DNA of 64,000 nt from an uncultured Acidimicrobiia bacterium (GCA_963698385.1 CAVOQP010000009.1:42500-106499); one strand, 5' to 3'. Counted from the stretch's first letter, positions 1-64,000 are shown. Notes: generated by a model not told the origin, from the letters alone. Made by a program: numbers and translations.

Positions 1-1834
1 TGTCGATCACCGCCTGGATGCGCTCGTCCGGTTCGAGGGGGAGCACAGCCTGGGCAACGACGCCCTTCCCGGTCCTGGCCTGCACCGGAATCTGATGGGC
101 CTTGATCCGGTGAACCTGGCCCCGGTTGGTGAAGAACAGGAGGTTCTGGTGAGCGGACGTATGGATCATCGCGTCGACGATGTCGTCCTCACGCAATTCG
201 GCTGCGATCACTCCCCGGCCTCCACGGCCCTGCGAGCGGTACACGTTCGACTTCACGGACTTGATGTACCCGTTGGTGGAGACGGTGATGATGAGATCGT
301 CGTCGGCGATGAGGTCCTCGAGGGTCATGTCGCCGTCGTCGGGGATGATGATGCTCCGACGGTCATCGCCGCTCTTCTGACGGATGGCCTCGAGTTCCTC
401 GGCGATGATCGTCCGCCGCAACGCGGGGCTCATGAGAATCCCGTCCAACTCGGCGATGAGGTCCATCAACTCCTGGTACTCCGCACGCAGTTCGCCGGTC
501 TCGAGTGCGGTGAGACGGCGCAGCGGCATGTTGAGAATGTGTTGTGACTGGACTTCCGACAGCCCGAACCGATCCATCAGGCGATTGCGGGCGGTCTCGA
601 CGTCCTGGGACGAGCGGATGATCTGGACCACTTCGTCGATGTTGTCGAGGGCAATGAGAAGGCCTTCGACGATGTGGGCCCTGTCCTTCGCCTTCTGCAG
701 CCGGAACGCAGTGCGCCGCTCGATGACCTCCATCTGGTGGTCGACGTAGTAGCCGATCATCTCGGCGACGTTGAGGGTGCGGGGGATACCGTCGACCAAT
801 GCCACGTTGTTGACGCCGAATGAGTCCTGCAACTGGGTCATCTTGAAGAGTTGGTTGAGGACCACCTGGGGGATGGCATCCCGCTTCAATTCGATGACCA
901 GTCGGGTGCCGGCCCTGGCCGACGACTCGTTGCGCAGGTCGGAGATGCCGGTGATCTTCTTGTCGTTGACAAGCCCTGCGATCTTCTCGAGGACCCGGTC
1001 CTGCGACACCATGTACGGAAGCTCCCGCACCACGATCGCTGTCTTCCCGCGCGGCAGTTCCTCGATGTCGGTCACGGCACGCACCTTCACCGAACCGCGT
1101 CCCGTGAGCAAGGCATCCTGGATCCCCCGGCGTCCGACGATGAGGCCGCCGGTGGGGAAATCGGGACCCTTGATGAAGTCGAGGTAGGCCTCGACCGGGG
1201 CGTCCGGGTTCTCGAGGGCGAACGTCACCGCTTCGATGACTTCGTTGAGGTTGTGGGGAGGCATGTTCGTTGCCATCCCGACCGCGATACCGGTGGACCC
1301 GTTGACGAGGAGGTTCGGGAAGCGACTCGGCAGCACCGACGGCTGCTGGTATTCCCCGTCGTAGTTCGGCTCGAACTCGACCGTGTCCTCGTTGATCCCT
1401 TCGGTCAGGAAGCGAGAAAGCCCCGAGAGACGGCATTCCGTGTACCTCATGGCGGCCGGGGGATCATCCACCGTGCCGAAGTTCCCCTGCGGGTCGATGA
1501 GTTGGTAGCGCGTGTTGAAGTCCTGACCAAGGCGGACGAGGGCGTCGTAGATGGCGTCGTTGGAGTGCGGGTGGTACCGACCCATCACGTTGCCGACCAC
1601 GTTGGCGCACTTGCGGTGGCGGCTCGTGAAGTGCATCCCCTCCTCGAACATCGAATACACGATGCGCCGCTGGACAGGCTTCAGGCCATCCCGCACGTCC
1701 GGCAGGGCGCGCGAGACGATGACCGACATGGCGTAGTCGAGGAACGCCGTGGAGATCTCGTCATTGATGTCGACGGTGGGGATCCCGTTGTCGACGAACT
1801 CGGTTTCTTCGGTGGTGGTGGTGTCGTCACTCAT
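1..1834 (-). CDS. gyrA: DNA gyrase subunit A (3' end runs off the window)
   Basis: Not in ORF track; manual translation from ATG at 1834 gives MSDDTTTTEETEF...FLDYAMSVIVSRALPDVRDGLKPVQRRI...QGNFGTVDDPPAAMRYTECRL (catalytic Tyr); directly downstream of gyrB. Confidence 0.97.
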   Translation of the reverse strand, partial: MSDDTTTTEETEFVDNGIPTVDINDEISTAFLDYAMSVIVSRALPDVRDGLKPVQRRIVYSMFEEGMHFTSRHRKCANVVGNVMGRYHPHSNDAIYDALVRLGQDFNTRYQLIDPQGNFGTVDDPPAAMRYTECRLSGLSRFLTEGINEDTVEFEPNYDGEYQQPSVLPSRFPNLLVNGSTGIAVGMATNMPPHNLNEVIEAVTFALENPDAPVEAYLDFIKGPDFPTGGLIVGRRGIQDALLTGRGSVKVRAVTDIEELPRGKTAIVVRELPYMVSQDRVLEKIAGLVNDKKITGISDLRNESSARAGTRLVIELKRDAIPQVVLNQLFKMTQLQDSFGVNNVALVDGIPRTLNVAEMIGYYVDHQMEVIERRTAFRLQKAKDRAHIVEGLLIALDNIDEVVQIIRSSQDVETARNRLMDRFGLSEVQSQHILNMPLRRLTALETGELRAEYQELMDLIAELDGILMSPALRRTIIAEELEAIRQKSGDDRRSIIIPDDGDMTLEDLIADDDLIITVSTNGYIKSVKSNVYRSQGRGGRGVIAAELREDDIVDAMIHTSAHQNLLFFTNRGQVHRIKAHQIPVQARTGKGVVAQAVLPLEPDERIQAVID

Positions 1835-1837
1835 GAG

Positions 1838-3754
1838 CTAGATGTCGAGGAAGCGAACGTCCTTGGCGTTCTGCTGGATGAACTCCTTGCGGGGGGCAAC
1901 CAGGTCGCCCATGAGAATGGAGAACATCTCGTCGGCAAAGGCCGCATCCTCCACTCGGACTCGGACGAGGCGACGCGTATCGGGGTCGAGGGTCGTCTCT
2001 CGGAGTTCGCTGGCATTCATCTCACCCAGGCCCTTGAACCGGGTCGGGTTGATGTTCTTGCCGGGGTTCTTCGCTCGCAGGTCGTCGAGCGCGCTGTCGT
2101 CGTCGAGGTAGTGGACGTCCTTTCCGAGCCGCACCCGGTAGAGGGGTGGCACGGCGATGTACACGTACCCTGCCTCGATCAGGCCCTTCATGTGCCGGAA
2201 GAGGAGCGTGAGGATGAGGGTCCGGATGTGGGCGCCGTCGACATCGGCGTCGGTGAGGATGACCAACTTGTGATAGCGGGCCTTGGTGATGTCGAACTCC
2301 TCACCGATCCCGGTGCCCATTGCGGTGATGATCGCCAGGACCTCGTTGTTCTGGAGGGCCTTGGCAAGGCGAGCCTTCTCCACGTTGAGGATCTTGCCCC
2401 GGATGGGGAGTACGGCCTGTACCCGCGAGTCCCGGCCCTGCTTGGCGGGACCTGCGGCCGAGTCGCCCTCGACGATGAAGAGTTCACTCTCGTCCGGGTT
2501 CCGCGACGAGCAGTCCGCCAGCTTGCCCGGAAGGCTGGTTGACTCGAGGAGGCTCTTGCGACGGGTGAGTTCACGCGCCTTGCGGGCGGCGAGCCGAGCC
2601 CGCTGGGCCTGCATCGCCTTGTCGACGATGCGACGGGAGTCCGCCGAGTTTCGTTCCAGCCACTCGGGCAACAGCCGGTTGAGCTGCCGCGTGACATAGC
2701 CGCGAATCTCACTGTTCCCCAGCTTGGTCTTGGTCTGGCCCTCGAACTGGGGTTGGCGGACCTTGACCGAGACGATGGCCGTGAGGCCCTCGCGGCAGTC
2801 CTCTCCCGAGAGGTTCTCGTCTTTGTCCTTGATGATCCCCTTGGACCGGCCGAAGTCGTTCATGGCCTTGGTGAGCGCGGTTCGGAATCCCTCCTCATGC
2901 GTTCCGCCTTCATGCGTGTTGATGTTGTTGGCGAACGTGAGGACGTTCTCGTTGTAGGAGTTCGACCACTGCATCGCCACCTCGAGCTCGCCCTCCTCCT
3001 CCGAGGCGTCCTCGAAGTAGATGATGCGAGCGTGGGTGGGTTCCCGCTTCTCGTTCAGGTGCCGCACGAAGTCGATGACGCCCTGGGAGTACTTGAACAC
3101 CGTCTCGTCGTCCTCGTCGTCCCGCTCGTCGCGCAGGATGATCTCAAGGCCCTTGTTGAGGAACGCCATCTCCCGGAGTCGTGTCGCCACGATGCGGTGC
3201 TCGAAGACCATCGTCTCGGTGAACGTGTCGGGGGAGGGCCAGAAGCGAATCGTCGTGCCCGAACGCTTCGCATCCTTGACCTTCTTCAGCTTCCCCGGGA
3301 CACCATGCTCGAAGATCTGCTCCCATTGCCCACCATCCCGGGTGACCACCGCCTCGAGTCGACGCGAAAGGGCGTTCACCACCGAGACCCCGACCCCGTG
3401 CAAGCCACCGGAAACCGTGTAGGCACCCGCTTCGAACTTGCCGCCTGCGTGGAGGGTGGTGAGCACCGTCTCCAGGGTCGAGAGCCCGGTCTTTGGATGT
3501 TTCTCCACCGGGATGCCACGGCCGTTGTCGATCACTTCGACCCCACCGTCGGCGCGCAGGGTCACGATGATCCTCGTGCAGAACCCGGCCATCGCCTCGT
3601 CGATCGCATTGTCCACGACCTCCCAGATCAGGTGGTGGAGACCGCGGGGCCCGGTCGTTCCGATGTACATGCCCGGTCGCTTGCGTACCGGGTCGAGGCC
3701 TTCGAGAACGGTGATGTCGGAGGCGCCGTAGCTTCCGTTGCCTTTTGTCGTCAC
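1838..3754 (-). CDS. gyrB: DNA gyrase subunit B
   Basis: [64 protein letters not shown]. Start moved to GTG 3754, preceded by an AGAAGGA RBS. Confidence 0.97.
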
Positions 3755-4114
3755 AGGATTCCTTCTGGTTGCAGGGTCAGAGCTCCGCCCCGAGGGGCAC
3801 GCGTGTGCCGGCACGAGACAAACGAGCAGGCGGCTCGATCGCTCACGCCAGCCGCCCGGAGGACGCTCTGGACCGGGTCCTCCCGGACCCAATTCACATG
3901 CATGTGATTCTACCGGAACCAAGGAGACAAGAGAAGCTCTCCGGGCGTCAGATACGGCTTATTCATGGGGTATTTCGAGATTCCTCGGGGGAATCGTCGC
4001 GATCTCGACCATATCGGTTGCCACTGACGTTTTCTTGGTTGGGAAGTTGCCGGGAAGCCTTCGGGTCGAATCGCCAAACCAGCCGAATCGCCGTACCCTC
4101 CACCGCCGATCGGC

Positions 4115-4729
4115 ATGACACGAGCGCACCAACACCTCATTGCCCTCGACATGGAGGGGGTCATCACCCCTGAGATCTGGATCTCCCTCGCCGAGCACAC
4201 CGGGATCGAGTCCTTGCGTCGGACCACCCGGGACGAACCCGACTACGACGCACTCATGGCGACCCGCATCGCCACCCTCGACCAGCACGACATCACCTTC
4301 TCCGACATGCTCGGCGTCGTGGAACGACTCGACCCCCTTCCCGGGGCCGTCGACTTCCTCGATCACCTCCGCTCGCGCCATCCCGTCGTTGTCGTCTCGG
4401 ACACCTTCGAGCAACTCGCAGCTCCCCTCATCCGCAGGCTCGGGTCGCCCCTCGTCGTGTGTCATCGTCTCGTTGTCGAGGATGACCGAATCGTCGGGAC
4501 CGCTGTCCGCGTCGACCGGAGCAAGCAACGCACCGTGGAGGCGTTCGCCGACTTGCAGTACACGGTCCTGGCGTTGGGGGACTCGTACAACGACCTGGCC
4601 ATGCTCCGGGCGGCCCACCACGGACTCCTCTTCAGGGCACCACCCGCGATCGCGGCAGCCGAACCGGATCTCCCATGGGCCGAGACCTACGCCGAGGCCG
4701 CTGCCTGGATCAGCGCCCTGACATCCTGA
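4115..4729 (+). CDS. thrH: ThrH-like HAD phosphoserine phosphatase / phosphoserine:homoserine phosphotransferase
   Basis: LDMEGVITPEIW, TTRDEPDYDALM, VSDTF and GDSYNDLAML match the Pseudomonas ThrH pattern. Confidence 0.85.
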   Translation: MTRAHQHLIALDMEGVITPEIWISLAEHTGIESLRRTTRDEPDYDALMATRIATLDQHDITFSDMLGVVERLDPLPGAVDFLDHLRSRHPVVVVSDTFEQLAAPLIRRLGSPLVVCHRLVVEDDRIVGTAVRVDRSKQRTVEAFADLQYTVLALGDSYNDLAMLRAAHHGLLFRAPPAIAAAEPDLPWAETYAEAAAWISALTS

Positions 4730-4803
4730 GTGCGTCCTGGGCTCGCCTGAGAGCGCAATACCGAGTCACACGACCCCGACACACAACACGGTGGCGGGGA
4801 CCT

Positions 4804-5121
4804 TCAGCGTGGACCCCCCGCCGGCGGGGGAATCACCTTCACCCGGTCGACCTGGCCCTCCCCGATCCTCTCCTCTACGGCCCGCACGAGGCCCCCTGTC
4901 GCGTACCGCAGCATCGAGACCATGCCCGGGTCGAACGCCTCCACCGCCAACTCGCCCCCTTTGATGCCCATCGGGCGAGATGCCCCCGCCCACGGCCGTC
5001 CCGCTATCTCATCCCAGTTCTCCTGGAGATCCATCAACACTCGCACATCACCCATGCCCAGGCGACGAAGCATCCGGGCCACACCACCGGAGATGTCGGC
5101 CATGTCGCCTCGGTCCTTCAT
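4804..5121 (-). CDS. DUF721 / DciA-family protein
   Basis: 105 aa, coupled to the recF stop; WDEIAGRPWAGASRP...GGELAVEA pattern; canonical position downstream of recF in actinobacteria. Confidence 0.8.
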   Translation of the reverse strand: MKDRGDMADISGGVARMLRRLGMGDVRVLMDLQENWDEIAGRPWAGASRPMGIKGGELAVEAFDPGMVSMLRYATGGLVRAVEERIGEGQVDRVKVIPPPAGGPR

Positions 5122-6215
5122 CGCAGCTCACCCGGGGTCACCATCCACCGGCGGCCCTCGACCGGGACCTCCTCGTCGCGGGCCGTGGTGATGAAGGTCT
5201 GGCCGGCCGGGAGCGCAGTGGCGAGCGCTCGGGCCCGGTCCATGTCGAGTTCACTGAAGACATCGTCCAACAGCATCAACGGAGGATGGCCGACCCGGCT
5301 CGTGATCGCCACCTGCTGAGCAAGGCGCAGGGCAAGCACCAGCGAGCGCTGCTCGCCCTGCGAGGCCCGCACCCGGGTGTCGCGGCCATCGATCCTCAGC
5401 ACCGGGTCGTCCCGATGGGGGCCCACCGTCGTCACACGACGCTCCATGTCGGTCCGCCTCGCCGAGTCCAGGGCCTCCCACAACCGGGCCTCCCACTCCG
5501 CGACACCTCCCGCATCATCGAGGTTCGCACCCCACGTACTCTGGTAGTCGAAGGCGATCCTCACGTCCTTTCCCGCCAGGGCCCGGTACGCCTCCCTGGC
5601 CGGCCCGAGGAGCTCCGCCGCCGTCTCGGCCCTGCGAGCCATGACGATCGCCCCATGCTTGGCCACCCGCTGGTCCCACACCTCGAGCGTCGGCCTGTCG
5701 GCGTCGCGTCCCATCCGCCTGAGAAGGGCATTGCGTTGTCGGAGGGCCCGCTCGAAGTCGGCCTGGTCCTGGTGGGCGATGGGCCAGAGTTGCGATGCAG
5801 CCTCATCGATGAACTCGCGGCGATAGGACGGTGACCGCTTGGCGATATCGAGGTCATCGGGCTGGAATACCACCGCTCGCACATGTTCCAGGAGGTCCGC
5901 CACCCGCGAGAGGGAGACCCGGTTGACCTGGACTCGACGGCGACGCTCCCGTGGTACCTCCATCTCGATGAGCGACATACCCCCCGGGCGACGTAGTTCG
6001 CCCCGAATGACCGCCGCATCGGCCCCGTCCATGATGAGGTCCGGATCAGCGACCCGGCGGAAGGAGCGCATACGAGCGAGGTAGCCGATCCCTTCGAGGA
6101 GATTCGTCTTGCCCACGGCATTGGCGCCCACGAAGACGTTGATACCGACATCGGGTTCGAATCGCAGGCCGGGATAGGACCTGAAGCCCGAGAGCTCCAA
6201 CCAGTTCAACTGCAC
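5118..6215 (-). CDS. recF: DNA replication and repair protein RecF
   Basis: FRSY, GANAVGKTNLLE, ASQGEQRSLVLALRLA, LLDDVFSELD. Confidence 0.96.
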   Translation of the reverse strand: MQLNWLELSGFRSYPGLRFEPDVGINVFVGANAVGKTNLLEGIGYLARMRSFRRVADPDLIMDGADAAVIRGELRRPGGMSLIEMEVPRERRRRVQVNRVSLSRVADLLEHVRAVVFQPDDLDIAKRSPSYRREFIDEAASQLWPIAHQDQADFERALRQRNALLRRMGRDADRPTLEVWDQRVAKHGAIVMARRAETAAELLGPAREAYRALAGKDVRIAFDYQSTWGANLDDAGGVAEWEARLWEALDSARRTDMERRVTTVGPHRDDPVLRIDGRDTRVRASQGEQRSLVLALRLAQQVAITSRVGHPPLMLLDDVFSELDMDRARALATALPAGQTFITTARDEEVPVEGRRWMVTPGELR

Positions 6216-6256
6216 GCAGCGCCTCCAGGGGGAGCGTCAGCCGCTCGTCGTCCGCC

Positions 6257-7342
6257 TCAGATTCGAATGGGCATCAAGAGATAGAGGAAGTCATCCGTCT
6301 CGACGCCGCGGATCACGCTCGGTTTCTGGCCGTCCCTGACCTGGATCTCGACCTGGTCCGACTGGATCACCGCCACCCCATCACCCAGGTACCTGGGATT
6401 GAACGCTATCAACACCGACTCGTCCTCTCCCGAGTAGGTACCCGGGACCTGCTCCACCTCGCCACCGACGTCCTGGCGGGTCACCGTCACTTCCATTCCA
6501 CCTTCACCGAGGTTCAGACGAACCGGAATATGGTCCTCGGCCACGAGGGAGGCACGGCCGAGCGCCTCCATCAGCGCCGACTTCTCCACGACGAGGCGAT
6601 TGGGGTATTGGTCAGGCAGCAGGCGTCGGTAGTCGGGGAAGGCGCCCTCGATCAGGCGGACCGTCACGCTCCCCCGCTCGGAGACGAAGGAGGCCTCACG
6701 GTCCCCGATGGCCACTTGGACCGTCGTGCTCCCGATTGCCGGCGGAATCTCCTTCAGGGCCCTGGCCGGGATCAACGCTCCCTTGGGCACATGGACACCC
6801 GCCAGGGTCCGCACCGCCAACCGATACGAGTCCGTGGCCACCATGCGCAGCCCAGTGTCGGAATCCTCGAGTTGTACGCCTGTGAGAACGGGCCGAGCAG
6901 AGTCGAGGGAGGCAGCCACCGTCACTTGCTTGATGGCGTCGGCCAGCGCTCCACCGTTGACCTCGACCGCTCCGGACAGGTCTGGTGACGGCACATCCGG
7001 GAACTCGTCGACCGGGAGTTCGCGAATCGCAAAGCGAGGTCCGCGCCCGGTGATCTCGAGTTCCTGGCCGTCTGATCGGAGCGAGACGACTCCGCTCGGC
7101 ATCTTACGAATGGCCTCGGTGACGAGCTTCGCGGGAACGACGAACGCCCCCTCCTCCATCACCTCGACGATGCACGCAGTCCGGATCGTTGTGTCGAGGT
7201 CTGTTCCCGTGACTTCGAGGTTCGACCCGCTCACCCGGCACAGCACTCCGGACAGGATCGGGAGTGCTGCCCTCGAACCAACCGCTCGGCTGGCACGGGA
7301 AAAGGCATCGGCGAGATCGTCTCTGTCTGCTCGGATATGCAC
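6257..7342 (-). CDS. dnaN: DNA polymerase III beta sliding clamp
   Basis: PILSGVL, TDLDTTI, RPVLTGV, VATDSYRLA, FNPRYL, LLMPIR; lies between dnaA and recF. Confidence 0.96.
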   Translation of the reverse strand: MHIRADRDDLADAFSRASRAVGSRAALPILSGVLCRVSGSNLEVTGTDLDTTIRTACIVEVMEEGAFVVPAKLVTEAIRKMPSGVVSLRSDGQELEITGRGPRFAIRELPVDEFPDVPSPDLSGAVEVNGGALADAIKQVTVAASLDSARPVLTGVQLEDSDTGLRMVATDSYRLAVRTLAGVHVPKGALIPARALKEIPPAIGSTTVQVAIGDREASFVSERGSVTVRLIEGAFPDYRRLLPDQYPNRLVVEKSALMEALGRASLVAEDHIPVRLNLGEGGMEVTVTRQDVGGEVEQVPGTYSGEDESVLIAFNPRYLGDGVAVIQSDQVEIQVRDGQKPSVIRGVETDDFLYLLMPIRI

Positions 7343-7519
7343 AGTGATTCGGGTCCTTCTGAATGAACTACTTGATTTGAATCAAACTAGTAGGGAGTAG
7401 TAGGGGCTGTGGATTGTTGACTTGTCGGGTATTCCCTTGTGGTTGTTGGCTGTTCGCGTCCACTGGTTCGTGTGGACAACGGAGCGGTTGTCAGGAGCCG
7501 AGTAGCGGGCTGTGGACTG
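7343..7519. other. oriC core (dnaA-dnaN intergenic): AT-rich unwinding element, DnaA-trio-like TAG repeats, DnaA boxes
   Basis: AT-rich 7361-7400; TAG repeats 7388-7403; boxes TGTGGATTG 7408-7416, TGTGGACAA 7471-7479, TGTGGACTG 7511-7519. Confidence 0.85.
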
Positions 7520-8869
7520 TCAGGGGGTTTTCCTCAGCCGTTGGGACAACTCGTTGACTTTCCCGAAGACCGTATGGTCGGTCTGGAGGAGGGTCTTCAC
7601 CCGGTCGATGCCGTGTACCACGGTGCTGTGATCGCGGCTGAAATGACGACCGATCTGTACCAGGGAGTCGTCGGTGAACTCCCGGCAGAGGTACATGGCG
7701 ATCTGGCGGGCCGTGGCGAGTGGCTGCTGGCGGCCGGGGGACGTCATGTCATCGGGATGGAACCCGAACCCCTCCGCCACCGCGGCGATGATGCTCGGGC
7801 CGTCGAGGATGCGGTTCCGGGACGAGATGTCCTCGAGCAACTCCTGCGCCCGGGGGAGGCTGACCTGCCGATTGTTGAGCCGCGCATCAGCCGTCACCCT
7901 GGTCAAGGCCCCTTCCAACTCCCGGATGTTCTCCGAGACCTGGGATGCGATGAAGTGCAGCACATCACCGGGGACTGCGACGGGAGCCTGGCGGGCGTTC
8001 TTCTCGAGGATGGCAATGCGGGTCTCGACGTCGGGAGCCTGGATGTCGGTGAGGAGTCCCCACTCGAACCTGCTCCGAAGGCGGTCCTCGAGCGTTGCGA
8101 GGTTGCGCGGATGGCGGTCCGAACTGATCACCATCTGCTTGCCGGCCTCGTAGAGGGTGTTGAACGTGTGGAAGAACTCCTCGAGGATGTTCTCCTTCCC
8201 CTCGAGGAACTGCACGTCGTCGAGCAGGAGCACGTCGATGGTCCGGTACTTGGCTTTGAAGCCGTCGACCCTTCGTTCCCGGATGGCGTCGATGAAGTCG
8301 TTGAGGAAGTTCTCGGAAGTCACGTAGCGGACGACGCGTCGTCGGTCGAGTTCGTGGGCGAGGTGGCCGACAGCATGCAACAAGTGGGTCTTGCCGAGTC
8401 CGGCACCACCATGGATGAACAAGGGGTTGTAGTGCTCGCCCGGCTGCTCGGCGACCGCTTGGGCAGCGGCGTGCGCGAATCGGTTGGAGGCCCCGACGAC
8501 GAAGTTCTCGAACGTGTAGCGCGACATGAGGGAGGGGGAGGCGGAACGATCACGGGCCGGGGTCGGGGCTGGCTGTACGGCGACGGGTGAGGGTTCCGGG
8601 AGGTCGAGTTGAGGCCTCTCCGTCGTCTCGATCTCGATGGCGCGGTCCCCGTAGACCCGGGTAGCGGCCTCCTCGATGAGGGGGAGATAGCGATCGAGAA
8701 GGCGACGAGTGTGGAGGTCACTCGTGGTGAGGAGGTGGAGGTGCTCATCGGCTTCCCGGTATTCGAGGGTCTCGAACCAACGCTCCCAGGCGCCATCCGG
8801 CAAGGACTGACGGAGCGTCCGCCGGAAACTCTCCCAGTTGCTGACGCGTGTCTCCTGGGCTGTTGTCAC
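7520..8869 (-). CDS. dnaA: Chromosomal replication initiator DnaA
   Basis: [53 protein letters not shown]. Start moved to GTG 8869 with a GGAGG RBS. Confidence 0.97.
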
Positions 8870-8890
8870 TCTTCCTCCATCCAATTCCGT

Positions 8891-8922
8891 TTGTCCACAG
8901 GGATCTCCACAAATGTGGATAA
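8891..8922. promoter_or_regulatory. DnaA-box cluster upstream of dnaA
   Basis: TTGTCCACA 8891-8899, ATCTCCACA 8903-8911, perfect TGTGGATAA 8914-8922. Confidence 0.85.
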
Positions 8923-9283
8923 AGCCGCGCTTCATGCGCAGTACCTACCGTGGGAGGCCAAACCGGGGGAAGTGGCCGGGGGCGAGTATATGGGTTCGCC
9001 CAGACCGCACAAGATCGGGAAAATCGGCCCGCTTGGCCGGCGGTCGAGTCGGTTCCTGCCGGTCAGGGCCTACTTCGAGCTCCGGCGGGGACCGTGTGCA
9101 GGCCGGATCACGGTGGAAGGGACTTTTCGCGCGAGACAATGGGGTTTTCGCGAAATGAGGCCCGGGAGCCTGTCAACGGCGGTGGGCTTTGCAGAAGAAG
9201 CCAACCCACCGTATCCTCTCCATCGGTTCGGCCGCGCGGGCCGACTTCTCCGTGCCTTTTTCACCTCCCCGAGGAACATCATC

Positions 9284-9418
9284 ATGAAGCGCACCTACCA
9301 ACCCAACAATCGCCGCAGAAAGCGGAAGATGGGCTTTCGGGCCCGGCAGCGAACCCGCGCCGGCCGCACCCTGATGAAGCGCCGTCGGCTCAAGGGCCGC
9401 GAGCGCATCAGCGCCTAG
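9284..9418 (+). CDS. rpmH: 50S ribosomal protein L34
   Basis: [28 protein letters not shown]. Confidence 0.97.
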
Positions 9419-9456
9419 GTGCCCGGTGGGCGCGTGATGCCCACCTCTCCTGTTCC

Positions 9457-9771
9457 GTGCAAAGCCTGACGACCCGCAAGGATTTCGATGCCCTCTTCGC
9501 GACTGGTGACCGTCGTCGCTCCGGCGACCTCACGATCCTGCGCGTCGCCACTGGCGGAGACGGCATGACGAAGGTCGCCGTGGTCGCCGGCAAGCGGGTC
9601 GGGAATGCGGTCGCCCGCAACCGGGCGAAACGGCGGATTCGTGAGGGGTTGCGCCAGGTCGACCTCCCCACTGGTGAGCACATTGCCGTCATTGCCGGCC
9701 CCTCCGTGCCGGGCGTTCCCTTCGACACCATCCTCTCCTGGCTGCGAGGGGGCCTCCGTGCTCGTGCTTGA
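9457..9771 (+). CDS. rnpA: Ribonuclease P protein component
   Basis: [18 protein letters not shown] (RNR motif); follows rpmH; start approximate. Confidence 0.92.
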
Positions 9772-10006
9772 GGCCACGCCGTCGCTGCTCGCCAGGCTGG
9801 CCGCGAGCGCCATCAGGGGCTATCAACGGCTCCTCTCCCCAGCGATGGGAAAGAACTGCAGGTTCCAGCCGACCTGCTCTGCCTACACACTCGAAGCGGT
9901 CACGGTCCACGGGTTCTTCCGCGGGTCATGGCTGGGAATCCGGCGCCTCGGAAGGTGCCAACCGTTCCACGAGGGTGGCTATGACCCCGTCCCGGAGAAG
10001 CGATGA
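9758..10006 (+). CDS. yidD: Membrane protein insertion efficiency factor YidD
   Basis: [31 protein letters not shown]. Confidence 0.95.
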
Positions 10007-10887
10007 ACTCCTTTATCAAAGCGATCGGTGACCCGATCCTCGCCGTTCTCGTTTGGCTCTATGAGGCGGTCCCGAATCTCGGGTTCGGCATCATCGTCCT
10101 GACCATCATCATCAACACCCTGTTGTTTCCTTTAGTACTAAAACAGGCTCGAGCCACGAAGGCGTTCCAGAAGATCGGCCCGGAGATCAAGAAACTCCAG
10201 GAGAAGCACAAGGACGACCAGAAGACGCTCCAGATGGAGATGGTCAACCTCCAGCGGAGCGCTGGAGCGAGCCCCGGCGGGTGTCTCCTTCCGATGCTGG
10301 TGCAATTGCCGATCTGGTGGGCCCTTTTTCGCGTTCTCCGCGACCTGGGCAATCACACCGATCCCCTGTTCGAGGCGCCCGCCAACTCGGCGCTCGGCCA
10401 TGCGCTGAGTGATGGTGCGGCCCGATTCATGTTCATGGACCTGACACTCACGCCATCCGAGATCTACTCCTCCCTCGGCCTTGGAACCACCATTCTCCCC
10501 TACCTGCTGCTCATCGTCGTGATGGTCGGCCTGCAGTTCTTCCAGCAGAAGGTGCTGCAGCGCTACAACACGGCCGGGCAGCCGGACACCCCGCAGGCAC
10601 AGCAGATGCAGACCGTGACCAAGATCATGCCGGTGATGTTCGGCGTGTTCTCCTGGAACTTCGTGGCCGGACTCACCGTGTACTGGGCGGCCTCGAGCGT
10701 TGTTCGACTCGGACAGCAGATCATCATCAACCGTATGGACGATGGTGCTCAGACGAGCGCCGCGGTCGTACAGGATGCTCCGCGGGTTGACAAGGGAGGA
10801 TCGGCCGAGGGGGCCGTCGGGGCGAAGCTGCCCCCGAAGCAGCCCCAGGGTTCGGCCAAGAAGCGTAAGCGGCGAAGGAGGAATTAG
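10003..10887 (+). CDS. yidC: YidC/Oxa1 membrane protein insertase
   Basis: [28 protein letters not shown]; position after yidD. Confidence 0.93.
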
Positions 10888-10889
10888 GC

Positions 10890-11786
10890 GTGGAGTATGT
10901 TGAAGTAACCGGTCGATCGGTCGAGCTTGCCATCGAGGCAGCTCTCGTCGAGTTGGGTATCGAATCCCGCGACCAGGCGAATATCGAGGTCATCGAAGAG
11001 GGTGTGAAGGGTTTCCTCGGTATCGGGGGGAAGGACGCCGTCGTCAAAGTATCCCGCAAGCCGAAGCGCCGGCGTCGTCGCCGGCGCGGGGAAGGTGGCG
11101 GAGAGCGGTCGGACCAGTCGAACCAACGGCAGGGAGGACGTTCCCGCACCAGCGGTGGACGATCGGGAGGAAGTGGCGGAAGTCGTCAAGGCGGTGCACA
11201 ACCCAAGAAGGAGAGGGCTCCGATGGTGGACACGGACGAGACCGAATCCGAGGAGGACGTCGCAGAGCAGGCGAAGATGGTTGAGGATTTCCTCAAAGGA
11301 CTCATCGCGGCCTTGGGGCTCGAAGGTGAGGTCACCACTCGTGTCGAGGACGGGATCATCAAGGCCGACATCAAGGGCGACCAGACCGAGGTGCTGGTGG
11401 GCCCGAAGGGATCACTCATTCGGTCCGTCCAGGAGCTCGCACGCACGGTGGTCCAACGCAAGACCCCCCGCCCCCGTCGCGTGATCATCGACATCGCCGG
11501 ATACGGTGCCCGTCGGCGGGAGGCATTGGCGATCTACGCCCAGCGTCTGGCCGAGAGTGTCCTGGGAGAGGGTGGCGAGATCATGCTGGAGCCGATGAAC
11601 TCGGCCGATCGTAAGGTCGTGCACGACACCATTGCCGACATCGACAACGTCCGCTCCTACTCGGAGGGCGAAGAACCTCGCCGGTGCGTGGTGATCGCCA
11701 CAGTGGATGGCTACACACCCCCGACCCACGAGATGGATGACACCGACGATGACGATGACAACGATGACGGTGACGAAGAGGAGTAG
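10890..11786 (+). CDS. jag: Jag/KhpB/EloR RNA-binding protein (Jag_N, KH, R3H)
   Basis: VEVTGRSVELAIEAAL...EEGVKGFLGIGG, LEPMNSADRKVVHD, SYSEGEEPRR. Confidence 0.9.
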   Translation: MEYVEVTGRSVELAIEAALVELGIESRDQANIEVIEEGVKGFLGIGGKDAVVKVSRKPKRRRRRRRGEGGGERSDQSNQRQGGRSRTSGGRSGGSGGSRQGGAQPKKERAPMVDTDETESEEDVAEQAKMVEDFLKGLIAALGLEGEVTTRVEDGIIKADIKGDQTEVLVGPKGSLIRSVQELARTVVQRKTPRPRRVIIDIAGYGARRREALAIYAQRLAESVLGEGGEIMLEPMNSADRKVVHDTIADIDNVRSYSEGEEPRRCVVIATVDGYTPPTHEMDDTDDDDDNDDGDEEE

Positions 11787-11811
11787 GAACTCCTGACCCC
11801 GACGAGATCGC

Positions 11812-11848
11812 GAAGAAGCGGGCCGCCAAGGGCCCGCTTCTTCCTTTC
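11812..11848 (+). terminator. Intrinsic terminator-like hairpin after jag
   Basis: 13-bp perfect stem GAAGAAGCGGGCC / GGCCCGCTTCTTC followed by a pyrimidine tail. Confidence 0.7.
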
Positions 11849-11880
11849 CTCCCCAGACTCGGACCCCGGTGGGTGAATGA

Positions 11881-11896
11881 TGTTTCACGTGAAACA
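11881..11896. promoter_or_regulatory. parS site
   Basis: Perfect palindrome TGTTTCACGTGAAACA (Bacillus/actinobacterial parS consensus). Confidence 0.95.
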
Positions 11897-11983
11897 TTGC
11901 CGTGCTGCCCAGTGGTGCATCCACAGATCGAGCGGGTCGTCTCTCAGACACGCCATCATCAGCCAACGGGCGCGCCACTAGTG

Positions 11984-11999
11984 TGTTTCACGTGAAACA
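11984..11999. promoter_or_regulatory. parS site overlapping the rsmG start region
   Basis: Perfect TGTTTCACGTGAAACA. Confidence 0.95.
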
Positions 12000-12585
12000 G
12001 GTGCAGTTGGCGGAAGTCTTGGAGTGGGTCGCACATCCGAACCCGGACGGGCTATTCGAGCAGTTGGTTCGGTTTGAGGGTTGGCTGGCCACGGAAGGCA
12101 TGGCCAGTGGTGGGATCGGTCCGGGAGAGACTGAGATCTGGGAGCGACACATCCTCGACTCCCTGATGTTCGCTCGCGGAGTCCCGACGGGGACTTCGAC
12201 GGTCCTCGACCTCGGGAGCGGGGTGGGTCTGCCGGGAATCCCACTGGCGATGCTCCTCCCGCACGCGGTTGTGACCCTGGTAGACCGCTCGGCACGTCGC
12301 ATGGAGTCGGCCAGGCGGGTTGGGCGAGTGCTGCGCCTCGTGAACCTCGAGACGATCTGCTCGGATTTCGCGGACCTGGACGCAGTGGCGGACGCCGTCA
12401 CCATGCGGGCTTCGCTACCGAACAAGGAGGCGCTCGCCGTCCTGCTTGGCCATGTCGGGGCCGGTGGGAGCACGGTTCTCGGCGTGGGGATGGAGCGAGG
12501 TACGGACCTCCCCGGACTCCAGGAGCGGTTCCCCGGGTCGTTGGTGCTTGACCCCGGTCGGTGGCTCCATATCATGCGGGGATAA
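11992..12585 (+). CDS. rsmG: 16S rRNA m7G527 methyltransferase RsmG (GidB)
   Basis: IWERHILDSL, VLDLGSGVGLPGIPLA; upstream of parA. Start GTG 11992 or 11983, uncertain. Confidence 0.88.
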   Translation: MKQVQLAEVLEWVAHPNPDGLFEQLVRFEGWLATEGMASGGIGPGETEIWERHILDSLMFARGVPTGTSTVLDLGSGVGLPGIPLAMLLPHAVVTLVDRSARRMESARRVGRVLRLVNLETICSDFADLDAVADAVTMRASLPNKEALAVLLGHVGAGGSTVLGVGMERGTDLPGLQERFPGSLVLDPGRWLHIMRG

Positions 12586-13400
12586 TGTCAACAGTCTCCG
12601 CTATCTCCAACCAAAAGGGCGGGGTCGGCAAGTCCACCACCGCCATCAACCTGGCGGCGTCCCTTGCCCTGCGGGGTGAGCGAGCCCTCCTTGTCGACAT
12701 GGATCCCCAGGGAAATGCCACCTCTGGCCTCGGGATCAACCGTTCTGAGCTTGATGCCTCGATCTACGACGTGCTCTTGAAGGACGTCTCGATGGAGGAT
12801 GTCATCGAGCCCAGTTCGGTCGGCGGCTTGTTCGTGGTCCCGGCTGCCATCGACCTGGCTGCGGCGGAGATCGAGTTGGTGAGCGTCATGAGTCGCGAAA
12901 CCCGACTCAAGATCGAGTTGGAACCGGTCCTCGCGGACTATGACCATGTCCTCATCGATTGTCCTCCTTCACTCGGGTTGCTGACCATCAACGCTTTCGC
13001 GGCGGCCCAGGAAGTCTTGATTCCCATCCAATGCGAGTACTACGCCTTGGAGGGTGTGAGCCAACTCCTGCAGAACGTGAAACTCGTACAGTCATCACTG
13101 AACAAGTCACTCATCATCGGTGGCGTGGTGCTGACGATGTTCGACGGTCGGACCAACCTCTCCGCGGACGTCGCGGCGCAGGTGAGGGAGTTCTTCGGAG
13201 ATGTTACTTACAACACTGTAATTCCAAGGTCGGTGCGACTGTCAGAGGCTCCTTCCTACGGGGAACCGATCGAGGCCTTCGACCCGATGAGCCGGGGAGC
13301 GATCGCCTATCGCTACCTCGGTGAGGAGTTCTTGGAGCGGCATGGAGGCGCGAAGGGGCTCGGAGGAGACAAGAGGGACGGAGGAAAGAAGAAGAAATGA
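12585..13400 (+). CDS. parA: ParA/Soj ATPase
   Basis: NQKGGVGKSTTAIN, DMDPQGNAT, IDCPPSLGLLT, IPRSVRLSEAPS; ATG overlaps the rsmG TAA. Confidence 0.96.
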   Translation: MSTVSAISNQKGGVGKSTTAINLAASLALRGERALLVDMDPQGNATSGLGINRSELDASIYDVLLKDVSMEDVIEPSSVGGLFVVPAAIDLAAAEIELVSVMSRETRLKIELEPVLADYDHVLIDCPPSLGLLTINAFAAAQEVLIPIQCEYYALEGVSQLLQNVKLVQSSLNKSLIIGGVVLTMFDGRTNLSADVAAQVREFFGDVTYNTVIPRSVRLSEAPSYGEPIEAFDPMSRGAIAYRYLGEEFLERHGGAKGLGGDKRDGGKKKK

Positions 13401-14260
13401 CCCAGAAACGGCGTAGTGGCCTCGGACGGGGCCTGGAAGCACTCATCCCGGCAGCGGAGGGAGCCGAGGAACCGACGTTGCTCGACCTCCCGCTCGATGA
13501 CATCCACCCCAACCCCAGGCAGCCTCGGCGGACCTTTGATGACGCCGACCTCGAGACGCTTGCCGCTTCGATCCGTGACGTGGGCGTGCTGCAGCCCATC
13601 GTGGTTCGAGAGGCAGAGTCGGGTTATGAACTCATCGCCGGCGAGCGACGACTACGGGCGTCCCGGCTCGCGGGTCTGCATTCGATCGCGGCGGTGGTGC
13701 GCACGACCGACGGTGACATGGGACTGCTCAGTCAAGCCCTCATAGAGAACATCCAGCGTGAGGATCTGCGTCCATTGGAGGAAGCGGGCGCCTTCCAGGA
13801 GCTCGTCGAGACCTTCGGACTCACCCACGAGCAGGTGGGTGAGCGGGTGAGCAAGAGCAGGGCGACCATCTCGAACAGCCTGCGCCTCCTCACGCTTCCC
13901 CAGAGCGTCCAGGCACTCGTGGACCGCGGGGAGCTCTCGGCGGGCCATGCCCGAGCACTGGTCGGGATTGATGACCTCGGCTTCGTGGAACATGTGGCAT
14001 CGCGGGCAGCCAGCGAGGGATGGTCGGTGCGGCAAGTGGAGGATGCCGCCCGGCTGCGCAAGTCGAAGGACGGCCCGGCCACCCAGACGCGGGTGATCGA
14101 GCTACGACCCCCGGCGATCGTCGAGTTGGAGGAGCGCCTGGCCGAGAAGCTGGGGGCCAAGGTCAAGATCTCCCATCGGGGGACCAAGGGAAGGGTCGTC
14201 ATCACGTACAGCAGCCTCGACGACCTGGAGAAGATCTCCCGGCTCGTGTACGAAGTCTGA
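13397..14260 (+). CDS. parB: ParB/Spo0J
   Basis: GLGRGLEALI, PNPRQPR, LIAGERRLRA, LIENIQREDL. Confidence 0.96.
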   Translation: MTQKRRSGLGRGLEALIPAAEGAEEPTLLDLPLDDIHPNPRQPRRTFDDADLETLAASIRDVGVLQPIVVREAESGYELIAGERRLRASRLAGLHSIAAVVRTTDGDMGLLSQALIENIQREDLRPLEEAGAFQELVETFGLTHEQVGERVSKSRATISNSLRLLTLPQSVQALVDRGELSAGHARALVGIDDLGFVEHVASRAASEGWSVRQVEDAARLRKSKDGPATQTRVIELRPPAIVELEERLAEKLGAKVKISHRGTKGRVVITYSSLDDLEKISRLVYEV

Positions 14261-14306
14261 GGTCGGGTTCGTGCCCAGGCGCAGCCTGCGGGGGCGGCAC
14301 CGCGTC

Positions 14307-15293
14307 CTACAGGGAGTCGTCTGACCCCATCTCGGCTGTGGTCTCGCGGAAGAAGGCGACGACACCGGCGATCACCGCCTCTGCCAACTCCCCCCCGAGT
14401 GTTGGCGCGCTGATCACGATTGCGGGCGCCCGCGTCCCGCGCAGAATCGCCAGCGAGCGCCCGCCTTCCTCCAAACCAGTCGTCACTGTGACGAAATTAG
14501 CGAGGGCACGACCCGCCGGTGAATCGCTCCGCCCGGAGTCGAAGTAGAACACCCCGGGGCGATCAGCACGCGGGAGTTGGAAGCCGATGACCAGGTCGCT
14601 GCCAAGTCGGTTTGCCCGTCTGCTCCGCACGTCCTCGGCGGCGGGAACCGATGCTGATCTGCTCATGAAGGAGACCCCTCCGAGGTCGCGGAAGGCCGAA
14701 GCGGCATGGGACGCTGCCTGCCATGCCAGTGCAGTCTCGTCGGGGGCTCGACAAGCCGCATCGAAGCACGCCCTCGAGGAGACGAGTGTGGGCGGGAGGC
14801 TTCGGAGCCACTCACGTTCGCGGATGGCGTCCTTCCCGATCTTCCGGCTGCTCCGTTGGACCGCGACCAACTCGGCGATGACCCCTGGGCCTGCGATGCC
14901 ATCCTCACTGAGTCCGCGGTTCACCTGGAATTCGAGGACGGCCTTCGCTGTGAGCGGACCAAACACCCCATCCGCCTTGTCGGCGTCGAAACCGAGGTCG
15001 TTGAGGAAGCGCTGGAGTTCGGCCACGTCGCCACCTCGGAGCATGGGGCGCCGGTGATACAAGACGCGGTCCCCGAGGTGGAAGCCCGCTTCCACCAGGA
15101 TCTGCCAGACGGCGTTGTCCACATCACCATGCGGGTCGACTCCGTAGCGGGTCTGGAAGGCAGCGACGGCGCGGGCGGTCCCGGTCCCATACTCGCCGTG
15201 GGCATCGGGATGGGCAGGGAACCCGAGGGCTTCGAGGCGATCCTGGATGTCGCGAACCGCATCGCCGGAGTCCCCGATGGTGTATCGCCGCAT
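14307..15293 (-). CDS. CwlM-like protein: two peptidoglycan-binding domains plus a degenerate Amidase_3 domain
   Basis: GDSGDAVRDIQDRL and GGDVAELQRFLNDLGF...DGVFGPLT PG-binding repeats; RSRRANRLGSDL amidase-like segment; position between trxA and parB as for mycobacterial cwlM. Confidence 0.75.
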   Translation of the reverse strand: MRRYTIGDSGDAVRDIQDRLEALGFPAHPDAHGEYGTGTARAVAAFQTRYGVDPHGDVDNAVWQILVEAGFHLGDRVLYHRRPMLRGGDVAELQRFLNDLGFDADKADGVFGPLTAKAVLEFQVNRGLSEDGIAGPGVIAELVAVQRSSRKIGKDAIREREWLRSLPPTLVSSRACFDAACRAPDETALAWQAASHAASAFRDLGGVSFMSRSASVPAAEDVRSRRANRLGSDLVIGFQLPRADRPGVFYFDSGRSDSPAGRALANFVTVTTGLEEGGRSLAILRGTRAPAIVISAPTLGGELAEAVIAGVVAFFRETTAEMGSDDSL

Positions 15294-15391
15294 GACGCAA
15301 TGATGGTACGAGGTACGCAGTAGAGGATCCGTGGACGCGAGAAGGCCCCGACCGAGATCGGGGCCCACTCAGGTCTTGGTTGGTTGGAGCG

Positions 15392-15712
15392 CTATCCGAG
15401 GAACTCGCTGAGCGCAGTCACCATGGCAGCCTTCGGGCGGGAGCCGACAATCCGCTTCTTCTCCTCACCGTCCTGGAACACGATCATCGTTGGGATGCTC
15501 ATGACACCGAAAGCGGCAGGCGAGTTGGGGTTCTCATCGATGTTGAGTTTTGCGATGCTGATCTTGTCCGGGTACTCGGATCCGATCTCCTCGAGCACCG
15601 GGGCAATCGCCTTGCACGGGCCGCACCACTCGGCCCAGAAGTCTACGAGCACGGGTGTGCTGGAAGCGATGGTGGCCGTGAAATCGGCGTCGGTGATCTT
15701 GGTACTTGCCAT
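15392..15712 (-). CDS. trxA: Thioredoxin
   Basis: VDFWAEWCGPCK, VMSIPT. Confidence 0.96.
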   Translation of the reverse strand: MASTKITDADFTATIASSTPVLVDFWAEWCGPCKAIAPVLEEIGSEYPDKISIAKLNIDENPNSPAAFGVMSIPTMIVFQDGEEKKRIVGSRPKAAMVTALSEFLG

Positions 15713-15816
15713 GGGAGGGACCCTCGTGGTTGCGGACTCTGTGTGAAACCTGTGGGGACCGAGCTTATTCCACCGCGAGGCGAATCGGATCCTGGGCAAG
15801 GGAGGACCATCCTCGA

Positions 15817-16740
15817 TCAAGACCCGTGCGCCAGCCACCGTTCTGCGTCGATGGCGGCCTTGCACCCGCTCCCAGCGGCCGTGACGGCCTGCCGATAGAC
15901 CGTGTCGGCCACGTCGCCGGCGGCGTACACACCCTCGACAGAGGTCCTGGTCGAACCATCTCCCGCCAGCACGATGTACCCGGTGTCGTCGAGGGTGAGG
16001 ACCCCGGCGAAGAGATCCGTGTTGGGATGGTGTCCGATTGCCATGAACACACCATCGGTGTCGAAGGTCCGGGTGGCCCCGGTGACGGTGTCCTCGAGGG
16101 CGACGCCGGTCACGGTGTCCTCTCCCAGGATCTCGGTGACGGTGGCGTTCCAGATCACGTCGGTCTTCGGGTTGGCCAGCACTCGGTCGGCCATGATCCG
16201 GGAAGCCCGGAACGCATCGCGCCGGTGGACGACCGTCACCTTGGTGGCAAACCTCGTGAGGAACTCGGCCTCCTCCATGGCGGTGTCACCGCCACCGACC
16301 ACGACGACGTTCTTCTCGCGGAAGAAGAACCCGTCACAGGTGGCACAGGCACTGACGCCCCGGCCGAGGAGTTTCTCCTCGCCCGGTACGCCGAGGAACT
16401 TGGCGGACGCCCCGGTGGAGATGATGACGCTCTCGGCCTCATGGATGTCGCCGGCGGCCTCCACCTTGAACGGACGCGACGAGAAGTCCACCGCTGTCAC
16501 ATCGACAGTATGGAGTTGGGCGCCAAACCGCTCGGCTTGCTTGCGGAAATTGGCCATGAGGTCGGGGCCCATGATCCCGTCGGGGAAGCCGGGGTAGTTC
16601 TCGACGTCGGTGGTGATCATGAGTTGACCGCCGGCCTGCGCTCCCTCGAACACGACGGGAGCGAGGTTGGCGCGGGCGGCATAGAGCGCGGCGGTGAGTC
16701 CGGCGGGACCGGAACCGATGATGATGACCTTTTCAGGCAT
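15817..16740 (-). CDS. trxB: Thioredoxin-disulfide reductase
   Basis: [38 protein letters not shown]...QAVTAAG. Confidence 0.96.
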
Positions 16741-16754
16741 GGGAAACTCCTTGG

Positions 16755-17030
16755 TCAGGAGGCTGAATCTCGTTTCGACCATAGGAACGTCGCGCCCACC
16801 ACGAAGATTCCGCCGAGGATGCCGTAGGCCCCAGCTTCGGTCACCACCACGGCAAGGAGGCGGAAGAGTCCCTTCACGAGCACGACCACGGCGAACAGGG
16901 CGAGGGCAGTGGCCGTGATACCGATCGAGATGGCGGTGATCGTCGATCGTGCTCGGTCGACGGTCATGGAGCGCACCTTGCCCGCGTACTTCTCGAGTTG
17001 GGCGGCGATCGTGCTTGCGAACTGATCCAT
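16755..17030 (-). CDS. Small two-TM membrane protein of unknown function
   Basis: 91 aa with two hydrophobic segments; co-oriented between the anti-sigma gene and trxB. Confidence 0.65.
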
Positions 17031-17066
17031 GGGCCCGAAGGCTATCAGAGGGCGTCGATCACCAAC

Positions 17067-17900
17067 TCAGCCCTCGCCGGCGGGGTCGTACAGATACACG
17101 ACCTCACACGTCGCTGGATCCACGACGACGATCGGACCACCCGGCTCGGTCATCTCGAGCACCAGGACGTCCCGGCCATCCCAGGTGGCGGTGGCAGCCA
17201 CGGTGTAGTCGACCAGCATCTCCTCCCCGACCTCGACACCGTCGCAGTTTCCCCCCAGGTCGACCAGCGGCGACGGAAGGTATCCCTTCTCGAGGACGAA
17301 CTGGTCGACGTTCTCGATGAAGCCAGGGATCCCTTCGGGACCGAAGGTCCCGAGGCTGGGAAGCATCGCGACGCGGCTCGCACCCTCCTCTTGCACAGCG
17401 GCCGGCTCGGCTGCGTCGCTCGCGGTGTCGTCGTAGGTGGGTGCCTCGGCGGGTAGAGGAGCCATCTCCGCTGACAACGCCGACTCCGTGGCGGCCGGGG
17501 CCTCGGTGGCGGCGGTCTTGGAGGCGCCGACGGCCATGTCGGATGTCTGGGCCGAGTCCGGGCGAGTGCTGGTGAGAAAGCCAATCCCCAGCACCACGAC
17601 CGCCAGGGCTGCCGCCACTGGGAGAAGGCGTGCGGCCCAGCGGGGAGCGGGCTTGGGCGTGACCGGTGCAACGGCGTCGAGGACCGAGCGCCGCATGCGG
17701 GCCGATTCGAACTCGGCCATCGGAGCGACCTCCCTTTCGGCGAGGTAGGTGATCGCCTCCAATTGGCGGGCGTACTCGGGGGCGAGGACGGGGTCTGCCC
17801 GGACTGCCACTTCGGCCCGCGCCAAGGCCTCACCGGAGAGACTTCCGTCGGTGAGGGCGATGAGCAGGTCGATCTGCTCCGGGGTGAGCTCCGGGATCAT
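17067..17900 (-). CDS. Membrane-anchored anti-sigma factor
   Basis: Overlaps the sigma stop; N-terminal anti-sigma-like domain, one TM (LLPVAAALAVVVLGIGFL), Ala/Pro-rich extracytoplasmic part. Confidence 0.72.
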   Translation of the reverse strand: MIPELTPEQIDLLIALTDGSLSGEALARAEVAVRADPVLAPEYARQLEAITYLAEREVAPMAEFESARMRRSVLDAVAPVTPKPAPRWAARLLPVAAALAVVVLGIGFLTSTRPDSAQTSDMAVGASKTAATEAPAATESALSAEMAPLPAEAPTYDDTASDAAEPAAVQEEGASRVAMLPSLGTFGPEGIPGFIENVDQFVLEKGYLPSPLVDLGGNCDGVEVGEEMLVDYTVAATATWDGRDVLVLEMTEPGGPIVVVDPATCEVVYLYDPAGEG

Positions 17901-18454
17901 GTGCCTATGGGACGTTCGTCGAGGGTCGGGTGGTTCCTGAGTATTTCTGCGAGGAGGCGCCTCCCGCGAAAGACACGCGACTTCACGGTGCCAATCGGGA
18001 CTTCGAGTATCTCGGCCACCTCCACGAGAGGGAGTCCCTCGAGGTCCGAGAGGACGACTGCGGCCCGGAACTCCTCCGGAATGGATGCCAGTGCCGCCGC
18101 CAGCTCGGGCCTGACGTCAGCGGCGTCGAATGGATCGTTCGCCGAAGGGTCAGCCGGGTCGTGATGCTCGGGGAGTGGCTCGGTTGCGTGGCGGCGCGCC
18201 CGGCGGAGGACGTCGTAGCACGTGTTCATGGTCACTCGGTACAGCCAGGTTGTGAAGGCCGAGCGCCCATCGAATCGGTCGAGCTTCCGGAAGAGGGTGA
18301 TGAAGGTCTCCTGGGTGGCGTCGAGCGCGAGTTCTCGATCGCGGATCGTGGCGAGACAAATCGAGAACACACGGTCCTGGTGAAGTCGGAGGAGGGCATC
18401 GAAAGCGGAGCGGTCACCGCCGCGGGCTGCTTCGATGAGCTCCAGGTCAGACAC
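17897..18454 (-). CDS. ECF sigma-70 factor (SigM-like by position)
   Basis: DATQETFI, FTTWLYRVTMNTCYD, EVAEILEVPIGTVKSRVFRGR; upstream of trxB like actinobacterial sigM. Confidence 0.9.
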   Translation of the reverse strand: MSDLELIEAARGGDRSAFDALLRLHQDRVFSICLATIRDRELALDATQETFITLFRKLDRFDGRSAFTTWLYRVTMNTCYDVLRRARRHATEPLPEHHDPADPSANDPFDAADVRPELAAALASIPEEFRAAVVLSDLEGLPLVEVAEILEVPIGTVKSRVFRGRRLLAEILRNHPTLDERPIGT

Positions 18455-18504
18455 AACACACAGCGTAGAGACACCGCCTCGAGCTTGAGCGTTGGCCAAC
18501 GGTC

Positions 18505-19794
18505 CTACCGGAACGAGATCTCGCCGATCGCAGCTCGGTAGCGATCTCCGTCGGCAGGGACCTGGGTGATCCAAATGAGCCAAAGTCCGCTGCTCCGGAC
18601 AGGTAGGTCGATGACGATCGTGGCGCCGGTGGAGCGAGCCGAGGAGACGAGTTCCCACTCGGCGGGGTTGCGCCGGAATTCACTTGTCCAACGGATCTCG
18701 AGCTCCGTCCCGGGAGAGACCGCCTCGATCCGGAGTTGGCGTGGAACCCCGGTCACGGCGACCTGGAGCCCGACGCCTGCCTTGATGAGGGGTAGGGGAT
18801 CGAAGTACGACTCGGTACGCCAGGCAGTGGCGGCGTCGCCGTCGGTCAGGTTGGGCAACTCGTCGTTCCGTTCTTCGCCATCGCCGAGGGGATCGAATGC
18901 GACGATCACCCCGAGGCGAAGTCCCGGCTCGACGATGGTGACGCTCGGGGTGAGGGTGGTCGTTGTGCTGCGTTCGGCCCCCGGGAGCGAGTCGGAGGAT
19001 TCTCCTGGGAGCGCCACGGGGCTCGGGCGGAGGCCACTCCCGATGCCGATGAGGATCGCCGCCAGGGCCAGGAGTCCGACCGAGACACTCAGCCATCTCT
19101 TGCTGGGTCCCTTCCTCGGTTCCGGGGCTTTCGTGACCGGGACCGAGGCCAGGAGCTCGGCAAAGCCGGCAGCATCGACCCGCCCCTCCCGAGCCGCAGC
19201 GAGGGCGTGATCGAGGGCCGGGGAGACGCCGTCGATCACTTGGGACGGTGGGAACGAACCCGCAGTTCGGCCGGTCAGGGATTCCTCGAGGACCGAAGCG
19301 AGCGCGGCGGTGTCCGAGTCGGCCTGGGACCACCGGCGATGGCGACCGATGGCGCCGAGCTTCGCGGGGCGGGCGATGGGGAAGAACACGGCCGTGGCGT
19401 CGATGGCGCCGTGGATGTCGTCGTTCTCGTGAAGGGCTGCGAGGGCCCTGGCGAGACCCTCGGCGTTGGGGAGGAAGACGGCCGGATCGAGCGTGAGGTC
19501 AGCCTTGGTTCGGTCGGAGAGGCGGATCCCGCCCGGCCACTCGCTCACCGAGAAGGCACCATCGGGGAGTTCGTCCGCCGAGAAGACCTGCGCGAGGTGG
19601 AGGTGGGGCACCGCGGCGGCTTTGCGGACGGCCGAGAGGAATTCCTGCCGTCGTTCCGGAGTGCTCTCGGGGCCGAGCACCCGTACGAGGCACGGCCGCT
19701 GGAGTTCGATGTCGTTGGCGAGCCACTCCTCGACATCCCCGTCGCGGCCTATCCGCACTTCGAGGGCGTATCGGCCGGGGAGACGGGGCGGCAT
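18505..19794 (-). CDS. Membrane pseudokinase (degenerate Ser/Thr kinase fold, TM, extracytoplasmic C-terminal domain)
   Basis: GRYALEVRIG kinase-like start; VAVK reads CLVR, HRDxKPxN reads HGAIDATAV, DFG reads AIG; TM WLSVSVGLLALAAILIGIG; C-terminal LTDGDAATAWRTESY. Confidence 0.7.
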   Translation of the reverse strand: MPPRLPGRYALEVRIGRDGDVEEWLANDIELQRPCLVRVLGPESTPERRQEFLSAVRKAAAVPHLHLAQVFSADELPDGAFSVSEWPGGIRLSDRTKADLTLDPAVFLPNAEGLARALAALHENDDIHGAIDATAVFFPIARPAKLGAIGRHRRWSQADSDTAALASVLEESLTGRTAGSFPPSQVIDGVSPALDHALAAAREGRVDAAGFAELLASVPVTKAPEPRKGPSKRWLSVSVGLLALAAILIGIGSGLRPSPVALPGESSDSLPGAERSTTTTLTPSVTIVEPGLRLGVIVAFDPLGDGEERNDELPNLTDGDAATAWRTESYFDPLPLIKAGVGLQVAVTGVPRQLRIEAVSPGTELEIRWTSEFRRNPAEWELVSSARSTGATIVIDLPVRSSGLWLIWITQVPADGDRYRAAIGEISFR

Positions 19795-20501
19795 CAGCCG
19801 GTGTACCTCAACACAGAAAGCGCGCCCTCGTTGACGAAGTAGCCATTGGCGCGGTACAGCCCGGCCGCGGCATCGTTGCCAGGCTGGGTGTTGAGGAGTT
19901 GCTGGCGGGCGCCCCGTCGGCGACACCAGTCGAGGGAGACCCGGAGGAGCGACCGTCCGTACCCGCGTCCACGAGCGGAGGGGTGAACGGCGATCCGCTG
20001 GAGGTAGCCGACCGTCCCGGCGATGCCGACTATCGCGAAGCCGCGCACGGTCCCCTCCTCGCGGGTGACGAGGAATGCCGACCGGGGGGTGGCCGTTCGG
20101 GCCTCGGCGATACCGAACCGACCCAACTGCCAGGTGTCATCGAACGAGACCCGATCGATGTCGATGGCTGCCAAGAGGTCGGCCGCTGCGCCATCCTCGA
20201 CATCGCGGGTCGGCTCCTCGATGGGCACGGTGAGGTCGCGTCCGTACAGGTCGAGGGTGAGGAAGCGAGCGAAACCGGCGGACTCCCACACCGAGCGACT
20301 GGAAGCGTCCACCGGGGGGGACGCGACCCATGTTGCCCCGGCCTCCATGAGGTGATCGGCCGCTTCTGTGAGGAACTGCGCGGATCCCCGCTCGAGGCGA
20401 AGGGACGCTCCCGAGGAGACATCGTTCCAGGGGCGGGCGGAGGCCTTTGCCCAGCTCTGGCGGAGTGTGAGCACGCCGGGCCAGGTCCCGGAGACCCTCA
20501 T
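19794..20501 (-). CDS. GNAT N-acetyltransferase (RimI-like C-terminal domain)
   Basis: YLQRIAVHPSARGRGYGRSLL, NDAAAGLYRANG; stop overlaps the pseudokinase ATG (TGATG). Start 20501 or 20549. Confidence 0.85.
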   Translation of the reverse strand: MRVSGTWPGVLTLRQSWAKASARPWNDVSSGASLRLERGSAQFLTEAADHLMEAGATWVASPPVDASSRSVWESAGFARFLTLDLYGRDLTVPIEEPTRDVEDGAAADLLAAIDIDRVSFDDTWQLGRFGIAEARTATPRSAFLVTREEGTVRGFAIVGIAGTVGYLQRIAVHPSARGRGYGRSLLRVSLDWCRRRGARQQLLNTQPGNDAAAGLYRANGYFVNEGALSVLRYTG

Positions 20502-20634
20502 GATGTTCCCGGGGACCGCATAGCCCCGAGTGTAGGGTCCGGAGGGCATGGGGCTTCAGCGGAGAACAACTCAAGGAGTGTCGTCGCGGCTCCGATGCAC
20601 ATGCGGTAACACCCTCACTGCGGACGGTTGAAAC

Positions 20635-21714
20635 ATGGCGGTCCCCCTCGACGAACTGCTGAAGAAGATGATCCAAGTGGAGGCGTCAGACCTCCATCTC
20701 AAGGCCGGCTCCCCCCCGGTCATGCGGGTCGACGGTGATCTCCACCACACGACGCTTCCTCCCCTCCGCCCGGAGGACGCCGAAGGCTATGCCCAGGCGA
20801 TCTTCACCCAACGAGCCGCAGTCGAGTTCCGAAACACGGGCGAGGCCGACTTCGCGTACGGCAAGTCGGGACTCGGTCGGTTCCGGGTGAACGCGTATCG
20901 ACAGCGAGGCTCCGTGGCCCTTGTGCTGCGGCGTGTGTTGCCCGTGTCCAAGACCTTCGGTGAACTGGGACTCCCCAGGATCCTCGAGAAACTCGCCCAC
21001 GAACCCCGCGGACTGGTGCTCGTCACCGGCCCGACCGGTTCGGGCAAGACCACGACGCTGGCCTCGGTGATCGACTACATGAACACCAACCGACGCCTGA
21101 ACATCATCACGATCGAGGACCCGATCGAGGTGCTGCACCGCGACAAGAACTCGATCGTATCCCAGCGCGAGATCGGGATGGACACCATCGATTTCAACGA
21201 GGCGATCCGCCGGGCCCTCCGCCAGGACCCGGATGCGATTCTCATCGGTGAGATGCGCGACGCCGAGACCATGCGGGCCGCCATGCGGGCCGCGGAGACC
21301 GGGCACCTCGTGCTCTCGACCATGCACACGATTGATGCCCCGGAGACGATCAACCGGATCCTCGACATGTTCCCACCTCACCAGGAGCGGCAGGTGCGGA
21401 TGATGCTCGCCGCAACCCTGCGCGGTGTCATCTCCCAGCGCCTGCTGGAGCGGACGGATGGCGGGCGCACGGTCGCGACCGAGGTGCTCATCAACAACGG
21501 CCGCGTGTTCGACCGCATCGTGAACCCGGCTGAGTCCCTCAACCTGCTCGAAGTCATGGCGGAGTCCGAGTTCTACGGGATGCAGACATTCGACCAGGCG
21601 ATCCTTCGACTCTTCGAAGAGAAGAAGATCACCTTCCAGACCGCGCTGGCGGCCGCCACCACTCCCCAGGACCTCCGGGTCGCGGCGGAGCAGAAGGGCC
21701 TTCTCGCGGGATAG
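20635..21714 (+). CDS. pilT: PilT/PilU-family type IV pilus retraction ATPase
   Basis: ASDLHLKAG, RFRVNAY, TGPTGSGKTTTL, TIEDPIE, ALRQDPD...GEMRD, GMQTFDQ. Confidence 0.9.
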   Translation: MAVPLDELLKKMIQVEASDLHLKAGSPPVMRVDGDLHHTTLPPLRPEDAEGYAQAIFTQRAAVEFRNTGEADFAYGKSGLGRFRVNAYRQRGSVALVLRRVLPVSKTFGELGLPRILEKLAHEPRGLVLVTGPTGSGKTTTLASVIDYMNTNRRLNIITIEDPIEVLHRDKNSIVSQREIGMDTIDFNEAIRRALRQDPDAILIGEMRDAETMRAAMRAAETGHLVLSTMHTIDAPETINRILDMFPPHQERQVRMMLAATLRGVISQRLLERTDGGRTVATEVLINNGRVFDRIVNPAESLNLLEVMAESEFYGMQTFDQAILRLFEEKKITFQTALAAATTPQDLRVAAEQKGLLAG

Positions 21715-21748
21715 AACCAACCAACTCGGTGTCAGCGCTGGCACCGGC

Positions 21749-21775
21749 ACGAAGCCGCCCGACGGGCGGCTTCGT
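21749..21775. terminator. Hairpin after pilT
   Basis: 12-bp perfect stem ACGAAGCCGCCC / GGGCGGCTTCGT; weak U tract. Confidence 0.55.
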
Positions 21776-21859
21776 CATGATCCGGCCGGGAATCCCGGCG
21801 CAACGGCCGGGGTGGGCGTCCGCTGGGGACAGTGGGGCAGAAACCCGTATCCTGCCCGG

Positions 21860-23293
21860 ATGATCCCGCAACGCCTCGAGTGGTTGGTCGCCGACGACGC
21901 GCCCGCCACGCTGCTCGCACGGCGGTTCGCCGACGCCGGGCAACGGCTGTACCTCGTGGGTGGGTCAGTGCGAGATGCCCTCCTCGGTCGGCCTGCGGAG
22001 GACCTCGACTTCACCACCGACGCCCGCCCAGAACGGACCAAAGCGATCGTCGAACCGTTCGCCGACACCGTCTTCACCGTCGGGGAGGCGTTCGGCACGA
22101 TCGGAGTGGTCCTGGAGGGGCACACCTTCGAGATCACGACCTTTCGCAAGGAGGTCTATCGCGACGACTCCCGCAAGCCCCACGTCGAGTACTCGGACGA
22201 CATCGAGACCGACCTGTCCCGCAGGGACTTCGCCGTCAACGCCATGGCCCTCGACGTTCTGGACCGCCACCTGCTGGACCCCCATGGGGGCCTCGCGGAC
22301 CTTGCCGGAGGTCTGCTGCGGACCCCGCTCGGGCCCGAGATCTCGTTCTCGGATGACCCCTTGCGCATGCTGCGGCTCTACCGGTTCGTCTCCACGCTCG
22401 GGTTCATCCCGGATCCCGCGGCAGTGGCAGCCGTCGAGGGGATGGCGGGCCGACTCGAGATCGTCTCCGCCGAACGGATCAGGGACGAACTCGACAAGCT
22501 TCTCCTCGGCGACAACGTAGGAGATGCCTTGTGGGGTCTCGTTCGCTCCGGACTCGCCGAACACTTCATTCCCGAATTCGCCGACCTTGCCCACGCCATC
22601 GACCCATATCACCGCCACAAGGACGTCCTCGCCCACTCGATCGCCGTGGTCGAGAAGACGTCCCCTCGGCCGCGGATCCGACTGGCTGCGCTCTTCCATG
22701 ACGTCGGGAAACCGGAGACCCGCGAATACGGGCCAAACGGTGTTTCGTTTCATCATCACGAAGTGGTTGGCGCTCGGATGACCCGCCAACGCATGCGGGA
22801 GCTCCGGTATTCGCGCGAGATGGTGAAGGACGTCGGGCAACTCGTCTTCCTGCACCTCCGCCCGCACACGTTCGCCATGGGGTGGACCGACTCGGCAGTT
22901 CGCCGGTATGTACGCGATGCCGATCATTTGCTCGAGGACCTCAACGAGTTGGTGCGGTGTGACGTGACGACCAAGAACCGCAAGCGCGCGGAGGTGATCC
23001 AGGGACGTCTCGACGAACTGGAGGAGCGCATCGAGGTGCTCAAGGAACACGAGGAGTTGGCAGCCCTCCGTCCCCCGATCGACGGCACGCAGGTCATGGC
23101 CTACCTCGGGATCACCCCTGGGCCGCTGGTGGGCAAGGTGATGACCATGCTCTACGAGCACCGTATCGAGGAGGGTCCGTACGACGAGGATGTGGCGTAT
23201 GGCCTCGTAGCGTCGTGGGCGGCCGGCGAGGGACTGGTCATCCCCGACCCGGACCGCCGCCCGGCATCGAAGCCGGCCAAGGACGACGAGTGA
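21860..23293 (+). CDS. cca: CCA tRNA nucleotidyltransferase with HD domain
   Basis: YLVGGSVRD, DLDFTTD, DLSRRDFAVNAM, FSDDPLRMLR, HDVGKP. Confidence 0.9.
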   Translation: MIPQRLEWLVADDAPATLLARRFADAGQRLYLVGGSVRDALLGRPAEDLDFTTDARPERTKAIVEPFADTVFTVGEAFGTIGVVLEGHTFEITTFRKEVYRDDSRKPHVEYSDDIETDLSRRDFAVNAMALDVLDRHLLDPHGGLADLAGGLLRTPLGPEISFSDDPLRMLRLYRFVSTLGFIPDPAAVAAVEGMAGRLEIVSAERIRDELDKLLLGDNVGDALWGLVRSGLAEHFIPEFADLAHAIDPYHRHKDVLAHSIAVVEKTSPRPRIRLAALFHDVGKPETREYGPNGVSFHHHEVVGARMTRQRMRELRYSREMVKDVGQLVFLHLRPHTFAMGWTDSAVRRYVRDADHLLEDLNELVRCDVTTKNRKRAEVIQGRLDELEERIEVLKEHEELAALRPPIDGTQVMAYLGITPGPLVGKVMTMLYEHRIEEGPYDEDVAYGLVASWAAGEGLVIPDPDRRPASKPAKDDE

Positions 23294-24816
23294 GCCCCCT
23301 ACCCAGCCGGGTCTTGCTGCTGGTGGTTGGCGCGCTCATCGTTGCTGCCTGTAGCTCCACGACCGGGCCCGCGACCACGGACTCCGCGCCTGCTCCGACC
23401 TCGACCATCCCGGCCGAGACCGAACCGACGCCGACCTCGACCCTTCCCCTGACGACCACTACGACCACGGCACCTGCCGTCTCGGCTCGGGAAGTGTTCG
23501 CCGGTGTTCGTGACGGGCATGGTGGGGCCTCCATGGGCGACTCCTACTACCCCCGCCTCGGCAACGGCGGCTACGACGTCACCCATGTCGACCTGGCGAT
23601 CGATTTTCGCGACCTGGACCGGGGTGGCTTCGCCGGGGTGGCAGCGCTCCAGGTCCAGCCCGTCGAGGAACTGGCCTCCTTCGTGATCGACACCGGGACG
23701 CTGTCGATCGAAGAGGTCCGCGTCAACGGGTCCGCGGCGACCTTCACCACCGAGTCGAACGGTGAGATCCGAATCGCACTCCTCACTCCATCTGCATCGC
23801 CTTTCGAGCTGGTCATCGAGTACTCGGGGCGTCCTGAGCCGATGTTCGAGCCGGCGATCTCGTTCGAAGTGGGGATTCGCCCCGGTCCGGACGCGTGGTT
23901 CGCTGTCTCAGAGCCGAGTGGCGCGACCACCTGGTTTCCCGCCAATGACCACCCGCTCGACAAGGCGACCTACACGATCTCGCTCACGGTTGATGACGGC
24001 CTCACGGGTATCGCCGGCGGGATCCTGACCGGCTCCGACGCCGCCATCGGTGGGGGAACGACATTCACATGGGACCATCGGCACCCGGTGGCGAGCTACC
24101 TGGTTCCGTTGGCGGTGGGCCGGTTCGAGATGGTGGAACGCGAGTCGGTGGAGGGCGTCGCGATCAGGGACTTCATCGACCCGGACATCGAACGTGGCCT
24201 GCTCGGCAACCTCGACAACACCGGGGAGTTCCTCGCATGGATGATCGGCGTCTTCGGCGACTACCCATTCGACGCCTACGGGACCCTCGCCCTCGACGTC
24301 ACCTTCGGGGGTGCCCTCGAGACGCAGACCCTCGCCACGCACGGTGCGGATGCGCTCGGGTCGACCGTGATCATCCACGAGATGGCCCACATGTGGTTCG
24401 GGGACAGCGTCAGCGTCGCCGACTGGTCCCATATCTGGCTCAACGAGGGATTCGCCACCTACTCCCAATGGCTGTGGGTCGAGCATGATCGTGGTGTCGA
24501 CCTCTACAACAAGGTGGCTCGGAGTGGGTTCGATGGCTACCGCGGGCTTCGCGCTCCCGGCACACCGGCCCCCAACGATCTCTTCAATGGAGGCGTCTAT
24601 GTCGGGGGAGCCAGCGTTCTCCACGCCCTGCGGATCGAGATCGGCGACGGGGCCTTCTTTGCCCTCCTCAAGGCGTGGGCGCAGGACAATGCGTATGGGA
24701 ACGTGACCACAGGGGACTTCGTCGACATGGCCGAACGATTCGGCGCCCGGCAGTTGGACGACTTCTTCGAGATCTGGCTGGCGGGGGACGGGCCGGAGTA
24801 CGTACCGCTGGGGTAG
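23290..24816 (+). CDS. M1-family zinc aminopeptidase, lipoprotein
   Basis: Lipobox IVAAC, Thr/Pro linker, GALETQ, HEMAHMWFG...WLNEGFATY (HExxH-18-E). Confidence 0.88.
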   Translation: MSPLPSRVLLLVVGALIVAACSSTTGPATTDSAPAPTSTIPAETEPTPTSTLPLTTTTTTAPAVSAREVFAGVRDGHGGASMGDSYYPRLGNGGYDVTHVDLAIDFRDLDRGGFAGVAALQVQPVEELASFVIDTGTLSIEEVRVNGSAATFTTESNGEIRIALLTPSASPFELVIEYSGRPEPMFEPAISFEVGIRPGPDAWFAVSEPSGATTWFPANDHPLDKATYTISLTVDDGLTGIAGGILTGSDAAIGGGTTFTWDHRHPVASYLVPLAVGRFEMVERESVEGVAIRDFIDPDIERGLLGNLDNTGEFLAWMIGVFGDYPFDAYGTLALDVTFGGALETQTLATHGADALGSTVIIHEMAHMWFGDSVSVADWSHIWLNEGFATYSQWLWVEHDRGVDLYNKVARSGFDGYRGLRAPGTPAPNDLFNGGVYVGGASVLHALRIEIGDGAFFALLKAWAQDNAYGNVTTGDFVDMAERFGARQLDDFFEIWLAGDGPEYVPLG

Positions 24817-24852
24817 GGAAAGGTACAAGAAGAGAGGTACGAGTCGGCCTCC

Positions 24853-25002
24853 GTTGTCTGTCCCCCCAGCGAAGCTGGGGGGAAGGTCCCTGCCACGGAG
24901 CGAAGCGGAGTGGGAGGTAGGGGGGCCGTGCGTGTGTGCGAGGCGCTGCGCGGCAACTCACACCCCCCTTACCCCCGCCCTGCGGACGGGAGGACAGACA
25001 AC
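24853..25002. mobile_element. MITE-like unit built from two inward-facing REP-like copies
   Basis: 11-bp perfect terminal inverted repeats GTTGTCTGTCC / GGACAGACAAC flanked by TCC on both sides; full ~70-bp copy 24856-24925 and short inverted copy 24963-24999. Confidence 0.5.
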
Positions 25003-25004
25003 TC

Positions 25005-25063
25005 CTCGACGCTCGACGCTCGACGCTCGACGCTCGACGCTCCCGCTCCCGCTCCCGCACCCG
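25005..25063. repeat. Tandem repeats (CTCGACG)x5 then (CTCCCG)x3
   Basis: Read directly from the sequence. Confidence 0.95.
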
Positions 25064-25077
25064 CGTAGCCTCTGGCC

Positions 25078-25521
25078 ATGACCATCGATGTCTGGACCAT
25101 CGTCCGCTTCCTCCACATCATCGGCGCGATCCTGTGGATCGGGGGCCAGATGACCTTCGCGCTGGTGGTGACCCCGGCGCTCAAGCAGGTGGAGGAAGGG
25201 GACGAGCGGGTGTTTGCAGTCCAGACTGCGGTCGCCCGACGATTCGGGAACGTGGTGTCCTGGGTTGGGATCCCCGTACAACTCGCCACCGGGTTTGCTT
25301 TGTCGTTCCGGGTGTTCGACCTCGGCAAGGGCACGATCCCTGCCTACGGATTCTGGCTCGGGTTCAAGATCATCCTCTTCCTGGCGGCGATCATCATCGC
25401 TGCTGTACACGGCATCATGGCTTCGCGCGGAGTCAGTGGACGGACGAGGCTCCTCGCCGACACCGGCATGGTCGTGTCCTTCGGTATCCTCCTCATCGCC
25501 GTCACCCTCGGTGGGGGGTAG
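25078..25521 (+). CDS. Four-TM membrane protein (CopD/DUF2269-like)
   Basis: RFLHIIGAILWIGG and WLGFKIILF pattern; TAGCCT-N6-ATG leaderless signature. Confidence 0.7.
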   Translation: MTIDVWTIVRFLHIIGAILWIGGQMTFALVVTPALKQVEEGDERVFAVQTAVARRFGNVVSWVGIPVQLATGFALSFRVFDLGKGTIPAYGFWLGFKIILFLAAIIIAAVHGIMASRGVSGRTRLLADTGMVVSFGILLIAVTLGGG

Positions 25522-25538
25522 CACCCACGAAGAGCGAG

Positions 25539-25576
25539 TTCGCATAACTCAGCGAACTCCTGTATATTCATACGAA
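25539..25576. promoter_or_regulatory. Tandem ARG boxes (ArgR operator) immediately upstream of argC
   Basis: ttCGCATaactCAGCGaa (25539-25556) and ccTGTATattcATACGaa (25559-25576), 20-nt period, resembling TGCAT-N4-ATGCA; argR is in the operon. Confidence 0.7.
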
Positions 25577-25578
25577 TC

Positions 25579-26604
25579 ATGAGAACGGCGATCTTCGGAG
25601 CATCCGGGTACACAGGTGGCGAGTTGGTGCGCTTCGTGGACGCCCACGACGGCCTCCACCTGGTTCATCTCGGGGCCCACTCCCAGGCCGGTCTCCCCCT
25701 CGGTACGGTGCATCCCCATCTCGCGGGCGGCGATCGGGCACTCGGCTCGAACGACCCTGATGACCTCGGAGAGGTCGACCTCGCCTTCCTCGCGCTCCCC
25801 CACGGTGCCTCGGCCCGAATCGGCAAGACGCTCGCCGACGCCGGCGTCAGGGTCGTCGACCTCGGCGCTGACTACCGACTCGACACGGATGCTCGTTACC
25901 AAACCGCCTACGGCTCCCCCCACCCGTTCCCGGACGACCTGGCCGAGTGGACCTACGGTCTTCCAGAACTGTTCGACTGCACTGGTACCTCCCGGGTCGC
26001 GGCGCCCGGCTGTTATCCCACGGCCACCGTCCTCGGCGTCGCTCCGCTGCTGGCTGCCGGGCTTCTCGATCCGTCCAACATCATTGTCAATGCCGTGTCC
26101 GGTGTGAGCGGTGCTGGGAGGAAACTCGCGGACCAGTTCCTCTTCGGTTCGATCGACGAGGGAGTGGTCGCCTATGCAGTGGGTACGCATCGCCATCGTC
26201 CCGAGATGGAGATGGCCCTCGAGCAGGCGGCGGACCTCGATGGCGTGTCGGTGACCTTCACTCCACACCTGGTCCCGATGCAGAGGGGCATCGTTTCCAC
26301 CACGACTGCCCCGGTCGCCTTGGACCGGGTGACCCGCGCGGACCTCCTGGACACGCTCCGTGACGCCTACGCCGGTCGCCACTTCGTCGAAGTGCTCGAT
26401 CATCCGCCCCAGTCGCGCTGGGTCGTCAACTCCAACCGAGCCATGGTGACCGCCTACATCGACCACTCCTCAGGACAGGTGATCGTCATCGCAGCCATCG
26501 ACAACCTCGTGAAGGGTGCCGCCGGACAGGCCGTTCAAGCCGCCAACGTGATGCTCGGACTCCCCGAGGAGACGGGGTTGCCAATGCACGGATGGATGCC
26601 GTGA
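25579..26604 (+). CDS. argC: N-acetyl-gamma-glutamyl-phosphate reductase
   Basis: GASGYTGGEL, VAAPGCYPTA, HRHRPEM, FTPHLVPMQRGI, IDNLVKGAAGQAVQ. Confidence 0.96.
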   Translation: MRTAIFGASGYTGGELVRFVDAHDGLHLVHLGAHSQAGLPLGTVHPHLAGGDRALGSNDPDDLGEVDLAFLALPHGASARIGKTLADAGVRVVDLGADYRLDTDARYQTAYGSPHPFPDDLAEWTYGLPELFDCTGTSRVAAPGCYPTATVLGVAPLLAAGLLDPSNIIVNAVSGVSGAGRKLADQFLFGSIDEGVVAYAVGTHRHRPEMEMALEQAADLDGVSVTFTPHLVPMQRGIVSTTTAPVALDRVTRADLLDTLRDAYAGRHFVEVLDHPPQSRWVVNSNRAMVTAYIDHSSGQVIVIAAIDNLVKGAAGQAVQAANVMLGLPEETGLPMHGWMP

Positions 26605-26708
26605 ACCAGCGTCGGCCTGCGGCCTCCGAGCACGGGCACGAGCTCGAGCTCGAGCCAGACCCCAGCAATGAGGACAGCACGCGGGGCGGCGGGCACCGTT
26701 TGAGCGAG

Positions 26709-26778
26709 CCCTCCTACCTCCCACTTCGCGTCGCTTCGTGGCAAGGACCTTCCCCCCACCTTGGGCGGGGGGACAGAC
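26709..26778 (-). repeat. Single REP-like ~70-bp copy between argC and argJ
   Basis: Reverse complement GTCTGTCCCCCCGCCCAAGGTGGGGGGAAGGTCCTTGCCACGAAGCGACGCGAAGTGGGAGGTAGG aligns by eye with 24856-24925; preceded by hexamer repeats near 26630-26660. Confidence 0.85.
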
Positions 26779-26809
26779 ATGCATCGATTCCCATCGGAGG
26801 TATCGCCCC

Positions 26810-27970
26810 ATGAGTGTCACCACGCCGAAGGGCTTCACCGCCGGCGGAGCCCACTGCGGGGTGAAGCGGACCGGGGAGTTGGACCTGGCCATCGTCGCCG
26901 CCGAGCAACCCGTCGTGGCAGCGGCGGTGTTCACCCAGAACCTGGCGGCAGCCGCCCCGGTGGTGCTCTCCCGCCAACACGTCACCAATGGCTACGCCCA
27001 GGCGGTCGTCCTCAACTCCGGTACTGCCAACGCCGGGACCGGTTCCACCGGGGAGGTCCATGCTGCCCGAATGGCAACGGCCACGGCCGGCGCTCTCGGG
27101 TGTGCGGTCACCGACGTCCTCGTGTGCTCGACCGGTCCCATCGGCCCGCTGCTCCCGATCGACTCCGTCGAGGACGGCATTGCCGCCCTCGCCCCCATAC
27201 TCGGCAGGGACCGCGAAGCCGGGTCGGCTGCCGCCAGGGCGATCATGACCACGGACACCTACCCGAAGACGTCAGCGTTCATTGCTGCCGATGGTTGGGC
27301 GATCGGTGGGATGGCGAAGGGGGCGGCCATGATCCGGCCCAACATGGCCACCATGCTCGCCGTCATCACCACCGACGTGGCGCTCGGTACTGAGCAGGCG
27401 CAGAGTGTGCTCGAGGCGGCGGTGGCGACCACCTTCAACGCCCTCAACATCGACGGGTGCACCTCCACGAACGACACCGTCATCCTCCTTGCATCGGCGG
27501 ACAGCGGCATCACGGTCGAGACCGACGAGTTCGCTCCTCGGCTGACGGAGGTGTGCGAGTCGCTTGCCCGGCAGATGGCACGTGACGGCGAGGAGACGAC
27601 GAAGGTCGTCGACGTCGTGGTGCAGGGCGCCGCGGACGATCTCGCGGCGCGCACGATGGGTCTCGAGATCACCGATTCCGACCTCATTCGAAGCTCCTTC
27701 TTCGGCGGGGATCCGAACTGGGGCCGGGTCCTGCAGGCACTCGGACAGTCGGGGGTCTCCTTCGATCCGGCCTCGGTCGCGGTGACCTACGAGGACGTCA
27801 CCGTCGCGGCCGGCGGGGTGCAGGTCGCCTATGACCGGGCAGGCCTCATCACCCGACTTCAGGGCGACTTCACCCTCACGGTGGCAGTCGGTGGTGGACC
27901 CGGTTCCGCCCGCATCATCACGACGGACCTCACTCCGGGGTACGTGCGATTCAACGGAGAGCCTTCATGA
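26810..27970 (+). CDS. argJ: Bifunctional glutamate N-acetyltransferase / amino-acid acetyltransferase
   Basis: AIMTTDT, GMAKGAAMIRPNMATML, STNDTV, DPNWGR. Confidence 0.95.
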   Translation: MSVTTPKGFTAGGAHCGVKRTGELDLAIVAAEQPVVAAAVFTQNLAAAAPVVLSRQHVTNGYAQAVVLNSGTANAGTGSTGEVHAARMATATAGALGCAVTDVLVCSTGPIGPLLPIDSVEDGIAALAPILGRDREAGSAAARAIMTTDTYPKTSAFIAADGWAIGGMAKGAAMIRPNMATMLAVITTDVALGTEQAQSVLEAAVATTFNALNIDGCTSTNDTVILLASADSGITVETDEFAPRLTEVCESLARQMARDGEETTKVVDVVVQGAADDLAARTMGLEITDSDLIRSSFFGGDPNWGRVLQALGQSGVSFDPASVAVTYEDVTVAAGGVQVAYDRAGLITRLQGDFTLTVAVGGGPGSARIITTDLTPGYVRFNGEPS

Positions 27971-28878
27971 GCGGTCACAGCCAACCAACCGAGACGCGCA
28001 CCCGGATAGCGGCCACGATGGGCAAGGCACGGATCCTGATGGAAGCCATGCCGTACATTCGTCGCTTCTCGGGAACCATCGTCGTCATCAAGTACGGGGG
28101 GTCGGCGATGGTCGACCCGGACCTCCAGGACAGCTTCGCGGCCGATGTGACCCTGCTGAGCCTGGTCGGCATCAAGCCGATCATCGTGCACGGCGGGGGA
28201 CCGCAGATCTCGGAGGCGATGACCCAGGCCGGGATCGAACCGGAGTGGGTGAACGGTCTCCGGGTCACCGACCAGGCGACGATCAAGGTGGTGCAAGGTG
28301 TATTGGCGGGCCAGGTGAATCCCGAGATCGTTCGCCTCCTCGTGGGCCACGGCGCCAACGCGGCCGGCGTGACCGGGGTGGACGCCGGACTGCTCACAGC
28401 CGTGCCCCGCGACCCCGACCTCGGATTCGTCGGCCGGGTGTCGAAGGTCGACTCGACGCTCATCGACGGGATGCTCGAGCGCAACATCGTCCCGGTGATC
28501 GCTCCGATAGCAAGGGGTGAGGACGGGTTCATCTACAACCTCAACGCCGACACGGCAGCGGGGGCGATCGCTGCTGCCCTCGGGGCCCACAAACTCATCT
28601 ACCTCACCGATGTCGACGGTCTCTACCGGGATCTCGGGGACCGGGATTCCCTCATCAATCGCGCTCGCATCAGCGAGATGCGCGACCTCCTCCCGACGCT
28701 GAGCGGGGGGATGGTCCCCAAGATCGAGTCCTGCCTCAAAGCGATGGAGGCGGGGGTCAGGCAAGCTCACATTCTCGACGGGCGGGTCCAGCACTCGCTC
28801 CTCCTCGAGATATTCACCCCGGAAGGGATAGGAACCATGATCGTTCACGAGGACTGGGAGCCAATCCATGTCAGTTGA
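27967..28878 (+). CDS. argB: Acetylglutamate kinase
   Basis: VIKYGGSAM, VHGGGPQI, GLRVTD, NLNADTAA, GGMVPK, HILDGRV. Confidence 0.96.
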   Translation: MSGHSQPTETRTRIAATMGKARILMEAMPYIRRFSGTIVVIKYGGSAMVDPDLQDSFAADVTLLSLVGIKPIIVHGGGPQISEAMTQAGIEPEWVNGLRVTDQATIKVVQGVLAGQVNPEIVRLLVGHGANAAGVTGVDAGLLTAVPRDPDLGFVGRVSKVDSTLIDGMLERNIVPVIAPIARGEDGFIYNLNADTAAGAIAAALGAHKLIYLTDVDGLYRDLGDRDSLINRARISEMRDLLPTLSGGMVPKIESCLKAMEAGVRQAHILDGRVQHSLLLEIFTPEGIGTMIVHEDWEPIHVS

Positions 28879-29317
28879 CCACCGCCTCATCGTCATTCGG
28901 CGACTGCTGGAGAACCATCGCGTCTCCAGCCAGCAGGACCTCGCCGACCTGTTGGCGGACGAGCAGATAGAGGTGACCCAGGCGACCGTCTCCCGTGACC
29001 TCCAACGCCTCGGGGCGATCAAGATCCGTGACTCGGGTGCCCTCCGCTACGCGGTCCCGGAACAGACGCCCGACGACCCGATAGCGGCGCTCGGGAGGGC
29101 TCTCGCGGACTACAGCCGGAGCATGACTCCGAGCCAGAACCTGCTCGTCATCAGGACGACAGCCGGGGCAGCGCACGTCGTGGCGGCTGCCATCGACGGC
29201 TTCGACGATGAAGCCGTCATCGGGACCGTGGCCGGCGACGACACGATCCTCGTGATCGGTGCCGAGGGCCAGACGGGCCACGACCTCATCGTCCTCCTCG
29301 AATCGATCGGAGCCTGA
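28868..29317 (+). CDS. argR: Arginine repressor
   Basis: [25 protein letters not shown]. Confidence 0.95.
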
Positions 29318-29318
29318 C

Positions 29319-30524
<1,206 letters not shown>

Positions 30525-30545
30525 GGGGCCTTGTGTCTATCGGTG

Positions 30546-30872
30546 CCCCCCTACCTCCCTCTTCGCTTCGCTTCGAGGCAGGGACCTTCCCCCCGCTCTG
30601 CGATCGGGGGGACAGACAGCGGGTGGCAGGAGATGTCTGTCCCCCCAGCGGAGCTGGGGTTGGCGAGCGTCGCGGCGCATTGGCAGGCAGTGTCTGTCCC
30701 CCCAGCGGAGCTGGGGGGAAGGTACCGCCGCCGAAGGCGGGGGTAGGGGGGTGTGAGTTGTCGCGCGGTCTTGTGCCGGAACTCCGTGGCGCACCGGCTG
30801 CCCCCCTACCTCCCTCTTCGCTTCGCTTCGAGGCAGGGACCTTCCCCCCGATCGCAGAGCGGGGGGACAGAC
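30546..30872. repeat. BIME-like cluster of four REP-like copies between argG and argH
   Basis: Reverse copy 30546-30617, forward partial 30635-30659, forward 30692-30751, reverse 30801-30872. Confidence 0.9.
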
Positions 30873-30884
30873 AGGTGGTGCCCC

Positions 30885-32246
30885 ATGGCTGACCCCACGC
30901 TCTGGGGATCTCGCTTCTCCGAGGGTCCGTCCGATGTGCTGTGGCGGTACACCGCCAGCGTCACCGACCGACGAATGCTGACAGACGACATCCGAGGTTC
31001 CATTGCGCATGTGACCATGCTGGGCGAGGTCGGCGCCCTCACCGCGACAGACACCGACCTCCTGCTCCGCGCCCTCGACCAGGTGCGGCAGGAGGCAGAA
31101 CGGGGGTCGTTCTCGTTCACCGAGACGGACGAGGACGTCCACAGCGCCGTCGAGCGACGCGTGATCGAGATCGCGGGCCCGGTGGGGGGGAAGCTCCACA
31201 CGGGAAGGAGCCGCAACGACCAGGTCGCCACCGATCTCCGGCTCCATCTCTCACGGCAGGGGCGGGACCGGATCACGGAGATCCGGGGTTTCGTGGGAGT
31301 GATCGTCGACAAGGCCGAAGCGGTCGGCGAGACAGTGGTTCCCTCGTTCACCCATCATCAGCAGGCACAGGCGGTCCCGCTCGCCCACCACCTCCTGGCC
31401 TACGCCTGGATGCTGTTGAGGGATGCCGAACGTTTCGGTGATGCGCTCGGTCGGATCGAGCAGTCTCCCCTCGGTGCCGGCGCTTCCGGGGGATCGAGCT
31501 TCCCCCTCGACCCGGCCGTCTCCGCCGAGGTGTTGGGCTGGGAGCACCACTTCGAGAACTCGATGGATGCGGTGGCTTCGCGGGACTTCGTGGCTGAGTA
31601 CGGCTTCTGCCTTGCCCAGACCATGACCCACCTCTCACGACTGAGCGAGGAGTTGATCCTGTGGACGACCGCCGAGTTCGACTGGGCCACCTATGGCGAC
31701 GCTTACACGACCGGCAGTTCGGCCATGCCACAGAAGAAGAACCCGGACATTGCAGAATTGGCCCGGGGCCGGTCGGCACGGGTGATCGCGGCGTCGAACG
31801 CGCTTCTCGTCCTTCAGAAGGGGCTCTCGCTGACCTACTTCCGTGACCTGCAGGAGGACAAGGAGATCGTCTTCGAGGCCGATGACATCGTGGCTGCGAC
31901 TCTGGAGGCGCTTGGTGCGCTCGTCCAATCGGCCGAGTTCGATCCTCCACCTCCCAGTTCGTGGGTCACGGCGCTCGACCTGGCCGAGGCGCTCGCGCTC
32001 CGAGGAATCCCGTTTCGTGAGGCCCACCACGCGGTGGGGGCGGTGGTGGCGGGGGTCGCAGCGTCGGGACGGGAGCTTGCCGAGGCCACCATCGACGACC
32101 TCGTCGCGTGCGATGAGCGCTTCATCCCCGCCGACCTCGACGTCCTCGATCCCGTCGCCTCGGTTCGGGCTCGCAAGAGTCGGGGAGGCGGCAGCTTCGA
32201 GAGCGTCCGCGAGCAGATTGCCGAACTGCGGGACCGGCTCGGGTGA
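30885..32246 (+). CDS. argH: Argininosuccinate lyase
   Basis: LWGSRF, EDVHSAVE, KLHTGRSRNDQVATD, TGSSAMPQKKNPD. Start moved to ATG 30885. Confidence 0.95.
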   Translation: MADPTLWGSRFSEGPSDVLWRYTASVTDRRMLTDDIRGSIAHVTMLGEVGALTATDTDLLLRALDQVRQEAERGSFSFTETDEDVHSAVERRVIEIAGPVGGKLHTGRSRNDQVATDLRLHLSRQGRDRITEIRGFVGVIVDKAEAVGETVVPSFTHHQQAQAVPLAHHLLAYAWMLLRDAERFGDALGRIEQSPLGAGASGGSSFPLDPAVSAEVLGWEHHFENSMDAVASRDFVAEYGFCLAQTMTHLSRLSEELILWTTAEFDWATYGDAYTTGSSAMPQKKNPDIAELARGRSARVIAASNALLVLQKGLSLTYFRDLQEDKEIVFEADDIVAATLEALGALVQSAEFDPPPPSSWVTALDLAEALALRGIPFREAHHAVGAVVAGVAASGRELAEATIDDLVACDERFIPADLDVLDPVASVRARKSRGGGSFESVREQIAELRDRLG

Positions 32247-32282
32247 GTGACTACGCTGCCCCGAGGACGGAGGAGCCAGCCG

Positions 32283-32504
32283 ATGAGTGAGAAGGATCCG
32301 CACGAGCTACTGGCAGCCATGGTCGGTCGTGGCATCGCCGTTGTGACTCCGATCGTGCTGGTGCTCATGATCGCCGCCGTGTGGGCGTTCACCGACCAGG
32401 ACCTGGGAGCGGCCGTGCGCACCGGCGCTCTTCCCGGCGTACTCTTCGGCGCGTTTGCCGGGGGGTTCATCGGCATGCTCCGTTCCGTCTGGAACCAGCA
32501 CTGA
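32283..32504 (+). CDS. Small two-TM membrane protein
   Basis: 73 aa, hydrophobic, GGAG RBS. Confidence 0.6.
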   Translation: MSEKDPHELLAAMVGRGIAVVTPIVLVLMIAAVWAFTDQDLGAAVRTGALPGVLFGAFAGGFIGMLRSVWNQH

Positions 32505-32514
32505 CCCGACGGCT

Positions 32515-33426
32515 TCACCCCGTGTAGTCGCGGGGTCCGATCTCGATGATGATCGGGCGATGATCCGAACCAAGGTCCGGCCCGACCTCTCGTGACACCA
32601 CCCCCAAGCGCTCGGTGTGGATGGCGTTGTCGATTGGGAGCTGCCACACGGATCCCACCCGCCACGTCGCCTCTGGTCCGCGCCCTGTGAGGGTGTTGAA
32701 GAGACCGGCGTCGATGAAGACCGTGCGGAAGACACGGCTCCACGGTGTGGCGTTGAAGTCACCGATGACGATGGCCTCCCCTGGCCGCGAACGCGCCCGT
32801 TCGGCGGCCCACGCCAGTTGATCGTCGCGAAGGGCCGCATCGACCTCGGTGACAGGAGCGAGTGGGTGGATACCGATGATGGTCACCCGGTTGATGACCA
32901 CTTCCACGGCTCGGTGGTCGGTGCGGGCGAACCCGTGGTTGACGACGTCGCTCCCGGGGGGGACCAGTGCGATCGTTCCGAAGGCGAAGTGGGGCTCTCG
33001 TGTCGTCACGACGTCATACGGCAGGTCCGCCGCGTCGAGGGCGGTCTCCCAGGCCTCCGTCCCCTCGTGGAGGAAGAGGACATCGGCCTCGGTGTCGAGG
33101 ATCCATTCGATGACCGCCGCGTGCTCGTCGTTGGAGGAGAGGAGGTTGAAGCTCGCGATGATGAGATCGGCGCGGGCCGACGGGACGGCGCCGGCGTAGA
33201 GCGGGATGATCACGGCGACGTTGAGTGCCAGTCCGATGGCGGCAATCGAGGCCGCGGGTAGGGACTGGGCGATCCCTGCGATGAGGAGGACCACGAAGCT
33301 GAGAACGGCCAGTTGGACCCGGAAGTTGGCCACCAGGTCGAGGACCCACCACCGATTGCCGAAGAATGCGGCGGCGCCGGTGAGTGTCACCGCAGTCGCC
33401 AGCACAATGGGAATGGCGCGTTTCAT
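32515..33426 (-). CDS. Membrane-anchored endonuclease/exonuclease/phosphatase (EEP) family protein
   Basis: N-terminal TMs; ASFNLL, FLHEG, IGDFNATPWS, PIDNAI, GSDHRPI. Confidence 0.85.
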   Translation of the reverse strand: MKRAIPIVLATAVTLTGAAAFFGNRWWVLDLVANFRVQLAVLSFVVLLIAGIAQSLPAASIAAIGLALNVAVIIPLYAGAVPSARADLIIASFNLLSSNDEHAAVIEWILDTEADVLFLHEGTEAWETALDAADLPYDVVTTREPHFAFGTIALVPPGSDVVNHGFARTDHRAVEVVINRVTIIGIHPLAPVTEVDAALRDDQLAWAAERARSRPGEAIVIGDFNATPWSRVFRTVFIDAGLFNTLTGRGPEATWRVGSVWQLPIDNAIHTERLGVVSREVGPDLGSDHRPIIIEIGPRDYTG

Positions 33427-33467
33427 CGGGTGAAGCATGGCCCATCCCGCCACGTTGTGCAGGTCGG

Positions 33468-34331
33468 CTATCCGAGCTCGACGAGCCAGTCGTGGAGGGC
33501 GGCCCCGATGGCGTCCCCGGAGTCCTCCTGGATGAAGTGAATGCCGGGCACGGTGATCTCCCGTTGGTTGGGCCACCTGCGGCAGAACTCCCGCGCGCTC
33601 CCCGTGAGGATCGTCCCGGGGTCGGCGTTCACGAAGAAGGTCGGAACGTCCGCTTCGGCCATCCACGCGGCGTACGCCGAGACGATCTCTGTGACGTCCG
33701 CGGGTTCACCCTCGATGGGGATCTGACGGGGCCAGGTCAGGGTCGGTCTCCGTGGTTCCCCGGCTTCGAGGAACGGGCGCCGGTATTCGGCCATTTCGGC
33801 CTCGTCGAGGGTGCGGATGATGGACGCCGGGAGGATGCGCTCCACGAAGATGTTCTTCTCGAGCACCAACTGCTCACCTGCGTCCGACCGCATGGCCTGG
33901 AAGATCGGTCGGGGCTGCTCTGGCCAGTCCGCCCAAGTCTTTATCGGCCTGACGATCGCCTCCATGTACATGATCGCCTTCATGGCGTCACGGTGCTGGT
34001 TTGCCCAATCGAAGCCCAATGCCGAGCCCCAGTCGTGGATGACGAGGGTGACATCTCCGTCCACTCCGAGTTGGTCGAGGAGCGCCCACAGGTACTCCCG
34101 GTGCTCGACGAACGTGTAGGAACCGGGTCCGCTGTCGGGGAGCTTGTCCGAGTCGCCCATGCCGATGAGGTCGGGGACGATCACCCGCCCGAGGTCGCGG
34201 ACATGTGGCCACACGAACCGCCACAGGTAGGAGGACGTCGGGTTCCCGTGCAGGAACACGATCGGGTCCCCGGCGCCTTCGTCGATGTAGGCCATGCGGA
34301 GACCGTTGATGGTGGAGTACTTTTTTGCCAT
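33468..34331 (-). CDS. Haloalkane dehalogenase (LinB/DhaA-like)
   Basis: FLHGNPTSSYLWR, PDLIGMGDSDK, HDWGS (nucleophile Asp), MEAIV (Glu), HFIQEDS (His). Confidence 0.92.
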   Translation of the reverse strand: MAKKYSTINGLRMAYIDEGAGDPIVFLHGNPTSSYLWRFVWPHVRDLGRVIVPDLIGMGDSDKLPDSGPGSYTFVEHREYLWALLDQLGVDGDVTLVIHDWGSALGFDWANQHRDAMKAIMYMEAIVRPIKTWADWPEQPRPIFQAMRSDAGEQLVLEKNIFVERILPASIIRTLDEAEMAEYRRPFLEAGEPRRPTLTWPRQIPIEGEPADVTEIVSAYAAWMAEADVPTFFVNADPGTILTGSAREFCRRWPNQREITVPGIHFIQEDSGDAIGAALHDWLVELG

Positions 34332-34369
34332 GAGGTGCCCCGCGATTGCGTGTGGGTGAACCTACTGAG

Positions 34370-34524
34370 GTACGAGAAGGGAGGTACGAGGTACCAGACC
34401 GACCCGAGACCCTGGCGCCGACATGGAAGTCAGCCGACGACCGGGGGCCGCTCCTCGGCAAGGGTAGATGTCGACGTTCCTGCTCGGGACTCGTACCTCG
34501 TACCTCGTACCTCGTACCTCGTCC
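34370..34524. repeat. Inverted heptamer arms (GTACGAG left; (CTCGTAC)x4 at 34490-34517 right)
   Basis: Read directly from the sequence. Confidence 0.85.
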
Positions 34525-34525
34525 C

Positions 34526-35665
34526 TTAGTAGTACCCATCCATCCGGGCGAGGACCTGCAGCATCGTCTCGTCGGAGCCCCCTCCGATGGCGGTGACACG
34601 GTTGTCGCGCCAGAAGCGAGCCGGCCAGTTGTCCTCCATGTACCCGCTCCCGCCGTGGAACTGGATGCACCAGTCGGCCACCTCCCGGGTGAGCTTGCCG
34701 GCCTTCAGCTTTCCGATGGTGGCGAGCCGCGTGGGGTTCTCACCGCGCATGTAGGCCTGTGCCACGCCATGGTTGAGCTGACGAAGCAACTCGACTTCTG
34801 CCCCCAACCCGGCCATTCGATACTGGATGTAGTCGCTTGCCATGAGCGGTTGACCGCGGACGATGCGCTGCTTCAGGTAACCCGCGGTTCGCTCGAGGGC
34901 GAGGTCCATACCGCCGACGGCCGAGTAGTTGGCCCACATGCGCTCGAAGATGAACTGCTCCATCTGCTGTTGGAAGCCACGGCCCTCCTCCCCGATCGTG
35001 TTGGCGACGGGAACGCGAGCGTCGGTGAAGGTCAGGAAACCTGTGTCGGAGGCACGCATCCCGAGCTTGTCGAGTTTCTGAACCTCGAATCCGTCGACGT
35101 CGGTGGGCACGATGACCTGGCTCATTCCCCGATGGCCGCCCTCGTCGGAGGTGCGGAGGAGGACGCAGAGCCAATCGGCTTGGAGTGAGTTGGTGATGAA
35201 CATCTTGGAGCCGTTGATGACCCACTCGTCGCCGTCCTTCACCGCCGTGGTGCGCAGGGCGGCGACGTCCGATCCGGCATCGGGTTCGGTGACCGCTATC
35301 GAGGTGACCATCTCACCGCGGAGGGCAGGAGCGAGGAACTGCTCCTTCTGCTCGTGGGTGCCGTGCTCGGCGAGCGAGGGCGTGGCCATGTCGACTTGGA
35401 CACCCACCGCCATGCCGATCGAGCCGTGGTCGGCACGGCCCAACTCTTCGGCGAGGACCACGGTGAAGAGGTGGTCTGCTCCCTGGCCACCGTAGGCGGG
35501 GTCGTATTCGAGCCCGAGCATCCCCAGGGCGCCCATCTGGCCGAAGAGATCGTGGAGCGGCATCCACCCGTCGTCCTCCCACTTCGCCACGTTGGGGTTG
35601 ACCTCTTTCTCGACGAAGTCCCGCACCATGCGCCGAAAAGCTTGATGCTCATCAGTGAAGATCAT
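34526..35665 (-). CDS. Acyl-CoA dehydrogenase
   Basis: AVTEPDAGSDV, INGSKMFITN, KLGMRASDT, IGGGSDETM. Confidence 0.93.
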   Translation of the reverse strand: MIFTDEHQAFRRMVRDFVEKEVNPNVAKWEDDGWMPLHDLFGQMGALGMLGLEYDPAYGGQGADHLFTVVLAEELGRADHGSIGMAVGVQVDMATPSLAEHGTHEQKEQFLAPALRGEMVTSIAVTEPDAGSDVAALRTTAVKDGDEWVINGSKMFITNSLQADWLCVLLRTSDEGGHRGMSQVIVPTDVDGFEVQKLDKLGMRASDTGFLTFTDARVPVANTIGEEGRGFQQQMEQFIFERMWANYSAVGGMDLALERTAGYLKQRIVRGQPLMASDYIQYRMAGLGAEVELLRQLNHGVAQAYMRGENPTRLATIGKLKAGKLTREVADWCIQFHGGSGYMEDNWPARFWRDNRVTAIGGGSDETMLQVLARMDGYY

Positions 35666-35695
35666 GCCCCGAAGCTAGCGAGGCCAGGAGGGACC

Positions 35696-35730
35696 GAGGA
35701 CCGAGGACTGAGGACTGAGGACGGGGGACG
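35696..35730. repeat. Heptamer array GAGGAC(C/T/G) x4 plus GGGGACG
   Basis: Read directly from the sequence. Confidence 0.9.
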
Positions 35731-35738
35731 GGAGCCAA

Positions 35739-36229
35739 GTCTGTCCCCCCAGCGGAGCTGGGGGGGAAGGGACCCGCAAGCGGAGCGCAGCGGGTAGGGG
35801 GGCTTCGGTGTGCGCTGATGTCCCCCCTACCTCCTCTCTTCGCTTCGCTTCGAGGCAGGGACCTTCCCCCCGCCTGCGGCGAGGGGACAGACATGGGGAG
35901 GCCTGCGCTTTGTCTGTCCTCCCAGCGGAGCTGGGGGGAAGGGACCCGCAAGCGGAGCGCAGCGGGTAGGGGGGTTTCGTGTGCACTGATTCCCCCCTAC
36001 CTCCCTCTTCGCTTCGCTTCGAGGCAGGGACCTTCCCCCCGCCTGCGGCGAGGGGACAGACATGGGGAGGCCTGCGCTTTGTCTGTCCTCCCAGCGGAGC
36101 TGGGGGAAGGGACCCGCAAGCGAAGCGCAGCGGGTAGGGGGGTTTCGCGTGCGCCGATGCCCCCCTACCTCTCTCTTCGCTTCGCTTCGAGGCAGGGACC
36201 TTCCCCCCGCCTGCGGCGAGGGGACAGAC
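35739..36229. repeat. Tandem BIME-like array: three ~170-bp units, each a forward plus a reverse REP-like copy
   Basis: Forward 35739-35802, 35912-35974, 36081-36142; reverse 35822-35892, 35992-36061, 36160-36229; identical ATGGGGAGGCCTGCGCTTT linker between units. Confidence 0.95.
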
Positions 36230-36255
36230 AGGCGGTTGCAGACGCGGACGCGGGG

Positions 36256-37524
36256 TTACCAGTCGATGCCGCCGACCCAACTGGAGGTCGTGAACGGGTT
36301 GTCGAGGTGGGGATACACCTGGTTCTCGAAAGCGGCGATGATTGCTCCGCTCGGGCTCACGCCCACCTCGATCCACGAGGGGGCGGTGAGGAGGGAGGAG
36401 ACTGCGCCGGTGGTGAGGTCATGGGCTCTCAACTCGATCTCGCTGGCATCTCCCTCATCCCCGTTCCACTCGATCGTGAGCAGGGCGTTGCCGGCCACCG
36501 TCGCCGCGTACGCGGTGATACCAGTGAGGATCTGGGGGTGCGACTGGATGGGCGCGGCGGAACCGAGCGGGACCTTGTAGAGGATGCCGTCCTCCCCCAG
36601 CACCACGGCGTCGCCGTCGGGGTGGAACGCCACCGCTCGCAGCGAGTTGGGATCGTCGTAGGAGGAGGGCAGGGCCTGGGAGGTCATCATGGCCGGCTCC
36701 ATGATCCGGAGATCCACCACCACCACCGTGTCGTAGGGGGTCAGGACCCAAAAGTCGGGCTCCTCCGGGTCGGGGAGGCACTGGGAGGCCTCGAGGTACG
36801 CGGCGAAGTTGCCATCGGCGGAGATGGCGATGGCGGTCCCCGTCCAGAGGATCGTCTCCTCGCCGGTGGCGAGGTCGATGCGCCCGACCGCTCCTGGCGA
36901 GGACTCGCAGGAGAACCACGAGTCCTCCCATCCTTCGCTGAAATAGAGGAACTTCCGGTCGGGACTGAGTTCGAACCCGCCCCGGTACACACCGTCACCT
37001 GAGAACCACTCCTTCACGGTGCGCAGTGTGGTGCCGGTGGTGGTGTCGATCTCCACCAGGTCGGAGCCGACCAGCACGAACGCCGTGTCAGCGTCTGTGT
37101 CACCGAGGTAGCGGGGATAGCACGTGTACCCGTCCGGGAGTGAAGGACAGGCTTCGGTACCCGGCCTTGTGTCGAATGCACCGAGGAACACCACCCAGTA
37201 GCCGGGGTTGAGAGAAGGGAAGTCGTCGCTGAGGAGGACGCCCGAACCAGGGACCGCCTCCGCAAGAGCCAGCGCCCGGCCTTCGGCGTCGGCGCCCACC
37301 GGTACCGAGGCGAGGATGAGGGACCAGGTCCCCCACGTCGCCTCCGGGGGCAGCAGCGTGGTCGTGGCTGCCATCTCCGTCGTGGTCGTAGCTGGAGCAG
37401 ACGTAGTCGGGGCCGTGCTCGGCTGCGTCGAGGCCGGGGTGGGTTCGGTGGTGGTGGTCGTGGCGGACTGGCCCCCGACACATGCTGCCAACAGCATCGC
37501 GAGGACATAAAGGAGACTTCGCAT
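36256..37524 (-). CDS. Lipoprotein with SPOR-like segment and beta-propeller-like repeats
   Basis: Lipobox LLAAC, Thr-rich linker, GVLLSDDFPSLNPGYWVVFLGAF, ELSPDRKFLYF, AISADGNFAAY, AFHPDG repeats. Confidence 0.65.
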   Translation of the reverse strand: MRSLLYVLAMLLAACVGGQSATTTTTEPTPASTQPSTAPTTSAPATTTTEMAATTTLLPPEATWGTWSLILASVPVGADAEGRALALAEAVPGSGVLLSDDFPSLNPGYWVVFLGAFDTRPGTEACPSLPDGYTCYPRYLGDTDADTAFVLVGSDLVEIDTTTGTTLRTVKEWFSGDGVYRGGFELSPDRKFLYFSEGWEDSWFSCESSPGAVGRIDLATGEETILWTGTAIAISADGNFAAYLEASQCLPDPEEPDFWVLTPYDTVVVVDLRIMEPAMMTSQALPSSYDDPNSLRAVAFHPDGDAVVLGEDGILYKVPLGSAAPIQSHPQILTGITAYAATVAGNALLTIEWNGDEGDASEIELRAHDLTTGAVSSLLTAPSWIEVGVSPSGAIIAAFENQVYPHLDNPFTTSSWVGGIDW

Positions 37525-37526
37525 GC

Positions 37527-39317
37527 TCACTGGCTGTCGTCGGGAGTCGTTGTGGCGTCCGCAGTGGGCGGCGAAGGACGAGTAGTTCGCCCTCCGCGGG
37601 CGTACCACCCGCCCCCGAGGAAGAGGACGCCGATTGCCAGGAAGAGGAAGACCCGGATGAGCGGGTCGATGTCCTCGAGGTGGCCAAAGAGTCGGATGAC
37701 GACGACGCCGAGGGTGCCCAACCCCGTGAGTTCGAGGGGCCGCGCCTGACCGAACCGTCCGAAGAGGACGAGTCCGAGCCCGATGATCGCCCAACTGGCG
37801 GTGACGAAGGCGAGACCGACGTCGGTCCCCCCGAGCAGGTGGCGGATGAGGAGCAGGCCACTGCCGTACGCCGTCAGGAGGTACGCGGCCCGTCCTGCCT
37901 GTTCCTGGCGCCAACCTCCCAACCCGATGATCCCAATGACCGCCAGGCTCGACAGCACGACCTCGAGACCGCTCTCCCAGTAGCCGTCAAGCAGGCGGAT
38001 CAGCATGGCGATGGTGGCGATCGCGGTGAGAAGATGGGCCTGGACCCGGAGTGGTGTGGGTGGGGTGATCCGCTCGGCGATGAGGAGGAGAACGACGCCC
38101 TGGGCGGCCAGGGTGATCATCCGGACCTCGCCATCGAGGAGCAGGGCGAGGCCGATCGTGACGAAGAGCGATGCCAGGAGCCCGTTGATGTAGCCGTTCG
38201 TGTCGGTCCGGACCAGGTAGCCGACCGCGCCGGCCAGCGCCGCCAGTCCGAGGGCCACGAAGCCTGCCGGCGTCTGATCCAGGTCCCAGACCGCCGTAAC
38301 GCCGGCGAGCGTGATCCCGAGGAGCACGAATCCACTCAGGCGTACCAGGTTCCCGAGGGCGTCGTCGAGGGAGCCGGCGATCTCGCTCACCGGAGATCGG
38401 AGGGCCCGTGACGCCTCGATGCGGTCCCGGGCGACGGTCGGCACCAGCCAGTAGGCGATCGCTATCAGCCCGAGACCGACCGTGATGAGCGCTGCTTCGG
38501 GATGCTGAGCGGCTGAGGTCTCCCCGGCGCTTGCTGCAATTCCCAGGCTCAGCACCGCCGCGCCGGCTGCCACGACCTGGAGGGTGCGCCATCCCACCAT
38601 GAAGTGGACTGCGGCCGTCAGGAGTACGAAGAACGCCAGGTAGCCGAGGAGTGGGGCAGTCTCGGCGCCCGGCCCTCCCGGCGTGTCGTCCACCGTCGAG
38701 AGCAGGAACGGGGTGGCGAAACCGGCCAATGTCGCCAGGACGGCCAGCGTCGAGTCGTTGTTCCGGAAGACGTCGAGGAAGAGCGCCGCGACCACCACGA
38801 GCATCCCCACGCCGGCAACGGCCAATGGGAAGAGTTCGAACACTTGGAACCCGGCCCACACCATGATGTAGGCGACGGCCGCGCCACCGGCTTCGAGGGC
38901 CGTGGCGTAGGCATCACTGCGCGTCCTGGCGAGCAGACCGAGCACGTAGAGGACAATCCCAACGGCCAACCCGCCGAACACCCGCACCGCGGGCGTGAGC
39001 CACCCGCGTTGGATGGCGACATTGAGGAGGAACGCCGCGGCCAGTACGACGAGTGCGATGCCCGCCCACCGGAGCCACCGCTCGACGTCGATCGGCTTCC
39101 GCTCCCGGGGGGCGGATTGCGGCACCGGCGTCATCGGACTGGCGAGGCGAGGCGCCGCCGGGGTCGGGGGAGAGACAGCGGCGGAGGCCGCCTGCGGGAC
39201 GGGAGCGGGGGCGATCCCAGCCTGGCCCTGGCGGGCGAGATGCTCGAGCACGCCGAGGCGCCGCTCGATGTCATCGAGGCGATGCTGGAGGGGCTTGTGG
39301 GGGGTGTTCCGAGCCAT
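37527..39317 (-). CDS. DUF2339-like polytopic membrane protein
   Basis: Coiled N-terminus, Pro-rich linker, ERWLRWAGIALVVLAAAFLL...GWLTPAVRV, many TMs. Confidence 0.75.
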   Translation of the reverse strand: MARNTPHKPLQHRLDDIERRLGVLEHLARQGQAGIAPAPVPQAASAAVSPPTPAAPRLASPMTPVPQSAPRERKPIDVERWLRWAGIALVVLAAAFLLNVAIQRGWLTPAVRVFGGLAVGIVLYVLGLLARTRSDAYATALEAGGAAVAYIMVWAGFQVFELFPLAVAGVGMLVVVAALFLDVFRNNDSTLAVLATLAGFATPFLLSTVDDTPGGPGAETAPLLGYLAFFVLLTAAVHFMVGWRTLQVVAAGAAVLSLGIAASAGETSAAQHPEAALITVGLGLIAIAYWLVPTVARDRIEASRALRSPVSEIAGSLDDALGNLVRLSGFVLLGITLAGVTAVWDLDQTPAGFVALGLAALAGAVGYLVRTDTNGYINGLLASLFVTIGLALLLDGEVRMITLAAQGVVLLLIAERITPPTPLRVQAHLLTAIATIAMLIRLLDGYWESGLEVVLSSLAVIGIIGLGGWRQEQAGRAAYLLTAYGSGLLLIRHLLGGTDVGLAFVTASWAIIGLGLVLFGRFGQARPLELTGLGTLGVVVIRLFGHLEDIDPLIRVFLFLAIGVLFLGGGWYARGGRTTRPSPPTADATTTPDDSQ

Positions 39318-39436
39318 CAGACCGTCGTCCCGGGGGGATGGATGATGGTCCATCCTTGGCGCCCTGGGTCGTCCTCATGTGCAGCGTACGGGATGCGGCT
39401 CCATCCGCTTGTGTTGGATTGCGCGCGCCCGGGGTG

Positions 39437-40465
39437 TCAGGTAGCGACGAGGTGGCGGACGAATCCGAAGAGACCGCGCTCGGTGACTGCCCGATCGACG
39501 AGCGCCCGCTCGCGGTCGGTGAGGTCGGCCCGGGGCCGGCCGCCATACCCTGACACGAACCCGACCAGGACGGCCACTCCCAGGTCGGGGAGGTGGCCGA
39601 CCGACTCCTCGATCGCAACGTCGTCCACGCCGTGCCATGCGAGGTGGCTCCCGTAGGCGTGGACGAGGCGCCTGGCCACCGGCAGGTCGACGGTGACATC
39701 GATCTGCTCGGCGAGGAGTCGGGCGAGGTCATACGTGCCCGGCCCCAGCGATGCCGACTGCCAGTCGAGCCAGTACGCAACACCCTTGCGGAAGATCACG
39801 TTGTCGAGGTGGGCATCGGCGTGAATGAGGGTCGGGCTGAGCCCGGCGAGCCCGGCAAAGCGGTCCTCGAGACCGTCGTTCATCCCCCGTAGAAGACCGG
39901 GGACCCATCCTGGGGCGTCGGTCGCATGCTCGGTGAGGAAGGAGTCGACCAGGCCGCGGTAGCGGTCGGAGCGGCGCTTGTGTGGGCGGCTCACAGTGGC
40001 TGTCCCCTGCCCCCATCGGGGTAGCCACGCCAGCTTTTCGAGGGATTCGGGGTCGCGGAACGTCGAGTGGAGGACGGCGAGGTCGTGCACGAGCGTTTCA
40101 AGACGGTCCGGGCCGGCATCGTCGACGCCGTACTGGTCGCCGGAGACGGCGGCGAGGACGAGCGCGGATCGGTGGGTAGAGATCTCGACCTCCGAGCTGA
40201 GGATGCGTGCGGAGTGGATGGGGAGTGCCACGGTCTCGAGAAGGCGGATCTCGCGGAGGGAGCGCTGCCACTGGTCGGGGCGCGGGAGTTTGACGACGAG
40301 CTGCTTGGAGCCCTCGGCGAGTTGGGCCTCGACCGCGAAGACCTGCCCCGTCTCGCCGGGCCGTTCTGCGATGCGGCGCGCCTCAACCGAACACACGGCG
40401 GCGTTCGGGAGCATCGAGGAGAGCCACTCGACGGTGATCTCGTTGGCGTTGGTGGGGATGGGCAT
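39437..40465 (-). CDS. APH/choline-kinase-like phosphotransferase
   Basis: LVVKLP, TLIHADAHLDNVIF, LDWQ, YDLA. Confidence 0.82.
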   Translation of the reverse strand: MPIPTNANEITVEWLSSMLPNAAVCSVEARRIAERPGETGQVFAVEAQLAEGSKQLVVKLPRPDQWQRSLREIRLLETVALPIHSARILSSEVEISTHRSALVLAAVSGDQYGVDDAGPDRLETLVHDLAVLHSTFRDPESLEKLAWLPRWGQGTATVSRPHKRRSDRYRGLVDSFLTEHATDAPGWVPGLLRGMNDGLEDRFAGLAGLSPTLIHADAHLDNVIFRKGVAYWLDWQSASLGPGTYDLARLLAEQIDVTVDLPVARRLVHAYGSHLAWHGVDDVAIEESVGHLPDLGVAVLVGFVSGYGGRPRADLTDRERALVDRAVTERGLFGFVRHLVAT

Positions 40466-40578
40466 CAGGAAGGGGCGTCTCTCCGAGGGACATGCTCGTC
40501 GGCAGCCCACCATGTCGGCCGGGCCGGGCCCGATTCTGCCTGCTTCTCGGGGGTAGGGCACTCCGCGGGACGGGGAGA

Positions 40579-40690
40579 GAGGTGGGAGGTGCAAGGTGCG
40601 AGGTGCGAGGAGCGGCTCGGGACCTGGGACTCGGCTCTTGGGACTCGGCTCTTGGGACTCGGGACTCTTGGGACTCGGGACTTGGGACTT
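40579..40690. repeat. Degenerate heptamer arrays (GAGGTGC-type then GGGACTC-type)
   Basis: 7-bp periodicity read directly from the sequence. Confidence 0.85.
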
Positions 40691-40692
40691 CC

Positions 40693-41370
40693 CTACGGCA
40701 CGTACTGCTCGGCCATCTCCGTGACCACGCCGTTGTTGATGAACAGCCAGGCCAGGCAGTACGGCTCGTACCCGGAGTCGAAGTCACAGTTGAGGTAGTC
40801 CGTGAGGCCGCCCCAGTCGCCGAAGGTCATGACCACATAGGGATCCCCGCTCGTGTTCTTCTCCGTGTAGTCGAGATGTGCCACCGCGGTTCCCGGGGAG
40901 ATGGTGATCGTTCGCACCTGTTCGGAGTCGTTGGTGATGTAGTAGTCGTTGGGGACGGGAACCTCCGCCGCGCCACGCTGGCGGGCGATCTCGTTGGCGC
41001 GCTCGCCGGACCACCAGCACGCGAGGTCGAATTGGATCTCGATGTCGGAGCGATCCACGACGAAGCCGAACCAGACGCCGTCGGGAAGAGCGTCCGTGCC
41101 TGGGGCACACCCGGATCCGCCCGCGCCGTCGGAGCCCGGAAGGGGCGCCGGGCCGTACCCCAGGGCCTCGCTGTTGAACGGGCCAGGCGGGTACTCCGTT
41201 GTCGCTGGAGCCATCTCGGTCGAAGTCGTGGGGTCGAAGGCAGTCGATGGGTTGGTCGAGGTGGTCGCGGGCGTCGGGAGCGTCGTGAGAGGAGCCTCGG
41301 TGACAGACGGCGATGTCGTGGAGCACGCCGTCAGTACGAGGAGGAGGAGGAAGGGCGCGGATGTCTTCAT
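40693..41370 (-). CDS. Hypothetical lipoprotein
   Basis: MKTSAPFLLLLVLTAC lipobox, Thr/Pro linker, Cys-containing globular domain. Confidence 0.75.
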   Translation of the reverse strand: MKTSAPFLLLLVLTACSTTSPSVTEAPLTTLPTPATTSTNPSTAFDPTTSTEMAPATTEYPPGPFNSEALGYGPAPLPGSDGAGGSGCAPGTDALPDGVWFGFVVDRSDIEIQFDLACWWSGERANEIARQRGAAEVPVPNDYYITNDSEQVRTITISPGTAVAHLDYTEKNTSGDPYVVMTFGDWGGLTDYLNCDFDSGYEPYCLAWLFINNGVVTEMAEQYVP

Positions 41371-41502
41371 GGGTGTTGGACGAAGTATCGCTACCGGCGG
41401 TTCCCACCCGCTCGCCGGAGGGTCGAATCTTGAGTGATCCCTCAAACGGGCGCGGTGGTTCGCGCCTACACTCGGGCATCCGCTCGAACCAGGAGAGAAG
41501 TC

Positions 41503-42681
41503 ATGCGCCGTGCCGTCATCATTGACGCCGTTCGAACCCCGATGGGTCGCCGGAATGGCAAGCTGAAGGATTTCCACCCGGTTGACCTCGCGACCATCCC
41601 TCTCAAGGCGCTCATGGCCCGCAACGACCTCGACCCGGCCCGGATCGACGACATCATCATGGGCTGTGTCATGCAGACGGGCGAACAGGCCAACAACGTG
41701 GGCCGCAACGCCGCCCTCGCGGCCGGGTTCCCCGAGACCGTGACCGGGACCACGATCGACCGGCAATGCGGCTCCTCCCAGCAGTCGGCGCACTTCGCCG
41801 CTCAAGGTGTCATGGCAGGGGCATACGACATCGTCGTGGCAGCCGGGGTCGAGTCGATGAGCCGGATCCCAATGGGGATCACCTCCGTGCAGGGCCCGGG
41901 CAGGCCGTTCGGGCCGATGATGGCCGAGCGGTACGACCACAACCTCGTCCCACAGGGCATCTCTGCCCAGATGATCGCCGACAAGTGGGGGATCTCCCGC
42001 GAGGAGCAGGATGAACTCGCCCTCGAGTCGCACCGCCGGGCCGCCCGTGCCACCGAGGAGGGCCGTTTCGACACCCAGGTCATCCCCGTCGAGGTGCTGC
42101 TGGAGGACGGGACGACCGAGCTCCTGAGCAAGGACGAGGGGATCCGCTACGGCACCACCCTCGAGAAGCTCGCATCGCTCCAACCTGCTTTCGACCCGTC
42201 GCACACGATCACCGCTGGGAACGCCTCGCAGATCACCGATGGCTCGGCTGCGATGCTCATCATGGGAGAGGACACCGCCGAGGAGTTGGGGCTCGAGCCA
42301 ATGGCCGCCTTCAAGGCGTTCTCGCTCGCAGGAGCCGACCCGGTGATGATGCTCACCGCCCCGATCCCTGCCACCGAAAAGGCCCTCCAGCGGGCCGGGA
42401 TGTCGATCGACGACATCGACCTCTTCGAGATCAACGAGGCGTTTGCGGTCGTGCCGATCGCCTGGCGGATGGAGATGGGCGGCGCGGATCCCATGGCGCT
42501 GTGGGAGCGCACCAACGTGAACGGTGGCGCGGTCGCGCTCGGTCACCCCCTTGGCGCCTCGGGTGCCCGCCTCATGACGACGCTCGTCCACGAGATGGCT
42601 CGTTCCGGCGCCCGGTTCGGGTTCCAGTCGATGTGCGAGGGCGGCGGCATGGCGAACGGGACGATCCTCGAGCGGGTGTAG
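41503..42681 (+). CDS. Acetyl-CoA C-acyltransferase (thiolase)
   Basis: DAVRTPMG, TIDRQCGSSQQ, NEAF, GHPLGASGAR, SMCEGGG. Confidence 0.95.
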   Translation: MRRAVIIDAVRTPMGRRNGKLKDFHPVDLATIPLKALMARNDLDPARIDDIIMGCVMQTGEQANNVGRNAALAAGFPETVTGTTIDRQCGSSQQSAHFAAQGVMAGAYDIVVAAGVESMSRIPMGITSVQGPGRPFGPMMAERYDHNLVPQGISAQMIADKWGISREEQDELALESHRRAARATEEGRFDTQVIPVEVLLEDGTTELLSKDEGIRYGTTLEKLASLQPAFDPSHTITAGNASQITDGSAAMLIMGEDTAEELGLEPMAAFKAFSLAGADPVMMLTAPIPATEKALQRAGMSIDDIDLFEINEAFAVVPIAWRMEMGGADPMALWERTNVNGGAVALGHPLGASGARLMTTLVHEMARSGARFGFQSMCEGGGMANGTILERV

Positions 42682-42719
42682 CCCTCGGTCGAGTTGGAAG
42701 GGAGCGGTACGCTCTCCCC

Positions 42720-42968
42720 ATGACCGTCGTCAACGTCCTCATCGCGGTGGTGATGGCCGTCGTGATCTGGAAGACGGTGATCTTCTTCCTCCGGATGCTG
42801 GCGTCACCGCCGGAGGAGATCGACCCCGACCACGCCGAGGAGACGCTCGCCCATTACCGGTGCCAGGTGTGTGGGACCGAGGTCACGATGACGATGGAGA
42901 ACGACGAGCAGATGGGCGCGCTCCGGCACTGCCGGGAGGAGATGGTGTTGGTCTGGCGCCCCGAATAA
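42720..42968 (+). CDS. Small membrane-anchored protein with a putative metal-binding CxxC...HC motif
   Basis: N-terminal TM; YRCQVCGTEV...RHCREEM; TACGCT-N6-ATG. Confidence 0.65.
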   Translation: MTVVNVLIAVVMAVVIWKTVIFFLRMLASPPEEIDPDHAEETLAHYRCQVCGTEVTMTMENDEQMGALRHCREEMVLVWRPE

Positions 42969-43035
42969 GGAGCGTCGAGATCGAAGCGTCAAACGTCAGG
43001 GAGTTCTTGTCTCCTGACGCTTGTCTCGTGACGCT

Positions 43036-43275
43036 CTAGCGATACCCCATCGTCATGAACATGCCAACCGCCAGTGAGGCGAGGCCGGGCAGGAGCCATG
43101 TGTTGGGCAGTTGGAAGATGTAGGTCGCGATGACGGTGACCACCCCGAGGGCCATGAGCCCGAACATCACCGGCGCGTACCAGCCGGGGGACTCGGCGGC
43201 GGAGGGCTTGGCCTCTATCTGGGCGGTCGTCTGCTGACGCTCCTGGACCTTCTTGCGCTTCTTTGACACGGGCAT
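43036..43275 (-). CDS. crgA: Cell division protein CrgA
   Basis: MPVSKKRK, SPGWYAPVMFGLMALG, two TMs; divergent from pabA as in actinobacteria. Confidence 0.85.
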   Translation of the reverse strand: MPVSKKRKKVQERQQTTAQIEAKPSAAESPGWYAPVMFGLMALGVVTVIATYIFQLPNTWLLPGLASLAVGMFMTMGYR

Positions 43276-43330
43276 GGAGGCGGAGTTTAGCGCCATCGTC
43301 GGCTCGTGCCCGATGGCCTACGATGGCCGG

Positions 43331-43903
43331 GTGCGTGTGCTCGTCATCGACAACTACGACTCGTTCACTTTCAACCTGGTCCAGTACCTCGGGGAGTTGG
43401 GAGCGACACCCGTCGTGCTCCGCAACGACCAACTCCCGGTGGGAGAGGTGGACGTCGATGCGTATGACGCGCTTGTGATCTCGCCCGGTCCGGGCACGCC
43501 TCGGGATGCCGGCTACTCAGCCGACTACCTCGAGGCGTTCGGCGTGGCCGCGACCAAGCCCGTGCTCGGTGTCTGCCTCGGCCACCAGGTCATGATCGAG
43601 CACTTCGGGGGGCGGGTGGGGCATGCCGAGGTGGTGCGGCATGGGAAGACGTCCGAGATCGCCCATGACGGATCAGGTGTGTTCGCCGGCCTGCCCAATC
43701 CGATGACAGCCACCCGCTACCACTCACTCACCGGTATCGACCTTCCCGATGGATTGGAGGTGGTGGCCCGAGCCGAGGACGATGAGACCGTCCAAGGCGT
43801 GCGGCACCACGAGCTCCCGATCCACGGTGTGCAGTTCCACCCCGAGTCGGTCCTGACGGTCGCCGGCAAGGACCTCCTCGCCAACTTCCTCCGCCTCGCC
43901 TGA
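43331..43903 (+). CDS. pabA: Aminodeoxychorismate/anthranilate synthase component II (PabA/TrpG)
   Basis: IDNYDSFTFNLVQY, ISPGPG, GVCLGHQ, TRYHSL, GVQFHPES. PabA versus TrpG cannot be resolved from sequence. Confidence 0.88.
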   Translation: MRVLVIDNYDSFTFNLVQYLGELGATPVVLRNDQLPVGEVDVDAYDALVISPGPGTPRDAGYSADYLEAFGVAATKPVLGVCLGHQVMIEHFGGRVGHAEVVRHGKTSEIAHDGSGVFAGLPNPMTATRYHSLTGIDLPDGLEVVARAEDDETVQGVRHHELPIHGVQFHPESVLTVAGKDLLANFLRLA

Positions 43904-43947
43904 CCGCGGCCCAGGCGGCGAACCCAGGGTTCGAGACCACCCTTCTG

Positions 43948-44001
43948 GGCGTTCTGTGGGCCCCAGACCACCTGGAGGTGGTCCCCAGCCCAGAGAACGC
44001 C
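43948..44001. terminator. Nested hairpin between convergent pabA and aminotransferase genes
   Basis: GGCGTTCTGTGGGC / GCCCAGAGAACGCC outer stem (13/14) and inner GACCACC / GGTGGTC stem. Confidence 0.5.
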
Positions 44002-44008
44002 TCGATCC

Positions 44009-45319
44009 CTAGCCGAGCGCCTCGACGAGGGAGTCCTCGAAGGCCTGCAGCGTCACTGCGATGTCCTCATCGGTGTGGGCGGCGGACATGAAGAAGGGCT
44101 CTGCGGCATCATCGACCGGGAGCACCCCGCGACCGATCATCCCCATCACCACTTCAAAGTAGAGCGCATCATTGTGGCCGGCCTTGTGTCGGAACTCGGT
44201 GGGGCGTTCCTCGCCGAAGAACACACCGACCATCGACGGGTGGCCGACGATGTGGGCGGGGAGGCCATGCGCCTTGCAGATGGCATCGAGGCCATCCATG
44301 AGCATTCCGCCGACCCGTTCGATCGTCCTGAAGGCCTCTCCGTCGGAGAGCAGGCCGATGGTCGCCGCCGCGGCCGCGGCGGCCACCCCGTTGCCGGAAT
44401 AGGTGCCTGCCTGCGTGATGCCGCCCTCGGCCCACGCGTTCATGATCTCCCGTTTGCCACCGATGGCGGCCACAGGAAAACCGTTCCCCATCGACTTGGC
44501 GAACGTACCGAGGTCGGGGGTGACCCCGAACACTTCCTGGGCTCCGCCGAGGGCCATCCGGAAGCCGGTCTTGACCTCGTCGAAGATGAGGAGGGTGCCG
44601 TACTCGTCGCAGATGCGCCGCAATCCTTCGAGGTAGCCGGGTTCGGGCATGATCCCGAAGCAGTTGCCCATCATGGGTTCGATGAGCATTGCCGAGATCC
44701 GGTGGCCGTCGCGCCGGAACAGCTTCTCCATCTCCTCGAGGTCGTTGAACGGAACGATGCGGACGTAGTCGCGGATGGTGGAGGGGATACCGGACGAGGC
44801 CTGGACGGGGATCGGGTCATGCCGAGACCCCAAACTGCCCAATGCCGTCCCCGAGGTGGAGAAGAGGACGTAGTCGTGCGCCCCGTGGTAGCAGCCCTCG
44901 AACTTCATGAAGAGCTCACGCCCCGTGTATCCGCGGGCGAGTCGGAGAGCGTGCATCGTCGCTTCGGTCCCGGTGTTCGTGAAGCGCATCGCCTCGACGT
45001 AGCCGACGGCCTCGATGACCTTCTCTGCCGCCTCGATCTCTCTCCCGGTGGTCATGGCGAACGTGGTGCCGGCCCGGGCAGCCTCGGCGACCGCTTCGGC
45101 CACCACCGGGTGGCCATGGCCGAGGATGACCGGTCCGAAGCCGAGTTGATAGTCGATGTACTTGGCGCCGTCCATGTCGAACACGTAGGCGCCCTCGCCC
45201 CGGTCGATCACGAGCGTGTCGTCGTCGCCCCAATAGCGGAAGCCACTGGAGACGCCGTTCACGAGCGCCTTCTTACCCCTGTCGAACCATTCCCCGGTTC
45301 GTTCGCCCTGCAATCCCAT
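44009..45319 (-). CDS. Class III PLP aminotransferase, glutamate-1-semialdehyde aminomutase (HemL)-like
   Basis: YIDYQLGFGPVILGH, NTGTEATMHALRLARG, FEGCYHG, LIFDEVKTGFR, GTFAKSMGNGFP. Confidence 0.8.
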   Translation of the reverse strand: MGLQGERTGEWFDRGKKALVNGVSSGFRYWGDDDTLVIDRGEGAYVFDMDGAKYIDYQLGFGPVILGHGHPVVAEAVAEAARAGTTFAMTTGREIEAAEKVIEAVGYVEAMRFTNTGTEATMHALRLARGYTGRELFMKFEGCYHGAHDYVLFSTSGTALGSLGSRHDPIPVQASSGIPSTIRDYVRIVPFNDLEEMEKLFRRDGHRISAMLIEPMMGNCFGIMPEPGYLEGLRRICDEYGTLLIFDEVKTGFRMALGGAQEVFGVTPDLGTFAKSMGNGFPVAAIGGKREIMNAWAEGGITQAGTYSGNGVAAAAAAATIGLLSDGEAFRTIERVGGMLMDGLDAICKAHGLPAHIVGHPSMVGVFFGEERPTEFRHKAGHNDALYFEVVMGMIGRGVLPVDDAAEPFFMSAAHTDEDIAVTLQAFEDSLVEALG

Positions 45320-45494
45320 GGTGGGACTCCTTCTTCTCGTGTGGCCCGATGCCACCAATCAGTACGGCCTTGTCTCACGGACGTGAGTGGATCCGATCAG
45401 GAAGGTCTCACCCCTTCCAAGGTGACGCGGCGAACTGCTCTCGGGAAGGTACCACAGGCCGCGAGCAGCGTGCCAGCCAGGGAACGGGCCGATG

Positions 45495-47712
<2,218 letters not shown>

Positions 47713-47720
<8 letters not shown>

Positions 47721-48399
47721 GCGCCGGTTCCATGCTCTCCACGAAGCTCCGGATCATGACGAGTCCGTCGGCCGAGCGGAGGATCTCCTCCACTGCCCGC
47801 TCAGGGTGGGGCATGATCCCTGCCACATTGCCCGCCTCGTTGGAAATGGCTGCGATGTTGCCCAGCGATCCGTTCGGATTGGTGTCGTCGGAGACCTCGC
47901 CGTTGGCGTCGGAGTAACGGGCGAGGACCTTGCCATTCATGGTCGCAGGGTCGGAGACTGTGAAGTTCCCCTCGTACGAGTTGAGGGGGATGTTGAGTAC
48001 CTGGCCGACCTCCGCCGCGCGAGTCAGGATGGAGTCGGTCGTCTCCACCCGGACGTGGATCGGCCGGCAGATGAAGGTGAGGTCGCGGTTCTGGTGGAGT
48101 GCGCCCGGGAGCATGTGGGCTTCGCACAGGACCTGGAAGCCGTTGCAGATCCCAAGTACCGGCGCCCCCTCGTCCGCGCGTCGTTTCACCTCGGCCATGA
48201 TGGGTGAGAACCGGGCGATCGCACCCGTGCGGAGCGCGTCGCCGTGGGCGAACCCGCCAGGGAGCACGATACCGTCGAACTCCGAGAGGTCCGTTTCGCG
48301 ATGCCACACCAACTCGGCGTCGGCGCCGGCTATCCCGAGCGCCCAGACCACGTCGTGCTCGCAGTTCGTCCCCGGGTAGACGACGACGGCCGCCTTCAT
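47713..48399 (-). CDS. purQ: FGAM synthase glutaminase subunit PurQ
   Basis: PGTNCE, LPGGFAHGD, GICNGFQ, MPHPER. Confidence 0.96.
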
Positions 48400-48638
48400 G
48401 CCTCCACCCGAACCTCGAAGTCATCCATCACCGGGTTGGCGAGCAGTCGTTCGCACATCTCCGTGACTCGGCGCTCGATGTCGGCCGGATCATCTCCCTC
48501 GATGTCGAGTTGGATCTCCTTGTTGATCCTGACCCGAGCCACACCACCGAACCCCATGTCGGAGAGCGCTCGTGAGACCGTCGCTCCCTGCGGATCGGAG
48601 ATCTCGGGGCGTCGTCGTACCACCACGGTCACCTTCAT
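48396..48638 (-). CDS. purS: FGAM synthase subunit PurS
   Basis: DPQGATV, MCERLLANPVMDDF. Confidence 0.95.
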   Translation of the reverse strand: MKVTVVVRRRPEISDPQGATVSRALSDMGFGGVARVRINKEIQLDIEGDDPADIERRVTEMCERLLANPVMDDFEVRVEA

Positions 48639-49504
48639 GTCTGCTCCAGGTAGTCGTCGAAACTCTTGCCCGTGATCAACTCGTAGGCCTCGACGTAACG
48701 GGCACGAGTACCTGCGATGACGTCAGCGGGAAGCCTGGGCGCAGGTGGCGTGTGATCCCACCCGGTCGAGTCGAGCCAGTCACGGACGAACTGCTTGTCG
48801 AACGACGGCACGGGCTTCCCGGGCTGCCATTCGTCGACGGGCCAGTAGCGGGAGGAGTCGGGGGTGAGGACCTCGTCGATGAGGATCACTTCCCCGTCGA
48901 CGATGCCGAACTCGAACTTGGTGTCGGCGAGGATCACGCCCCGCTCCGCGGCCGCGGCGGCGCCCCGCGTGTAGATCGAGAGCGAGAGGTCTCGGAGCTG
49001 TTCGTAGCGGCTGTTGCCGAGCAGTTCCCGAGTACGTTCCTCGGTGATGTTCTCGTCGTGGCCGGAGGTGGCCTTGGTGGCGGGGGTGAAGATCGGCTCC
49101 GGGAGCTTGTCGGCCATGCGGAGGCCAGCCGGGAGATGCTCGGTCGTGGGACCGCCGCCGTCCCGGTACTCCCGCCACGAAGACCCGTACAGGTAGCCGC
49201 GGATGACGCACTCCACCGGGATGACATCGGCTTTCCGCACGATCATCGAACGGCCGGGGTAGTCGAGCTCGTCGCGATCCGCGATGGCGGTGAGATCGGT
49301 CGAGAGGAAGTGGTTGGGGACGTCGAGGAGGTCGAACCAATGCAGGGAGAGACCGGTCAGCACCTTGCCCTTGTCGGGGATCGGATCGTCGAGGATGACG
49401 TCGTACGCGGAGATGCGATCGGTGGCGACGAAGAGGAGCCGATCGGCGTCGACCTCGTAGATCTCGCGGACCTTCCCGGAGGCGATATGCGGTAGTGCCG
49501 GCAC
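48635..49504 (-). CDS. purC: SAICAR synthetase
   Basis: SGKVREIY, ATDRISAYD, KGKVLT, ILADTKFEFG, DEVLTPDSSR, SFDKQFVRDW. Start moved to GTG 49504. Confidence 0.95.
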   Translation of the reverse strand: MPALPHIASGKVREIYEVDADRLLFVATDRISAYDVILDDPIPDKGKVLTGLSLHWFDLLDVPNHFLSTDLTAIADRDELDYPGRSMIVRKADVIPVECVIRGYLYGSSWREYRDGGGPTTEHLPAGLRMADKLPEPIFTPATKATSGHDENITEERTRELLGNSRYEQLRDLSLSIYTRGAAAAAERGVILADTKFEFGIVDGEVILIDEVLTPDSSRYWPVDEWQPGKPVPSFDKQFVRDWLDSTGWDHTPPAPRLPADVIAGTRARYVEAYELITGKSFDDYLEQT

Positions 49505-49523
49505 GGATGGCGATGGTAGTAGG

Positions 49524-49627
49524 AGGAGCGAGGAGCAAGGTGGGGAGAACGAGGAGGTCGAGGTACGAGTACGAGGAGCGAAGGACCGAGGAGGAAGGCG
49601 TTCGTCGTCCGTCGTCCGTCGTCCGTC
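49524..49627. repeat. Heptamer arrays (AGGAGCG-type; (CGTCGTC)x3 at 49603-49623) between yjjW and purC
   Basis: Read directly from the sequence. Confidence 0.8.
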
Positions 49628-49631
49628 CTTC

Positions 49632-50471
49632 CTACACCACCCGCACCTCGATCCCGCGTTCTCGGAACACGGCGGCCGCGGACTCGAGGGCGTCCGGGCC
49701 TGCCTCGTCGAATTCGGGATCATCCACGCCGTGGTGTCGGACGCCGATGAGTTTGAGCGGGGCCCCGAGTGGAGCGAGCCAGTCGGCCATGGCGGCGAGT
49801 GACTTGGGGTGGTCGTTCCAGCCGGGGACGAGCACCAGGCGGACCTCGGTCAGCAGGTCGAGGGCGGCGAGGTGACGGGCGGAGTCGAGCACCTGCTCGT
49901 TGCCCGACCCGGTGAGGCGACGGTGCTCGTCGTCGTCCCAGGCCTTGAGGTCGAGCATGACGCCGTCGATGGTCGGGTGGAGGCGGTCCCAGATGTCGAT
50001 GCTCGTCACCCCGTTGGAGTCGATGAGGATCGTCTTGTTGGCAAATGACGGGTCGGCCTTCAGGGCGGTGGTGAGCGAGACGAGGAAGTCGGGTTGCACA
50101 GTCGCTTCGCCTCCGGAGATGGTCACCCCGGAGGTGAAGGGGGCGGACGGCCGCAATCGATCGATCAGTTCTTCGGCGGTGACGGTCTCGGCGAGCGGGG
50201 TGGAGGACTCGGGACACACCTCGATACAGATGGCACAGCGCGTGCACTTCGGCCACTCGACGGTGACCTTCCCATCGACCCAGGAGAGGGCGTCCTCAGG
50301 GCACGGCTCGATGCAATCCCCGCAGTGGGTGCACAAGCCGATCGTGTACGGGTTGTGGCAGTACACGCAAGAGAGGTTGCAGCCCTGCAGGAAGACGACC
50401 GATCGATTGCCCGGCCCGTCGACGCTGCTGAAGGGCAGGACGTTATTGAGGAGCCCGCGCACCGAGTTCAT
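49632..50471 (-). CDS. yjjW: YjjW-family glycyl-radical enzyme activase (radical SAM)
   Basis: SVDGPGNRSVVFLQGCNLSCVYCHNP (CX3CX2C); ferredoxin insert CTHCGDCIEPC / CTRCAICIEVC; ISGGEAT. Confidence 0.9.
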   Translation of the reverse strand: MNSVRGLLNNVLPFSSVDGPGNRSVVFLQGCNLSCVYCHNPYTIGLCTHCGDCIEPCPEDALSWVDGKVTVEWPKCTRCAICIEVCPESSTPLAETVTAEELIDRLRPSAPFTSGVTISGGEATVQPDFLVSLTTALKADPSFANKTILIDSNGVTSIDIWDRLHPTIDGVMLDLKAWDDDEHRRLTGSGNEQVLDSARHLAALDLLTEVRLVLVPGWNDHPKSLAAMADWLAPLGAPLKLIGVRHHGVDDPEFDEAGPDALESAAAVFRERGIEVRVV

Positions 50472-51987
50472 GACTGAGCACGCGTTTCACCGCTCGACCG
50501 GTCACGCCCTTGTTCTTCTCGGCTCCATACCCGAACGTCGTGCTCCCGTGGCGAGCGCCCTTCTCGGCGAAGTCGACCAGGTCGGACTTCCGCACGAGGT
50601 AGCCGGTGATGCGGATGAAGTCGTTGGAGCCCACGTTGAAGGTGAAGTCCCGCATGCCTCCTGCGAACGCGCCCCGGATGATGTCGACCATCGCCTCGGG
50701 GTTCTCGATGACGGTGTCCTCGACGTGGAAGATGTCGCTGACCCCCGAGGCGAAGCAGTCGTGGTTGGGGGTGACCGCGCAGATGTGCTCGTAGAGGCCC
50801 GGTTCGGTCCCGACGGGGAGTCGCGATCCGACGGTGGAACTGGTGTCGGTGTCCAACCCGGCTTGGGAGTGGAGGAGCGCACGGTCGTTGGTGCCGGCGC
50901 AGTACGGCATCGGACGGGCTTCCACGAATTCGTGGAGCCAATGGACGATCCGATGGGCGAGTGCGTTCGCCTCCACGTCGTGGCCGTAGCGGACGTCCTT
51001 GCCCTCACGGGCGAGGAGCTCCTCCACGGCCTCCGCCAGGCCGACGATCCCGTACATGGCGGTGAATCGGTCGAGGGAGACGAATCCTTCGGTGGCGAGG
51101 AAGTCGTGCTCGAACCACGTGACGTCCTCGACGATGTGGCGGATTCGTGCCTCCATCAACTGGGCCAGCCACTCGGCGACTGTCGGGAGGGTCGAAGCGA
51201 AGAACGCTTCGGTGTCGCCGGTGTGCAGCAGGGCGGCTTCGCGCAGGTCGAGGCGGGAGAGGGTGTGGGAACCGCCGCCCCGCGGCAGCGAGTTGTAGCA
51301 GCTCACCACCCCGTACTCCTCGCCAAGGTCCCGCACCATGAGAGGGTGGTTGACGAAGTGGGGTTTGGCGGTGACGAAGACGGTCTTCACTCCCTCGAGG
51401 ATGAGGTCGTCGGGCGTGACATCGGGATCCACCCGCAGCGTGAGGTTGGGGACGACCTGTTTCAACTCCCGGTCCACCCGGAGGACGGATCGGCCGACCC
51501 GCGAATCATGTGGGCCGAGGTTGGCATGGGCGAACGCATCGGGGATGAGGCGGTCGGTGAGGCGGAGGAAGCGCCGCATCCGATAGTCGAGGTCTTCGTC
51601 GTCGATCCCGCCGACGTAGGGTTCGAGGAGCGTGTCGAGGTCGCCCAGGTAGACCGGATAGCCGGTGATCGACGGCACGTTGGCGTACATGACGAGCAGG
51701 AAGTCAAACGCCTCATCGAGGGTGGTGGGCGGGTCCATCTCGAGGAAGGCCGACCCGGTGGTGAACGCCTTGGCATAGTCGGGGAGGATGTAGCGGGGTC
51801 GGTAGGGGGCCGTTCCCTCGTACAGGTCGCAGATGATCCGTTTGTTGAGGGCCTCGGCCACGTCCTCGGGGAGGTCGACGTAGGCCTGGGAGCTCTCGGC
51901 GAGGTAGGCGAGGTGGTGGCGACGTTGGTGGAAGGAGAGTGTCGGGTCTTGGAGCACCCGCCGGACTTCGGCCTGCAGTTCGTTCAT
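50443..51987 (-). CDS. yjjI: YjjI-family glycyl radical enzyme
   Basis: ICDLYEGTAPYRPRYILPDY, PVYLGDLD, DAFAHANLGP, VVSCYNSLP (Cys loop), MRDFTFNV, IRITGYLVR (Gly loop); 514 aa, matching E. coli YjjI motifs as recalled. Confidence 0.92.
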   Translation of the reverse strand: MNELQAEVRRVLQDPTLSFHQRRHHLAYLAESSQAYVDLPEDVAEALNKRIICDLYEGTAPYRPRYILPDYAKAFTTGSAFLEMDPPTTLDEAFDFLLVMYANVPSITGYPVYLGDLDTLLEPYVGGIDDEDLDYRMRRFLRLTDRLIPDAFAHANLGPHDSRVGRSVLRVDRELKQVVPNLTLRVDPDVTPDDLILEGVKTVFVTAKPHFVNHPLMVRDLGEEYGVVSCYNSLPRGGGSHTLSRLDLREAALLHTGDTEAFFASTLPTVAEWLAQLMEARIRHIVEDVTWFEHDFLATEGFVSLDRFTAMYGIVGLAEAVEELLAREGKDVRYGHDVEANALAHRIVHWLHEFVEARPMPYCAGTNDRALLHSQAGLDTDTSSTVGSRLPVGTEPGLYEHICAVTPNHDCFASGVSDIFHVEDTVIENPEAMVDIIRGAFAGGMRDFTFNVGSNDFIRITGYLVRKSDLVDFAEKGARHGSTTFGYGAEKNKGVTGRAVKRVLSHELGARAPQ

Positions 51988-52003
51988 CGGTTGTCCCGTG
52001 TGA

Positions 52004-53659
52004 CTACCCCGAAGTGTAGGGGAGCGAGGCGGTCACCCATGCGGAGACGAGGCCCTGCAGGCCGTCCAGGGAGACGGTTCCCTGGCCGAGGCAGACGTCG
52101 TGGAATGCCTTGATGTCGAAGTCGTCCCTGAGCGCTTGCTCGGCCGCGGCTCGCATCGCCTCGATCTCGAGCCGGCCGATCATGTACCCGAGGGCTTGGC
52201 CGGGATCGGCTATGTACCGATCGATCTCGCCCTCGCATTGGCTGCGGGTCTTCGGTGAGTTGTCGACCATGTAGGTGATGGCGCGCTCGCGGCTCCACCC
52301 GAGGGCGTGGAGCCCGGTATCGACGACCAGGCGACACGCGCGCATCGAGTCGGCGGCCAGCATCCCGATGCGATCCAGCTCCGATGAGTAGAGCCCCATC
52401 TCATCGGCCAGGCGCTCCGTGTAGAGACCCCACCCCTCGTTGTAGCCGGGGAGGTACAACTGGCTGTGGAGGGCGTGGAGCCCGTCGATCTCGGCTGCCA
52501 GCGCGAACTGGAGGTGGTGGCCGGGGACACCCTCGTGGAAGGTCGTCGCCTCGACCTCGAACGTCCCCCACCGCGATGGGTCAGCGGCGTTGAAGAAGAA
52601 CCTGCCGGGGCGGTCCCCGGCCGGCGACGAGTAGTAGGCGAGCGCCCCGACGTCGGTGGACTCGACCTCGCAGGCCGCCACTGGCAGTGTCGCGAACCAA
52701 TCCTTGGCCGCGGCGGTGGCCCGAGCGAGCGCGGCCTGGGCATCGGCGACAAGGACATCCGCGTCCGAGTAGTGGAGGTCGGGGTCGGAGCGGAGGCGGT
52801 CGAAGATGGCAGGCAGATCGTTGAGGCCGAGCACGGGACCGGCGATCGAGCGGTACTCGTCGGCGAGCTTCTCGACCTGCTCGAGGCCGATCCGGTGCAC
52901 CTGCTCGGCTGTGTAGGCGTTCGTGGTGGAGCCACGCACCCGCCTGGCGTACAGGGCGTCGCCCTCGGGGAGATGGGTGAGACCGGGCTGGTCGTCGTTT
53001 CGCGCCGCCGGGAGCGTCACGGTGTCGAGCATGGTGCGATAGGAGGCGATGGCCGGGCGGACCGAGGACTCCACAGTCACGGTCAGGCGGTCCCGCCAGC
53101 CTTCGAACCCGTCGGCTGGTTCGGCCTGGCCGAGGATCGGGTCGCGGTCGATCGGTGAGGCCAGGTACCCATCGAGCCGGCTGATCATGGCGCTCACGTG
53201 GGTCCGGATGGGGACGACCCCGATCGCCGCTCCATCGATCAAGGCGTCCTGGAGTTGGGCGACGAGCATCGGGAGCTTGGCGAGCTTGGTGAGATAGCGC
53301 TCACCATCTGAAGCGGTGACGAGCGGCTGGCGGGGGAGGTGGGCAAAGAGAGCCACCAGCACGCCGACCTCGGGATTGGGAGCATTGAGCATGGCCCCCC
53401 ACTCCAGTTGGGCAGCCATGTCCTGCGCGGTGTCGGCCACGGTCCTGGTCGTAGCCAGCTCGGCCGAGGATGATGCGGCGGTGGCTGTAGCCCGCGCAGC
53501 AAAGTCGACGAGGGCCTGCTGGTAGGAGGCCACCCCCTCGGCGGAGAAGTCCTGCCACTCCTCCAAGTGGGTGAGGTCGCCCGCCCACAAGGCCCAGAGG
53601 TGGTCGTGGGAGTGCCTGAGCCCCCAGTAGTCGTCGGCGAGGTCGTGTACGGAGGACAT
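52004..53659 (-). CDS. DUF885-family protein (no signal peptide)
   Basis: TFHEGVPGHHLQ, YNEGWGLYTE, RACRLVVDTGLH, EIDRYIADPGQALGYMIG, FDIKAFHD. Confidence 0.9.
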   Translation of the reverse strand: MSSVHDLADDYWGLRHSHDHLWALWAGDLTHLEEWQDFSAEGVASYQQALVDFAARATATAASSSAELATTRTVADTAQDMAAQLEWGAMLNAPNPEVGVLVALFAHLPRQPLVTASDGERYLTKLAKLPMLVAQLQDALIDGAAIGVVPIRTHVSAMISRLDGYLASPIDRDPILGQAEPADGFEGWRDRLTVTVESSVRPAIASYRTMLDTVTLPAARNDDQPGLTHLPEGDALYARRVRGSTTNAYTAEQVHRIGLEQVEKLADEYRSIAGPVLGLNDLPAIFDRLRSDPDLHYSDADVLVADAQAALARATAAAKDWFATLPVAACEVESTDVGALAYYSSPAGDRPGRFFFNAADPSRWGTFEVEATTFHEGVPGHHLQFALAAEIDGLHALHSQLYLPGYNEGWGLYTERLADEMGLYSSELDRIGMLAADSMRACRLVVDTGLHALGWSRERAITYMVDNSPKTRSQCEGEIDRYIADPGQALGYMIGRLEIEAMRAAAEQALRDDFDIKAFHDVCLGQGTVSLDGLQGLVSAWVTASLPYTSG

Positions 53660-53675
53660 GGGAGGAGCCTACGGT

Positions 53676-53795
53676 CGAGTCCCGAGTCCCGAGCCCCGTC
53701 TCATCGGCCTCGTTCCAGGTCTGTCCCCCCGACGAAGTCGGGGGGAAGGGGGCCCCGCTGTGTCCGAGTGAAGCGAGGACCTCAGCGGGTAGGGG
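53676..53795. repeat. Heptamers (CGAGTCC)x2-3 plus one REP-like copy (53719-53795)
   Basis: GTCTGTCCCCCCGACGAAGTCGGGGGGAAGG...GGGTAGGGG. Confidence 0.85.
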
Positions 53796-53830
53796 AGCTA
53801 CAGCCAACTTCCGCTTGCTCGTGCTCGCGC

Positions 53831-54652
53831 TCAGACGATCGACCAGCGACCGTCCGCGGCCACCCTCACGATGCCCTCATTGCTCAGCTGTTCGAGGGCC
53901 GCCTCGACGCGGGCGACGACCATCGACTCCGCCATGGCGATCTCGGTGGCCGCACCAGGCCCGGCGATGAGGGAGCGGATCACGGCTCCTCGGGCTTGAC
54001 GTCGGGACCCCTCGAATCGACCCTGGGCGCGCGGCGGCGCATAGATGGTCGGGTCGAGACAGTCCGATGCCACCGGGCAGATCGAGCACGCGGGGTCGCG
54101 TGGGGTGCAGACGGAGGCGCCGAGGTCCATGAGTGCCTGGTTCCAGTCGGCAGCCAAGCCATCCGGTAGCTCGCGCTCGGCGAAGTCGTGGAGTGCGCGG
54201 CGTTCGAGAGCCTTCCCGGCCCATCGGCTGAGAACTCGCCGGACGTTGGTGTCGACCGCCGGCACCTGTACCCCGAAGGAGAAACATGCCACCGCGGCGG
54301 CCGTGTACGGGCCAACCCCGGGAAGGCCTTGGAGTCCTTCCAGGGTGGTGGGCCAGCCGGTCTCAGCGATCCGCGTGGCCGCAGCCTGGAGTCGTATCGC
54401 ACGGTCGTTGTACCCCAATCCCGACCAGACGGAGAGGACTTCCGCCCGGGGAGCGGCCGCGCAATCGGCCGGGGTCGGGAACCGCTCCATGAACGCCTGC
54501 CACTTCGGGATCACTCGCGGCACCTGCGTCTGCTGCGCCATCACCTCCGACACGAGGATCGCCCATGGGTCGGTGGTTCTCCTCCAGGCGACCTCCCGCT
54601 GGTGGCGGCCGTACCAGGCGAGGAGCGCTTCCGTGCGCAGCGTGTTCTCCAC
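53831..54652 (-). CDS. mutY: A/G-specific adenine glycosylase MutY (short form)
   Basis: PWAILVSEVMAQQTQV, WSGLGY, LPGVGPYTAAAV, VDTNVRRV, ALMDLGASVC...CSICPVASDC FeS loop. Confidence 0.9.
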   Translation of the reverse strand: MENTLRTEALLAWYGRHQREVAWRRTTDPWAILVSEVMAQQTQVPRVIPKWQAFMERFPTPADCAAAPRAEVLSVWSGLGYNDRAIRLQAAATRIAETGWPTTLEGLQGLPGVGPYTAAAVACFSFGVQVPAVDTNVRRVLSRWAGKALERRALHDFAERELPDGLAADWNQALMDLGASVCTPRDPACSICPVASDCLDPTIYAPPRAQGRFEGSRRQARGAVIRSLIAGPGAATEIAMAESMVVARVEAALEQLSNEGIVRVAADGRWSIV

Positions 54653-54828
54653 CGATCTTCTCCGGCTAGTGGTACGTCTCCGAATTGGCTGGGTCGTCTC
54701 CCGGGCGCTCAGTCGCCCCTCCCGGCGTCTTCCACCTTGACGCATCCACCGATGCGCCTGCGGTGTGCGTCCTTGGGAGAGACGATGATCACTCCGGGAC
54801 ACGCCACCATCAATTCACAGACACACCA

Positions 54829-56763
54829 CTAGGGAGCGACGGTGGTGGTGGTCACAGGGATGGTGGTCGTCGTAGTGGTGGTGGTCGTGGTGGCCGGGGC
54901 GACGTAGAGGATGACCGTGATCGTGTCGCCCGGTTGGGCCTCGGCCCCTGCCGAGGGGAACTGATCGGCGATGGTGCCGGCCTTCTCGAAGTCCTCGATG
55001 ATGGCGTTTGACACGCTGAGCAGCAGGCCGAGTTCGGCCAGGGCTGCCGTCGCATCTTCCTCGGTCATGCCGATGAGGCTCGGCACCTCCCTGGGTTCGG
55101 GACCGTCCGAGACGTAGACGATGACGGTGGATCCGACGTCGACCTCCCCGGTGGCCGGGTCGGTCTTGGTGACGAAGTCGACGTCGTACTCGTCGGAGAA
55201 CTCGCGGGTCTCCTGCACGATGAGGCCTTCAGCTTGAAGACGGAATCGCACTGTCTGGAAGAGGTCCCCGGAGAAGTCCTCCATGGTGAAGGTGCCCGGG
55301 CCGGACGACACGAAGAGCTCGACCGTACCTCCCACGGGGTGGGAAGTCCCGGCGACCGGATCCGTTCCCACCGCGGACCCGGGCGGGATGTCAGCGTGTG
55401 GAAGAGGGGTGACTTGTCCCACGGTGAGGTTGGCGCCTTCGAGAGCCCGACGCGCATCAGCCTCCGAAAGCCCCTCGACACTCGGCACTTGGGTGGTCTC
55501 GGTCCCGACGGAGATGAAGATGGAGACCTTCTCGCCCTGCGTGAAGCGAGTACCGCCGGCCGGGTCGGTGTCGATCGCCAGGCCCGAGGCGATGGTGGCG
55601 TGGTTGCGGTTCTTCAGTTCTGGCTCGAAGCCCGCTGCGAGGACCGCATTGATGGCGTCGGTTTGGGTCATGTTGGTGACGATCGGGACTATCCCGGTCT
55701 CGGCGACGTCATCGTTGCCTCCGCCGAATCCCAAGCCTTGGAAGAGGAGCCAGATGCCGAACGCCAGGGCGGCGAGCATCGCGAACGCCGTGAGGATGAA
55801 GGGGATCTGGTTCGGCGGGCGCTCCTCGACTTCCCGGTAGGCCTGGGTCGGTGAGACCGTGGGGGGCGCAGCCACCACGCCGGTGAGGATCCGGGTCGGG
55901 GTGTCGGCCTGCATGACGGGCGCCGGCATCACGGGTTCCTCCCCGCGGAGCGAGGCCAGGAGGTCGGAGCGAAGGTCGATGGCGGCCTGGTAGCGATCCG
56001 CAGGCTGTTTCTGGAGGGCCCGCATCGTGATGGCGTCGAGAGCCGCGGGGACGTCGCCGCTGAGACTGCGGATGGGAGCCACCGCCGAGGACACGTGCTG
56101 GTAGGCGACAGCGACAGGGCTGTCGCCCCGGAAGGGCGGGGCACCGACCAGCATCTCGTAGAGGACGACGCCGAGGCTGTAGAGGTCGGAGCGGGCATCG
56201 GCCGATTCGCCTTGTGCCTGCTCGGGCGAGAAGTAGGTGGCGGTGCCGATCACGGCGCCGGTGCGGGTGAGTTCCTGGGAGTCGTCCCACGCCCGGGCGA
56301 TCCCGAAGTCGGTCACCTTCACCGTGCCATCGGTGGTGATCAGGATGTTCCCCGGCTTCACGTCCCGGTGGACGAGGCCCGCTTGGTGGGCGACGGCCAA
56401 CGCCGAGGAAACCTCGGCCGCGATCTCGGTGGCACGCCGCGGAAGGAGTGCTCCCTCGGATCGGAGGATGTCGCGGAGGGAACGCCCGTCGATGAGTTCC
56501 ATGACGATGAAGTACGTCATGCCCTCCTGGCCCCAGTCGAAGATCGAGACGATGTTGGGGTGCGAGAGGTTGGCAGCCGCCTGGGCTTCGCGGCGGAAGC
56601 GCTTGACGAAGGACTCGTCGTTGGAGAATTGCGGATGCAGCACCTTCACCGCCACGCGGCGGTTGAGTGCACGATCCTGGGCCTGCCACACGTCGGCCAT
56701 TCCGCCGCGAGCGATGTGGGAGATCAGTTCGTACCGATCGGCGAGCAGGTGACCGGATTCCAT
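54829..56763 (-). CDS. pknB: PASTA-domain Ser/Thr kinase PknB
   Basis: IARGGMADV, VAVKVL, HRDVKPGN, TDFGIA, GTATYFSPEQ, TM, PASTA repeats. Confidence 0.95.
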   Translation of the reverse strand: MESGHLLADRYELISHIARGGMADVWQAQDRALNRRVAVKVLHPQFSNDESFVKRFRREAQAAANLSHPNIVSIFDWGQEGMTYFIVMELIDGRSLRDILRSEGALLPRRATEIAAEVSSALAVAHQAGLVHRDVKPGNILITTDGTVKVTDFGIARAWDDSQELTRTGAVIGTATYFSPEQAQGESADARSDLYSLGVVLYEMLVGAPPFRGDSPVAVAYQHVSSAVAPIRSLSGDVPAALDAITMRALQKQPADRYQAAIDLRSDLLASLRGEEPVMPAPVMQADTPTRILTGVVAAPPTVSPTQAYREVEERPPNQIPFILTAFAMLAALAFGIWLLFQGLGFGGGNDDVAETGIVPIVTNMTQTDAINAVLAAGFEPELKNRNHATIASGLAIDTDPAGGTRFTQGEKVSIFISVGTETTQVPSVEGLSEADARRALEGANLTVGQVTPLPHADIPPGSAVGTDPVAGTSHPVGGTVELFVSSGPGTFTMEDFSGDLFQTVRFRLQAEGLIVQETREFSDEYDVDFVTKTDPATGEVDVGSTVIVYVSDGPEPREVPSLIGMTEEDATAALAELGLLLSVSNAIIEDFEKAGTIADQFPSAGAEAQPGDTITVILYVAPATTTTTTTTTTIPVTTTTVAP

Positions 56764-56861
56764 GGGACCCGTGCAGTGTAGGGATGGGACGGTTTTCAGC
56801 CGCTCAGTCGCGGCATGTCGTCGGTCCCGGAGGAAGGAATGGGATCGCGATGCGCTCCCGG

Positions 56862-58289
56862 TCAGCGCTCCAGGAGCCAGTATTCGAAGAGCGTTCGGGC
56901 GATGGGAGCCGCAATGGTCCCTCCCGAACCGTCCACCCCACCGCCCTCCACGACGATCGCCAAGGCGATGATCGGGTCATCCGCGGGCGCGAAGCCGATG
57001 AACCATGCTGGTGGGTTGGCGCCTGCCTCACTTGTCCCTGTCTTACCCGCGACGCGGACTCCCTGTATGCGGGTTCGCGTCCCGGTGCCGTGTTCCACCG
57101 CGTCGACCATCATCTCGGTGAGGATGTTGGCCGTGGACGGTGACATCGCCCGGCCGAGCGAGGTTGCGACCTGCTGGTCGAGCGGGGCCCCGTCAGCATC
57201 GAAGACCGCCTCGATGAGGAACGGTCGCATCACGTCACCGTCGTTGGCGATGGCAGCAGCAACGAGCGCCATCTGGAGTGGTGTCGCTCGAACGTCCCGC
57301 TCCCCGATCCCGGCCTGGGCGAGCGCCGCTGCATCGGCCGAATAGTCGGGGAAGACCGACGCCACCGTGGGGAGTCCGAAGGGGATCGGGCTGTTGAAGC
57401 CGAAGAGCTCCGCGCGGGTCCTGATCGCATCGCTCCCGAGCGTCATTGCCAGGCTGGCGAACGGGATGTTGCACGACCGGACGACTGCCGTGTGCAGGGT
57501 GACCTCGCCTCCGCCCGCGCAGGTGTCTCCACCGGCGTTGCGGAGGATGGCTGTTGAACCGGGTAGCTCGAGGCCGGCGAGGTCAGGGAACGCTGTGTCG
57601 TCGTCGGCCATCCCGGATTCGATCGCCTCGGCCGCCACGATGAGTTTGAACGTGGAGGCCGGCGGATAGGTCGCAGATCGGGCACGGTCGACGAGTGGCG
57701 AGGTCGGGTCTGCCTCCACTTCGGAGGCGTAGGCGGGATCGGGGATGCGGGTGGGGTCGAAGCCCGGGCGTGATACCCATGCGAGGACGGCGCCGGTCTT
57801 CGGATCCAGGACGACGATGGCGCCCAGTCGGTCGCCGAGGCCGTCGGCGGCGAGTTGCTGCAGGGTGGCGTCGAGGCTGAGCCGGAGGCTCTGGGGACGC
57901 AGGTCGCCACCGAACATCGCCGTGAGCATGTCGGAGATCGCCAGGTCCTGGCGGGAGCGGAGGCGGGCCGAGAAGGCGGCTTCGATGCCAGCTTCGCCGA
58001 ACAGCACGGTGGAGTAGCCGATGGGATGCGACCCGATCTCGCCCAACGGGTACTTGCGGGTGAAGGCGCGTTGGGCGGCCGAGGTCTCTTCGCTTGCTGC
58101 CAGGACCGTCCCGTTGCGGTCGACGATGACTCCTCGCTCCTTGTCGGCCTCTGCGATGAGGACCCGCGAGTTGGCGGGGTCGGTGCGATAGCGGGAGGCG
58201 GCAACCGCCTGGATGTAGGTCGTGGAGAGGAGCAGCAGTCCGAGTCCCACGAAGAGGGCGTAGACCACGCGACGGATGGGACCGTTCAT
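56862..58289 (-). CDS. pbpA: Class B penicillin-binding protein PbpA
   Basis: YPPASTFK (SxxK), RSCN (SxN), AGKTGT. Confidence 0.92.
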   Translation of the reverse strand: MNGPIRRVVYALFVGLGLLLLSTTYIQAVAASRYRTDPANSRVLIAEADKERGVIVDRNGTVLAASEETSAAQRAFTRKYPLGEIGSHPIGYSTVLFGEAGIEAAFSARLRSRQDLAISDMLTAMFGGDLRPQSLRLSLDATLQQLAADGLGDRLGAIVVLDPKTGAVLAWVSRPGFDPTRIPDPAYASEVEADPTSPLVDRARSATYPPASTFKLIVAAEAIESGMADDDTAFPDLAGLELPGSTAILRNAGGDTCAGGGEVTLHTAVVRSCNIPFASLAMTLGSDAIRTRAELFGFNSPIPFGLPTVASVFPDYSADAAALAQAGIGERDVRATPLQMALVAAAIANDGDVMRPFLIEAVFDADGAPLDQQVATSLGRAMSPSTANILTEMMVDAVEHGTGTRTRIQGVRVAGKTGTSEAGANPPAWFIGFAPADDPIIALAIVVEGGGVDGSGGTIAAPIARTLFEYWLLER

Positions 58290-59581
58290 ACCCGCTCCTC
58301 GTGGGAGATGCGCGCCAAGAGGGCCAGGAGCATGAAGTTGGCGACGAGTGAGGAACCGCCGTACGACATGAACGGGAGGGTGATCCCGGTGAGGGGAAGG
58401 AGTCGGACGATCCCACCGATGATCAGGATGGTCTGGATCCCGAAGATGAAGGTGAGACCGGCCGCGAACAGCCTCCTGAACTGGTTCCGGGATCGGAGGG
58501 CGATGCCCGCCCCGGCAGCGACCATCAGGCCGTAGAGCGCGATGACCACCACGGACCCCGCGAGGCCCAGTTCCTCACCGACCGCCGCGTAGATGAAGTC
58601 GGTTGCCGCGAATGGGATGAGGTCGGGTCGCCCGAGCCCGAGCCCGGCGCCGGTCAGGCTTCCGCTCCCCATGGCATACAGCCCCTGGACGATCTGGTAG
58701 CCGGACCCGAACGGATCTTCGAATGGTTGGAGCCAGGCCGAGATGCGGACCTGGACGTGGTCGAACACACGCCAGGCAACGACGCCGCCGACCAGGAAGA
58801 GACCTCCGCCGATGCCGAGGTAGGAAACCTGCCCGGTGGCCGCGTAGAGGAGGGTGATGAATGCCGCGAACAGCAGGAGGGACGCCCCGAGGTCCCGTTG
58901 GGCGATCATCACGGCGAAGCTCGCCACCCAGGCGATGGCGACCGGCATGAGTTGGCGGGGATCGGGGATCGTCACACCGCCGAGCTTGTGTGTGACCTGG
59001 GAGAGGGCTGCCTGGTTGTCGGAGAGGAAGGCGGCCAGGAATGCCACGAGGAGGAGTTTGGCGATCTCGCCCGGTTGGAACCCGAGGGTGATCGTGTCCC
59101 AGCCGAGCGTGACCCACAGTCGTGAGCCGTTCACAAGACGGCCCCGAATGGGGAGCGACCCGTCGAGGGGGAGGAGCGGGAGCAGGAGGAGGATGAGAGC
59201 GCTGGCCAGCATCAGGAATCGATAGCGGCGGAGGAGATCGAGGCCTTGGTCGCGGAGCAGGGCCAGCAAGCCGACGGCCAGGGCGGCTGCAATCAGGAAC
59301 CACCAGCGCTGGAGGGAACCGAGCCGAGGGTCGAGCCGGTAGACCTCGACGAAGCCGATGGCGCCGAGCGCGGCCGCGATGAGGAGGGGGTGCACGGTTG
59401 CCCTGGGGGCAAAGACCTTGATGCCGAGGTAGAGCCCGGCGAAGGCAAGGCCGAACACGAGGAAGCTGAGGCCTACTTCGGCATCGACGTTCTGGCCGCG
59501 GGAGAGGTTCACGAATGCGGTGCCGTACCCGACCAGCACCGATGCTGCAGCGAGGAACGCGAACTCGCCGCGGCGGGTCAC
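58286..59581 (-). CDS. rodA: FtsW/RodA/SpoVE SEDS glycosyltransferase
   Basis: FQPGEIAKL, QRDLGASL, ATDFIYAAVGEELG, LPLTGITLPFMSYGGSS. Confidence 0.93.
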   Translation of the reverse strand: MTRRGEFAFLAAASVLVGYGTAFVNLSRGQNVDAEVGLSFLVFGLAFAGLYLGIKVFAPRATVHPLLIAAALGAIGFVEVYRLDPRLGSLQRWWFLIAAALAVGLLALLRDQGLDLLRRYRFLMLASALILLLLPLLPLDGSLPIRGRLVNGSRLWVTLGWDTITLGFQPGEIAKLLLVAFLAAFLSDNQAALSQVTHKLGGVTIPDPRQLMPVAIAWVASFAVMIAQRDLGASLLLFAAFITLLYAATGQVSYLGIGGGLFLVGGVVAWRVFDHVQVRISAWLQPFEDPFGSGYQIVQGLYAMGSGSLTGAGLGLGRPDLIPFAATDFIYAAVGEELGLAGSVVVIALYGLMVAAGAGIALRSRNQFRRLFAAGLTFIFGIQTILIIGGIVRLLPLTGITLPFMSYGGSSLVANFMLLALLARISHEERV

Positions 59582-60288
59582 GTCTGTACGTCGACCACCA
59601 CGACGGTGATGTTGTCCTGGCCGCCGGCCTGGTTTGCCGCCTCCACGAGGGCCCACGCGGCCGCTTCGACGGTGCCGGTGCCGCCGATGGTGCGGATTGC
59701 TCCGTCCCCGATCATGCCGTTCAGTCCATCGGAGCACACGATCAAGCGGTCCTTCGGTTTGAGGGTGACCTCGAACTCGTCGACTTCGACTTCCGGGGCG
59801 ACGCCCACAGAACGGGTCAACATGCCTCGGCGCGGATGGGTCTTGGCGTCATCGGCCGTTATGGCGCCGATGGCCACCCACTCGGAGACGATGGTGTGGT
59901 CGTTGGTGAGTTGTTCCATCTTGCGTCCCCTGAGGAGGTAGGCCCGCGAGTCGCCCACGTGTCCGAAGTGGGCGGTGCCGTCCTCGCCGAGCAGGGCCAG
60001 CGTGATCGTCGTCCCCATCCCGGTGAGGCTGGGGTGCTCCTGGGCCTCGCCGAAGACGGCCCGGTTGGCGGCGCCGATGCGGGTGGTTGGGGTCCCTTCG
60101 GTGGAGACAGCCACGGCCATGGCGGTGGCAGAGGCCACTTCTCCGCCGGCGGCTCCCCCCATTCCGTCAGCGACCGCGACGATTGCTCGCCCACTGTCTG
60201 CCCGTCCCGACACGGCGGGGTAGGGGGTGTCCTGGTTGTTGGCGCGCACCCGTCCCTGGTGTGTGGCCACTGCCCACAAGTACTTCAC
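59578..60288 (-). CDS. pstP: PP2C-family Ser/Thr phosphatase (PstP-like, soluble)
   Basis: GRVRANNQD, VADGMGG, GMGTT, HVGDSRAY, CSDGL, GGQDNIT. Start moved to GTG 60288 with a GGAG RBS. Confidence 0.9.
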   Translation of the reverse strand: MKYLWAVATHQGRVRANNQDTPYPAVSGRADSGRAIVAVADGMGGAAGGEVASATAMAVAVSTEGTPTTRIGAANRAVFGEAQEHPSLTGMGTTITLALLGEDGTAHFGHVGDSRAYLLRGRKMEQLTNDHTIVSEWVAIGAITADDAKTHPRRGMLTRSVGVAPEVEVDEFEVTLKPKDRLIVCSDGLNGMIGDGAIRTIGGTGTVEAAAWALVEAANQAGGQDNITVVVVDVQT

Positions 60289-60435
60289 GACTTCTCCAAT
60301 GGCGAGGCGGTCATCGTAGAGGGCGGGACGGTATGGGAGGGGCGCCGCCATTCGTTCCTGGGTCATCAGACTCCATCGACCGGCATGAGACGACCCCAGG
60401 AGGCAGGTGCGAGCAGGGGTGCGGCCGGCGAGGGC

Positions 60436-60846
60436 TCAACGGACCTCCATCACGGTCTTGCCGACCTGCACGGCGTCGCCTTTCGAGAGGGCGACGGGTG
60501 AGGTGACGCGTCGCCCGTTGAGATAGGTGCCGTTGGTGCTCCCCAGGTCGTGGAGCATCAGGCCGGTTCCCTCGGCCGTGAACCGAAGGTGGAACTCGGA
60601 GGCGTAGGGGTCATCGAGGATCACGTCCGCGTCGTCGCTCCGCCCGAACACCAGCGCATCCTTGACGGGATAGGTCTGGCCGGACTGGGTATCGGAGCGG
60701 ACGACGACGATCTCGCTCACCCGACGGCGGGGGTTGGCGGCCAACCGACCGACATGGGCACCCATCGATCGGGCGATCTGCCATGTGAACAGGAAGAGGA
60801 GCCCAAGGAAGATCAGGCGGAGGAGCGTGAGGATGAAGTCGGTCAT
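60436..60846 (-). CDS. fhaB: FHA-domain protein FhaB/FipA
   Basis: N-terminal TM; FGRS, ASEFH, DLGSTNGT. Confidence 0.88.
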   Translation of the reverse strand: MTDFILTLLRLIFLGLLFLFTWQIARSMGAHVGRLAANPRRRVSEIVVVRSDTQSGQTYPVKDALVFGRSDDADVILDDPYASEFHLRFTAEGTGLMLHDLGSTNGTYLNGRRVTSPVALSKGDAVQVGKTVMEVR

Positions 60847-61496
60847 GCGTAGTCGAGTCTTGCCGAAACCCCACCGAAGGCGACCACCGACCCGGGTTGG
60901 AGCTTGGTAGCGGTGGACGCGGAGACACCGTTCACCGTGGTCCCATTGCCCGATCCGAGGTCCTTGATCCACAACTCCCCGTCGGACCGCCAGATGAGTG
61001 CATGGCGGCGGCTGACCGTGTCGTGGCCGAGCGTGATGTCCGCCTCGGAGGAGCGACCGACCACAAGCCGATTGTTGGCGAGGGGATACGTTCGTCCGGT
61101 GATCGTCAAGCTCCCCCACGGCGGTCGAGGACCGGGCACATGGGAGGTGGCTATCTCAGGGGAGCCGCTGGCGGCCGAGTCGTGGTGGTTGAGCTTGACT
61201 TCGATCGGCCCCGCGAGCCGCCATCCGCGTTCGGTGGCGGCCTCCTCGAGCGAGGCTGCCATGGCCCGTTCGAGGACCGGGATCGGGAGCGTATCGCCCG
61301 GGATGTCGTCGGGATGGAGGCCAACGGCGAAGTGGTTGGGGGCCACAGGGCCCAGGTGGGTGCTCCGAATGGCCAGCTCTCCTTCGCGGATGAGCCGGGT
61401 GGCAAGGGCGACCGGCTCCAGTGACCCGGGGAAGACCCTTCCGAGGCGATCGACGGCCTGCTCGAGGAACCGTTCCACGCTGCGGGCGACGTTCAT
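60843..61496 (-). CDS. fhaA: FhaA (DUF3662 plus FHA)
   Basis: LEPVALATRLIRE, VAPNHF, VGRS, VSRRHA, DLGSGNGT. Confidence 0.88.
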   Translation of the reverse strand: MNVARSVERFLEQAVDRLGRVFPGSLEPVALATRLIREGELAIRSTHLGPVAPNHFAVGLHPDDIPGDTLPIPVLERAMAASLEEAATERGWRLAGPIEVKLNHHDSAASGSPEIATSHVPGPRPPWGSLTITGRTYPLANNRLVVGRSSEADITLGHDTVSRRHALIWRSDGELWIKDLGSGNGTTVNGVSASTATKLQPGSVVAFGGVSARLDYA

Positions 61497-61600
61497 GTGG
61501 TCAGCTTATTGGACGGGGGATTACAGGACCCGGAGCCCTGCGGGAGGCCCGGGCTCCAGGGAGCTATCAAGGGTCCGACTGCTACGCTGCTGCCTCGCCC

Positions 61601-61685
61601 GGGCGAGTGGCGGAATTGGCAGACGCGCAGGCTTCAGGTGCCTGTGGGCTTTACGCTCGTGGGGGTTCAAGTCCCCCCTCGCCCA
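61601..61685 (+). tRNA. tRNA-Leu(CAG), CCA not encoded
   Basis: GGGCGAG acceptor stem, TGGCGGAATTGG D arm, CAGGC-TTCAGGT-GCCTG anticodon arm, long variable arm, GGGGGTTCAAGTCCCCC T arm; divergent from fhaA as in mycobacteria. Confidence 0.95.
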
Positions 61686-61817
61686 CGGAAGTCGAGCCCC
61701 CTTGTGGGGCTCGGGTTGCGTGTGGGGGTGGCGTTGAACCCCCTTGGCAACGCCAGGGTTTCAAGACGACGAGCGGAGCGAGGAGTGACGAGCACGGCCG
61801 AAGGCCGAGCGCAGGCC

Positions 61818-61835
61818 GTCCCCCCTCGCCCACCA
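61818..61835 (+). repeat. Direct repeat of the tRNA-Leu 3' end, here with CCA
   Basis: GTCCCCCCTCGCCCAC at 61671-61686 and 61818-61833; the second copy continues to CCA. Confidence 0.9.
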
Positions 61836-62017
61836 GTTATCGGACTCCGGTCCATCTTCGGCCCTTGGGGCCATTCCCACCTGATCGCGGGGTTCTCCCG
61901 CGTCCTTCTGACGACCTCGACGAGGTAGCCGACCCGTTGGATTGTCCGCCTGAAGATTCTTCTGGCATTGAGCTGGTCGGGATTGCAGGACCTGGGGACC
62001 TGCTCACGGTCGATGAG

Positions 62018-62622
62018 ATGCAAACCGTATCGACCATCCATGAACGTGAACAGGGCAGGCGCACCGCCGCTGCCCTTGGGCGCTTCGCCACCGACGTGCC
62101 CAGAAACGGCACGGATCCGTCATCAGCCCCGGGCCTCCGGTTCGTCAAGGCGGGTGCCTCTCTGGCCGACGTCTCGTTCCCACGACCCCCGGCCTTCTGT
62201 GTTGTGGATTCGTCGGGCCGCCTGAAGCTACCCGACTCCGAGTCACCTTCTGACGTGCTGGGTTGGGTGCACGGGAGCCTCGAGGTCACGATCGTCGACG
62301 GGTGGGCAACCCTCACCCAACCCGACGACCTCCGCAACGTCAGACGCCGCGGCCGCAACGCCTCGCATGCCGGGTACCGGCCCTCTGGCACACCCATCGG
62401 GTCTGCCTGACCCCCGGCCACCTGCGCGTCCTGGGCGTTGTGCCCAACTCGGTGCTTCTCGCAGCCGCCATTCCCGACTGGGGCGCGCTTGTCCTTGTCA
62501 ACCCGGCGCGCATTGCGGTGCTTGCCCCACCCCACGCACGACGACTGCTGACCCCGGTCGAGTCGAACGTCGTCCACCTGAACCCGAACCGATCCACCTA
62601 TCCGAAGGAGAACCAGAAATGA
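62018..62622 (+). pseudogene. Frameshifted tandem AbrB/MazE-like DNA-binding protein
   Basis: Frame A: FCVVDSSGRLKLP...VLGWVHGSLEV, stop at 62410. Frame B: HRVCLTPGHLRVLGVVPNSVLLAAAIPDWGALVLV to 62622. Junction near 62385-62400. Confidence 0.45.
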
Positions 62623-62720
62623 CCACCGAAACCCCAACCGCCACCATGGACGAGAAAGCCCTCAGGCTTCAGGACCGTGTTTCCGTTAGTCGGGATATCG
62701 CACGCCGCTGCCCCGCGGCG

Positions 62721-63185
62721 CTACGGCTGGGCCGGGCCTCGTTCGAAGATGAGTTGGCCGGTTCCGCCCCACATGACCAGGCGATCCGCTGCGAACCCGG
62801 CACGATGGGCCGACGCCAGCGCGGCCTGGACGGCAACCTCCGCCGCTGGCACATCGCACCCGCCTTCAGTCCAGACGGTGTCCCGCATCCTGAGGGCGCC
62901 TGCGACAAGCCGGATTGTCCCGTTGCCCTCATTGCAGAACCGCGCCGAATAGGCCTTCCCGACCACTCTGAGCTCGACGCGATCGGGTGGTATCGCCACA
63001 TCGGTGCCTTCGAATGAGGCGTCGGTGAGATGCCAGACCCCCTGCACGCTCTCGAGAGATGCTCGTTCGTCGATCGGTACCGACGGTGTCCCACCTCCAA
63101 ACCAGAAGTACCAGCAGATCAGACTCGCGCTGCTGAGCACGGCCAAGACCACGGGCCACTTCTTCGATGGCGCTTGGCCCCTCAT
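62721..63185 (-). CDS. Membrane-anchored META-domain (HslJ-like) protein
   Basis: N-terminal TM; GVWHLTDASFEG, ARFCNEGNG, TVWTEGGC two-Cys META pattern. Confidence 0.6.
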   Translation of the reverse strand: MRGQAPSKKWPVVLAVLSSASLICWYFWFGGGTPSVPIDERASLESVQGVWHLTDASFEGTDVAIPPDRVELRVVGKAYSARFCNEGNGTIRLVAGALRMRDTVWTEGGCDVPAAEVAVQAALASAHRAGFAADRLVMWGGTGQLIFERGPAQP

Positions 63186-63303
63186 ACCCCAACCCCAGTA
63201 GTCCCCTCGCATGGGGAAATGGTATCTCGATCTGCGGGCCGCGCTCGCGAACTGACACGCCCGAACCCACAGCCCGGAGGGTTTCCCGAGGTAGCGTGCT
63301 GGT

Positions 63304-63693
63304 GTGACCAGGGTCCGTTCACGTTCGGCCGGCAGGTGGATCAGCGTCGTCGTTGTCGCCGGGGTGGTGGCTGCGTGTAACCCTCCGGTCGACTGGTCGG
63401 CCAACAGCCCGTTCGAGCTCGAGTGCGAGGACGAAATGCGGGAGTTCGCCACCTACGACTACGTCATCGGACAGCCCCAGCCGCCTTCGCTTGACGCAGC
63501 CCTCGACGAGTGGGAAGCCACGCGGCACCCCAGCGCTGCAGTCCTCGTCCGCGCCAAGTTCGCCGACCAGGTCGCTGCGGGAGTGGCGGCCTATACAGGA
63601 GCCGAGGGGAAGACACGCTTCGTTCTTCGCCTGCAACGAACCGAGGACGGATGGGTGTCGGTCAGTCACGAAGCATGCGCGCCTCCATGGTGA
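63304..63693 (+). CDS. Hypothetical lipoprotein
   Basis: VVVVAGVVAAC lipobox. Confidence 0.55.
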   Translation: MTRVRSRSAGRWISVVVVAGVVAACNPPVDWSANSPFELECEDEMREFATYDYVIGQPQPPSLDAALDEWEATRHPSAAVLVRAKFADQVAAGVAAYTGAEGKTRFVLRLQRTEDGWVSVSHEACAPPW

Positions 63694-63755
63694 CCCCGCT
63701 ACCCGCATCAGACCTGGCCGGCTGCCAGCCAACCATGCCCCAAACATCAGTCCGA

Positions 63756-63992
63756 CTACGGCGTTGCGGCCCGTCGCTTCGAAGCGACCGTGCGCACCAG
63801 CCAACCGACACCGACCGCCACGGCAACCCCCGCTACATAGTTCGCGGCAGCCAAACCACCCGCACCGAGGACGGTCTCGACGAGCGTGACGTCGTCCGGC
63901 CGGGCGATCGGAAGAATCAGTGCGAGCCAAAGCAGCACAACTCCGATTCCCGCCCCGAAGAGGACGCGAAGTCGGTGGCGGGACGTGACCAA
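63756..63992 (-). CDS. Small two-TM membrane protein
   Basis: 78 aa hydrophobic ORF at the window edge; start uncertain. Confidence 0.4.
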   Translation of the reverse strand: MVTSRHRLRVLFGAGIGVVLLWLALILPIARPDDVTLVETVLGAGGLAAANYVAGVAVAVGVGWLVRTVASKRRAATP

Positions 63993-64000
63993 GACGCTGA

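Follow-up and report, generated by a model that had tools for sequence, protein, structure and literature searches.

Positions 24,853 to 53,795 of the window, the 64-kb stretch of DNA that was analysed, contain a dispersed hairpin-forming repeat, and raise the question of what this repeat is and which enzyme, if any, acts on it. The window holds 12 full and two partial units at five intergenic loci, in agreement with the count of about 14 in the first-pass annotation, and the motif GTCTGTCCCCCC (at most one mismatch) occurs 15 times, compared to 1.6 ± 1.3 times in shuffles (shuffle maximum 4). At gathering score, the only match of Rfam 15 in the window is one tRNA, and no Rfam family covers the repeats.

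At the first locus, in the gap between two co-directional genes, a full subtype A unit (24856-24925, + strand; apex AGC-GAA-GCT; DNA fold -18.4 kcal/mol, z -3.0) forms a tail-to-tail doublet with a partial unit (24963-24999, - strand). The latter is a short form without hairpin 2 that reads GTCTGTCCTCCC-GTCCGCAGGGC-GGGGG-TAA-GGGGGG, in the order C-run, capped hairpin, G-run, 3-nt loop and G-run; as read from the sequence, it has the minimal TMECO-like layout, and its DNA fold taken alone is not significant (z -0.9). The argC-argJ spacer harbors a single subtype A unit (26709-26778, -), with the CAA apex loop that had been noted before. The third locus consists of a full subtype A unit (30546-30617, -; apex GATC-GCA-GAGC), a truncated unit with head and hairpin 1 only (30635-30659, +), a full subtype C unit (30692-30751, +; hairpin 2 TACCGCCGCCGAAGGCGGGG) and another full subtype A unit (30801-30872, -), which is identical to the first save for an 11-nt apex that is exactly inverted (GCTCTGCGATC). 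The fourth is a BIME-like tandem array on both strands (35739-36229), in which a forward subtype B unit, a spacer and a reverse subtype A unit are repeated three times with a period of 169-173 bp; its six full units lie at 35739-35802, 35912-35974 and 36081-36142 (B, +) and at 35822-35892, 35992-36061 and 36160-36229 (A, -). The last locus is a full subtype D unit (53719-53797, +) with a long hairpin 2 (apex GAC-GAA-GTC), a degenerate 3' G-run (GGGGAG) and a fold of -23.2 kcal/mol (z -4.2).

The copies are not restricted to these five loci. A pattern search of the genome under study (G000, from an uncultured Acidimicrobiia bacterium, 96% complete) identifies 59 full copies, an nhmmer profile 77 matches at 48 loci, and a covariance model 85 matches. 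The family thus comprises about 80 small hairpin-forming intergenic DNA elements across the genome, arranged as singlets, inverted doublets of two subtypes, and tandem arrays.

Each unit consists of a C-run, a capped hairpin, a G-run followed by AAGG, a second, variable hairpin and GGTA with a G-run. In an alignment of 25 subtype A copies 96.5% of the cells are paired, versus 87.1% in shuffles, and seven pairs are altered on both sides (45 cells, 14 expected), a level of covariation that is inflated by shared descent and is unmatched by any shuffle or slid register. The stems therefore covary, as the first-pass annotation had seen, and since compensatory changes are present in all three helices, a single-strand structural constraint on the element is supported.

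The loops are strand-specific genome-wide. On the element's own strand, hairpin 1 is capped by C(GNA)G in 32 of 59 copies and by the complementary C(TNC)G in three, whereas hairpin 2 carries C(GNA)G in 32 of 59, GNA closed by T-G in three more, and TNC in none; the resulting ratios of 32:3 (binomial p 4e-7) and 35:0 (p 6e-11) are uncorrected for shared descent, which inflates them. The second half of the element had been described as repeating GCGAAGC/GCGGAGC; the GNA-loop motif is indeed found there, but it belongs to a hairpin that itself covaries and comes in four subtypes (A-D), rather than to a mere repeat. A second variant of the unit (V2), analyzed in G016 and G014 of the comparison set of 22 genomes from the same taxonomic family, has triloops in a ratio of 30 GNA to 1 TNC, and 29 GNNA tetraloops, 24 of which are not GNRA. 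These loops (GGA/GCA/GAA and GCCA/GTCA) fit the DNA mini-hairpin rule GCGNAGC/GCGNNAGC (PMC13037366), not the RNA GNRA rule. Loop chemistry thus favours folding as ssDNA rather than as RNA or a cruciform. The earlier suggestion that the element is selected to fold as ssDNA holds for the structural constraint and the strand-asymmetric loops, although nearest-neighbour DNA energies give no distinction between the strands.

The two G-runs of the unit mirror each other. The pair reads GGGGGGAAGG / GGTAGGGGGG in the genus of G000 (C-run CCCCCC), GGGGGAAAGG / GGTAAGGGGG in genus g3 (with TTCCCCC) and GGGGGAGG / GGAGGGGG in G007, which carries a third variant, V3 (with CTCCCCC), and the mirror relation thus persists in the g3 and V3 variants despite altered run lengths. 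Within the genome the link between the lengths of both runs is weak (p 0.007, confounded by descent).

Comparison with the three congeners (G001, G002, and G003) provides the insertion history. At each of the first four window loci, two or three of them have an empty site, with stop and start codons that abut or overlap in three cases. The 24856 site is empty in G002 and G003; argC and argJ are separated by ~0 bp in G003 and by 14 bp in G002, whereas G001 has V2 at the same position; the 30546 locus is absent from G001 and G002, with a stop/start overlap in both; and the spacer orthologous to 35739-36229 is free of units in G003 (~100 bp) and in G001 (~20 bp). The copies are therefore lineage-specific insertions, and the comparison of empty and filled sites that had been proposed reveals presence/absence polymorphism at all four loci.

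This history bears on the view that the units serve the host, as mRNA 3'-end stabilisers or terminators, as sites for supercoiling or nucleoid proteins, or as ssDNA priming sites. There is a precedent in the REP/BIME elements of E. coli, for which host roles of such kinds are known. In line with it, all 48 loci are intergenic, some of them inside operons, and mini-hairpins flag sites for primase and keep SSB off (PMC13037366). Nevertheless, the sites are dispensable, as congener spacers of 0-50 bp (or ~100 bp, at 35739 in G003) and even stop/start overlaps indicate. Convergent, divergent and tandem gene gaps are used without preference, no T-run follows the hairpins, and orientation is fixed neither to transcription (sense weakly disfavoured, 5:13, p 0.10) nor to replication (19 leading : 24 lagging). 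We consider a host role unlikely.

The first-pass annotation had named an HUH/RAYT-type nuclease as a possible partner. In such a model a RAYT would mobilise the units as REP/REPIN elements, or an HUH Y1 transposase of the IS200/IS605 type would work on their hairpins in ssDNA. Strand-specific hairpin loops, inverted doublets and the GTAG within GGTAGGGGGG do resemble REP/REPIN. However, PF01797 finds nothing in G000 or across the 22 family genomes, whereas 6 of 14 control genomes match. Moreover, the GTAG of variant V1 is missing from V2 (GGGAGGGGGG) and V3 (GGAGGGGG), and the lagging-strand bias is absent. A partner of this type is scarcely credible. Almost as improbable is that the units are MITEs of a conventional insertion sequence. 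The only IS110-family transposase gene does lie ~230 bp from a doublet with an altered head (C10:599383-599571), and composite blocks can carry inverted GTCTGTCC heads. Single units, in contrast, are asymmetric (GTCTGTCC ... GTAGGGGGG) and lack terminal inverted repeats, the flanks of the 59 copies show no target-site duplication, and the IS110 association is a single case. In addition, IS110 elements are known for inserting into REP-like repeats, not for mobilising them.

The first-pass annotation had alternatively suggested another nuclease, encoded outside the window, with DUF559 genes among those to look for. The results support this alternative. The sole small DUF559 gene of G000 (C6:1308082-1308456, -) lies outside the window on contig C6 and is the only gene sitting between units, in the layout forward subtype B unit, 33 nt, ORF, 7 nt, reverse subtype A unit. 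Its ~120-aa product is a predicted Vsr-like PD-(D/E)XK nuclease (PF04480, 118.3 bits at a Pfam cut-off of 20.6; PDB 3HRL match, 1.5e-19), and the acidic and His positions of the DF...E-x-DG..H motif are kept in seven of eight aligned relatives. Across the family, 10 of 11 small DUF559 genes are bracketed by or adjacent to units (within 600 bp), versus none of nine long proteins with a DUF559-like domain (Fisher p 1e-4), and genomes with a small DUF559 gene are richer in units (Mann-Whitney p 0.011). We found no description of a pairing between a folded repeat and a DUF559 gene in the literature searched.

The association is also specific for the variant. In G001 there are two DUF559 genes, and a different repeat variant brackets each of them. 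Among the 22 genomes, V2 is confined to G001, G016, G014 and G009; of these four, all but G014 also carry a V2-bracketed DUF559 gene, which the other 18 genomes lack (p 0.003). V3 has 12 copies in G007, the sole genome with a V3-bracketed gene, and one copy elsewhere. Thus, each of the three variants is confined to genomes with a DUF559 gene bracketed by that variant, with one exception, a fragmented genome. Whole gene-plus-repeat blocks are gained or lost at orthologous sites: both G001 blocks correspond to empty sites in G000, and the 816-bp block of G000 is absent from G003, where the convergent stop codons overlap as CTAG, as well as from contig C7, where its flanks occur a second time.

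On the host-role view, host selection would keep the units, slippage and recombination would multiply them, and the DUF559 gene would merely sit in a repeat-rich hot spot. Tandem arrays and a host flank duplicated along with a unit point to slippage, and most units are distant from any DUF559 gene, but co-occurrence specific for each of three variants is unexpected from mere neighbourhood. Alternatively, DUF559 could be a selfish homing endonuclease gene and the repeat its landing site, with a doublet being cut, the gene copied in by repair, and the units old or spread otherwise. Vsr-like homing endonucleases exist (e.g., I-Bth0305I), the gene is always between or beside units, doublets of forward B and reverse A look like a block minus its gene, and orthologous sites differ in whether they carry a block. 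Nevertheless, dozens of doublets could serve as landing sites, yet a genome has only one copy of the gene for each variant; the doublet spacers have no clear homology to the gene flanks; and homing leaves unexplained that a repeat variant is missing from congeners without the gene. We regard it as rather improbable.

The units are a lineage-specific REP/BIME-like family of structured intergenic repeats of Acidimicrobiia, and we think it somewhat probable that a DUF559 nuclease, by recognising the folded strand, drives a partnership of the REP/RAYT kind with them. In this model, the unpaired unit strand would fold into two hairpins, each capped by a C(GNA)G DNA triloop of very high stability, the first G-run would pair with the C-run across the capped mini-hairpin, and the 3' G-run would dock on the C:G stem to yield a purine-motif intrastrand triplex. 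The nuclease may recognise the folded unit or its ends and nick there; as the break is repaired or copied from other copies, units would multiply, homogenise and occasionally move; the gene-plus-units block may move by the same route. We infer the nuclease activity, the recognised target, the ssDNA substrate with its triplex state, and the copying route, and know of no enzymology for any DUF559 protein.

Several observations qualify this partnership. Units occur without a detected small DUF559 gene in G003, G004, G010 and G014 (11-17 units) and G011 (7), all fragmented short-read MAGs, in which a gene between repeats is easily lost. Conversely, G013 has a small DUF559 gene and no unit of this model, with another repeat in the gene's flanks. 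Since a genome carries just one gene for each variant, the majority of units are orphans, and spread or persistence without the gene is possible. The DUF559 tree is resolved for one genus only and hence does not establish co-divergence of enzyme and repeat. The block architecture downstream of the gene varies, and inverted heads do not delimit the entire G000 block. The missing target-site duplications, the even split between leading and lagging strands and the weak sense bias described above also count against the partnership.

More tentatively, DUF559 proteins in general could be structure-specific nucleases that read folded ssDNA modules (a mini-hairpin plus a G-run third strand), as a third repeat-enzyme partnership in bacteria beside IS-MITE and RAYT-REPIN, with E. 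coli BoxC/TMECO and YcjD as the same system. If so, the block of gene plus units (0.6-0.8 kb) would be autonomous, and singlets, doublets and arrays would depend on it. With three variants, matching bracketed genes and reciprocal empty sites, this Acidimicrobiia family is an unusually clean natural experiment.

Among known systems, the units share with REP/REPIN-RAYT and E. coli BIMEs short GC-rich hairpins, a strictly intergenic location, tens of copies, and an arrangement as singlets, inverted doublets and arrays alternating two opposed unit types; the tandem mosaic of two opposed types that defines a BIME is found at 35739-36229. As in REP-RAYT, a single-copy enzyme gene is bracketed by inverted units and each variant has its own gene. 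In contrast, the enzyme is Vsr-like rather than an HUH tyrosine transposase, the unit has two hairpins and a mirror G-run, and not all variants keep the 5' GTAG signature. The telomere palindromes of Streptomyces fold as ssDNA, have C(GCA)G loops with sheared G:A triloops, and are recognised by dedicated proteins, but they sit at the ends of linear replicons, where they serve end patching, whereas the units are internal, dispersed and intergenic.

The BoxC/PIT/TMECO elements of E. coli, with the consensus 5'-CCCTCNCCC N3-6 GGGNGAGGG N3 GGGNGAGGG and its short loops, form an intrastrand triplex in vitro (Holder et al., 2015, PMC4666352). Like the units, they place C-run, loop, G-run, loop and G-run on one strand, are always intergenic without strand bias, form inverted pairs always of two types, and differ sharply in copy number between close relatives (PMC4666352). 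The C-run/G-run/G-run blocks of the units could likewise form C-G*G triads, and a triplex is predicted. No link to a gene or mobile element is stated for TMECO (PMC4666352). One copy lies ~170 bp downstream of the DUF559 gene ycjD in E. coli K-12. Unlike TMECO, the units, from a host in the Actinomycetota, lack sequence similarity to the consensus, and both of their loops are covarying mini-hairpins (9-12 and 20-45 nt), only the short form at 24963-24999 having a 3-nt second loop. Finally, d(GCGNAGC)/d(GCGNNAGC) mini-hairpins occur at the origins of ssDNA phages, in the ssi sites of plasmids and in the early promoters of phage N4. Their stability as DNA greatly exceeds that as RNA, they resist nucleases, SSB binds them poorly, and proteins read them in single-stranded or extruded DNA (PMC13037366; PMC3201870). 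The units have the same C-G-closed GNA/GNNA loops on short G:C stems, but where these elsewhere mark single phage or plasmid sites of replication or transcription, here they cap two hairpins of a dispersed chromosomal repeat.

The repeat element occurs at all five loci at which the first-pass annotation had placed it, with 12 full and 2 partial units in the window, and its head (GTCTGTCCCCCC, at most one mismatch) is found there 15 times versus 1.6 expected from shuffles. The unit has the consensus (T)GTCTGT-CCCCCC-(3-4-bp variable stem and loop)-GGGGGG-AAGG-(hairpin 2)-GGTA-GGGGGG-(C), where hairpin 2 spans 20-40 nt, falls into four subtypes (A to D) and consists of an outer stem with, usually, an inner mini-hairpin of the GC-GAA-GC type. 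Among the 59 full copies of the genome (G000), the base before the unit is T in 38 and the base after it is C in 42. Downstream of many units lies a common module of ~20 nt (nnnGAGTTGTCGCGnnG), so that some subfamilies extend past the 3' G-run. In the 25 subtype-A copies, pairing is kept in 96.5% of cells (87.1% in shuffles), and two-sided changes affect 7 of 19 pairs, in 45 cells versus 14 expected; neither shuffling nor sliding the register gave covariation near this level. G-quadruplex or i-motif folding by the G- and C-runs was considered but set aside, since each G-run has a complementary C-run on the same strand and the stems covary.

All five window loci lie between co-directional genes, one of them in the argC-argJ spacer and another downstream of the following gene of that operon, and the units are oriented in both directions relative to transcription. 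A short form (24963-24999) comprises a C-run, a capped hairpin and GGGGG-TAA-GGGGGG, while a tandem array (35739-36229) holds three repeats of 169-173 bp, each made of a forward unit of one subtype and then a reverse unit of another. Tandem heptamer or hexamer arrays adjoin units at 25003-25055, 35693-35730 and 53672-53695; the sequences seen beside units are (CTCGACG)x5 then (CTCCCG)x3, a GAGGACY type and a GTCCCGA type. At a site with four units in G000, the congener G003 (C61:3480-3800) has (GACGAGA)x5 and an inverted partner instead. Of the Rfam families, tRNA alone matched in the window.

The two G-rich segments of the unit are mirror repeats (GGGGGGAAGG and GGTAGGGGGG). This relation is kept in another genus, g3, despite other run lengths (TTCCCCC / GGGGGAAAGG / GGTAAGGGGG), and in a further family genome, G007 (CTCCCCC / GGGGGAGG / GGAGGGGG). 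The same layout is seen in the BoxC/TMECO repeats of E. coli, a family with a purine-motif intrastrand triplex: they adopt the triplex in vitro, lie exclusively in intergenic DNA with neither strand favored, and occur as inverted doublets of two types (PMC4666352). The units are compatible with a putative intrastrand triplex, its potential purine motif lying on the same strand as the GNA loops. Stem length and 3' G-run length are weakly linked within G000, a link confounded by descent.

The loops bear on whether the unit folds as DNA or as RNA. In counts that take in related copies, hairpin 1 carries C(GNA)G in 32 of 59 copies and the complementary C(TNC)G in 3; hairpin 2 carries C(GNA)G in 32, GNA closed by T-G in 3, and TNC in none. 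GNA is found on many distinct stems (AGC/GCT, AAC/GTT, GAC/GTC, GCC/GGC, GGC/GCC and ACC/GGT). Triloops of this sequence closed by C-G, together with GNNA tetraloops, constitute the "mini-hairpin DNA" motif, in which the closing pair matters and which is far stabler as DNA than as RNA, nuclease-resistant and poorly bound by SSB (PMC13037366; PMC3201870). In a sister variant of the repeat (V2; genomes G016 and G014), the triloops are 30 GNA, 1 TNC and 6 other, and 29 tetraloops are GNNA, of which 24 (GCCA, GTCA, GCTA) are not GNRA, so that the DNA rule is followed rather than the RNA rule. This loop rule is the best available argument, an indirect one, for a single-stranded DNA form of the unit. 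The earlier proposal of a single-stranded DNA substrate is plausible. Standard energy models do not separate the strands: nearest-neighbor DNA folding gives about equal values (mean -19.4 vs -17.7 kcal/mol), and a model without GNA and triplex terms cannot decide between them.

Each of the three TNC cases is a GNA hairpin with its apex inverted. For example, the units at 30546-30617 and 30801-30872, in the same orientation, are identical save for the apex, where the 11 nt flanked by the C6 and G6 arms are exactly inverted (GATCGCAGAGC / GCTCTGCGATC). Such an inverted apex, with GAA hairpins flipped to give the rare TTC loops, suggests template switching or recombination inside the hairpin.

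Genome-wide, G000 (2.91 Mb, 13 contigs, 66% G+C, 96% complete) holds 59 full copies, with 77 profile matches at 48 loci and 85 covariance-model matches. With four over-extended ORF calls discounted, every one of the 48 loci is intergenic; these four "inside gene" calls of a crude gene finder did not represent in-frame insertions. The distribution of loci over convergent, divergent and tandem gaps matches the background, G000 units show no replication-strand bias (19:24), and their sense relative to transcription is 5:13 (p = 0.10). Seventeen copies cluster in a hot spot on contig C6 (1.293-1.311 Mb), which looks like a variable island. A cell-envelope/glycan cluster with glycosyltransferases, an ABC-2 permease and SLH-like-repeat proteins occupies this region (C6:1293000-1312000). 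Integron attC sites were ruled out there by the mixed orientations and the lack of a GTTRRRY core. A family-wide model search found units in 15 of 22 genomes and 5 of 7 genera. A loose pattern matches many Acidimicrobiia MAGs, and the few matches in records labeled as other phyla may be real copies or chance. The pattern had no copy in viral contigs, and hence no phage link is indicated.

Alignment of 13.5 kb of the window to three congeners (G001, G002 and G003; 70-80% DNA identity) shows the copies to be insertions: each of the four loci examined is without units in two or three of the three. At the first locus the relatives have a spacer of 35-85 bp and no units. The second has a spacer of ~0 bp in G003 and 14 bp in G002, with a different variant at the same site in G001. 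At the third, four units (356 bp) in G000 correspond to overlapping stop and start codons in G001 and G002, and at the fourth, the array, the spacer is ~100 bp in G003 and ~20 bp in G001. No target-site duplication was seen in 59 G000 flanks. Among public reads, the single source with the sequence was a low-coverage contig set carrying 11% of the sampled words, and from it no insertion polymorphism within the population was read. Elsewhere in G001 (C21:23140-26442, at ~1740-2130), four tandem copies consist of ~36 nt plus one short unit, the ~36 nt resembling the end of the neighboring host gene; the duplication of host flank along with the unit is indicative of slippage or of repeated copying into a single site.

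A nuclease encoded elsewhere, possibly of the HUH/RAYT type, had been proposed to act on the element. The idea of a nuclease is supported by a gene bracketed with units, yet the enzyme is a DUF559 protein, a predicted nuclease, and not a RAYT. With matching controls, no Y1 transposase (RAYT or IS200/605 TnpA) was found in G000 or the 22 family genomes. Annotation of the hot spot revealed one small DUF559 ORF (C6:1308082-1308456, reverse strand; PF04480, 118 bits; PDB 3HRL, 1.5e-19), whose product is predicted to have a Vsr-like PD-(D/E)XK fold. In gene orientation, a forward B unit, 33 nt, the ORF (124 aa), 7 nt and a reverse A unit follow one another, with more units on both sides. Across the taxonomic family, units lie within 600 bp of 10 of 11 small DUF559 genes but of none of 9 long proteins bearing a weak DUF559-like domain (Fisher p = 1e-4); the background chance of a unit so near a given gene is at most ~4% per gene. 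Unit numbers are higher in genomes that have a small DUF559 gene (p = 0.011), a comparison confounded by assembly quality, and several fragmented MAGs have units with no DUF559 gene detected. The downstream architecture of the DUF559 loci varies.

Gene and units are also present or absent together. The 816-bp block of G000 is absent in G003, where the two convergent genes overlap at their stop codons (CTAG). Conversely, the genes flanking both G001 blocks (834 and ~590 bp) are adjacent in G000, with spacers of 50 bp and 135 bp, and the ends of the G001 block with V1, the variant of G000, are inverted CTCTGTCCCCC / GGGGGACAGAG heads. Within G000 itself, both flanks of the block at C6:1306633-1309938 recur at C7:4779-7309, at 94% and 78% identity, where 48 bp separate them and the block is missing; this second copy is a paralogue of the region, or else the sequence of a variant strain that was binned into the MAG.

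The flanks of a DUF559 gene carry the repeat variant of its own genome. V2 (ATCCCCCC-N3/4-GGGGGGATGGG ... GGGAGGGGGG) is confined to four genomes (G001, G016, G014 and G009), each of which gives 34-69 pattern matches, against 0 in the remaining 18. Three of the four, G001, G016 and G009, also have a V2-bracketed DUF559 gene, and no such gene occurs in any other of the 22 genomes (p = 0.003). G001 has two DUF559 genes, one with V1 units around it and the other with V2 units; its congeners G000, G002 and G003 lack the V2 repeats as well as the V2 gene. A third variant, V3, matches 12 times in G007, where the only V3-bracketed gene is found, and once in the 21 other genomes together. In G013 (C130:2529-5562), the DUF559 gene is preceded by a hairpin repeat of another kind, lower in GC (CACCTTCCCC-GTAAAC-GGGAGAAGG...), in three tandem copies (period ~113 bp); it may be a fourth cognate variant. 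By pairwise score, the G000 protein is nearest that of the G001 V1 gene, whereas the V2 protein of G001 is equidistant from all, and the g3 clade is the sole supported one in the DUF559 tree. We make no claim of enzyme-repeat co-divergence or horizontal transfer from the proteins.

These data show a partnership of gene and repeats whose direction may be either of two. The DUF559 gene may home into the repeats; we prefer the reading in which the putative DUF559 nuclease would drive the repeats, in a RAYT-like manner. On contig C10 of G000 (598110-599571), the single IS110-family transposase gene of the genome lies ~230 bp from a doublet whose first unit begins GAGTGTCC instead of GTCTGTCC. IS110 elements insert at REPs in other bacteria, and a unit head may likewise have been the target of this one.

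REP-like repeats abound in bacteria, and to our knowledge a mobilizing or maintaining enzyme is known for the RAYT-linked ones alone. We know of no partner for BoxC/TMECO repeats in 30 years, nor of any function for the very large DUF559 family, and full-text searches yielded no paper that connects DUF559 or YcjD to REP, BoxC or triplex repeats. In E. coli K-12, the ycjD stop codon lies inside a partial TMECO copy, and a canonical TMECO (CCCTCGCCC-CTCTG-GGGAGAGGG-TTA-GGGTGAGGG) lies ~170 bp downstream of the gene. Our analysis supplies several converging lines, from one bacterial family, by which a DUF559 nuclease and a folded-DNA repeat would belong together: gene-repeat adjacency, variant-specific co-occurrence, presence or absence of whole blocks at orthologous sites, and strand-specific DNA-type loops. 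A 124-residue protein and oligonucleotides of 70 nt allow the partnership to be put to a direct test. Confirmation would provide a function for DUF559, an explanation for a class of orphan repeats and one more natural protein that reads non-B DNA; the units also account for short-read assembly breaks at their sites in these MAGs. Measured against published systems, this one is a variant of the REP/RAYT type not described before, and also a structured BoxC/TMECO relative.
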